Source: Octopus sinensis
Taxonomy: Eukaryota
Direction of reading: 5' to 3'
Assembly: GCF_006345805.1 (NCBI RefSeq)
Contig: NW_021832285.1
Coordinates: 1 to 37,228 of the forward strand
DNA length: 37,228 nt
Shown here: piece by piece, positions 1 through 37,228 of the stretch
Layout of the letters: each line of letters starts with the position of its first letter
How positions within the stretch are numbered: the first letter of the stretch is position 1
Program-made: the position numbers and the translations under genes
Notes under the pieces: generated by a model
Told to the model about the DNA's origin: nothing
Databases searched by the model: none
What the model saw: the letters and a program-made list of their open reading frames with translations, nothing else

Positions 1-490
1 CCCCGCTCACCATCGAAATAAACTCTGCCACCACCACCACCACCATCACCGCCACCGCTGACGCTGACGCTGACGCTGACGCCGCCGCCGCCGCCGCTGA
101 CATTGACGCCACCTCCATCGCTACCACCACCACCACCACCACCGTCGCCACCGCCACCACCAGCAACACCACCACCACCACCGCCACCGCCGCCGACGCT
201 GACGCTGACGCTAACGCCGCCGCCGCCGCCGCCACCTCCATCGCTACCACCACCACCGCCACCACCGGCGCCACCACCACCACCACCACCTTCACCACCA
301 CCATCGACGCCGCCACCACCAGCAACACACCCACCACCAATTCCACCGCGGCCGCGCCTCCTCCATCGCTACCCACCCAACCCCACCGACACACCTTCAC
401 CACCACCGTCGCCGCCGCCACCACCACCACCCACACCGCCAACAACCACTCCATTACCGCCATCATCATATCATCATCATCATCATCATC
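1..490. repeat. Compound CCA/CCG/GAC/CAT trinucleotide microsatellite
   Basis: direct inspection; source of the poly-Pro ORF. Confidence 0.95.
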
Positions 491-614
491 GTCAAATTAT
501 CGTGTCGTAATCTACTTTCTCTCTTTCCTCTTCTAATTCTTTATCCATAATATTTCCTCTTCTGTCACAAATTTCTTCCGTACAAGTTCCTCTTCACTCA
601 GTTTTATGTTTCAG

Positions 615-686
615 GGAATTGGGTGATAACAACCTCAACGAAATCAAGACAGGAACATTGAAAAGTCTTCCAAGTTTAACAACTCT
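615..686 (+). CDS. LRR exon 1 (72 nt, phase 2-2): ELGDNNLNEIKTGTLKSLPSLTTL
   Basis: ttttatgtttcag acceptor, GTAAGT donor, 24-aa typical LRR consensus. Confidence 0.92.
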
Positions 687-726
687 GTAAGTTGAATCAG
701 TTTTTCTTTATAGTACTTCATTGATG

Positions 727-1108
727 GTGGAGGCGCAAAGGCCCAGTGGTTAGGGCAGCGGACTCGCGGTCATAGGATCGCGGTTTCGATTCCCAGACCG
801 GGCGCTGTGAGTGTTTATTGAGCGAAAACACCTAAAGCTCCACGAGGCTCCAGCAGGTGGTTGTGGTGATCCCTGCTGTACTCTTTCACCACAACCTTCT
901 CTCACTCTTACTTTCTGTTTCTGTTGTACCTGTATTTCAAGGGGCCGGCCTTGTCACTCTCTGTGTCACGCTGAATATCCCCGAGAACTACGTTAAGGGT
1001 ACACGTGTCTGTGGAGTGCTCAGCCACTTACACGTTAATTTCACGAGCAGGCTGTTCCGTTGATCGGATCAACCGGAACCCTCATCGTCGTAACCGACGG
1101 AGTGCTTC
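727..1108 (+). mobile_element. tRNA-like SINE family C
   Basis: A/B-box-like head (tggcccagtggttagg..ggtttcgattccc); TSD tacttcattgatg at 714-726 and 1109-1121; four copies in window. Confidence 0.9.
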
Positions 1109-1309
1109 TACTTCATTGATGACATATCTCTAAATATGTAATGCCTTCATCTCCTCCATTTGAAGCTCTCTCGCTTGCCTTTCTTTATAGTATTAAATGT
1201 TAAATGATTGCGTCTTCGCTATTGTTTATCTCAATGATATTTTGACAAAGAGCAAGTCAGTGGAGAGACACTTCGAAGGTATTGAAAAAGTATTCGGAAA
1301 AATAAATAG

Positions 1310-2139
1310 GTGTAGGAGTGGCTGTGTGGTAAGTAGCTTGGCGGCGAGCTGGCAGAAACGTTAGCACGCCGGGCGAAATGCGTAGCCGTATTTCGTCTGC
1401 CTTTACATTCTGAGTTCAAATTCCACCGAGGTCGACTTTGCCTTTCATCCTTTCGGGGTCGATTAAATAAGTACCAGTTACGTACTGGAGTCGATGTAAT
1501 CGATTTAATCCGTTTGTCTGTCCTTGTTTGTCCATTCTGTGTTTAGCCCCTTGTGGGCAGTAAAGAAAGAGGTAAGTAGCTTGCTTACCAACCACATGGT
1601 TCTGGGTTCAGTCCCACTGCGTGGAATCTTGGGTAAGTGTCTTCTAGTATAGCCTCGGGCCGACCAATGCCTTGTGAGTGGATTTGGTAGACGGAAACTG
1701 AAAGAAGCCCATCATATATATAGGCATAGGAGTGGCTGTGTTGTAAGCAGCTTGCTTACCAACCACATGGTTCTGGGTTCAGTCCCACTGCGTGGCATCT
1801 TGGGCAAGTGTCTTCCGCTATAGCCTCGGGCCGACCAATGCCTTGTGAGTGGATTTGGTAGACGGAAACTGAAAGAAGCCTGTCGTATATATGTGTATAT
1901 ATGTATATGTGTATGTGTATGTATATGTTTGTGTGTCTGTGTTTGTCCCCCTAGCATTGCTTGATAACCGATGCTGGTGTGTTTACGTCCCCGTCACTTA
2001 GCGGTTCGGCAAAAAGAGACCGATAGAATAAGTACTGGGCTTACAAAGAATAAGTCCCGGGGTCGAGTTTCTCGACTAAAGGCGGTGCTCCAGCATGGCC
2101 ACAGTCAAATGACCGTAACAAGTAAAAGAGTAAAAGAGA
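1310..2139 (+). mobile_element. Two tandem SINE family B copies; the first is truncated and interrupted by a SINE-A
   Basis: ggagtggctgtgtggtaagtagc head, ggttcagtcccac B-box-like motif, internal TA/TG microsatellite, aaaagag tail. Confidence 0.88.
1341..1570 (+). mobile_element. SINE family A nested in SINE-B
   Basis: 13-bp TSD ggtaagtagcttg at 1328-1340 and 1571-1583. Confidence 0.9.
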
Positions 2140-2140
2140 A

Positions 2141-2910
2141 TACAGGTTTAGATTAGCAGAGGCACAATGTGAATTTTTGATGAAATAAAATCAAACAGCT
2201 CGGTCAAGTAATCGACAAAAGGGGGCGAAACCAGACCCTTCAAGTGCGACGACAATACGGAATATGCTTTCCCTAATAAACGTCAAATTGTTACAAGCAT
2301 TTTTAGATTGGTAATCTACTATCGAGTATATATCTCAAACGTACACAACATAAGTGCTCCACTGAACGAGCTGTTAAAAACGGATACCAAATGGTTTGTG
2401 GAGGCGCAATGGCCCAGTGGTTAGGTGTTTCGCTCATAAACACACACATCACCCTGTCTGAGATTAGAACCTGCGATCCCTCGACCGCGAGTCCGCTGCT
2501 CTAACCACTAAGCCATGTGCCGCCGCATTATATATGGCATAAAAAATTCCGCAGCTTTATACATGTTGGATGGTGTAGACTACAAACAAACCATCACCCA
2601 TTGCTAACGAGTTTTGGATCCAAGAAAGGCATTCCAGTACATTCAGCAAATGGGTTGCAGCGATGAGGCACCATATTATTAAACTACGACTTTGCAATGG
2701 AATATTTACCTTCGAAAACGTTAGGACAAGTTGACGGCCTAAACAAGTTAATACCCAGAAATGGTGGACCATTTGAGGACGCAGTAATAGCATCCTTAAG
2801 AGCCGAAGGGGAAATTAAACACATAACGTGGAACATTGTACAAGTGTTATCAATAACTCTGTAGGAGACGAAGTGATACGCATCGAAAGTTAATTTTATT
2901 AATGGAAGGA
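2141..2910 (+). mobile_element. Degenerate Ty3/Gypsy pol fragment (RT C-terminus to RNase H), interrupted by SINE heads at 2398-2521
   Basis: frameshifted translation YRFRLAEAQCEFL..LGQVIDKRG..PDP..LLQAFL..APLNELLK..KKFRSF..TNHHPLL..GSKKGIP..LQR*GTILLNYDF. Confidence 0.85.
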
Positions 2911-3093
2911 AAAATCTTTGTGGTCACCTAGTGAGAAGGAGAAGATAGTCAAAGACTATATAATATACATTCAACAATATAAAGAATGGCCATAATAGGC
3001 CATTCGACTCACTAGACAGAGCAGCCAAACTCAAACCGCTAAATAGTTGTAATTCTGAAATTGAAAGAGAAATAAAAACATTTATCCTTTTCA

Positions 3094-3188
3094 TCTCTGG
3101 ACTATGCATTGTTTCGACAAACTTTCGTAAACAAATTAATTAAATTAAATTAAATTTATTTACAACTGGCGTGTCTCATCAGCAGAGA
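3094..3188 (-). ncRNA. Type I minimal hammerhead ribozyme, Penelope-like-element style
   Basis: minus strand reads UCUCUG-CUGAUGA-GACA[long AT-rich hairpin]UGUC-GAAA-C-AAUGCAUA-G-UC-CAGAGA: intact core, 6-bp stem I, GUC cleavage triplet, palindromic loop 3. Confidence 0.8.
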
Positions 3189-3656
3189 ATCCGAGGACGA
3201 GTAATGGTTTTATTTCTCTTTCAATTTCAGAATTACAACTATTTAGCGGTTTGAGTTTGGCTGCTCTTTCTAGTGAGTTGAATGGCCTATTATGGCCATT
3301 CCTTATATTTTCTTTAGGTGACCACAAAGATTTTTTCGCCCCCTGTTTGATTTTTTTCATCAAAAATTCACATTTTTCCTCTGCTAATCTAAACCCGTAT
3401 TCTCTTTTACTTTTTCTCTTTTACTCTTTTACTTGTTTCAGTCATTTGACTGTGGCCATGCTGGAGGACCGCCTTTAGTCGAGCCCAGTACTTATTCTAT
3501 CGGTCTCTTTTTGCCGAACCGCTAAGTTATAGGTTCGGTAAGAAAAAAAACACACCAACAGATAAACATATGGAACATGCGACTGCGTACTGATGTATGC
3601 CCAAAAGGTAATGATATTGGAGACACTATAAAAAAGAATTTTGAAAGAATTCCACA

Positions 3657-3930
3657 TAGGCGTGGGAGTGACTATGTGGTAAGTAGCTTGCTTACCAACC
3701 ACATGGTTCCGGGTTCAGTTCCACAGTGTGGCACCTTGGGCAAGTGTCTTCTACTAAAGCCTCTAGCCGACTAAAGCCTTGTGAGTGCGTAACTGGTACT
3801 TATATAATCGACCCCGAAAGGATGAAAGGCAAAGTCGTCCTCGGCGGATATTTGAACCCAGAACGTAACGGCAGACGAAATTCGGCTAAACATTTCGCCC
3901 GGCGTGCTAACGGTTCTGCCAGTTCGCCAC
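3657..3930. mobile_element. SINE-B head (+, 3657-3786) fused to SINE-A 5' part (-, 3787-3930)
   Basis: similarity to other copies in the window. Confidence 0.8.
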
Positions 3931-4064
3931 CTTTTCATCATTATCATCATCATCATCGTAATCTCTCTATGTCTTCAATCATCCAGTTGTTTAGCCATAA
4001 TATTTAATGTTCAGTCACAGATCTGTTCCATAGAAGTTGTTCTTAACTCAATTTTATGTTGCAG

Positions 4065-4136
4065 GTCATTGTGGGGGAATGCTATCAAAGAAATCAGTGC
4101 AGAAACCTTCCAAAATCTTAAAAGTTTATCAACTCT
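4065..4136 (+). CDS. LRR exon 2: SLWGNAIKEISAETFQNLKSLSTL
   Basis: ttttatgttgcag acceptor, GTAAGT donor, 72 nt, LRR consensus. Confidence 0.93.
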
Positions 4137-4194
4137 GTAAGTCGAATCAGTCTTGTTTATGGTATATCATTCACGACAGATTTCTAAATATTCG

Positions 4195-4195
4195 T

Positions 4196-4226
<31 letters not shown>

Positions 4227-4318
4227 TTCATCATCATCATCATCATCATAATCATCATCATCATCAAATTATCATCATCATCATCATCATCATTAAATTC
4301 ATCATCATCATCATCAAA

Positions 4319-4349
<31 letters not shown>

Positions 4350-4612
4350 ACATCATCATCATCATCATCATCATCATTATCATCATCATCATCATCAAAT
4401 TCATCATCATCATCATCATCATAATCATCATCATCATCAAATTCATCATCATCATCATCATCATCATTAAATTCATCATCATCATCATCAAATTCATCAT
4501 CATCATCATCATCATCATTAAATTCATCATCATCATCATCATCATCATTAAATTCATCATCATCATCATCATCATCATCAAATTCATCATCATCATCATC
4601 ATCATCATTAAA

Positions 4613-4657
<45 letters not shown>

Positions 4658-4715
4658 TTCATCATCATCATCATCATCATCATCATTAAATTCATCATCA
4701 TCATCATCATCAAAT

Positions 4716-4746
<31 letters not shown>

Positions 4747-4770
4747 CCTCATCATCAAATTCATCATCAG
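4195..4770. repeat. (CAT)n microsatellite punctuated periodically by AAATT
   Basis: direct inspection. Confidence 0.95.
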
Positions 4771-4884
4771 CCTTCATCTACAATCCGTCTATTCCATCAT
4801 CTAATCGTTTAGCCGTAATATTTAGAATTCTGTCACAGAATTCTGTTCGTTAAAAGTTGTCTTTCACTCAATTTTATGTTCCAG

Positions 4885-4956
4885 GAATTTGCGGAATAAT
4901 ATTATCGCGGAGATCAAACCAGACACCTTCCAAAGTCTTTCCAGATTAAAGATTCT
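4885..4956 (+). CDS. LRR exon 3: NLRNNIIAEIKPDTFQSLSRLKIL
   Basis: ttttatgttccag acceptor, GTAAGT donor, 72 nt, LRR consensus. Confidence 0.93.
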
Positions 4957-5104
4957 GTAAGTTGAATCAGCTTTTTTTTTTCAAAGGTTTCTCATTCACG
5001 ATAGATTTCCAAATATGTAATGACTTTATTTTAAGATCTGTCACACTTCTTGGCCTATGGCTATTCGTCTCACACCCGAGCTATTTAATTGGCCAACATT
5101 GACG

Positions 5105-5124
5105 CCATCATCATAATAACCACC

Positions 5125-5158
<34 letters not shown>

Positions 5159-5164
5159 TCATCG

Positions 5165-5198
<34 letters not shown>

Positions 5199-5363
5199 AC
5201 TTCACCACCACCACCACCATCATCATCACCATCATCATCGTCATCATCATTATCATCATCGTCATCATACTTCACCACCACCACCACCACCACCACCATC
5301 ACTATCATCATCATCATCGTCATCATCATCGTCATCATACTTCACCACCACCACCAGCACCAC

Positions 5364-5395
<32 letters not shown>

Positions 5396-5515
5396 CCATT
5401 ATCATCATCGTCATCGTCATCGTCATCGTCATCATCATCATACACCACCACCACCACCACCACCACCACCAAAACCATCACCACCACCACCACTACCACC
5501 AAAACCATCACCACC

Positions 5516-5549
<34 letters not shown>

Positions 5550-5570
5550 TCAATCATCATCATCATCATC
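5105..5570. repeat. Compound CAT/CAC microsatellite
   Basis: direct inspection. Confidence 0.95.
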
Positions 5571-5835
5571 ATCATCATCTTTATCGTCCTTATTTGTTAT
5601 CTTTTTCATTCCATCATCAACATCGTCCATCGCCATAAAACACCCCGACCAGATGAACAATCTTCAACGTAATCATCATCATCATCATCATCGTCGACAG
5701 AAACTTGAATATCCTCAAAGGCACACCCATCATCACTATATACACGCTAAGCCCCGTGATTATAGCAATATTCTCCTTTTACTACACCCCCCACCATCAT
5801 CAGAGACATAGTATAACTGTCATCAGTGCTACTAC

Positions 5836-7355
5836 CTATTTCTTTACTACCCACAAGGGGCTGAACACAGAGGGGACAAACAAGGACAGACACACGAATT
5901 AAGTCGATTGTATCGACCCCAGTGCGTAACTGGTACTTAATTTATCGACCCCGAAAAGATGAAAGGCAAAGTCGACCTCGGCGGAATTTGAACTCAGAAC
6001 GCAACGGCAGAAGAAATACCTATTCTTTACTACCCACAAGAGGCTAAACACAGAGAGGACAAACAAGGACAGACACACGAATTAAGTCGATTGTATCGAC
6101 CCCAGTGCGTAACTGGTACTTATTTAATCGACCCCGAAAGGATGAAAGGCAAAGTCGACCTCGGCGGAATTTGAACTCAGAACGCAGCGGCAGAGGAAAT
6201 ACCTGTTTCTTTACTACCCACAAGAGGCTAAACACAGAGAGGACAAACAAGGACAGACACACGAATTAAGTCGATTGTATCGACCCCAGTGGGTAACTGG
6301 TACTTAATTTATTGACCCCAAAAGGATGAAAGGCAAAGTCGACCTCGGCGGAATTTGAACTCAGAACGCAACGGCAGAGGAAATACCTGTTTCTTTACTA
6401 CCCACAAGAGGCTAAACACAGAGAGGACAACCAAGGACAGACACACGAATTAAGTCGATTGTATCGACCCCAGTGGGTAACTGGTACTTAATTTATTGAC
6501 CCCAAAAGTATGAAAGGCAAAGTCGACCTCGGCGGAATTTGAACTCAGAACGCAACGGCAGACGAAATACCTGTTTCCTTATTACCCACAAGGGGCTAAA
6601 CACAGAGAGGACGAACAAGGACAGACACACGAATTAAGTCGATTGTATCGACCCTAGTGCGTAACTGGTACTTAATTTATTGACCCCAAAAGTATGAAAG
6701 GCAAAGTCGACCTCGGCGGAATTTGAACTCAGAACGTAACGGCAGACGAAATACCTGTTTCTTTACTACCCACAAGGGGCTAAACATAGAAGGGACAAAC
6801 AAGGACAGACAAACCGATTAAGTCGATTACATCGATCCCAGTGCGTAACTGGTACTTAATTTATCGACCCCGAAAGGATGAAAGGCAAAGTCGACCATGG
6901 CGGAATTTGAACTCAGAACGTAGCGGCAGACGAAATACCTATTTCTTTACTACCCACAAGAGGCTAAACACAGAGAGGACGAACAAGGACAGACACACGA
7001 ATTAAGTCGATTGTATCGACCCCAATGCGTACCTGGTACTTATTTAATCGAACCCGAAAGTATGAAAGGCAAAGTCGACCTCGGCGGAATTTGAACTCAG
7101 AACGTAACGGCAGACGAAATACCTATTTCTTTACTACCCACAACGGGCTAAACAGAGAGAGGACGAACAAGGACAGACACACGAATTAAGTCGATTTTAT
7201 CGACCCCAGTGCGTAACTGGTACTTATTTAATCGACCCCGAAAGGATGAAAGGCAAAGTCGACCTCGGCGGAATTTGAACTCAGAACGTAACGGCAGACG
7301 AAATACCGCTAAGCATTTCGCCCGGCGTGCTAACGTTTCTGCCAGCTCACCGCCT
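5836..7355 (-). mobile_element. SINE-A tandem array: one head + 8 bodies of ~184 bp
   Basis: junctions at 5833, 6017, 6200, 6384, 6568, 6752, 6936, 7120, 7304; one flanking TSD tcatcagtgctactac (5820-5835) / tcatcaatgcttctac (7356-7371). Confidence 0.92.
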
Positions 7356-7518
7356 TCATCAATGCTTCTACTGTATATATCCTCTTCCGCCTCACCATTG
7401 AATTCATCCCTAACACAGTCATCAGTATTACGACCATCATCATCATCAAATACATCATCTTAATTTACTTTTCTTCTCTTCCATCATCTAATTGTTCAGC
7501 CATAATATTTAATATTCC

Positions 7519-7896
7519 GTGGTGGAGGCGCGATGGCCCAGTGGTTAGGGCAGCGGACTCGCGGTTTCGATTCCCAGACCGGGCGTTGTGTTTATTGAGC
7601 GAAAACACCCAAAGCTCCACGAGGCTCCGGCAGGGGATGGTGGTGATCCCTGCTGTACTCTTTCACCACAACCTTCTCTCGCTCTTACTTCCTGTTTCTG
7701 TTGTACCTGTATTTCAAGGGGCCGGCCTTGTCACTCTCTCTGTGTCACGCTGAATATCCCCGAGAACTATGTTAAGGGTACACGTGTCTGTGGAGTGCTC
7801 AGCCACTTACACGTTAATTTCACGAGCAGGCTGTTCCGTTGATCGGATCAACCGGAACCCTCATCGTCGTAACCGACGGAGTGCTTCCTCCTCCTC
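7519..7896 (+). mobile_element. SINE family C
   Basis: TSD ttaatattcc at 7509-7518 and 7897-7906; inserted in the conserved upstream flank of LRR exon 4. Confidence 0.9.
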
Positions 7897-7957
7897 TTAA
7901 TATTCCATCACAAATCTGTCCCATACAAGTTCATCTTAGCTCAGTTTTATTTTACAG

Positions 7958-8029
7958 GAATTTGGGTGGTAACAATATCAAAGAAATCAAAACAGGAACC
8001 TTCCAGCATCTTACTCGTTTAATATATCT
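7958..8029 (+). CDS. LRR exon 4: NLGGNNIKEIKTGTFQHLTRLIYL
   Basis: ttttattttacag acceptor, GTAAGT donor, 72 nt, LRR consensus. Confidence 0.93.
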
Positions 8030-8108
8030 GTAAGTTGAATCAGTCTTGTTTATAATATTTCATTCACGATAATTTTCTAAATATGTAATATTTTCCCGTA
8101 CTTCATTT

Positions 8109-8745
8109 TTGTTCCTTCTCGAGCCATCCCTGGCTCATAAAGGCCGGTTTCCCGGTTTCCTTGGTGTATAGGTTCCCCACCTGGACAGGACGCCGGTCCG
8201 TCGCAGGTGAGCTGCAAGATGCAGGAGGCAAGAGTGAGAGAAAGTTGTGACAAAAGAGTCAGCAGAAGTTCACCATTACCTTCTGCCGGAGCCACGTGGA
8301 GCTTAGGTGTTTAGCTCATAAATACACACATTACCCGGTCTGAGATTCGAAACCGCGATCCCTCGACCGCGAGTCCGCTGCTCTAACCACTAGGCCATGT
8401 GCCTCCACACACACACACACACACACACACCCACATACATGTTGTTTTTTGTTCCTTCTCGAGCCATCCCTGGCTCATAAAGGCCGGTTTCCCGGTTTCC
8501 TTGGTGTATAGGTTCCCCACCTGGACAGGACGCCGGTCCGTCGCAGGTGAGCTGCAAGATGCAAGAGGAAAGAGTGAGAGAAAGTTGTGACAAAAGAGTC
8601 AGCAGAAGTTCACCATTACCTTCTGCCGGAGCCGCGTGGAGCTTAGGTGTTTCGCTCATAAATACACACATCACCCGGTCTGAGATTCGAAACCGCGATC
8701 CCTCGACCGCGAGTCTGCTGCTCTAACCACTAGGTCATGTGCCTC

Positions 8746-8776
<31 letters not shown>

Positions 8777-9067
8777 GTTGTTTGTTGTTCCTTTTCGAGC
8801 CATCCCTGGCTCATAAGGGCCGGTTTCCCGGTTTCCTTGGTGTATAGGTTCCTCACCTGTCCGTCGCAGGTTAGCTGCAAGATGCAGGAGGAAAGAGTGA
8901 GAGAAAGTTGAGGCGAAAGAGTCAACAGAAGTTCGCTATTACCTTCTGCCGGAGCCGCGTGGAGCTTAGTTGTTTCGCTCATAAATAAACACATCACCCG
9001 GTCTGAGATTCGAACCCGTGATTCCTCGACTGCGAGTCCGCTGCCCTAACCACTCGGCCATATGCCT
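8109..9067 (-). mobile_element. Three tandem SINE family D copies (C-related head) separated by (CA)n
   Basis: three ~300-bp copies each with its own head; one TSD ccgtacttcattt at 8096-8108 and 9068-9080. Confidence 0.88.
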
Positions 9068-9175
9068 CCGTACTTCATTTGTTCCCTCACCAGTTTCACT
9101 CTATACAATTACTCTCTCACTCTCTCTCAAGTGTGTGTGTTTTTGATCCTGAATGTCTGTGAATATGAGTGTAGG

Positions 9176-9478
9176 ACCCCGAAAGGATGAAAGGCAAAGT
9201 CGACCGCGGTGGAATTTGAACTCAGAACGTAATGGCAGACGAAATACCTATTTCTTTACTACCCACAAGGGGTTAAACATAGAGGGGACAAACAAGGACA
9301 GACAAAGGAATTAAGTCGATTACATCAACCCCAGTGCTAACTGGTACTTAATTTATCGACCCCGAAAGGATGAAAAGCAAAGTCGATCTCGGCGGAATTT
9401 GAACTCAGAACGTAACGGCAGATGAAATACGGCTACGCATTTCGCCCGGCGTGCTAACGTTTCTGCCAGCTCGCCGCC
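9176..9478 (-). mobile_element. SINE-A, head + body + partial second body
   Basis: similarity to other copies. Confidence 0.85.
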
Positions 9479-9627
9479 TTAATTTTCATCATTATCTTCA
9501 TCATATTCATCATACTCGTAATCTTCTTTCCCTCTCTTCCACAATCTAATTGTTTAGCCATGATATTTAATATTCAGTCACACATCTGTTCCATAAAAGT
9601 TCTTCTTAATTTAATTTTATGTTGCAG

Positions 9628-9699
9628 GTCAATTTGGGGTAATTATATCACAGAACTCAACGCAGAAACATTCCGAAACCTTTCCAGTTTATCAGATAT
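9628..9699 (+). CDS. LRR exon 5: SIWGNYITELNAETFRNLSSLSDI
   Basis: ttttatgttgcag acceptor, GTAAGT donor, 72 nt, LRR consensus. Confidence 0.92.
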
Positions 9700-9931
9700 G
9701 TAAGTTGAATAGGTCACTCATGGAGTCAGCCTAATTCGAAAATGGTATAATTTATTGGGTTACGGCTTTTAGGAGTAAAGTTGAAAAGGCGTGACACTCT
9801 GACACACAGACATTCTTATTTGTTATATTGTAGATAGATTTCTAAGTGTGTAATACCTTCCTATATTCCCTTTTGAGCTTTCTCACCAGTTTTTCTCTAT
9901 AATTTCACTCTCTCTGTCTCTGTCTGTCTGA

Positions 9932-9992
<61 letters not shown>

Positions 9993-10124
9993 CAAAACAT
10001 GCTTGTGTTATTGTTTGCGAATATCCGTGAATGTGAGTGTAGGGTCATTAACGAGAGTTGGGATATATGAAAGTGTTATAACTGGAGAGAAACATTTGGT
10101 GCATACATGTCTTATATATATATA

Positions 10125-10310
10125 GGCGCTGGAGTGGGAGTGTCTGTGTAGTAAGAAGCTTGCTTCCCAACCACATGGTTCCGGGTTCAGTTCCACTGCG
10201 TGGTACCTTGGGCATGTGTCTTCTGCTATAGCTTCGGGCCGACCAAAGCCTTGTGAGTGGTTTTGGTAGACAGAAACTGAAAGAAGCCCGTCGTGTATAT
10301 ATATATATAT
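10125..10310 (+). mobile_element. SINE-B 5' half
   Basis: head, B-box-like motif, ends in (TA)n. Confidence 0.82.
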
Positions 10311-10350
10311 ATATACTCTATTTAACTCTATTTATTTAACTATTATCATT

Positions 10351-10450
10351 AACCTGAAGATTGACTATAATTTTGAATCGAATTTATTTCAATTGAATTT
10401 AAAATTAATTGTAATTCGAATTTAATTGTAGCCATGAAACGTATGTAGTT
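10351..10450 (+). ncRNA. Degenerate hammerhead-like motif (Penelope-type relic)
   Basis: aac-CTGAAGA-ttgactataatt..aattgtagccat-GAAA-C-gtat-G-TA-gtt; stems partly mismatched. Confidence 0.45.
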
Positions 10451-11005
10451 TTTTACTTATTATATTATATAGTGATCATTCATTTTTATACTTTTTGAGA
10501 TCCAGTTATAAGTTTTATGTTTTATAAAAATATATATTATTTGTTATTTATGTTTTAGTTTATGTCTATCACTGTTTGGGTTGCATAATAGTGGTTTTAT
10601 CTCTAATTTATATATATATATATTATATATATATATATAATATATATATTATATATATATATATGTATAGATATATATATTATATATATATGTATATATA
10701 TATATATGTATAGATATATATATATATACTGGTTTTTAAGCTAGTATACAACTTGTAAGCAACTGACCCTGGACAGGAAGATCTGTAAACAGATTTCTGA
10801 CTTGTTTTGGAGAATATGTTGCTGTTGCTTTTTCCAGAGTCATATCCCCATGGTGATCATATTCGTCGCAGAAATCATGGAAAAAAAATCGCCGAATACA
10901 ATCGCAGGAATAAAAACATAGGAATCCAAAATTTTAGGATTGCAGTTCCGGATTCGGCCCGGAATCACTCATGATTTATTTTTCTTGCAATGGTGTCACT
11001 GTATT

Positions 11006-11419
11006 TATTTCTTTATTGCTCACAAGGGGCTAAACACAGAGGGGACAAACAAGGTCAGGTAAACGGATTAAGTCGATTATATCGACCCCCAGTGCACAAC
11101 TGGTACTTAATTTATAGACACCGAAAGGATGAAAGGCAAAGTCGACCTCGGCGGAATTTGAACTCAGAACGTAACGGCAGACGAAATACCTATTTCTTTA
11201 CTGCCCACAAGGGGCTAAACACAGAGGGGACAAACAAGGACAGACAAACGGATTAAGCCGATTATATCAACCCCAGTGCACAACTGGTACTTATTTAATC
11301 GACCCCGAAAGGATGAAAGGCAAAGTCGACCTCGGCGGAATTTGAACTCAGAACGTAACGGCAGACGAAATACCGCTAAGCATTTCGCCCTGCATACTAA
11401 TGATTGTGCCAGCTCACCG
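11006..11419 (-). mobile_element. SINE-A dimer (head + 2 bodies)
   Basis: body junction aaatag|gtatttcg. Confidence 0.88.
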
Positions 11420-11709
11420 CTCTTTGTTGCCATCATATTGCCACTGGAGTAGATATGGAATGTAATATTTGTACAGTAGATGAGAATATTACGTAAAATC
11501 CATATTGTGCACACAACCAAGTCTCGTTGTAATTCTTACGGCTTATCTTCCATCTTTTGGTACCCGGGTATCATATAAGACTTTTGCTTTCCTTAGGATG
11601 GTAACTACTCCTGTCCAATCTATGCAGACAGAAAAATCATAGAGAAATAAATAACTTTACTGTGAACACGAGCATTTATTCGGTTAGTTTAGACAATATT
11701 AGTTAATTT

Positions 11710-12100
11710 AGGCGCAGGAGTGGCTGTGTGGTAAGTAGCTTGTTTACCAGCCACATGGTTCCGGGTTCAGTCCCACTGCGTGGCATCTTGGGCAAGTGTC
11801 TTCTACTATAGCCTCGGGCCGACCAAAGCCTTGTGAGTGGATTTGGTAGACGGAAACTGAAAGAAGCCCGTCGTATATATGTATATATATGTATGTGCGT
11901 GTATGTTTGTGTGTCTGTGTTTGTCCCCCTAGCATTGCTTGACAACCGATGCTGGTGTGTTTATGTCCCTGTCACTTAGCGGTTCGGCAAAAGAGACCGA
12001 TAGAATAAGTACTGGGCTTACAAATAAGTCCCGGGGTCGAGTTGCTCGATTAAAGGCGGTGCTCGAGCATGGCCGCAGTCAAAATGACTGAAACAAGTTA
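11710..12100 (+). mobile_element. SINE-B, full length
   Basis: head to tail match with other copies. Confidence 0.9.
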
Positions 12101-12176
12101 AAAAAAGATATATAAAAATAGGAAAAGATTAAACTTGTACGTATTTTAACTCAAAATATTTGTTTCATTCTTCCAG

Positions 12177-12248
12177 ATATTTGAGGAACAACCGAATACA
12201 AAACTTTGAGGATGGCACCTTCTTATTCCTTCCCAGTTTAACTAAGAT
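12177..12248 (+). CDS. LRR exon 6: YLRNNRIQNFEDGTFLFLPSLTKI
   Basis: tttcattcttccag acceptor, GTATGT donor, 72 nt, LRR consensus. Confidence 0.92.
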
Positions 12249-12429
12249 GTATGTACAGTAAATCTTTGTTTATTGGAAAAATAAAACTCTTTGTAAAAAT
12301 TAAATCATAAAAAAGATGTCATCAACTTCTCGGTTATTTAATACAGTTGACAATAAATAGCAATGAGTTTGTGTAAATTTTAGTGGGTCAACATGATTAT
12401 TTCCGAGAATTGTGTTTTTTATTGCAACA

Positions 12430-12685
12430 TGTATATGTATATGTATATGTATATATATGTTTGTGTGTTTGTGTGTCTGTGTTTGTCCCCCCGCCAACAT
12501 CGCTTGACAACCGATGCTGGTGTGTTTACGTCCCTGTAACTTAGTGGTTCGGCAAAAGATACCGATAGAGTAAGTACTAGGCTTGCAAAGAATAAGTCCT
12601 GGGGTCGATGTAAAGGCGGTGCTCCAGCATGGCCGCAGTCAAATGACTGAAACAAGTAAAAGAGTACAAGAGTACAAGAGTAAAG
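12430..12685 (+). mobile_element. SINE-B 3' half
   Basis: microsatellite + tail segment. Confidence 0.82.
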
Positions 12686-12698
12686 GAAGCTTGGATTA

Positions 12699-13262
12699 CG
12701 AAGGGCGTTCAAAGAATATCCGAATTTTATTATTTCCTTGACACTCTCTCCATGAACAAATCCTCCGTTAAAACGGAATGCACGGATCCCCTGCTTATTT
12801 CAACTTCGTGAGTAATTTTCTGGATTGTTACAAAACAATCTTCAATGACTGTTTACCGAACCTTCTCAATCGGTTCCTCGTTTCGGCTCATTGATGGCCT
12901 GCCTGAGAGTGACTCGCACGCCACGGAGGTCGGGTTATATTTCAAACAGTTGTACCATTCTTTGAGATAAGTTTTGTTAAGGGCTTGCTGAAATTTCTAG
13001 ATGTATAACCAGGCTTTTGGCAAAATTGGGAATAATATCTCTACTCTAAGCGTTCGGTCATCTTGTGTGAAAACGAAACTCTGAAGAGCGCGCATTACGC
13101 CTCTGTACTTTAGGCGTAACGACCGAAAACTGACGTAACTTAACGACACAAAAATTTTGACGCATGCGCAGGAAGAATAACGTCGCCTCTCATCCAAAGG
13201 ATTTTGCCCACGCACCAATAGTTTTGGAGGGAAAAAATTAAGTACTGTTTGAACGTTCCTTG
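12699..13262 (-). mobile_element. Internally deleted mariner element
   Basis: TA-flanked imperfect TIRs cgaagggcgttcaaa / tttgaacgttccttg; minus strand EWYNCLK..SGRPSMSRNEEPIEKVR*..ISRGSVHSVLTEDLFMERVS matches the mariner HTH region. Confidence 0.85.
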
Positions 13263-13331
13263 TACATTTGATAAATTGGAGTTGGTTCAATGGTTTACAC
13301 ACCACTCACACACAAACACATATATTAGAAA

Positions 13332-13708
13332 CTGGCAGTATCGCTCGGCGTTGCTCGGGTTTGTAAGGGAAATAACTATATAAGCATTTTTAGAGAGTTA
13401 TAGCCAAAAAATAGCAAAAAAAATGCATTAAAAATGGAAAAAAAATTATAGTAAATTTTTTTTAAAATCGATGACTCACCGTAGACATTTTTAGAGAGTT
13501 ACTTCCCTTATATAATAGCGAAAAAAATGCATTAAAAATGGGAAAAAATGATGGCAAATTTTTTTTTAATCGTAGACTCATCGTAGACGCGCGCTAATAC
13601 CCAGAAGGGCTCGATATGAATCACGACTATAAGATACCCGGTTTTGGTTAAACTGCACCGCAAAATGTGGGAGTAGTTAGGAATCTACTTCACTTTTATA
13701 TATAAAGA
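13332..13708 (-). mobile_element. Non-autonomous Helitron (variant 1)
   Basis: minus strand starts A|TC and ends with a GC hairpin (cccgagcaacgccgagcg) then CCAG|T (mutated CTAG). Confidence 0.72.
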
Positions 13709-14066
13709 TTTAGGAAATCTCGAGCACGAGAGAATAACCGTGAAAAAGCTCAGAAGGTTGAGTAAAAATAACTATTTATGATGGGGAAAAATCCGCGGCA
13801 GAAATTCGAACTGTATACCGGTCAAATTCCGTACGAGTGGCCTGTACCTTTGAGCTAAACTATCTTTGATAATGAATGCTGTCTTTCATAATGTTAAATC
13901 ATAACTTTTAGAATGTGTAAGCATTTTTTTTTATATAAACAAACATTGAAATGTCGAGTGCGTTCAATCTTGTAGCCGGTTGCTGGACACATTACTCCGT
14001 CTTAAAATTAAAGTAGTTTTACCCGACCTTCTAAGCTCTTTTAATAACTATTCTCCTGCGTTCGAT

Positions 14067-14457
14067 GTGGAGGCGCAATGGCCCAGTGGTTAGGGCAGTG
14101 GACTCGCGGTCATAGGATCGCGGTTTCGATTCCCAGACCGGGCGTTGTGAGTGTTTATTGAGCGAAAACACCTAAAAAGCTCCACAAGGCTCCGGCAGGG
14201 GATGGTGGTGATCCCTGTTGTACTCTTTCACCACAACTTTCTCTCACTCTTTCTTCCTGTTTCTGTTGTACCTGTATTTCAAGGGGCCGGCCTTGTCACT
14301 CTCTGTGTCACGCTGAATATCCCCGAGAACTACGTTAAGGGTGCACGTGTCCGTGGAGTGCTCAGTCACTTGCACGTTAATTTCACGAGCAGGCTGTTCC
14401 GTTGATTCGGATCAACCGGAACCCTCGTCGTCGTAACCGACGGAGTGCTTCCCCCCC
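14067..14457 (+). mobile_element. SINE family C
   Basis: TSD cctgcgttcga at 14055-14065 and 14458-14468. Confidence 0.9.
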
Positions 14458-15165
14458 CCTGCGTTCGAGATTTTCTTAAATACAAATACAAACTCGGCGC
14501 TGCTTCAATGCTTGTATATAAAGAAATGTTCTCACATATAATTATATATATATATTTGTTTGTTTTTTTGTTTTTCTCGTTTCTACGTCTTATTGTGGTG
14601 TCCTGTACTCACGTATAATTATTTATATATGCATGTATATATACATGTAGATGTAGGTACATACATATATGTTTGTATGTATGCATATATTTTAATTTAT
14701 CACGTATATGTATATATATGTATATAGTCAAGACTATTGAAAAGGTTGCAAGACGCAATGAAAAGTTTAGGAAAATGAAAAGACGAAATAAGTGGAAATC
14801 TTACCGTTGAGTGTGTTAAATAATAAGGTACTAAAAGAGAATGACCCTCCCCAGACACAACAGAATATGATTCAACACACGAACTCATATAAAGAATCTT
14901 GCAAACCAAATCCAAAAACGAAGTATATATATATATACATACATATATACATACAGACATACATGATTCTTATATATTTGTATATTTTTATATGATGTTT
15001 ATATATGTATATATTACTATATTTTTAAACGTCGGACTTTATGTCTGTTCTGTAGATATAAATGAATATATGAATATATATATATGTGTTTGATCTTTCT
15101 GTGGATTTTGTAATGTTCCTTCTGTTGCTGCTCACATTGCCCTCACCCCTTGGATTAATAAGGGT

Positions 15166-15220
<55 letters not shown>

Positions 15221-15330
15221 GTCAATAATAAAAGGGTAAAATTAATTAATTATTAATCAATTTTACTAAGTAGTGTTCAGTATGTAAGACCATTTACGGT
15301 ATATTTAAAACATTACGTTATATACATTAC

Positions 15331-15505
15331 GTTCAGTAAAAAAATTTACTTTGCCACACACCGAACTTTTAGAAATAGCAGCCAAATTATTTTTGAGTAT
15401 ACTTTGTCTGGGAGACTTTTCTTATAGTAGAAGAAATAGCTAAGATCTTTTGGCTGCTATTTCTAAAAGTTCGGTGTGTGGTAAAGTAAATTTTTTTTAC
15501 TGAAC
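15331..15505. repeat. ~56-bp near-perfect inverted repeat with ~60-bp spacer (MITE-like)
   Basis: 15331-15386 is the near reverse complement of 15448-15505. Confidence 0.85.
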
Positions 15506-16012
15506 CCTAATTATATAAAATATATATATATATATACAAATTGAGACAGGGGTTGTAAATGCAACCCTCTATGGGATAATATATATCCAATATACTGCTA
15601 GTGAAGTACCCAACAAAGTTAATACATAAATGTTAATGATTGCGATGCAATCAATTCATTTACTGTATTATATGGGCAAAGGTAAAATGATTTACCACAA
15701 ATTACTAATACAAGATCAGAAAATGGAGAAATACATCTAAATCAAATATCAATTACTAGATAATACTCAATCACATACTTTATTAAACCACCACATAAGA
15801 GACTGTAGGGTTAAACATAAAAAAGCAGAACAAATCAGTGTACATAAAGGAATGTACATAAAAAAGTGTACATAAAAGAGTAATGTTGTATAATAAGTAG
15901 AATATATATACCATTTTCTTATCTTGTATATATATATATATATATTTATATACAACAGGATTTCCCTATACCTCTTTAGCACATTCACGTAGAGTTCTGT
16001 TTATAATTGCAG

Positions 16013-16182
16013 TGACCTCAAAGAAAATAGAGACATGAGGTGTGGATGTCACCTGCCAGCCTTGGTAAATTATGTGAACAGAACGTTCAACATAGATTTG
16101 AATGTCCAGGGCGAGTGTCAGACAGATCCAGGCAACAACCAAAACAAAATTATACCTATAATGGAATTCTCGCAATGTCAAA
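16013..16182 (+). CDS. LRRCT exon: DLKENRDMRCGCHLPALVNYVNRTFNIDLNVQGECQTDPGNNQNKIIPIMEFSQCQ
   Basis: ttataattgcag acceptor, GTTAGT donor; xLxxN..CxCxL..C..C four-Cys LRR C-cap pattern; phase 2 in, phase 1 out. Confidence 0.88.
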
Positions 16183-16759
16183 GTTAGTAAAATCTTCCTT
16201 ATTTTTGTTGTTATTTTATTATTACCCTTGAGTGTGGCGAGTTTGCACATTTGTTGACTCGCCGAACATAACGCTTTGAGATAGTTCGTTCATCGTTACG
16301 GTCTGAGTTCAAACTCCACCGAGGTCCATTTTGCCTTTCATTTTCTCGATGTCGATAAAATAAATATCGACTATCACCCTCCCCACAAGTTTCAAGCCTT
16401 GTGGCTTGTTACCACTAAGAAAACTCCGGGATATTCTCTCCTGCTCATATTAAATTGTCTTCTAAAACAAGGCCCCAAAATATAAAGAATAAACGCTTTG
16501 CCGAGTGGTTAGAGCAGCGGACTCGCGGTCGAGGGATCACGGGTTCGAATCTCAGACCGGGCGAAGTGTTTGTTTATGAGTGAAACACCTAAGCTCCACG
16601 CTTCCACACCATACACATAGATAAACGCATGTGCACATATACTATCATATACTTGCGCGAGCGCGAACACACACATGCACACACACACACACAGACACAT
16701 GGTTTCTCTAATGTACTTACACACAGAGTCAATTGTACCACACAAATACGCATCGATAC

Positions 16760-17163
16760 CTATTTCTTTACTACCCACAAGGGGCTAAACACAGAGAGGA
16801 CAAACAAGGACAGAGAAACGGATTAAGTCGATTACGCCGCCCCCAGTGCGTAACTGGTACTTAATTTATCGACCCCGAAAGGATGAAAGGCAAAGTCGAC
16901 CTCGGCGGAATTTGAACTTAGAAAGTAAAGACAGACGAAATACCTATTTCTTTACTACCCACAAGGGGCTAAACACAGGGGAGACAAACAAGGACAGACA
17001 AAGGGATTGTCGATTATATCGACCCTAGTACTTAATTTATCGACCCTGAAAGGATGAAAGGCAAAGTCGACCTCGGCGGAATTTGAACTCAGAACGTAGC
17101 GGCAGACGAAATACTGCTAAGCATTTCGTCCGGCGTGCTACGATTCTGCCAGCGCGCCGCCTT
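16760..17163 (-). mobile_element. SINE-A dimer
   Basis: 14-bp TSD atacgcatcgatac at 16746-16759 and 17164-17177. Confidence 0.9.
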
Positions 17164-17526
17164 ATACGCATCGATACATGCCAACACAAATACACCAGAG
17201 TGCACATACACACACACATACGCACGCGGCTCTCTCTCCCTATTTCTCACTTCTACACTCACACGTACCTTCCCATTCACATATCTACATAAATATATAA
17301 GCGAAAATTTAAGAGACAGACTCGAAACTGATTTGAAGTAGAGAATGGATATTGTTAAAGACGTCGCGTTGGCAACGAAAGGACCACGACTCACTGATTC
17401 ATGAACTAAATGAAGAACCAAGCAATGGATTAGTTAATTGGTTAAATTGCTAATCAATTAAACGAATAATAAATAAGTAAATAGAAGCAGTGCGTGTGTT
17501 TTAGCATAATGACCCTCTCGAAATAC

Positions 17527-17722
17527 TCTCTTTACTCTTTTACTTGCTTCAGTCATTTGACTGCGGCCATGCTGGAGCATCGCCTTTAGTCGAGCAAATC
17601 GAGCCCGGGACTTATTCTATCGGTCTGTTTTGCCGAACCGCTAAGTGACGGGGACCTAAACACACCAGCATCGGTTGTCAAGCAATGCTAGGGGGACAAA
17701 CACAGACACACAAACACACACG

Positions 17723-17753
<31 letters not shown>

Positions 17754-17776
17754 ACACACACACACACACACACACA

Positions 17777-17841
<65 letters not shown>

Positions 17842-18005
17842 TACGACAGGCTTCTTTCAGTTTCCTTCTACCAAATCCACTCACAAGGCTTTGGTCGGCC
17901 CGAGGCTATAGAACAAGATACTTGCCCAAGGTGCCACGTAGTGGGACTGAACCCGGAACCATGTGGTAAACAAGCAAGCTACTTACCACACAGCCACTCC
18001 TGCGA
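17527..18005 (-). mobile_element. SINE-B with expanded internal (CA)/(TA) microsatellite
   Basis: reverse-complement match to other copies. Confidence 0.88.
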
Positions 18006-18164
18006 CTCATCAAATTCCTTGGCATTCCACCCTCAAAATTGATGTTTACAGAAAAGTCAAACTCACTATCTTCAATTTTGTTTCCGTTTTTAGCCTCCCA
18101 TTTGCTCATGAACGTTGGGTAATAAGCAACGTTCTTGAACATATTATTGCAGGTTTCGAATGAT

Positions 18165-18482
18165 GCTACCCCAACCACATGGTTCCACGTTCAGTCCCAC
18201 TGCGTGTTTTCTACTACAGCCTCGGGCCGACCAAAGTGGATTTGGTAGACGGAAACTGAAAGAAGCCCATCGTATATATGTATATGTATATATATGTTTG
18301 TGTGTCTATGTTTGTCCCCCCCCCCCAACATCGCCTGACAACCGAATCTGGTGTGTTTACGTCCCGGTAAGTTAGTGGTTCGGCAAAAGATACCGATAGA
18401 ATAAGTCCTGGGGGTCGATGTGATCGACTAAAGGCGATGCTCCAGAATGACCGCAGTCAAATGACTGAAACAAGTAAAAGAG
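18165..18482 (+). mobile_element. SINE-B, partial
   Basis: match to other copies with deletions. Confidence 0.8.
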
Positions 18483-18495
18483 TTATAGAGTACAA

Positions 18496-18671
18496 GATTA
18501 TTATTACTACTACTACTACTACTAATATTATTATTATTGTTATTACTACTACTACTATTATTATTATTATTATTATTACTACTATTACTACTATTATTAT
18601 TATTATTGTTATTATTATTATTATTATTACTATTATTATTATTATTATTACTACTACTACTATTATTATTA

Positions 18672-18714
<43 letters not shown>

Positions 18715-19013
18715 CATTATTATTATTATTATTATTACTATTACTATTACTATTATTATTATTATTATTATTACTACTACTATTATTATTATTATTGTTA
18801 TTATTACTATTACTATTACTATTATTATTATTATTATTACTACTACTATTATTATTATCATTATTATTATTATTATTATTACTATTACTATTACTATTAT
18901 TATTATTATTATTACTACTACTACTATTATTATTATTATTATTATTACTATTATTATTATTATTATTATTATTACTACTACTATTACTATTATTATTATT
19001 ATTATTATTATTA
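18496..19013. repeat. (ATT/ACT)n microsatellite
   Basis: direct inspection. Confidence 0.95.
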
Positions 19014-19560
19014 GTGAGTGAGAGAGCAGTTCATGCCATCAAAGTGACACTGGGGTAAAATATACGAAGCCCAATATACCCATCATGACTACCCGTCTGA
19101 TAAGGGTACACCAGGCACATGCATCACAACCATATGTGCGCGACATGGTGATCTCATATCAAGATAAACAGCACATGACCTTGCAGGTGGGGCCCAGTTA
19201 GAATTTTCTTCAGGTTGAGTAGCCATCCCGCTCAAACGGTCCTGAATAAGGGTTGTTTAAGGATGTTGAAAGAACCACCCATGTTTCCAGAGGTGAATTA
19301 TTCAACCCCCAAAGAATCCCTCTCAACACATGGCTATGATGCTCCCCCACTACTTCTGCTCGTGATCAGAGATGCACATATCGTCAGCCACTAAGGGACA
19401 TGCTCAACTGGTTAACGTCAAACAACTGACAAGCAAATCTGTGGTATTGAGCAGAATATTTGCTGTAGCCCATCTTTTATACCAAGACAAAACAATGTAC
19501 ATGATAACACTTCCAATCAGTTAAGATCAGAAGCCATGAGAGCCTTTGCCTGGTACTGCA
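19014..19560 (+). mobile_element. Unclassified ~550-bp interspersed element E embedded in (ATT)n
   Basis: second copy in reverse orientation at 20157-20699; no ORF. Confidence 0.75.
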
Positions 19561-19846
19561 TCAGGGCATCTAAGGGACTACTATTATTATTATTATTATT
19601 GTAAGCTTGGATTATGAAGAAAGGAAAAAGTAGTGATAGCAAAATCCAAAAGACAAGGGCAACAAATAGCTCTCATAGTTTTCTTGGTTGAATTTGAATC
19701 GTAACTGAAGCAATTGCGATTGAAAATCGTAACATATTTGTAGTCTTCATTAATAATGTGGTTTATATGTCTCACATGTATTGGTACCCAAACTAACACA
19801 CACACATTTGCTTTGCACTTGGAAGTAGTTATTTCCTCTTTTTATA

Positions 19847-19852
19847 ATGATG

Positions 19853-19901
<49 letters not shown>

Positions 19902-20066
19902 AAATAATAATGATAATAAATAATAATAATAATGATAATAATAATAAAAATAATGATAATAATAATGATAATGATAATAATGATAATAATAATAATAATG
20001 ATAATAATAATAATAATAATGATAATAATAATATTAATGATAATAATAATGATAATAATAATAATG

Positions 20067-20109
<43 letters not shown>

Positions 20110-20156
20110 TGATGATGATGATGATAATAATAATAATAATGAATAATAATAATAAT
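19847..20156. repeat. (AAT/GAT)n microsatellite
   Basis: direct inspection. Confidence 0.95.
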
Positions 20157-20699
20157 CCAGTACCAGGCAGTGGCTCTCGTGGCTTCTGATCTTAAACGAT
20201 TGGAAGTGTTATCATGTATATTGTTTTGTCTTGGTATAAAAGATGGACTTCAGCAAATATTCTTCTCACTACCACAGATTTGCTTGTCGGTTGTTTGACC
20301 TTAACCAGTTGAGCATGTCCCTTTGTGGCTGACGATATGTGCATCTCTGATCACGAGCAGAAGTAGTGGGGGTATATCATAGCCATATGTTGAGAGGGAT
20401 TCTTTGGGGTTTGAATAATTCACCTCTGGAAACATGGGTGTTTCTTTCAACATCCTTAACCCTTATTCAGGGACCTTTTGAGCAAGATGGGTTACTTGAC
20501 CAGAAGAAAATTCTAACTGGGCCCCACCTGCAAGGTCATGTGCTGTTTATCTTGATATGAGATCACCATGTCGCGCACATATGGTTGTGATGCATGTGCC
20601 TGGTGTACCCTTATCAGAAGGGTAGTCATGATGGGTATACTGGGCTTCGTATATTTAACCCGAGTGTCACTTTGATGGCATGCACTGCTCTCTCACTCA
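20157..20699 (-). mobile_element. Element E, inverted copy embedded in (AAT)n
   Basis: reverse complement of 19014-19560. Confidence 0.75.
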
Positions 20700-20717
20700 A
20701 TAATAATAATAATAATA

Positions 20718-20754
<37 letters not shown>

Positions 20755-20781
20755 TGATAATAATAATGATAATAATAACTA

Positions 20782-21035
20782 AAAAAATGCACCCTTTTAA
20801 AGCCTATCCAGGCTCATGGGCCCGGTTCCCCGGTTTGTATGGTGTATGTGTTTCCCAGTTGGACGGGATGCCAGTCCATCACAGCGTTACTCATTTTTGC
20901 CAGCTGAGTGGACTGGAGCAACGTGAAAAGAAGTGTTTTGCTCAAGAACACAACGCGTCGCCCGGTCCCGGAATCGAAACCACAATCTTACGATCATGGT
21001 GCTGACACCCTAACCACTAAGCCACGCACCTCCAC
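20782..21035 (-). mobile_element. tRNA-like SINE family F
   Basis: minus strand gtggaggtgcgtggcttagtggttagg..ggtttcgattcc..gtgttcttgagcaaaacac head. Confidence 0.78.
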
Positions 21036-21568
21036 AATAATAATAATAATAATAATAGTAGTAATAATAATAATAATAATAATAATAATGATAACAATAA
21101 TAATAATAATAGTAGTAGTAGTAGCAGTAATAATAATAATATAATAATAATAATAATAGTAGTAATAATATAAATAATAATAATAATAATGATATTAATA
21201 GTAGTAATAATAATAATAGCAATGATAATAATAATAGTAGTAGTAGTAATAATAATAATAATAATAATAATAATATTAGTAGTAGTAGTAGTAATAATAA
21301 TAATAATGATAATAATAATAATAATAATAATAATAAAATAATAATAATAGTAATAATAATAATAATAATAATAATGATATTAATAGTAGTAATAATAATA
21401 ATAGCAATGATAATAATAATAGTAGTAGTAGTAGTAATAATAATAATAATAATAATAATAATATTAGTAGTAGTAGTAGTAATAATAATAATAATGATAA
21501 TAATAATAATAATAATAATAATATAATAATAATAATAATAACAATGATGATGATAATGATAATAATTA
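21036..21568. repeat. (AAT/AGT)n microsatellite
   Basis: direct inspection. Confidence 0.95.
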
Positions 21569-21611
21569 TACGTTAGGCTCCTAAATATCTGTATTTAATT
21601 ATATTGCGTAG

Positions 21612-21703
21612 ATTACTCGTTATTTCAACGGAATTTGCAATGTCAGACATGTTCACGGATGACGTGCAGCGCTTCAGATGTAAGAAGCTGTCCCGAAGCA
21701 GAG
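21612..21703 (+). CDS. Ly6/uPAR domain N-half: (N)YSLFQRNLQCQTCSRMTCSASDVRSCPEAE
   Basis: attgcgtag acceptor, GAG|GTAAAC donor; LxCxxC start typical of LU domains; phases fit both neighbours. Confidence 0.82.
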
Positions 21704-21805
21704 GTAAACAGAAATGTTACTTTATTCTTTTCTCTTATAAAATGTCCACAGCCGTCAGTGACTGCTTGTGTGGTCAGGGAACTTGCATCATGCTTTCGCT
21801 ATTTC

Positions 21806-22408
21806 TTTCTCTCTTTTCTCTCTTTTACTTGTTTCAGTCATTTGACTGCAGCCATGCTGGAGCACCGCCTTTAGTCGAGCAAATCGACCCCGGGACTTAT
21901 TCTTTGTAAGCCCAGTACTTATTCTATCGGTCTCTTTTCTCTTTTACTTGTTTCAGTCATTTGACTGCGGCCATGCTGGAGCACTGCCTTTAGTCGAGTA
22001 AATCGACCCCGGGACTTATTCTTTGTAAGCCCAGTACTTATTCTATCGGTCTCTTTTCTCTTTTACTTGTTTCAGTCATTTGACTGCGGCCATGCTGGAG
22101 CACCGCCTTTAGTCGAGTAGATCGACCCCGGGACTTATTCTTTTGTAAGCCTTGTACTTATTCTATCGGTCTTTTGCCGAACCGCTAAGTGACGGGGACG
22201 TAAACACACCAGCATCGGTTGTCAAGCGATGTTGGGGGGGGGGGGACAACACAAACACACAAACACGCAAACAGATATATACATATATACGACGGGCTTC
22301 TTTCAGTTTCCGTCTACCAAATCCACTCACAAGGCTTTGGTCGGCCCGAGGCTATAGTAGAAGACACTTGCCCAAGGTGCCATGCAGTGGGACTGAACCT
22401 GGAACCGT
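21806..22408 (-). mobile_element. SINE-B with triplicated 119-bp 3' segment
   Basis: repeat offsets 21823/21942/22061. Confidence 0.88.
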
Positions 22409-22844
22409 TCTGGATACTTAAATAATTACAAACAGATATAGACATCCTCTCGGTCGTCTCATCTTACACTCAGTGGAACAACAAGGATTAGACATTTTAA
22501 CGGAGTGACGGTGACCAACATTAGGCTGATACTCATTTGCAGCTGAGTAGACTGGAGCAACGTGAAATGAAGTGCCTTGTTCAAGAACTCAAGGTGCTAG
22601 TCTGTCTAGGAATCGAACCCACAAGAGGTGTGATCTCTTCCTTTTTCTTTCTCCGAAAAACATGGCTATACTCAGAGTGGGACGTATGAAGTACGTGTCC
22701 TGGAGTTAACTTGGAAGCAATCAATTGTGCCTCTTAACATGAGGAATAATAAAAGCATGAGCAAAGGACGAAACTCTAGAGGGTTTATTTATCTTGGAAA
22801 GAGGGACTGGGCATATAAGATTGTGCGGGATACTCTTTTACTAT

Positions 22845-23270
22845 TTTACTCTTTTACTCTTTTACTTGTTTCAGTCATTTGACTGCGGCCATGCTGGAGC
22901 ACCGCCTTTTAATCGAGCAACTCGACCCCGGGACTTATTCTTTTGTAAGCCCAGTACTTATTCTATCGGTCTCTTTTGCCGAACCGCTAAGTAACGGAGG
23001 CCATAAACACACCAGCATCGGTTGTCAAGCAATGCTAGGGGGACAAACACAGACACACAAACACACACACGCATTTATATACATAAATATATATATGTAC
23101 ATATATACGACGGGCTTCTTTCAGTTTCCGTCTACCAAATCCACTCACAAGGCTTTGGTCGGCCCGAGGCTATAGTAGAAGACACTTGCCCAAGGTGCCA
23201 CGCAGTGGGACTGAACCCGGAACCATGTGGTTGGTAAACAAGCTACTTACTACACAGCCACTCCTGCGCC
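22845..23270 (-). mobile_element. SINE-B, full length
   Basis: reverse-complement match to 11710-12100. Confidence 0.9.
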
Positions 23271-24529
23271 CATAGGATATGAACGGTGAGCAATGACCAA
23301 AAGGCATTGGAAGGGATGAGAAAGGGTAAGTGGTATGAAAACATCCAGGTCCAAGGTGTAGAAGCTACAGTCTTAGAAGTCAGAGGGGGAAGTACATTTG
23401 GGGTCTAGAGCTAGGAAAGGTTTGACGAGCAGCTTCATACCAAACTGTCAAGTGAAGTTTAGAAGGATGTCATCCAGGGCATCTGCTTTCTGCCATGAAG
23501 CTTTTCACACACACACACACACCAGTGCATGGTAGGGTATCACTGATGAACTACAATTTGCGGAAGAACTAATTAAATGGGGGCAATACTAAATCTCTGA
23601 ACGAGATGTAAACAATAACCGGTCGACAACGTAAAGAATACTTGCCATCTCAATATGGCTAACCACTAAGGGTGGGTGTTACTGTAGCTTTTAGCCCCAG
23701 GAGAACATCGTCTCCAGCTGGCTTTAGACACACTTTAGACACATTTTCTTGAGTTCTTTGTATTTTGTTTGGAACAGTAAATTTCTCAAGTGCTTCAACA
23801 AAAATGTTTGCCTCTTCAGCATTTCATTTTCAGAATGAAGCTACGTTGAGGTGTATTGTTGTCTTCCTTTATGTGAGCAGGTTAAAAGCGAAAGTTTGAT
23901 AATCAGATTTATATTCCACCATTAGGTGTTATTTCAGTGTCAGTTATCTGTGTATTTATTTTAGCATTGTCCTGTTATGGGTATTGCCTCCATCATTTAC
24001 TGCCTGTTTTTGTGTTTCATTCTGTGTGACATTGCTACTGATTTTCATTGTATTTCAATGAAGAGTAGTTACAATAAACTACATCCTACTGTACAAGACC
24101 GAACTAGATAGGAAAACTTTATCAAAAAGGTACAGTATGGCTAGTATTCTTTACGTTAATTAAATGGGATTGTCCATGTAATTTGAAGTCAAAATCTATC
24201 TTATAGACATTTTAAAAAATCAGAAAGAAGGGAGATAACTTCAATATCATCTGATCAAAAACTTTGGAAGCATAGTCCGTTGCTCAGTGACATCAGATAG
24301 CAAGATTCGCAGTGGTGGCCACGAGTGGAATCAGGATCACTGAACGGCATACTCTGATGTTAAGTTTTAATGATCTTCAGATATTCTTATCTCCTAAGAT
24401 CTTTCTATTTCAACAATTAAATTTGAAAGTATGGGCAGTCGTCCTTAAAATCACTGGACCTGAACGTTGCACAAAATTGGTCTGAAAGTAACAGCTTCCT
24501 ACTGCGAAAGGGCTGTCCTCAAGCTAGTG

Positions 24530-24727
24530 CAGTGGTTTTCAACCAGGGTTCCGCCAGTACAGTCCAGGGGTTCCGCAAGAAGTTACAAAACTGCTAAAAC
24601 CGGCAGTAATTTTTAATTCTCCTGCACAGATATGTGTGCATAAGACAAATTATTGCACAGGGGGTTCCCCGAGCCAGTGAAATGTTTCCTTGGGGTTCCG
24701 CTCCAGCAAAACGTTTGAAAAGCACTG
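24530..24727. mobile_element. hAT (Charlie-like) MITE, 198 bp
   Basis: TIRs cagtggttttcaa / ttgaaaagcactg (12/13); 8-bp TSD agctagtg at 24522-24529 and 24728-24735. Confidence 0.9.
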
Positions 24728-24984
24728 AGCTAGTGGTTGTGTATGTCACAACGGGTACTGGACGGTTCGACTTCTCCTGATCTCTGGGAGCTTCCTTGAT
24801 TTTTACAAGGGAAATTTCGAGCTGAATTTTAGACACAAGACAGGGCTGGGTAAATGTAACGGAACGAAGAAGTTACAGAGTGGAAACATCTTTTTTGTAT
24901 ATAATCATATATTTTCATTTTTATTTCCATGACTTGAGTAGTTAATTTCGACCCTTTATTTTGATCATTATCTTTTATGAAGGA

Positions 24985-25365
24985 CTAGCAGTATCGCCCG
25001 GCGTTGCTCAGGTTTGTAAGGGAAATAACTATAAAGCATTTTCAGAGAGTTATAGCCAAAAAATAGCAAAAAAATGGAAAAAAAATTATGGTAAATTTTT
25101 TTTGAGTTAAAAAAGGTCGAGTTGCGTCCCCTAGACAGTCTGTGGTTTGTGTTTCTGATTCTCGACCCCATGTCGAATTTATCGATTTTTTTCAGAACTG
25201 GGGGAACTTTTCAAAATTTTCGCTGCGTTAGTTTTGAATTATGACATTGGGCTATGTGTGTGTCAAGTTTCATCAGAATCGGTTGAAAGCCGTGGTCAGG
25301 GTGAGGGTACAACCAAACAGACACACAGAAACACATACAGACAAACTGCCGTTTATATAGAGAGA
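24985..25365 (-). mobile_element. Non-autonomous Helitron (variant 2)
   Basis: minus strand A|TC..hairpin..CTAG|T termini; near-identical to 32750-33121. Confidence 0.8.
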
Positions 25366-25500
25366 TTACGGTGTGCTTGTTGAATGGAGCTTGCAATCCT
25401 GACTTCGTACATTTTGCGCGAAAAATTCACAGTACAAGTTCTCCGACAAAAATCTTTGGCTGAATTATACGATTCTTACAGCTATTTGTCATTTTGTGTA

Positions 25501-25885
25501 GTGGAGGCGCAATGGCCCAGTGGTTAGGGCAGCGGACTCGCGGTCATAGGATCGCGGTTTCGATTCCCAGACCGGGCGTTGTGAGTGTTTATTGAGCGAA
25601 AACACCTAAAGCTCCACGCGGCTGCGGCAGGGGATGGTGGTGATCCCTGCTGTACTCTTTCACCACAACTTTCTCTCACTCTTACTTCCTGTTTCTCTTG
25701 TACCTGTATTTCAAGGGGCCGGCCTTGTCACTCTCTGTGTCACGCTGAATATCCCCGAGAACTACGTTAAGGGTACACGTGTCCGTGGAGTGCTCAGCCA
25801 CTTACACGTTAATTTCACGAGCAGGCTGTTCCGTTGATTCGGATCAACCGGAACCCTCGTCGTCGTAACCGACGGAGTGCTTCCA
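25501..25885 (+). mobile_element. SINE family C
   Basis: TSD tgtcattttgtgt at 25487-25499 and 25886-25898. Confidence 0.9.
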
Positions 25886-26235
25886 TGTCATTTTGTGTGT
25901 GTGTGTGAGTGTTTATGTGACATGAGAACGTTGTATATTATCGGCATTTATAACACATCATTTAGCCGTTCAAGAATTTGGACCTGGAGATCTCCATTTC
26001 CCCCGATTTCGAGAGCCACCTCCCAGTGGTGTCGGGCGTCAACGAAGAGGCCTCGACTACAACAAGACGACCAAAGTTTTTTTTTTCCAAGGTCCGGGGT
26101 CTCCTGCCCCTAAGCCCTAGACCATCACCTAATCACCCTTACCCGTCTTGTTGCTTAACGAACAACAACACATCATTTAAATGCAGTAAATATCAATAAA
26201 TTTTACAGGGGATTATCTATGCGCTTATCTTTCAT

Positions 26236-26754
26236 CATTCGCTAGACAAAACTTGCCTCTCTACTCTCACTTTCCTCTTCAAGTGATACTTGAAGAAGTT
26301 GATGAGAGATTGACCAGAGAGGAAAGTGTTTGTCTCTAATCCTTTCAGGCGCGTCCACCAGATACATTCTTTCGCCATAGCCACAAGGATGATAAAAATA
26401 GCTCTTCCTTCCCGTTTGAAGGAAGGAGGCGTGACAATATTGACGATAGACTCGGCTGATAAACCGACACGTCCCACACGTGACAGCAGTTGTTCGACAT
26501 AAGCCCACAGGTCGGAAATTGTTGGACACTGCACGAGTTCGTGCAGAACGGTTTCGTTGCTCTGACCGCATTTCGGGCACGTCGGCCCCGTGTTTCTCGA
26601 GCCATGTCTATAGAGCTTATCCCGAACGGTAGCGCTTCTCAATAACACTACCAGGCCAGGGATCTCTGGAAGTTGTCCATAGGTCCCGGCCCAAAAGTCG
26701 TATTGAACAGGCGGGTCAGGTATTCCTCGTCGACGCCCAGATTCACTCCGAGAT
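26236..26754 (-). mobile_element. Tx1/L1-like LINE ORF2 C-terminal fragment (zf-RVT region)
   Basis: VRDKLYRHG..CPKCGQSNETVLHELVQCP..IWWTR; reverse complement of 28098-28616. Confidence 0.82.
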
Positions 26755-26857
26755 TTCCTTCTTACCTTTTTGATAATTTTAAGAGCAATGATTGGACGTT
26801 TTTTTATCATCTTAAATATCTCCTGTGTTGTTATGATTTCTGTGTTTATCGTTACAG

Positions 26858-27041
26858 CCTGTTTGCCGCCGCGAATTATCATTGGACGGTGTTACATTGA
26901 AGTTTGAAAAATCCTGCAGCACATACAGAAAATGTCTTGAAGATATCAGAAACAATACCTTTACCTGCAACAAATGGACCAGTGGTACCTCTTGCGTTGC
27001 TTGTTGCACCGGAAACTTATGCAACAAGAACAATTTCACTG
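26858..27041 (+). CDS. Ly6/uPAR domain C-half: PVCRRELSLDGVTLKFEKSCSTYRKCLEDIRNNTFTCNKWTSGTSCVACCTGNLCNKNNFT
   Basis: ttatcgttacag acceptor, G|GTAAGT donor; CCxxxxCN three-finger signature. Confidence 0.92.
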
Positions 27042-27078
27042 GTAAGTGTTGTTTACTTTTTGATATAAATATACCTGA

Positions 27079-27296
27079 TTTATTTACTACCCACAAGAGG
27101 GGACAAATAAGGACAGACAAACGGATTAAGTCGATTATATCGACCCCAGTGCTTAACTGGTACTTAATTTATCAACCCCGAAAGAATGAAAGGCCGAAGT
27201 CGACCTCGGCGGAATTTGAACTCAGAACATAGCGGCAGACGAAATACGGCAACGCATTATGCCCGGCGTGCTAACGTTTCTGCCAGCTCGCCGCCT
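27079..27296 (-). mobile_element. SINE-A monomer
   Basis: 25-bp duplication ttgatataaatatacctgatttatt at 27060-27084 and 27296-27320. Confidence 0.88.
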
Positions 27297-27381
27297 TGAT
27301 ATAAATATACCTGATTTATTAAAGATGTGTCGTCAAAAACATTAAAATAGCAAATGTATAATATTTTACCCACATACATAT

Positions 27382-27420
<39 letters not shown>

Positions 27421-27577
27421 TGTGTGAATAAAAATCCATAGTAAATTTATCGACATCGCGAATTCAACTCACTCTCCATAACCGACAAAAAAATTTAATC
27501 GGTTTTCAAAACTTACTGAGTTCTCATCAAACGTGTATTAATAACATAAGGAATCCCAGAGAAGCAAATAACCATTA

Positions 27578-27790
27578 TTATTTCTTTACTACCCACGAGG
27601 GGCAAAACACAGAGAGGACAAACAAGGACAGACAAACGGATTAAGTCGATTATATCGACTCCAGTGCGTAACTGGTACTTATTTAATCGACCCCGAAAGG
27701 ATGAAAGGCAAAGTCGACCTCGGCGGAATTTGAACTCACAACGTAACGGCAGACGAAATACCGCTAACGTGTTAACGTTTCTGCCAGCTC
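27578..27790 (-). mobile_element. SINE-A monomer with deleted head
   Basis: match to other copies. Confidence 0.85.
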
Positions 27791-27987
27791 GACATTCTAT
27801 ATACATAACAAATGCAGAAGTTTTACAGAACTTGAGCTACTAATTTTTAATTTTTTTTCCAAGCCCCTTTTAACTCTGTCGTCCTTCTGCGGTTAGCAAC
27901 AAACAAAATGTAATCGTGTGGTGTCCATGCGTTTGTCAGTTGTAAATGAATCCGCTGTCAGCTTCCTTCATCTCAATAAACCAACAG

Positions 27988-29031
27988 CGAGTGTCGCGCT
28001 GCTCTCAAGCAACCATGCCGTCCCGAGTCGACCTTGAGCGACTTTAACACAACCAAAACATTCTATAGGGGATTAGTGGAGGGGAGGTATGACGACGATC
28101 TCGGAGTGAACCTGGGCGTCGACGAGGAATACCTGACCCGCCTGTTCAAGACGACTTTCGGGCCGGGACCTATGGACAACTTCCAGAGATCCCTGGCTTG
28201 GCAGTGTTATTGAGAAGCGCTACCGTTCGGGATAAGCTCTATAGACATGGCTCGAGAAACACGGGGCCGACGTGCCCGAAATGCGGTCAGAGCAACGAAA
28301 CCGTTCTGCACGCACTCGCGCAGTGTCCAACAATTTCCGACCTGTGGGCTTATGTTGAACAACTGCTGTCACGTGTGGGACGAGTCGGTTTATCAGCCGA
28401 GTCTATCGTCAATATTGTCACGCCTCCTTCCTTCAAACGGGAAGGAAGAGCTATTTTCACCATCCTTGTGGATATGACGAAAGAATGTATCTGGTGGACG
28501 CGCCTGAAAGGATTAGAGACAAACACTTTCCTCTCTGGTCAATCTCTCATCAACTTCTTCAAGTATCACTTGAAGAGGAAAGTGAGAGTAGAGAGGCAAG
28601 TTTTGTCTAGCGAATGTTTAAAAAAAAGATGGGTGAATGTAGCAAGGATGGCACGTATGAATGACGAAGCCACCTTGAGCATAATCCTATGAACCCGGAA
28701 AAATTTAAAACAGAGTTACTTACTTGCTAATAAATGTGTTAACATGTGACATTATCGACCGAGGTTACCGTGGTCTTTTCCGTAGTCTTTTCTTTCCATG
28801 GATAAGCCTTATCTGCTTTTCTCTTTACACTTTACATCATGACATTTCTATGATACACGATCCCTATTGATCGTTGTTTTTTCTCTCTCTTTTTACGATC
28901 CCTTTTGATCGAAAACCTACCCCGCTTTTAGTTTTTTCTTTTCCTTTTTCTTTAATCCCCTCCCCTCCAAGAAAAGCTCTCCTTTGTAATTTATCCCCTC
29001 TGTGTTCAGCCCTGTGTGGCTAATAAAGAAA
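27988..29031 (+). mobile_element. 5'-truncated Tx1/L1-like LINE: ORF2 end, stop at 28692, 3' UTR
   Basis: LAWQCY*EALP/VRDKL..CPKCGQSNETVLHALAQCP zinc-knuckle (CX2CX8HX4C); pyrimidine-rich 3' UTR ending aataaagaaa. Confidence 0.82.
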
Positions 29032-29132
29032 CATATTATATAGATAATTATATTTATATCTTCATGGTATCTATGAGATGTCTCTCATTTATTAAAGCAA
29101 TGGTTCTTTTCTATTTTTATATCCTTCCATAG

Positions 29133-29209
29133 GTTCGAATAACTCCTTTGTATTTCATCTGATTTTCAATTCGATTTTGAAGAAGTCCAATGAAGACATA
29201 GCTAGAAGC
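29133..29209 (+). CDS. SEA-like domain exon a: (G)SNNSFVFHLIFNSILKKSNEDIARS
   Basis: long pyrimidine tract + ccatag acceptor, GTGAGT donor, phase 1-0. Confidence 0.82.
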
Positions 29210-29452
29210 GTGAGTAGTAATTTTCTCCTGCGCTTGCACGCACACACGCACGCACACATACATGGATATAGAGCTAACAGACGAGATCGAGAGATTCTCA
29301 GAATAGAAGAGACTTATCAGCGCTCGGATGATTTGATCCTACACTCCGAAGCCTTTAGCATGGCTCGGATCAGCGGGGTAAAGTGTGGGTATAAGGCGAA
29401 TTCAAGGGCAGCAGATTTGGAATCAATGATGCAAATGAACAAATAAAACAGA

Positions 29453-29487
<35 letters not shown>

Positions 29488-29812
29488 AATATGAGGGATA
29501 GTATAGGTGGTGCTTGGAGGATGGAATTAGGGGGTAAATGTGAGGAATAGTATAGGTGGCGCTTGGGTTAAAGAATAGATTATGAATTTTGGCATGAGGC
29601 GTGAAATTTCGGGTGTTAAGTCGATTACATCGACCGCAGTGACTAACTGGTACTTATTTTATCGACCTCGACAGGATGAAAGGCAAATTCGATCCCAGCG
29701 GCATTGGAACAGAAAGCAAAGTCGGAACAACTGCTGCTACGCATTTTTACCGGCGCGGTAACGATTGTGTCAGTTTGTTGTGTTACACACAAATATAGAT
29801 ACGTGTGTGTAT

Positions 29813-29861
<49 letters not shown>

Positions 29862-29895
29862 AACTGTATTATATTCCTGTATAAATCTATTGCAG

Positions 29896-29948
29896 ATGGA
29901 GCATGAGTTATCATACTTGACAGGAACATTCGAAGTTGCGTATTGTGG
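29896..29948 (+). CDS. SEA-like domain exon b: MEHELSYLTGTFEVAYC(G)
   Basis: atctattgcag acceptor, GTAAGC donor, phase 0-2. Confidence 0.82.
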
Positions 29949-30269
29949 GTAAGCAAAATTAATACTTTTATTCAAATTTTGTTTATTTTTGGTGAAAATA
30001 TTCCCGTGTTTATTTTTGCTGTATTAAATATTACAATAAGAATTCTGTACCTGACATCCATAATACACAGGTTCATACGTTCAATGAAATGTTGAGCAGA
30101 CTAATGTAGATATATAGAGTACAAAACATGTGTGTGTGAATATATATGTAGATGCATAGGTTGTCGTCGTTGTCGTCATCAACACCATCATTACCAGCAC
30201 CAACACCACCACCACACCACCACCACCACCACCAGCACCCCCCATTATCATCATCATCATCATGATCCT

Positions 30270-30973
30270 CATTTCATGTGTTCTCTCGACTCTGGCATTG
30301 GTTCACCCTTTTGGGATAGACTTGCGACTGGTGACGAAAAATGAATCTTCTATCGAAATGTTAGACGTCGTAAACAGTGGCTTGGTAAGAGGGAAAAAGC
30401 TCAACCACAACCGAGAAGGGAACTTCATGGGAAAACGGTTCTTATCTCTATCTGGTGGGATTGCAAAGAAGTAATTCACTTTGAATTTTTACCACCTAAT
30501 ACAACAATCAATGCTGAAGTTTACTGTCAGCAATTAGAGCGTTTGAACCAAGCAAAAAATATAACACTGATTTAGTGAATCGAAAAGGTGTGATGTTTCA
30601 TCAGGACAATGCGCGACCTCACACTGCAAAGATCACATCACAAGTTCGAAGAGCTTGGTTGGGAAAAAATTCCTCATCCACCTTATTCTCCCGACCTTGC
30701 TCCTTCAGACTACCATTTGTTTCGTAGTTTACAGAATCATTTGGGGAACAAAACTTTCGCAAGCCAGGAGGAAGTCGAAACTGACATTTCAGAGTTCTTC
30801 GCATTGAAACCAAAAGAGTTTTACATTGATGGAATTAAAAAGCTTGTAAATAGATGGAAGGAAGTTATAGATAACCAGGGAAAGTACATTGATGATTAAA
30901 TTTCAATTAAATATAACATTTGATCACACTTTTCTTTATACAAAATTCGGACAGAACTTATGGGATGGCCTGA
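30270..30973 (+). pseudogene. Mariner (DD34D) transposase 3' fragment with right end
   Basis: LATGDEK*..HQDNARPH..HPPYSPDLAPSDYHLF motifs with a stop and frameshifts; ends before TA at 30974-30975. Confidence 0.92.
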
Positions 30974-31116
30974 TATAATGGTAGAATTTAGATTTTTGTT
31001 GTTAGAACAAGATCATTTCCATTAAAACTAGTTAGAGTCCCATATAAGTAAAAATTCTGGTGAGTGTCATTTAAACTAATTATATATTGTAATATCTTTT
31101 TAAAATCCTATTTCAG

Positions 31117-31274
31117 TTCCGAAAAGAATAGTGAGGTATTTACTATTAATTGCACAGTACCACGTACAATTACTAAGGACCAAATTTTTAAACAAGTTTC
31201 TGAAACTTTTAAGACATCACAGACTTTGCGTGATTTGGGATTGCAACAACGGAACACGGAGTTATTTGATGAAA
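31117..31274 (+). CDS. SEA-like domain exon c: SEKNSEVFTINCTVPRTITKDQIFKQVSETFKTSQTLRDLGLQQRNTELFDE
   Basis: cctatttcag acceptor, GTAAGT donor, phase 2-1; open frame. Confidence 0.82.
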
Positions 31275-31685
31275 GTAAGTAGAGTGTTTCGTGTCATTTC
31301 TATCATCATGACAATCATCAGTGATGTTATCATCACCATCATCATCTTCATTGTCGTCGTCATCGTCACCCTCAGCATCATCGTAAATAGGTGATGATAT
31401 TACACATACATACACACGTACGAAAACCCTAGGACACACACATATTCACAAACTCTAAACAATCACACACTCAAACACGCACACACATCTATTTGCTTAC
31501 GTTTTTTCAAAGCGAAATAACTTTCGATAAATCAAAAAAACTTTGTTATTTCCTTCTTTCAAATCCCTGATGCTTGCTACACTCAGTTTTGCTTATTTTA
31601 CTTAGAATTACACAAATTAGTGCAGGCTATAAACGTCTACTTATTCTGTATATGTCTAAGCCTTATGGAATCAAGGTAAGACAAC

Positions 31686-31729
31686 GCTGTGCTGATGACG
31701 CCTATGAAGGCAGAAGCACGTTTCACAGC
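31686..31729 (+). ncRNA. Degenerate minimal hammerhead motif (Penelope-type relic)
   Basis: GCTGTG-CTGATGA-cGCC tatgaa GGCa-GAAG-cacgttt-CACAGC: perfect 6-bp stem I, but the core GAAA reads GAAG. Confidence 0.55.
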
Positions 31730-32146
31730 TGTCCAATTGTTTTTTCTTAGGGACATGTTGATACATGAAAATTCCAAATTTTCTTCGGTGACCAGTGTCC
31801 ATCATTCTCTTACAATGACTTCAAGAGTGGTGGGCAGGAGAGAGGAAGTAGCATCAAAACTGAAGATGTGTTCTAAATAATTACAATAGACATTTATCCT
31901 CCACTAATGGCATCCAGACTGTCAGGTGCTGGCATTAAACTGGCTGATGTTTTATTTCTACCAAACAAGGAGGCCATACTAGGATTTGAACTCAGAAAGT
32001 GTAGTACCGGAAGAAGTAACACAAAGTATGCTCTCCCACTAATCCACTGCCCTGAACTGGTACATTTTTATAACCCTGGAAAGAATGAAGAGCAAATGGA
32101 CCTCAACCGTGTTTGAACTCAGAATCTAAAGGGTTAGAACAAATAC

Positions 32147-32563
32147 CTATTTCTTTATTACCCACAAGGGGCTAAACACAGAGGGAACAAACAAGGACAG
32201 ACATAGGTATTAAGTCGATTACATCGACCCCAGTTCGTAACTGGTACTTAATTTATCGACCCCGAAAGGATGAAAGGCAAAGTCGACCTCGGCGGAATTT
32301 GAACTCACAACGTAACGCAGACGAAATACCTATTTCTTTATTACCCACAAGGGGCTAAACACAGAGGGGACAAACAAGGACAGACATAGGTATTAAGTCG
32401 ATTACATCGACCCCAGTGCGTAACTGGTACTTAATTTATCGACCCCGAAAGGATGAAAGGCAAAGTCGACCTCGGCGGAATTTGAACTCACAACGTAACG
32501 CAGACGAAATACCGCTAAGCATTTCGCCCGGCGTGCTAACGTTTCTGCCAGTTCGCCGCCTTT
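32147..32563 (-). mobile_element. SINE-A dimer inserted in an older SINE-A-related copy
   Basis: TSD gttagaacaaatac (32133-32146) / gttagaacaaatgc (32564-32577); older body at ~31980-32146, tail fragment at 32578-32645. Confidence 0.88.
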
Positions 32564-32749
32564 GTTAGAACAAATGCCTATTTCTTTACTACTCCCAAGG
32601 GGCTAAACACAGAGAGGGCAAACAACGACAGACAAACGGATTAAGAGTATTACACGTTTCAATTGATTTTCTGTCTAATAGGACATTTCTCACATTTTAA
32701 TCCTGTATACGCATGCATTTTTCAGTATATAAAACACAGCTATTATATA

Positions 32750-33121
32750 CTAGCAGTATCGCCCGGCGTTGCTCAGGTTTGTAAGGGAAATAACTATAAA
32801 GCATTTTTAGAGAGTTATAGCCAAAAAATAGAAAAAAAATGATGGTAAATTTTTTTCAGAGTTAAAAAAGGTGGAGTTGCGTCCCCTAGACGGTCTGTGG
32901 TTTGGGTTTCTGATTCTTGACCCCATGTCGAATTTATCGATTTTTTTCAGAACTGGGGGAACTTTTCAAAATTTTCGCTGCGTTAGTTTTGAATTATGAC
33001 ATTGGGCTATGTGTGTGTCAAGTTTCATCAGAATCGGTTGAAAGCCGTGGTCAGAGTGAGGGTACGAGAAAACAGACACACAGAAAACGCACAGACAAAC
33101 TGCCGTTTATATAGAGAGAGA
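32750..33121 (-). mobile_element. Non-autonomous Helitron (variant 2)
   Basis: A|TC and CTAG|T termini on minus strand, subterminal hairpin. Confidence 0.8.
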
Positions 33122-33399
33122 TTTCATACACATGTTTTATTTGTTTTTCAGTGTTTTGTAATGAAGATTCTACAACTACAAGCAATAACACTTTCCATTG
33201 GCCAATGACAAAAATAGGAACTAGTGTGACGATCCCATGCCATGCAAATGTCGCAACAAGATACTGGTTCGTTTCTATTGTTTTATTTCATATCAAACTT
33301 TGAAGGTTTATTGTGAGAAAATGTTACATGGTATAATGAATAAAACACCTAGAGAGATTAATATGATAATATTAAAGTCTACCTATTCAAATCATTTAA

Positions 33400-33982
33400 C
33401 CCCTTACCCGGCAGAAACGAATATATGCGTTTTGACCGAAATCGTTTTTTTCTATCTCTGGCGAGTTAACTCGTCGAAAGATAGACTCGCCAAAATCGAC
33501 AGCAAACGAGTTCCTTTGTCTATTATAAACTCTTTTTTGACATATACGAGTATATTCGCTTACTTTATACGTCTGGCAGTGACGATTTCTGCCACCTTTC
33601 GCTTGAGTAAGGCATTGAAGACCGAGTATGATTTAGTCACCTGGAGACAGTCGAAGGGTTGGAAGGCACATTTTATGAATAGAAGTGTTCACTTTGTTTT
33701 TACGTTGTTTTTTTTTATACCTTTATATTATAAACCACACCATGTCGATAACCAAATAAAATAACATGATTTTTTGTAAAAGTAATATGATTTATGAAAA
33801 AAACGGGTTAACTCGTTTCTGCACAAAGCGGTAATTTAAAATCAATATTATTGAATTAAAATTCATAATAAATAAGGTTTGAAATATACCTCGAAATCAC
33901 CATTCAAAACATAGTAAAATAAAACAATTAAAAAATGTCTAAAAAAATACATTTATTTTCAAAATAATTGTTGGGTAAGGGG
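33400..33982. mobile_element. piggyBac-like MITE
   Basis: 10-bp TIRs ccccttaccc / gggtaagggg; TTAA at 33396-33399 and TTTA at 33983-33986; internal inverted gcagaaacga / tcgtttctgc. Confidence 0.72.
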
Positions 33983-34314
33983 TTTACACTGCTATTTTAC
34001 ATTTTGTACAGGATGCGACATAGTTTTGTCTTGGTTCTACAACTGAGATTTTATTTTTTGCTGATGTTAGAAGAAGCTTTAAGACATGTGTTGTTAAGAT
34101 TTCAGAATGTCACAAAATATATGTAGGGAAGAAACCAGCTGATTTAGCAAGCAGGGCCTCATATCAGTGAGCGGGGTTGGTGACCATTGATGCCGTCGAG
34201 AGGTGGGCCCCGAAACAGCGCGCATTCTCTCCTGATGACCCCATACACTTGCTGGCTTCCGGTATGCGGAGTTTTTGACTAGTAGCACTTGTATGTGCAA
34301 GTTGTTTACAAAAC

Positions 34315-34760
34315 ATCATTTCATCTTCGTTGTCGACATCATCATCATAATCATCATCGTCGTCGTTATCATCATCAACATCATCATCATCATCATCATC
34401 GTCATCATCGTCATCATCGTCATCATCGTCATCGTCATCATCGTCATCGTTATCATCGTCATCATCATCATTGTCATCATCATCGTCGTCATCATCATCA
34501 TCGTCATCATCATCATAATCATCATCATCATCATCGACGTCGTCGTCGTCGTCGTCGTCATCATCATCATCATCATCATCATCAACGTCGTCGTCGTCAT
34601 CGTTATCATCGTCATCATCAACATTGTCATCATCATCGTCGTCATCATCATCATCGTCTTCATCATCATCATCATCGTCGTCGTCGTCGTCGTCGTCATC
34701 GTCGTCGTCGTCATCATCGTCATCCTCATCATCATCAACATCATCATCATCTTGATTATC
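34315..34760. repeat. (CAT/CGT)n microsatellite
   Basis: direct inspection. Confidence 0.95.
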
Positions 34761-34919
34761 ATAACCACCGTCTCTTCGTCGGTAACGGTAGCAACAGCGT
34801 CAGTAATAAGTGTAACTATATCTTCCTATACGTGCATAGATTTGACTAATTCCACTTGTCGACTTTGATTTTAAAAATTAACAATATTTATCAGCGGTTC
34901 TATTGATTCCGGGGTAATC

Positions 34920-35232
34920 TGTGTCTTCTGCTATAGCCCTGGGCCGACCAATGCCTTGTGAGTGGATTTGGTAGACGGAAACTGAAAGAAGCCTGTCGTA
35001 TATATATATATATATATATATATGCATGTGTTTGTGTGTCTGTGTTTGTCTCCCTAGCATTGCTTGACAACCGATGCTGGTGTGTTTACGTCCCCGTCAC
35101 GTAGCGGTTCGGCAAAAGAGACCGATAGAATAAGTACTGGGCTTACAAAGAATAAGTCCCGGGGTTGATTTGCTCGACTAAAGGCGGTGCTCCAGCATGG
35201 CCGCAGTCACATGACTGAAACAAGTAAAAGAG
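34920..35232 (+). mobile_element. SINE-B, 5' truncated
   Basis: match to other copies. Confidence 0.85.
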
Positions 35233-35353
35233 AGAATATCCTTTTCATACGATCTTATGATTTATTGTAGGGCGTACGTTTTGTTATTGTATAGTGGTGA
35301 GCGAAAAAAGCAGGGAGTTGACTCATCATGGTGACTTTTCTTTCGTTTATACC

Positions 35354-37135
35354 GATTTCTTTGCTACCCACAAGGGGCTAAACACAGAGAGGACAAACAA
35401 GGACAGACTAATTATATCGACCCCAGTGCGTAACTGGTACTTATTTGATCGACTCCGAAAGGATGAAAGGCAAAGTCGATCTCGGCAGAATTTGAACTCA
35501 GAACGTAACGGCAGACGAAATACCTATTTCTTTGCTACCCACAAGGGACTACACACAGAGAGGACAAACAAGGACAGACTAATTATATCGAACCCAGTGC
35601 GTAACTGGTACTTATTTGATCGACTCCGAAAGGATGAAAGGCAAAGTCGATCTCGGCAGAATTTGAACTCAGAACGTAACGGCAGACGAAATACCTATTT
35701 CTTTGCTACCCACAAGGGACTACACACAGAGAGGACAAACAAGGACAGACTAATTATATCGACCCCAGTGCGTAACTGGTACTTATTTGATCGACTCCGA
35801 AAGGATGAAAGGCAAAGTCGATCTCGGCAGAATTTGAACTCAGAACGTAACGGCAGACGAATACCTATTTCTTTGCTACCCACAAGGGACTACACACAGA
35901 GAGGACAAACAAGGACAGACTAATTATATCGACCCCAGTGCGTAACTGGTACTTATTTGATCGACTCCGAAAGGATGAAAGGCAAAGTCGATCTCGGCAG
36001 AATTTGAACTCAGAACGTAACGGCAGACGAAATACCTATTTCTTTGCTACCCACAAGGGACTACACACAGAGAGGACAAACAAGGACAGACTAATTATAT
36101 CGACCCCAGTGCGTAACTGGTACTTATTTGATCGACTCCGAAAGGATGAAAGGCAAAGTCGATCTCGGCAGAATTTGAACTCAGAACGTAACGGCAGACG
36201 AAATACCTATTTCTTTGCTACCCACAAGGGACTACACACAGAGAGGACAAACAAGGACAGACAAATTATATCGACCCCAGTGCGTAACTGGTACTTATTT
36301 AATCGACTCCGAAAGGATGAAAGGTACAGTCGACCTCAGCGGAATTTGAACTCAGAACATAGCAGCAGACGAAATACCTGTTTCTTTACCACCCACAAGG
36401 GGCTAAACACAGAGGGGACAGACAAGGACAGACAAATTATATCGACCCCAGTGCGTAACTGGTACTTATTTAATCGACTCCGAAAGGATGAAAGGTACAG
36501 TCGACTTCAGCGGAATTTGAACTCAGAACGTAGCGGCAGACGAAATACCTGTTTCTTTACTACCCACAAGGGGCTAAACACAGAGAGGACAAACAAGGAC
36601 AGACTAATTATATCGACCCCAGTGCGTAACTGGTACTTATTTGATCGACCCCGAAAGGATGAAAGGCACAGTCGACCTCAGCGGAATTTGAACTCAGAAC
36701 GTAGCGGCAGACGAAATACCTTTTTCTTTACTACCCACAAGGGGCTAAACACAGAGGGGACAAACAAGGACAGACAAACGGGTTAAGTCGATTATATCGA
36801 CCCCAGTGCGTAACTGGTACTTATTTGATCGAACCCGAAATGATGAAAGGCAAAGTCGACCTCAGCGGAATTTAAACTCAGAACGTAACGGCAGACGAAG
36901 TACCTGTTTCTTTACTACCCACAAGGGGCTAAACATAGAGGGGACAAACAAGGACAGACAAACGGGTTAAGTCGATTATATCGACCCCAGTGCGTAACTG
37001 GTACTTATTTGATCGAACCCGAAAGGATGAAAGGCAAAGTCGACCTCGGCGGAATTTGAACTCAGAACGTAACGGCAGACGAAGTACCGCTAAGCATTTC
37101 GCCCGGTGTGCTAACAATTCTGCCAGCTCGCCGCC
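35354..37135 (-). mobile_element. SINE-A tandem array: one head + 10 bodies (two of 184 bp, eight of ~171 bp)
   Basis: junctions at 35350, 35521, 35692, 35862, 36033, 36204, 36375, 36546, 36717, 36901, 37085. Confidence 0.92.
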
Positions 37136-37228
37136 CTTTGGCACAACAAAATATAATTAATGAAAGCAGAGGTTGCACCTTTTTTAAAAATCTAAACTTT
37201 AGTAAGAAAATATTTTACATTGATTTTG

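What the first reader, a model, noticed from the sequence alone, without database searches (positions are those of the whole stretch)
490..12248. LRR array built by tandem duplication of whole exon+intron cassettes, with an A-B-C / A'-B'-C' super-repeat and diverging binding face
Seen: exons 1-5 share ~110 nt of upstream intron (ccataatattt..gtcaca..ctcaattttatgtt.cag) and exons 1-4 share ~60 nt downstream (gtaagttgaatcag..tcattcacga..aaatatgtaat). Each sits downstream of a CAT-rich tract. Exon 1 pairs with 4 (EIKTGT), 2 with 5 (WGN..AETF) and 3 weakly with 6 (LRNN). Hand counts: exon 1 vs 4 differ at 19/72 nt with 11 amino-acid changes and 3 purely synonymous codons; exon 2 vs 5 differ at 18/72 with 9 and 3. 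Established: symmetric 72-nt exons can be added or skipped in frame, and the xLxxN positions form the concave ligand face. Inference: a rapidly evolving modular recognition surface, with possible copy-number variation or combinatorial splicing loosely analogous to VLR-type diversity. The CAT tracts may seed unequal exchange.
Basis: partly seen in the sequence, partly recalled or inferred. Interest (0 to 1): 0.75.

Follow-up and report, generated by a model that had tools for sequence, protein, structure and literature searches.

The report
Octopus receptor's duplicated LRR exon cassettes
An octopus adhesion-GPCR gene has built part of its leucine-rich-repeat ligand-binding domain by copying whole one-repeat exons together with their flanking intron, and the copies have changed fastest at the residues that face the ligand, a pattern known from brown-algal receptors but which I did not find described for an animal receptor.

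Summary
The window is a 37-kb Octopus sinensis scaffold. It carries the 5' part of an octopus-specific adhesion GPCR: LRR array, LRRCT, a Ly6/uPAR-like domain, a linker, and the start of an HRM domain.

**Observation.** Largely correct. There are six 72-nt phase-1/1 LRR exons. Exons 1-5 sit in homologous cassettes of a (CAT)n tract, about 100 nt of intron, the exon, and about 55-60 nt of intron.

**Super-repeat.** Only partly holds. The 2+5 pairing gets 87-90% bootstrap and 1+4 gets 63-73%. Exon 6 is not a C' copy. It is the family's ancestral terminal LRR and groups with a paralog's terminal exon at 100%.

**Diverging face.** Supported.
- In the window, concave-face codons differ at 0.54 per site, flanking intron at 0.22, scaffold codons at 0.12.
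- Concave dN/dS is about 2.
- Two younger cassette arrays in a paralog give concave dN/dS of 3-12 (Fisher p about 1e-6 against intron).

**Splicing.** RefSeq lists 13 isoforms of one O. sinensis paralog that differ by whole 24-residue LRR units. The window's own model skips exon 5. Combinatorial splicing is therefore plausible but unproven here.

**VLR analogy.** Nothing suggests VLR-like somatic assembly. The closest analog is brown-algal LRR-ROCO exon shuffling.

The parts
1..490 (.). CCA/CGC/CAT-type microsatellite block at the 5' end of the scaffold. The gene is truncated here, so the signal peptide, LRRNT and any further LRR exons lie off the contig.
   Evidence: Sequence. P0001 is annotated 'partial' and starts at exon 1. 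Paralogs start with signal peptide + LRRNT.
470..726 (+). Cassette 1: (CAT)n tract, upstream flank, LRR exon 1 (615-686; ELGDNNLNEIKTGTLKSLPSLTTL), and the first part of the downstream flank. The flank continues at 1122 to about 1290 after a SINE.
727..1121 (.). tRNA-derived SINE inserted into the downstream flank of cassette 1. Target-site duplication CTTCATTGATG at 716-726 and 1111-1121.
3925..4195 (+). Cassette 2: short (CAT)n tract, upstream flank, LRR exon 2 (4065-4136; SLWGNAIKEISAETFQNLKSLSTL), and a 59-nt downstream flank.
4196..5021 (+). Cassette 3: expanded (CAT)n satellite (about 4196-4760), upstream flank, LRR exon 3 (4885-4956; NLRNNIIAEIKPDTFQSLSRLKIL), and downstream flank.
7425..8089 (+). 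Cassette 4: (CAT)n tract, upstream flank interrupted by a SINE (7518-7905; TSD TTAATATTC), LRR exon 4 (7958-8029; NLGGNNIKEIKTGTFQHLTRLIYL), and downstream flank.
9485..9860 (+). Cassette 5: degenerate CAT tract, upstream flank, LRR exon 5 (9628-9699; SIWGNYITELNAETFRNLSSLSDI), and a downstream flank with an insertion of about 96 nt (9714-9809). The RefSeq model omits this exon.
12177..12248 (+). LRR exon 6 (YLRNNRIQNFEDGTFLFLPSLTKI). This is the conserved terminal LRR of the family, with its own unrelated introns. It is not a member of the amplified cassette family.
   Evidence: 100% bootstrap with L003 exon 54505-54576; the motif EDGAFLFLPS recurs in paralogs.
16013..16182 (+). LRRCT cap exon (DLKENRDMRCGCHLPALV...ECQ...FSQCQ).
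   Evidence: AF2 pLDDT is 85-98 for residues 1-170. Structural neighbours are LRR+LRRCT ectodomains.
21612..21703 (+). First exon of the Cys-rich Ly6/uPAR-like (three-finger-like) domain.
   Evidence: (LYPD1 E=0.06; activin receptor ectodomain and candoxin are weak hits).
26858..27041 (+). Second exon of the Ly6/uPAR-like domain, ending in CCTGNLCN.
29133..29209 (+). Linker exon (GSNNSFVFHLIFNSILKKSNEDIARS).
29896..29948 (+). Linker exon (MEHELSYLTGTFEVAYCG). The O. vulgaris ortholog model P0028 starts here.
31117..31274 (+). Linker exon. Together with the two before it, it folds as a confident beta-alpha-beta-beta-alpha unit in AF2.
33152..33266 (+). Start of the hormone-receptor (HRM) domain. 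GAIN/GPS and 7TM lie beyond the scaffold.
   Evidence: HRM E=0.022, partial domain. (the ortholog continues into GPS; a 7tm_2 gene fragment lies downstream).

Best explanation
Region 490-12248 encodes six leucine-rich repeats of the ectodomain of an octopus-specific adhesion GPCR. The domain order is LRR array, LRRCT, Ly6/uPAR-like domain, linker, HRM, then GAIN/GPS and 7TM, which lie off the contig. Each LRR is one 72-nt exon in phase 1 at both ends.

**Shown.** Exons 1-5 are paralogous copies of one cassette: a trinucleotide microsatellite, about 100 nt of intron, the exon, and about 55-60 nt of intron. The cassette was amplified in tandem inside this gene. Exon 6 is the older terminal LRR, shared with paralogs.

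**Inferred.**
- Amplification went through unequal homologous exchange or replication slippage between neighbouring cassettes.
- The order A-B-C-A'-B' suggests that at least one step copied a two-exon block.
- All steps happened within a short interval, because intron distances are star-like at about 0.21. That is about 15 times the O. sinensis-O. vulgaris divergence.

**Shown.** After duplication the scaffold residues (L6, N9, I11, I14, F19, L22, L1) stayed fixed. The solvent-exposed residues of the beta-strand face (x3, x5, x7, x8, also x10 and x2) changed about 2.5 times faster than flanking intron and about 2 times faster than synonymous sites.

**Inferred.** This is diversifying selection on the concave ligand-binding surface. 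Each new repeat adds a differently shaped patch to the binding surface.

**Shown for paralogs only.** Because the exons are symmetric, they can be left out in frame. RefSeq annotates many such isoforms.

**Inferred, low confidence for this gene.** Alternative inclusion, for example of exon 5, adds isoform diversity.
For: **Exons and reading frame**
- All 13 exons have AG/GT sites and give an uninterrupted 426-aa ORF.
- Pfam LRR_8 scores E=4e-35.
- AF2 places beta-strands every 24 residues at x3-L4-x5, with pLDDT 85-98.

**Cassette homology**
- Homology runs through both introns, and the flank motifs are restricted to the five cassettes.
- Exon 6 groups with a paralog's terminal exon at 100% bootstrap.
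- Bootstrap support for 2+5 is 87-90% and for 1+4 is 63-73%.

**Rates of change in the window**
- Mean pairwise differences are concave 0.54, other x 0.37, intron 0.22 and scaffold 0.12.
- Variable columns are concave 16/18 against intron 42/126, p=8.5e-6.
- Against splice-distal intron only (46/116) the test still gives p=8.7e-5.
- An exact test of the six concave codons against all 6-codon sets gives P=0.0016, and P=0.019 among non-scaffold codons.
- Pooled NG86 gives concave dN 1.07-1.10 against exon dS 0.55.

**Independent replication in paralogs**
- L002 K and N cassettes have concave columns variable at 12/18 and 14/18, against intron 19/152 and 37/159 (p=1.6e-6 and 7.6e-6). Concave dN/dS is 3-12.
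- The L003 cassette clade gives p=1.4e-4.
- The same hypervariable positions appear in all four cassette groups.

**Within-gene origin**
- The window's flank motifs are absent from L002.
- Intron trees cluster by gene.
- Within-window flank distance is 0.20-0.21. Window-to-L003 distance is 0.22-0.41. Four-fold sites between the two genes differ at 0.25.

**Isoforms and gene identity**
- One O. sinensis paralog has 13 RefSeq isoforms of 409/385/361/337 aa that differ by whole LRR units. Similar 24-aa ladders occur in O. vulgaris and O. bimaculoides.
- P0001 lacks exon 5.
- The O. vulgaris locus is collinear at 98.3-98.8% and continues into GPS and 7tm_2.
- The family matches the octopus-specific adhesion GPCR expansion of Ritschard et al. 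2019 (PMC6408891).
Against: - **Weak pairwise signal.** In the closest window pairs (1 vs 4, 2 vs 5) the excess is not significant. Whole-exon dN/dS is 0.70, and concave vs intron gives p=0.13 and 0.56. The window signal therefore comes mainly from older A/B/C differences and from only 18 concave nucleotide columns.
- **Non-independent data.** Pairwise comparisons share history. The Fisher tests treat columns as independent.
- **Imperfect neutral proxy.** Intron flanks next to splice sites may be constrained, which would inflate the ratio. dS (0.42-0.55) is higher than the intron distance (about 0.25).
- **Introns and exons disagree.** Introns alone do not resolve 1+4 and 2+5. In the 22-cassette tree they group 2+3 at 91%, and in the 5-taxon analysis at 37%.
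- **No direct splicing evidence.** There is no transcript evidence for this gene. The paralog isoform ladders could partly be short-read junction artefacts among near-identical exons.
- **Mechanism not observed.** The duplication mechanism is inferred, not seen.
Confidence: 0.78

Rival explanations
1. Concerted evolution. The cassettes are old. Their introns and most of each exon are kept alike within a gene by repeated gene conversion or unequal exchange. Selection stops the concave-face codons from being homogenised.
For: Intron trees cluster cassettes by gene and are star-like within the window. In L002, intron and non-concave codons are 91-95% alike while concave codons differ by 40%, which is the mosaic such a process would leave. 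The A-type window exons (xLGxNN..EIKTGTF) resemble the N-type exons of paralogs (GLGDNNIATIKEGTF). That hints that exon types are older than the flanks suggest.
Against: Conversion tracts would have to skip patches of 2-4 codons at both ends of a 72-nt exon again and again. The window's flank distances (0.20-0.21) are close to the neutral divergence between genes (four-fold sites 0.25), so no recent homogenisation is needed here. This rival still requires diversifying selection on the same residues, so it changes the history and not the functional reading.
Confidence: 0.15
2. The shared flanks are conserved intronic splicing-control elements rather than marks of recent duplication. The array is ancient and the flanks are held by purifying selection because the exons are alternatively spliced.
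For: The first 14 intron bases (GTAAGTTGAATCAG) are almost invariant. The 60-nt downstream flank is as similar between the window and L003 cassettes (0.22) as within each gene (0.20 and 0.16), while exons differ by 0.37. Paralogs have annotated alternative inclusion.
Against: The K and N cassettes of L002 and L007 have entirely different flanks, so there is no family-wide element. Between-gene flank divergence (0.22-0.41) lies within the range for flanks of constitutive exons (15-53% different) and near the four-fold-site divergence of 0.25. Cassettes show no excess RNA structure, with z between -1.1 and +0.8, and no shared fold.
Confidence: 0.1
3. Relaxed constraint. The exons are drifting or decaying, so the high non-synonymous divergence is neutral and not adaptive.
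For: Whole-exon dN/dS is 0.7-0.9. The RefSeq model drops exon 5. No LRR-part ortholog is annotated in O. vulgaris or O. bimaculoides.
Against: All six exons keep an open frame, exact 72-nt length, AG/GT sites and every scaffold residue. Scaffold dN is 0.13 against dS 0.55, and concave dN exceeds both dS and the intron distance. The excess sits at structurally defined positions in four independent arrays.
Confidence: 0.04
4. Assembly artefact. The repeated cassettes are mis-assembled copies on a short unplaced scaffold.
For: The window is an unplaced 37-kb scaffold rich in microsatellites and SINE arrays.
Against: The cassettes differ from each other by 20-39% and carry private SINE insertions with target-site duplications. 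The 3' 15 kb is collinear with an O. vulgaris chromosome at 98.3-98.8%. The same architecture appears in chromosome-level O. vulgaris loci.
Confidence: 0.02

Closest known systems
Brown-algal (Ectocarpus, Saccharina) LRR-ROCO receptors with LRR exon shuffling (Zambounis et al. 2012, PMC3341825; Teng et al. 2024, PMC11378527)
   Same: One LRR per 72-nt (24-aa) symmetric exon. Repetitive exon-intron structure and variable repeat number among recent paralogs. Positively selected sites on the concave face. Alternative splicing of tandem LRR exons.
   Different: The algal proteins are cytoplasmic ROC-COR GTPases, and their exons are described as 'phase 0'. Intact or inactivated LRR exons lie scattered in their introns on both strands, which led to a proposal of somatic recombination. 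In the window all cassettes are on the coding strand, all are intact, and there are no orphan copies. The octopus protein is a metazoan cell-surface adhesion GPCR. The two systems are unrelated by descent.
Octopus-specific adhesion GPCR expansion, 'group 3' of Ritschard et al. 2019 (PMC6408891)
   Same: Same kind of gene: co-localised, octopus-restricted adhesion GPCRs. Some carry LRRs and show gene-level positive selection. Expression is reported in axial nerve cord, suckers and skin. All strong hits to the window protein are from Octopus species.
   Different: That paper analysed the 7TM-based family tree. It mentions LRRs only as a domain found in 5 of 22 sequences. It does not describe exon cassettes, concave-face diversification or LRR isoform ladders. 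Whether this exact gene was in their set was not checked.
Exon-modular LRR genes of vertebrates (NLRP3 and other NLRs, Hoss et al. 2019, PMC6642158; from memory also LGR/glycoprotein-hormone receptors and Slit genes with 72-bp LRR exons)
   Same: Strict one-repeat-per-exon modularity, which allows in-frame alternative splicing of LRRs (abstract). The window's LRR region resembles LGR4/5, Slit2, LRRTM2 and the Nogo receptor in sequence and fold.
   Different: In those genes the LRR exons are ancient and the introns are unrelated to one another. There is no recent cassette amplification and no burst of concave-face substitutions between neighbouring repeats.
Lamprey/hagfish variable lymphocyte receptors (VLR)
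   Same: The LRR solenoid has diversity concentrated at the same concave positions (x2, x3, x5, x7, x8, x10). VLR-derived repebodies are among the structural neighbours.
   Different: VLR diversity is made somatically, by copying non-spliceable flanking cassettes into an incomplete germline gene. Here every cassette is an ordinary germline exon with splice sites, and the diversity is evolutionary, plus possibly splicing-based.
Dscam1 / clustered protocadherin variable-exon arrays
   Same: Tandem arrays of duplicated, diversified exons encode the recognition surface of a neuronal cell-surface receptor. Paralogs have many isoforms.
   Different: Dscam uses mutually exclusive choice through docking and selector RNA pairing. 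Protocadherins use one promoter per variable exon. Here the isoforms differ by additive inclusion or skipping, no conserved RNA pairing was found, and no functional link to self-recognition exists.

Membership tests
Extracellular 'typical' 24-residue LRR domain with C-terminal cap | LxxLxLxxNxL consensus repeating every 24 residues | tested here: met
   Pfam LRR_8 E=4.3e-35 and LRR_4 E=1.4e-21. Scaffold residues are conserved in all six exons. AF2 strands lie at 23-25, 47-49, 71-73, 95-97 and 119-122.
Extracellular 'typical' 24-residue LRR domain with C-terminal cap | Cysteine-containing LRRCT cap after the last repeat | tested here: inconclusive
   The exon at 16013-16182 has the CxC...C...C pattern. 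It is confidently modelled and superposes on LRR+LRRCT structures. No Pfam LRRCT hit was returned.
Adhesion GPCR (class B2) | GAIN domain with GPS autoproteolysis motif | tested here: met
   Not in the window, because the scaffold ends first. The collinear O. vulgaris locus L001 (98.3-98.8% identity) encodes P0028 with PF01825 GPS and a weak GAIN_ADGRA3 hit.
Adhesion GPCR (class B2) | Secretin-type seven-transmembrane domain (7tm_2) | tested here: inconclusive
   A 109-residue 7tm_2 gene fragment lies about 5 kb downstream of P0028 in L001. Paralogs P0033, P0034 and P0036 carry 7tm_2. Continuity of one transcript was not shown.
Adhesion GPCR (class B2) | HRM (hormone receptor) domain before GAIN | tested here: inconclusive
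   Pfam HRM scores E=0.022 on the truncated exon 33152-33266, below the curated cut-off.
Exon-shuffled LRR receptors of the brown-algal ROCO type | Each LRR encoded by one symmetric 72-nt exon | tested here: met
   Paralog loci show the same.
Exon-shuffled LRR receptors of the brown-algal ROCO type | Diversifying selection on concave-face positions | tested here: met
   The counting methods were simple, and no codeml site models were run.
Exon-shuffled LRR receptors of the brown-algal ROCO type | Orphan, inverted or inactivated LRR exons scattered in the introns | tested here: not met
   No LRR-like 72-nt exon on the minus strand and no extra flank motifs anywhere in the window.
Exon-shuffled LRR receptors of the brown-algal ROCO type | ROC-COR GTPase core | tested here: not met
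   The domain order here is LRR, LRRCT, Ly6-like, HRM, GAIN. This is an analog, not a member.
VLR-type somatically assembled LRR receptors | Incomplete germline gene flanked by non-spliceable LRR donor cassettes in both orientations | tested here: not met
   All six LRR units are canonical AG/GT exons in one orientation within one ORF.
Dscam-like mutually exclusive exon clusters | Conserved docking/selector RNA pairing and one-of-many exon choice | tested here: not met
   Cassette folds have z scores near 0 and no shared structure. Paralog isoforms carry variable numbers of LRR exons (337-409 aa), not one of many. Pairing between distant cassettes was not tested.
Ly6/uPAR three-finger domain | Eight to ten spaced cysteines ending in CCxxxxCN, with a three-finger fold | tested here: inconclusive
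   The CCTGNLCN ending and a Cys ladder are present. The best PDB sequence hit is LYPD1 at E=0.06, followed by activin receptor ectodomain and candoxin. There is no Pfam hit. AF2 pLDDT is below 50 for residues 182-269.

The most novel reading that the evidence does not exclude
Octopus LRR adhesion GPCRs form a germline-encoded, splicing-multiplied recognition repertoire. Arrays of up to about 16 diversified one-LRR exons per gene (L003) would be included in regulated or stochastic combinations. Neurons or sucker sensory cells would then display many different concave binding surfaces. This would be an LRR-based counterpart of Dscam or protocadherin diversity, evolved independently in a large-brained mollusc.
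Probability: 0.15. Interest if true: 0.85.

Novelty: new variant of a known kind. Interest (0 to 1): 0.58.

Why it matters
Octopuses expanded a few receptor families, namely protocadherins and some GPCRs, that are suspected to underlie their nervous-system and sucker innovations. How new binding specificities arise within those families is not known.

This locus and its paralogs show a concrete route:
- copy a one-repeat exon together with its introns;
- keep the structural scaffold residues;
- change the ligand-facing residues quickly;
- optionally splice the repeats in or out.

The pattern gives specific, testable predictions. It names the residues that should set specificity (x3, x5, x7, x8) and the exons that should be alternative. 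It also points to genes whose current models probably omit many real exons. For example, P0025 uses 4 of 16 intact LRR exons.

The same design is known from brown-algal candidate immune receptors. Finding it in an animal adhesion GPCR suggests it is a general way to evolve LRR recognition surfaces.

Tried and rejected
1. **Exon 3/6 pairing.** Rejected by distances and trees.
2. **Family-wide intronic element.** The window's flank motifs are absent from paralog L002. They are present in L003 at a divergence that fits neutral decay.
3. **Conserved RNA structure or editing-type duplex in the cassettes.** Minimum free energies are no lower than shuffles, with z from -1.1 to +0.8, and there is no common fold. 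The first attempt timed out.
4. **Fetching the O. vulgaris ortholog of the LRR array.**
   - P0028's 10-kb flank reaches back only to window position about 21.8 kb.
   - Four other genes on the same chromosome lie 0.2-1.5 Mb away.
   - No annotated protein covers the orthologous LRR exons.
   - Copy number across species and upstream cassettes therefore could not be checked.
5. **Look-ups of P0008 and P0003.** No record was found.
6. **Structure prediction with the spliced six-exon protein.** The RefSeq protein P0001, which lacks exon 5, was modelled instead.
7. **Extra or inverted cassettes in the window.** None were found.
8. **Threonine/isoleucine mismatch at the exon 9/10 junction.** My canonical splice gives NNFTG and P0001 has NNFIG. 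This is unexplained and was not pursued.
9. **Literature search for a prior description in cephalopods.** Nothing was found beyond Ritschard 2019.

Full report
**What the window is**

The best database hit to the spliced translation is the window's own RefSeq model. It is 'slit homolog 1 protein-like, partial [Octopus sinensis]', P0001, 414 aa, on a contig of exactly 37,228 bp. All strong relatives come from O. sinensis, O. vulgaris and O. bimaculoides, and many are named 'adhesion G-protein coupled receptor G6-like'.

I could join 13 exons with canonical AG/GT sites into an uninterrupted 426-aa reading frame:
- six LRR exons;
- an LRRCT exon (16013-16182);
- two exons of a Cys-rich Ly6/uPAR-like domain (21612-21703 and 26858-27041);
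- three linker exons;
- the start of an HRM domain (33152-33266).

The 3' 15 kb of the window is collinear with O. vulgaris chromosome OX597842.1 at 98.3-98.8% identity. There the gene continues into a GPS-containing product, with a 7tm_2 fragment downstream. The finding therefore lies in the 5' part of an adhesion GPCR gene. It belongs to the octopus-specific adhesion-GPCR expansion described by Ritschard et al. 2019 (PMC6408891). That paper noted LRRs in 5 of 22 members, co-localisation, positive selection, and expression in axial nerve cord, suckers and skin.

**Checking the observation**

A mechanical scan for AG + 72 nt + GT with an open LRR-like frame finds exactly six exons on the + strand and none on the - strand. 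They are 615-686, 4065-4136, 4885-4956, 7958-8029, 9628-9699 and 12177-12248. All are phase 1 at both ends.

Aligning each exon with its flanks shows clear homology outside the coding sequence for cassettes 1-5 but not for cassette 6. Two apparent interruptions are later SINE insertions with target-site duplications:
- 727-1121 in the downstream flank of cassette 1;
- 7518-7905 in the upstream flank of cassette 4.

Cassette 5 has an insertion of about 96 nt after its donor site. Once these are removed, cassettes 1-5 share a core of 97 nt upstream and 54 nt downstream.

The flank motifs occur only at these five exons, with 5 hits against 0.29 and 0.39 expected and 0 of 100 shuffles reaching 5. 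A (CAT)n tract lies 120-190 nt upstream of exons 1-4, a degenerate one lies before exon 5, and none lies before exon 6.

**The super-repeat**

Exon distances are as follows:

| Comparison | Differences out of 72 nt |
|---|---|
| 1 vs 4 | 19 |
| 2 vs 5 | 18 |
| Other pairs among exons 1-5 | 22-28 |
| Exon 6 vs any other exon | 34-37 |

Exon 6 is therefore no closer to exon 3 (34) than to anything else.

In a joint tree with 16 LRR exons of a paralogous O. vulgaris gene (L003), exon 6 pairs with that gene's terminal LRR exon at 100% bootstrap, in exon and in intron. Its EDGxFLFLPS motif recurs as the last repeat of paralogs. Exon 6 is thus the ancestral terminal repeat and not a C' copy.

Bootstrap support among cassettes 1-5 is as follows:

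| Data | 2+5 | 1+4 |
|---|---|---|
| Exon, 72 nt | 90% | 63% |
| Upstream intron, 97 nt | 46% | 65% |
| Downstream intron, 54 nt | none | none |
| All 223 columns | 87% | 73% |

Intron distances are nearly star-like at 0.19-0.26. The A-B/A'-B' block is plausible but only moderately supported. The duplications must have followed each other quickly.

**Origin of the flank similarity**

The window's flank motifs are absent from one paralog, L002. That gene nevertheless has the same architecture with its own flanks. It has ten LRR exons in two cassette types (K and N), each preceded by a (CTT)n tract, with introns 91-95% identical within a type.

A second paralog, L003, lies 220 kb from the window's ortholog on the same chromosome. 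It carries 16 intact LRR exons, at least ten of them with the window's flank family.

The distances are as follows:

| Comparison | Difference per site |
|---|---|
| Window cassette flanks, within the window (upstream / downstream) | 0.21 / 0.20 |
| Window flanks vs L003 flanks (upstream / downstream) | 0.41 / 0.22 |
| The two genes at four-fold degenerate sites | 0.25 |
| Flanks of the two genes' constitutive exons | 0.15-0.53 |

The synonymous distance (dS) between the two genes is 0.50. Flank similarity is therefore compatible with neutral decay since duplication. Trees cluster cassettes by gene. I conclude that amplification occurred mostly within each gene, at about the time of or after the gene duplications.

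For the window this is old relative to the 1.2-1.7% divergence between O. sinensis and O. vulgaris. It is still recent in other genes. For example, L003 exons 15201 and 18434 have 0/100 upstream differences.

**The binding face**

I used the canonical LRR register. AF2 places the beta-strand at x3-L4-x5 every 24 residues, with pLDDT 85-98. I classed codons in three groups:
- concave: x5, x7, x8, x10, x2, x3;
- scaffold: L6, N9, L11, L14, F19, L22, L1;
- other.

Results for window cassettes 1-5:
- Mean pairwise differences are concave 0.54, other 0.37, intron 0.22 and scaffold 0.12.
- Variable columns are concave 16/18 against intron 42/126 (p=8.5e-6).
- Against splice-distal intron only (46/116), p=8.7e-5.
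- The six concave codons are more variable than almost any other set of six codons. The exact P is 0.0016, or 0.019 among non-scaffold codons.
- Pooled NG86 gives concave dN 1.07-1.10 against exon dS 0.55, and scaffold dN 0.13.

The closest pairs alone are underpowered. For 1+2 against 4+5, dN/dS is 0.70. Concave against intron gives p=0.13 and 0.56.

The younger arrays of L002 give a much cleaner picture:

| L002 cassette type | Concave variable columns | Intron variable columns | Fisher p | Concave dN / exon dS |
|---|---|---|---|---|
| K | 12/18 | 19/152 | 1.6e-6 | 7.8-12 |
| N | 14/18 | 37/159 | 7.6e-6 | 3.2-4.4 |

In both types the other x positions evolve at the intron rate. The L003 clade gives p=1.4e-4.

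The per-codon profile peaks at x5, x7, x8 and x3 in all four independent groups. Diversifying selection on the ligand face is the best reading. A concerted-evolution variant, with homogenised introns and protected concave codons, remains possible. It still implies the same selection.

**Splicing**

The window's only RefSeq model goes from exon 4 straight to exon 6, although exon 5 is intact with good splice sites.

For one O. sinensis paralog (L007, scaffold VCDQ01004985.1), RefSeq lists 13 isoforms:
- Their lengths are 409, 385, 361 and 337 aa, in steps of exactly 24 aa.
- Four 5' LRR exons are alternatively included.
- Two further exons are each skipped in one isoform.
- Two intact exons are used in no isoform.

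Ladders in 24-aa steps also occur in another O. sinensis gene (525/501/477), in O. vulgaris (489/465/441) and in O. bimaculoides (617/593). The O. vulgaris model P0025 uses only 4 of the 16 intact LRR exons at its locus.

This makes in-frame alternative use of LRR exons plausible for the family. These are computational models based on short reads over near-identical exons, and there is no transcript evidence for the window gene itself. I found no conserved RNA structure in the cassettes.

**Comparison with known systems**

- **Brown-algal LRR-ROCO family.** This is the closest described system. It has one LRR per 72-nt exon, exon shuffling, positive selection on the concave face and alternative splicing of tandem LRR exons (PMC3341825, PMC11378527). 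It differs in protein class, and in having orphan and inverted LRR exons in its introns, which are absent here.
- **Vertebrate LRR genes.** Exonic modularity that permits splicing is known (PMC6642158).
- **Fold.** The LRR region resembles LRRTM2, the Nogo receptor, Slit2, LGI1, LGR5 and VLR-based scaffolds.
- **VLR-type somatic assembly.** Not supported. All units are ordinary exons in one orientation.
- **Prior description.** I found none of cassette amplification, concave-face diversification or LRR isoform ladders in cephalopod adhesion GPCRs.

**Verdict**

This is a real and well-defined feature. It is a new variant of a known kind, of moderate to good interest. The interest lies mainly in the family-wide pattern and in the possibility of a splicing-multiplied LRR repertoire in octopus sensory or nervous tissue.

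Noticed in passing
window 9628-9699, 27035-27045 / 29125-29140, and 33267-33300: The RefSeq model P0001 omits the intact exon 5. It has Ile where canonical splicing of exons 9 and 10 gives Thr (NNFIG vs NNFTG). It ends by reading into the intron after the HRM exon (WFVSIVLFHIKL), whereas the O. vulgaris ortholog continues ...ATRYCSSRQ.
   Followed up: partly
L003 (O. vulgaris OX597842.1:13385770-13471213), exons at 13312-54576: The locus holds 16 intact 72-nt LRR exons but the annotated protein P0025 uses only 4 of them. Exons 15201 and 18434 are near-identical including their introns (0/100 upstream differences), which indicates a very recent duplication.
   Followed up: partly
L007 (O. sinensis VCDQ01004985.1), exons 24605-24676 and 27604-27675: Two intact K/N-type LRR exons with good splice sites are not included in any of the gene's 13 RefSeq isoforms. 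One unit seen in isoforms (YLSENNISTIKEG...) was not found by my exon scan.
   Followed up: no
window 21612-21703 + 26858-27041; protein P0002: A Cys-rich Ly6/uPAR-like module ending in CCxxxLCN sits between LRRCT and the linker, which is unusual for an adhesion GPCR. Paralog P0002 carries three tandem copies of this module, so the two-exon module also duplicates in tandem.
   Followed up: partly
window 29133-31274 (P0001 residues about 270-360): AF2 folds the three linker exons into a confident (pLDDT 77-92) beta-alpha-beta-beta-alpha unit with no Pfam hit. It may be SEA-like, as in ADGRG6, but this was not tested by a domain-level fold search.
   Followed up: no
window 26236-26754 and 28098-28628: Inverted repeat arms of about 520 bp, 95% identical (506/531), flank the second Ly6 exon. 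They look like 3' fragments of a non-LTR retrotransposon ORF. Both arms are also present in O. vulgaris.
   Followed up: partly
window 5833-7354, 35349-37100; also about 11006-11428, 16756-17163 and 32055-32574: Long tandem arrays of a SINE-like unit of about 171-184 nt (…cgaccccgaaaggatgaaaggcaaagtcgacctcggcggaatttgaactcagaacg…) fill several introns. The array at the 3' end differs in copy register between O. sinensis and O. vulgaris.
   Followed up: no
window 721-1125, 7521-7890, 14049-14452, 25500-25885: Four copies of one tRNA-derived SINE (ggaggcgcaatggcccagtggttagg…). Two sit inside cassette flanks with clear target-site duplications, so they date to after the cassette duplications.
   Followed up: partly
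window 4196-4760, 5100-5570, 18500-19010, 19860-21560, 34330-34760: Very large trinucleotide microsatellites (CAT, CCA, ATT/ACT, ATC/GTC). In paralog L002 the tract at the same cassette position is (CTT)n rather than (CAT)n.
   Followed up: partly
window about 30330-30900: A mariner-like transposase remnant, with an open stretch containing ...HQDNARPHTAKIT..., lies in the intron between the linker exons.
   Followed up: no
window 19020-19580 vs 20160-20700: Two copies of a roughly 550-bp element in inverted orientation, each bordered by ATT/ATA-type microsatellites, lie inside the LRRCT-Ly6 intron.
   Followed up: no

What the first reader, a model, noticed from the sequence alone, without database searches (positions are those of the whole stretch)
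615..31274. Hidden gene with an unfamiliar domain order: LRR array-LRRCT-three-finger (Ly6/uPAR)-SEA-like
Seen: 12 small exons, not recovered as a gene by the ORF track, splice into a 388-codon open frame with matching phases, LRR and LRRCT motifs, a CCxxxxCN three-finger domain and an alpha/beta domain. Established: LRR ectodomains, LU domains and SEA domains each occur in cell-surface proteins. I do not recall a characterised protein that fuses LRRs directly to an LU domain. Inference: a lineage-specific receptor or adhesion ectodomain. The last exon ends in phase 1, so the gene continues; a TM, GPI or GAIN-7TM (adhesion GPCR) tail are all possible.
Basis: partly seen in the sequence, partly recalled or inferred. 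Interest (0 to 1): 0.85.

Follow-up and report, generated by a model that had tools for sequence, protein, structure and literature searches.

The report
Octopus adhesion-GPCR ectodomain gene fragment
The gene is already annotated, and it is the outer part of an adhesion G-protein-coupled receptor from a published octopus gene-family expansion, so it is a useful annotation refinement rather than a new kind of gene.

Summary
Twelve + strand exons (615-31274) with canonical AG/GT sites join into 388 codons and end in phase 1. A 13th exon lies at 33152-33266.

The window is a whole 37,228-bp Octopus sinensis scaffold. NCBI already models this gene as "slit homolog 1 protein-like, partial", using 11 of the 12 exons plus the 13th.

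Domain calls:
- **LRR and LRRCT:** supported.
- **Three-finger (LU) domain:** supported. A family profile hits human LYPD1/Lynx2 at E 7.5e-7, and the AlphaFold model matches Lynx2 at TM 0.71.
- **SEA-like domain:** supported more weakly, by a beta-alpha-beta-beta-alpha-beta model and by Pfam SEA hits in homologues only.
- **Exon 13:** starts a hormone-receptor (HormR) motif.

The scaffold ends about 1.2 kb before the next exon. In the collinear O. vulgaris locus, the rest of HormR, a GAIN/GPS domain (HL/T) and 7TM exons follow.

Full-length homologues with LRR-LU-SEA-HormR-GAIN-7TM occur in octopods, gastropods and a bivalve. Their 7TM is closest to ADGRG6/G2. The family is the octopus-specific "group 3" adhesion-GPCR expansion of Ritschard et al. 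2019, which did not discuss the LU and SEA modules.

So this is a member of a known family with an under-described domain, of modest interest.

The parts
615..686 (+). LRR exon 1 (72 nt, phase 1-1), ELGDNNLNEIKTGTLKSLPSLTTL
   Evidence: Acceptor ttatgtttcag, donor gtaagt. 100% match to P0001 residues 1-24. Pfam LRR_8 E 8.7e-43 for the whole model.
4065..4136 (+). LRR exon 2 (72 nt)
   Evidence: Canonical splice sites. P0001 residues 25-48, 100%.
4885..4956 (+). LRR exon 3 (72 nt)
   Evidence: Canonical splice sites. Its translation is present in the P0001 sequence.
7958..8029 (+). LRR exon 4 (72 nt)
   Evidence: Canonical splice sites. Its translation is present in the P0001 sequence.
9628..9699 (+). 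LRR exon 5 (72 nt).
   Evidence: Acceptor ttatgttgcag, donor gtaagttgaa, open in the shared phase. Its intron flanks are homologous to those of exons 1-4. It is absent from P0001. Whether mRNA includes it is untested.
12177..12248 (+). LRR exon 6 (72 nt), the last repeat before the cap
   Evidence: Paralogues align to it at about 56% identity.
16013..16182 (+). LRRCT cap exon (170 nt), with four Cys: CxC...C...C
   Evidence: Splice sites shown. Paralogues align at E 1e-8 to 1e-12. The family profile A4 hits the C-terminal caps of TLR4 (E 2.8e-4), FLRT3, LGI1 and Slit.
21612..21703 (+). LU (three-finger) domain, N-terminal part (92 nt), LQCQTC...C...C
   Evidence: It is the only open AG..GT candidate in the right phase with at least 2 Cys. 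Paralogues align at 63-67% identity.
26858..27041 (+). LU domain, C-terminal part (184 nt), ending CCTGNLCN
   Evidence: The LU profile (A2) hits LYPD1 6zss at E 7.5e-7, and all 17 hits are three-finger proteins. The AlphaFold model has pLDDT 82.9. The Foldseek top 50 are all three-finger folds, with Lynx2 at TM 0.71.
29133..29209 (+). SEA-like domain, exon 1 of 3 (77 nt; beta1 and the start of alpha1)
   Evidence: The orthologous O. vulgaris exon is 100% identical.
29896..29948 (+). SEA-like domain, exon 2 of 3 (53 nt; end of alpha1 and beta2)
31117..31274 (+). SEA-like domain, exon 3 of 3 (158 nt; beta3, alpha2, beta4). Ends in phase 1.
   Evidence: The AlphaFold model shows beta-alpha-beta-beta-alpha-beta with pLDDT 70-91. 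Pfam SEA is hit by the homologous segment of P0103 (E 5.5e-5 in the whole protein) and P0096. When the SEA-like segments are scanned alone, three of 12 family members hit it, best E 1.6e-6.
33152..33266 (+).
   Evidence: Acceptor tttgtttttcag, donor gttcgt. P0001 residues 365-402 match it, and paralogues align at 58-63% identity. Pfam HRM is sub-threshold in paralogues (E 0.003-0.02). The best PDB match is the ADGRG6 HormR at E 0.64.

Best explanation
The window holds the middle of one protein-coding gene: 13 exons and 426 codons, cut off at both ends by the scaffold. The gene encodes the extracellular region of an adhesion G-protein-coupled receptor (aGPCR). The part encoded here is at least six leucine-rich repeats, an LRRCT cap, one Ly6/uPAR-type three-finger (LU) domain with 12 cysteines (the LYPD1/Lynx2 pattern), a divergent and probably non-cleaving SEA-like alpha/beta domain, and the first half of a HormR motif. 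By orthology, the missing 3' part encodes the rest of HormR, a GAIN domain with an intact GPS site (HL/T followed by a TSFAIIM tethered-agonist-like sequence), and a secretin-type 7TM closest to ADGRG6/ADGRG2. The missing 5' part should encode a signal peptide, an LRRNT cap and possibly more LRRs. The proposed mechanism is inferred from what is established for aGPCRs. The distal LRR and LU modules bind a partner on another cell, in the matrix, or on the same membrane. The SEA-HormR-GAIN stalk transmits force or conformational change. Exposure of the tethered agonist after the GPS then activates the 7TM. The 72-nt, phase 1-1 LRR exons are cassettes. Each can be duplicated or skipped without breaking the reading frame, which gives a simple route to variable repeat number among paralogues and isoforms.
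For: - **One gene:** there are 13 frame-compatible exons with canonical splice sites, and the RefSeq model P0001 comes from this same 37,228-bp scaffold.
- **Domains:** LRR_8 scores E 8.7e-43. The LRRCT profile hits TLR4, FLRT3 and Slit caps. The LU profile hits LYPD1 at E 7.5e-7 end to end with the cysteines aligned, and every other hit is a three-finger protein. The LU model has pLDDT 82.9, and Foldseek returns only three-finger folds. The SEA-like model is beta-alpha-beta-beta-alpha-beta, and Pfam SEA is hit in aligned homologues.
- **The gene continues as an aGPCR:** the O. vulgaris locus L001 is collinear with the window at 97-99% DNA identity. The window's last base aligns to L001 position 16988, and the next coding exon starts at 18154. 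GAIN/GPS exons and then 7TM exons follow on the same strand. The O. vulgaris protein P0052 is near-identical over the window's exons 11-13 and then runs through HormR and GAIN to CSCNHLTSFAIIM.
- **The whole architecture in one chain:** this is seen in P0088 and P0093 (Octopus), P0096 (Argonauta), P0100 (Nucella), P0103 (Haliotis) and P0105 (Dreissena), each with Pfam LRR, GPS and 7tm_2 except P0096, a partial model that ends just after the GPS. It is also seen in P0092, an uninterrupted 1155-codon ORF on a 4.2-kb contig of run SRR21372857, which suggests a transcript.
- **7TM affinity:** ADGRG6 scores E 1.3e-87 for the Haliotis member, and ADGRG2/G6 score E 1e-48 to 1e-52 for the Octopus member.
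- **Literature:** cluster-mates of P0088 and P0093 are listed in 'group 3', the octopus-specific aGPCR expansion, which is reported as co-localised, under positive selection and enriched in axial nerve cord, suckers and skin.
Against: - No GAIN, GPS or 7TM sequence lies inside the window, so the aGPCR assignment for this locus rests on orthology to a very close sister species and on paralogues.
- No RNA evidence for O. sinensis was available. The RefSeq model stops by read-through 12 codons after exon 13 and skips exon 5.
- Many paralogue models in the databases are short (160-560 aa) and lack a 7TM. Some loci may therefore make soluble products or be fragments.
- The window's own SEA-like and HormR segments do not reach any Pfam threshold.
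- Ligand, signalling and tissue expression of this particular gene are untested.
Confidence: 0.87

Rival explanations
1. The locus, or its main transcript, encodes a soluble or otherwise non-7TM LRR-LU-SEA protein. That would be a secreted decoy or adhesion protein that ends shortly after exon 13, rather than a full receptor.
For: The RefSeq model P0001 reads through the exon 13 donor and stops after 12 more codons. Several paralogue models have a signal peptide and a stop codon but no 7TM, for example P0002, P0004 and P0009. aGPCR genes in other animals are known to give truncated isoforms; a paper on an aGPCR producing 1TM isoforms by intron retention appears in the reference list seen.
Against: The exon 13 donor leaves 'TG', which would be completed to Cys exactly where paralogues have the conserved HormR cysteine. 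The orthologous O. vulgaris exons for the second half of HormR, GAIN, GPS and 7TM follow in order on the same strand. The short models look like products of scaffold ends and of tandem paralogues confusing the gene predictor.
Confidence: 0.08
2. These are several separate small genes lying head to tail: an LRR protein gene, a Ly6-like gene and an SEA-like gene.
For: Free-standing LU proteins are the norm for that domain. Introns between the domain blocks are long, at 4-5 kb.
Against: Phases match across every junction, and no start codon or signal peptide sits at the head of the LU or SEA blocks. The same order occurs in single polypeptides from five mollusc genera and in one intron-less contig. 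Paralogue models cross the same junctions.
Confidence: 0.02
3. It is a recently duplicated, unexpressed or decaying copy (a pseudogene) within a tandem paralogue cluster.
For: The family is large and tandemly arranged: many paralogues sit on one O. vulgaris chromosome record. Introns are full of transposon fragments, including a 544-nt inverted repeat bracketing exon 9.
Against: All 13 exons are open, and all splice sites and all conserved cysteines are intact. The O. vulgaris orthologue keeps the same open exons. Selection could not be tested, because introns are as similar as exons (97-99%) between these two species.
Confidence: 0.03

Closest known systems
Octopus-specific class-B 'group 3' adhesion GPCR expansion (Ritschard et al. 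2019, PMC6408891)
   Same: This appears to be the same gene family. Cluster-mates of homologues P0088 and P0093 (UniProt A0A0L8FLR8 and A0A0L8HDZ7) are listed as group 3. Both sources report LRR + GPS + 7TM, and one member has a C-terminal Death domain.
   Different: The paper classified by the 7TM and named only LRR and Death as extra domains. The LU, SEA-like and HormR modules were not described. One SUPERFAMILY 'snake toxin-like' (SSF57302) hit sits in its Table S3, and the main text does not mention it. The paper used O. bimaculoides and Callistoctopus minor, not this O. sinensis locus.
ADGRG6 (GPR126) and the ADGRG subfamily of vertebrate adhesion GPCRs
   Same: The membrane-proximal layout is the same: SEA, HormR, GAIN/GPS, 7TM. 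The 7TM/GAIN of family members is most similar to ADGRG6 and ADGRG2 among solved structures. The best, though weak, HormR match is the ADGRG6 HormR. NCBI names many members 'adhesion GPCR G6-like'.
   Different: The distal end differs. ADGRG6 has CUB and pentraxin domains (my knowledge). This family has LRRs, LRRCT and an LU domain, and no CUB or pentraxin hit appears in the full-length members.
ADGRA2/ADGRA3 (GPR124/GPR125)
   Same: Both are aGPCRs with an N-terminal LRR block plus LRRCT, followed by HormR and GAIN. The precomputed Pfam GAIN_ADGRA3 (PF26588) hits many paralogues. One member is named 'adhesion GPCR A3' by NCBI.
   Different: ADGRA proteins have an Ig domain between LRRCT and HormR (my knowledge). 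Here that position is taken by LU + SEA-like, and no Ig hit was found. Among solved structures, the 7TM is closer to ADGRG proteins.
LYPD1/Lynx2, LYPD6 and other Ly6/uPAR (LU) proteins
   Same: The fold and cysteine framework are shared: 12 Cys including the extra third-finger pair, and a C-terminal CCxxxxCN.
   Different: Known LU proteins are mostly small, GPI-anchored or secreted, single-domain or tandem-LU proteins (PMC7053344 and PMC4839075 abstracts). Here a single LU domain is an internal module of a multi-domain receptor, directly after an LRRCT.
Slit (the name NCBI gave the model)
   Same: Only the LRR/LRRCT similarity is shared.
   Different: No second LRR block, EGF, laminin-G or cystine-knot domain is present. 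The name comes from best-hit naming of a truncated LRR-rich fragment.

Membership tests
Adhesion GPCR (class B2) | GAIN domain with a GPS autoproteolysis motif immediately before the 7TM | tested here: met
   This feature is not inside the window, because the scaffold ends first. It is met in the collinear O. vulgaris orthologue: P0052 has Pfam GPS, a weak GAIN_ADGRA3 hit and ...CSCNHL/TSFAIIM. It is also met in full-length homologues, with GPS at E 1e-11 to 1e-15.
Adhesion GPCR (class B2) | Secretin-type seven-transmembrane domain (Pfam 7tm_2) | tested here: met
   In the orthologous locus L001, a 7tm_2 gene fragment and TM-like ORFs lie 3-7 kb downstream of the GPS exon on the same strand. 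7tm_2 scores E 1e-23 to 1e-52 in P0088, P0092, P0093, P0100, P0103 and P0105. It cannot be tested in the window itself.
ADGRG6 (GPR126) orthology group | N-terminal CUB and pentraxin domains | tested here: not met
   There is no CUB or pentraxin hit in any full-length family member at E <= 0.1. LRRs and LU occupy the distal end.
ADGRG6 (GPR126) orthology group | SEA-HormR-GAIN-7TM core, with the 7TM most similar to ADGRG6 | tested here: met
   ADGRG6 is the top PDB match for P0103 (E 1.3e-87). ADGRG2 and ADGRG6 are the top aGPCR matches for P0088. The SEA and HormR evidence is weaker.
ADGRA (GPR124/125) | An Ig domain between LRRCT and HormR | tested here: not met
   No Ig-family Pfam hit was found. 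The interval is filled by LU + SEA-like.
Ly6/uPAR (LU, three-finger) domain | Cysteine framework with LxCxxC at the start and CCxxxxCN at the end | tested here: met
   There are 12 Cys, nine invariant and three more conserved in at least 90% of 18 diverse family members, with the pattern LQCQTC...CCTGNLCN. They align Cys for Cys with LYPD1.
Ly6/uPAR (LU, three-finger) domain | Significant sequence-profile similarity to known LU proteins | tested here: met
   Profile A2 against PDB sequences gives LYPD1 E 7.5e-7, LYPD6 E 0.003, SLURP1 E 0.04, then toxins, ActR1 and CD59. All 17 hits are three-finger proteins. The LU+SEA profile also finds a sea-cucumber protein whose repeats pass Pfam CD59 and Toxin_TOLIP. 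The window protein alone gives no Pfam UPAR_LY6 hit at E <= 1.
Ly6/uPAR (LU, three-finger) domain | Three-finger beta fold | tested here: met
   The AlphaFold2 model has pLDDT 82.9 and pTM 0.74. All Foldseek top 50 hits are three-finger folds. Lynx2 6zss scores TM 0.71/0.71 and rmsd 2.9 A over 86 columns. E-values are weak (0.04), as expected for an 85-residue domain.
SEA domain | Alpha/beta sandwich with beta-alpha-beta-beta-alpha-beta order | tested here: met
   The AlphaFold2 model has strands 95-105, 129-138, 141-151 and 183-187 and helices 112-123 and 156-175, with pLDDT 70-91. Foldseek returned only generic ferredoxin-like folds and no SEA entry in the top 50, so the fold class fits but is not specific.
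SEA domain | Match to the Pfam SEA profile (PF01390) | tested here: inconclusive
   The window's copy gives no hit. In homologues, the Haliotis member P0103 scores E 5.5e-5 and 23.7 bits against a cut-off of 26.4, covering profile positions 2-100 of 106, and the Argonauta member scores E 0.013. Scanned as isolated segments, three of 12 family members hit SEA, best E 1.6e-6. The profile against PDB gives ADGRF1 SEA and MUC1 SEA only at E 0.2-0.7.
SEA domain | G/SVVV autoproteolysis motif in the beta2-beta3 turn | tested here: not met
   The turn reads YCG/SEKNSEVF here and is not conserved among paralogues or other molluscs. This SEA-like domain is probably not self-cleaving.
HormR (hormone receptor motif) | Match to Pfam HRM and the conserved Cys/Trp framework | tested here: inconclusive
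   Only the N-terminal half is in the window. Pfam HRM scores E 0.003-0.02, below its cut-off, in P0105, P0009 and P0017. The family alignment conserves C, WP, C, AxR, C, W and C. The best PDB hit is the ADGRG6 HormR at E 0.64.
LRR with LRRCT cap | LRR_8-type repeats followed by a four-Cys C-terminal cap | tested here: met
   LRR_8 scores E 8.7e-43. The cap profile hits the C-terminal caps of TLR4, Toll, FLRT3, LGI1 and Slit, with best E 2.8e-4.
Slit | Four LRR blocks followed by EGF repeats, a laminin-G domain and a C-terminal cystine knot | tested here: not met
   Only one LRR block is present, and there is no EGF, LamG or CTCK hit in the model or in full-length relatives.

The most novel reading that the evidence does not exclude
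The built-in Lynx2-like LU domain may be more than another adhesion module. It could be a covalently attached modulator. One version is that it docks in cis on nicotinic-receptor-like channels, the class from which, as I recall, octopus sucker chemotactile receptors derive. Another is that it docks on the receptor's own 7TM/GAIN. Either way it would couple contact chemosensation or cholinergic signalling to aGPCR signalling in suckers and arm nerve cord. The LRR-cassette number would then tune partner specificity among the expanded paralogues. The leads are these. Free LU proteins act in cis on ion channels and, in a 2026 preprint, as a tethered GPCR ligand. The closest solved relative is Lynx2. 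The family is reported as enriched in suckers, skin and axial nerve cord.
Probability: 0.05. Interest if true: 0.75.

Novelty: new member of a known kind. Interest (0 to 1): 0.35.

Why it matters
For genome annotation, the RefSeq name 'slit homolog 1 protein-like, partial' is misleading. The locus is a scaffold-truncated adhesion GPCR of the octopus-expanded ADGRG-like family.

For receptor biology, the modest new point is that this family carries a Ly6/uPAR three-finger domain and a divergent SEA-like domain between the LRR cap and HormR. The family is mollusc-wide and is amplified in octopods. Pfam models miss both modules in the octopus copies, and the paper that described the expansion did not discuss them.

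LU domains are protein binders that usually work as free, GPI-anchored modulators. Finding one fixed inside a mechanosensitive receptor gives a concrete handle, a small disulfide-rich module that can be expressed on its own, for finding ligands of an orphan receptor family linked to octopus suckers, skin and arm nerve cord.

The 72-nt symmetric LRR exons with duplicated intron flanks also illustrate how ectodomain length can vary in such expansions.

Tried and rejected
- **Pfam on the window protein and octopus paralogues.** This found only LRR families and a sub-threshold HRM, with nothing for LU or SEA. Those two calls needed family profiles and structure prediction.
- **First AlphaFold run on LU+SEA together.** With 21 octopus-only sequences, the LU half came out unusable (pLDDT below 50), although the SEA half was good. 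A second run on the LU domain alone, with gastropod and bivalve sequences added, gave a confident model.
- **Foldseek with the LU+SEA model.** It returned only generic ferredoxin-like folds and no SEA structure in the top 50, so it cannot confirm SEA specifically.
- **Profile of the SEA-like domain against PDB sequences.** SEA domains of ADGRF1 and MUC1 appear only at E 0.2-0.7. The top hit is a spurious low-score repeat match to a designed LRR protein.
- **Search for the exon after exon 13 inside the window (33267-37228).** Nothing was found. Comparison with O. vulgaris shows it would lie about 1.2 kb past the scaffold end.
- **Exon versus intron conservation between the window and O. vulgaris, as a test for selection.** This was not informative, because both are 97-99% identical.
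- **Candidate exons at 30236-30470 and 30709-30845.** These were rejected because they lie in a mariner transposase remnant.
- **Rfam and tRNA scans of the window.** No hits.
- **A glycoprotein-hormone-receptor/LGR-type gene.** I considered this early because it also has one LRR per 72-nt exon. I dropped it once the LU, GAIN and 7tm_2 evidence came in.

Full report
**Observation.** On the + strand there are six 72-nt exons at 615-686, 4065-4136, 4885-4956, 7958-8029, 9628-9699 and 12177-12248. Each encodes one leucine-rich repeat. Each starts one base into a codon and ends two bases into the next, and each has a pyrimidine-rich AG acceptor and a GT donor, gtaagt for the first five and gtatgt for the sixth. 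They are followed in compatible phase by six more exons:
- 16013-16182, a four-cysteine cap.
- 21612-21703 and 26858-27041, a 12-cysteine domain starting LQCQTC and ending CCTGNLCN.
- 29133-29209, 29896-29948 and 31117-31274, an alpha/beta domain.

Joined, the 12 exons give 1166 nt. I also found a 13th exon, 33152-33266, whose first two bases complete that spare base to ATG (Met).

**What the window is.** A protein search returned a 414-residue RefSeq protein whose only contig is 37,228 bases long, the same length as the window. It is 'slit homolog 1 protein-like, partial [Octopus sinensis]' (P0001; E 9.7e-164). It skips 9628-9699, and it ends by reading 12 codons through the exon 13 donor. 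So the gene is real and already annotated. It looked 'hidden' only because a stop-to-stop ORF list cannot see an intron-rich animal gene. About two dozen paralogues from O. sinensis, O. bimaculoides and O. vulgaris match at E 1e-30 to 1e-95, and they align exon by exon with breaks at the same junctions.

**Domain tests.**
- **LRR.** Pfam LRR_8 scores E 8.7e-43.
- **LRRCT.** A profile of the cap from ten family members hits the C-terminal caps of TLR4 (E 2.8e-4), Toll, FLRT3, LGI1, Slit and GPIb-alpha.
- **LU, sequence evidence.** Pfam finds nothing in the octopus proteins. A profile of 18 family members, including gastropod and bivalve sequences, hits human LYPD1/Lynx2 at E 7.5e-7 across the whole domain with the cysteines in register. 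It then hits LYPD6, SLURP1, candoxin, a muscarinic toxin-like protein, activin receptor 1 and CD59. All 17 hits at E <= 10 are three-finger proteins.
- **LU, structural evidence.** An AlphaFold2 model of the window's LU segment has pLDDT 82.9.
- **SEA-like.** The model is a confident beta-alpha-beta-beta-alpha-beta sandwich with pLDDT 70-91. Foldseek gives only generic ferredoxin-like folds, and the window's copy has no Pfam SEA hit. Aligned homologues do hit it. The Haliotis member scores E 5.5e-5 in the whole protein, covering profile positions 2-100 of 106. Scanned as isolated segments, three of 12 family members hit SEA, best E 1.6e-6. I accept 'SEA-like, divergent'. The G/SVVV self-cleavage motif is absent.
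- **HormR.** Exon 13 carries C...FxWPxTxxG...C...AxR, the first half of a hormone-receptor motif. Support is weak: Pfam HRM scores E 0.003-0.02 in relatives, and the best PDB hit is the ADGRG6 HormR at E 0.64.

**Where the gene goes next.** Several paralogues continue past HormR into sequence with Pfam GAIN_ADGRA3, GPS and 7tm_2 hits. The O. vulgaris protein P0052 is near-identical to the window over exons 11-13. It then runs through the rest of HormR and a GAIN domain to CSCNHL/TSFAIIM.

Its genomic locus (L001, chromosome record OX597842.1) is collinear with the window at 97-99% DNA identity. It contains the LU exon 9 and exons 10-13 in the same order. The window's last base aligns to L001 position 16988, and the next coding exon begins at 18154. 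The scaffold therefore stops about 1.2 kb short of it. GAIN/GPS exons follow, and then ORFs encoding TM1-TM3-like helices plus a called 7tm_2 gene fragment on the same strand.

**Family and distribution.** A HMMER scan with the LU+SEA profile over 1.84 billion representative proteins found only 43 proteins at E <= 0.001. The long ones are single chains with LRR, LRRCT, LU, SEA-like, HormR, GAIN/GPS and 7tm_2. They come from O. bimaculoides, O. vulgaris, Argonauta hians, Nucella lapillus, Haliotis and Dreissena polymorpha.

One further hit is an uninterrupted 1155-codon ORF on a 4.2-kb contig from sequencing run SRR21372857. That contig looks like a transcript (inference from the lack of introns), and its organism is unknown to me.

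The architecture is therefore mollusc-wide. Among solved structures, the GAIN-7TM part is closest to ADGRG6 and ADGRG2, which explains NCBI's 'adhesion GPCR G6-like' names.

Ritschard et al. 2019 (PMC6408891) described an octopus-specific class-B 'group 3' expansion of adhesion GPCRs. They report GPS and 7TM domains, LRRs in 5 of 22 sequences, a Death domain in one, co-localised genes, positive selection, and enrichment in axial nerve cord, suckers and skin. UniProt entries that cluster with my homologues P0088 and P0093 are listed in that group. P0088 indeed has the Death domain. Their supplementary InterProScan table contains one SUPERFAMILY SSF57302 (snake toxin-like) hit in a group 3 protein. 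The main text lists only the LRR and Death domains as additional domains and does not mention it. My literature searches found no paper describing an LU domain in an adhesion GPCR.

**Mechanism.**
- *Shown:* the domain order, the intact reading frame, and the GPS motif and tethered-agonist-like TSFAIIM in the orthologue.
- *Inferred from established aGPCR biology:* the LRR and LU modules bind a partner. The SEA-HormR-GAIN stalk transmits force or conformational change. The tethered agonist then activates the 7TM.
- *Supporting detail:* LRR exons 1-5 share about 50 nt of homologous intron on each side. They therefore arose by tandem duplication of exon-plus-flank units. Being 72 nt and symmetric in phase, they can be added or skipped without a frameshift. 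The RefSeq model's omission of exon 5 may reflect this, or may be a prediction choice.

**Rivals.**
- *A soluble isoform ending after exon 13:* possible but less likely. The donor leaves TG, which would be completed to the conserved HormR cysteine.
- *Separate small genes:* essentially excluded by phase continuity and by single-chain homologues.
- *A pseudogene:* not supported, since every exon, splice site and conserved cysteine is intact. Selection could not be measured because the only orthologue at hand is too similar.

**Verdict.** The domain interpretation is correct, and the GAIN-7TM option is the right one. However, the gene is annotated, it belongs to a published family, and the architecture is not peculiar to one lineage. 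What remains new is small. A Lynx2-like LU module and a divergent SEA-like module are built into this ADGRG-like receptor family and have gone unremarked.

Noticed in passing
window 26224-26767 and 28085-28628: A 544-nt inverted repeat, 96% complementary with arms 1317 nt apart, brackets exon 9 (26858-27041). Both arms carry a retrotransposon ORF fragment with a weak zf-RVT hit (E 2e-4). The stretch containing both arms (window 23741-29566) aligns collinearly with O. vulgaris at 97.8% identity. Pairing of the arms in pre-mRNA could favour skipping or back-splicing of this 184-nt exon, but this is untested.
   Followed up: partly
window 9628-9699: This is a perfectly spliceable 72-nt LRR exon that the RefSeq model omits. 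It is either an alternatively spliced cassette or a prediction choice.
   Followed up: partly
window 565-736, 4015-4186, 4835-5006, 7908-8079, 9578-9749: LRR exons 1-5 share homologous intron sequence for about 50 nt on both sides, whereas exon 6 does not. This is a signature of tandem duplication of exon-plus-flank units.
   Followed up: yes
window 30345-30896: A mariner-type transposase remnant lies in the intron between exons 11 and 12. Pfam Transposase_1 scores E 1e-24 for 30345-30572. The following ORF (30594-30896) looks to me like the C-terminal end of the same transposase but has no Pfam hit. It generates false exon candidates.
   Followed up: yes
window 5833-7307, 11006-11374, 32141-32513, 35349-37088: There are tandem arrays of a 171-184-bp unit, with 8 and 10 copies in the two large arrays at 94-96% identity. 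They give long spurious ORFs (FTTHKGLNTE...). Arrays of similar units are present in the O. vulgaris locus. No tRNA or Rfam match was found.
   Followed up: partly
window 4195-4769, 5106-5579, 18497-19013, 19844-20156, 21036-21570, 34337-34762; also 103-510: The introns hold long trinucleotide arrays (TCA, CAT, ATT, ATA, AAT) of 300-575 bp, and there is a C-rich tract at the scaffold start that reads as poly-proline. Both produce long low-complexity ORFs on both strands.
   Followed up: no
window 33267-33302: The RefSeq protein ends WFVSIVLFHIKL. This is a read-through of the exon 13 donor (gttcgt) into the intron, probably because the scaffold lacks the next exon.
   Followed up: yes
homologue P0088 (O. 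bimaculoides), residues 1203-1277: One family member has a cytoplasmic Death domain after the 7TM (Pfam E 3.3e-6). To my knowledge that is an unusual tail for an adhesion GPCR. It is also listed in Ritschard et al.'s table.
   Followed up: partly
paralogues P0016 and P0020; P0009, P0010 and P0017: Some paralogue models contain two LU domains in tandem, or a second SEA-like domain after HormR. Whether these are true architectures or fusions of neighbouring tandem paralogues by the gene predictor was not resolved.
   Followed up: no
O. vulgaris chromosome record of 34,562,309 bases (OX597842.1): At least seven family members (P0046, P0048, P0049, P0052, P0054, P0060, P0062) have a longest contig of that same length, which points to the same chromosome record. 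This is consistent with a tandem cluster.
   Followed up: no
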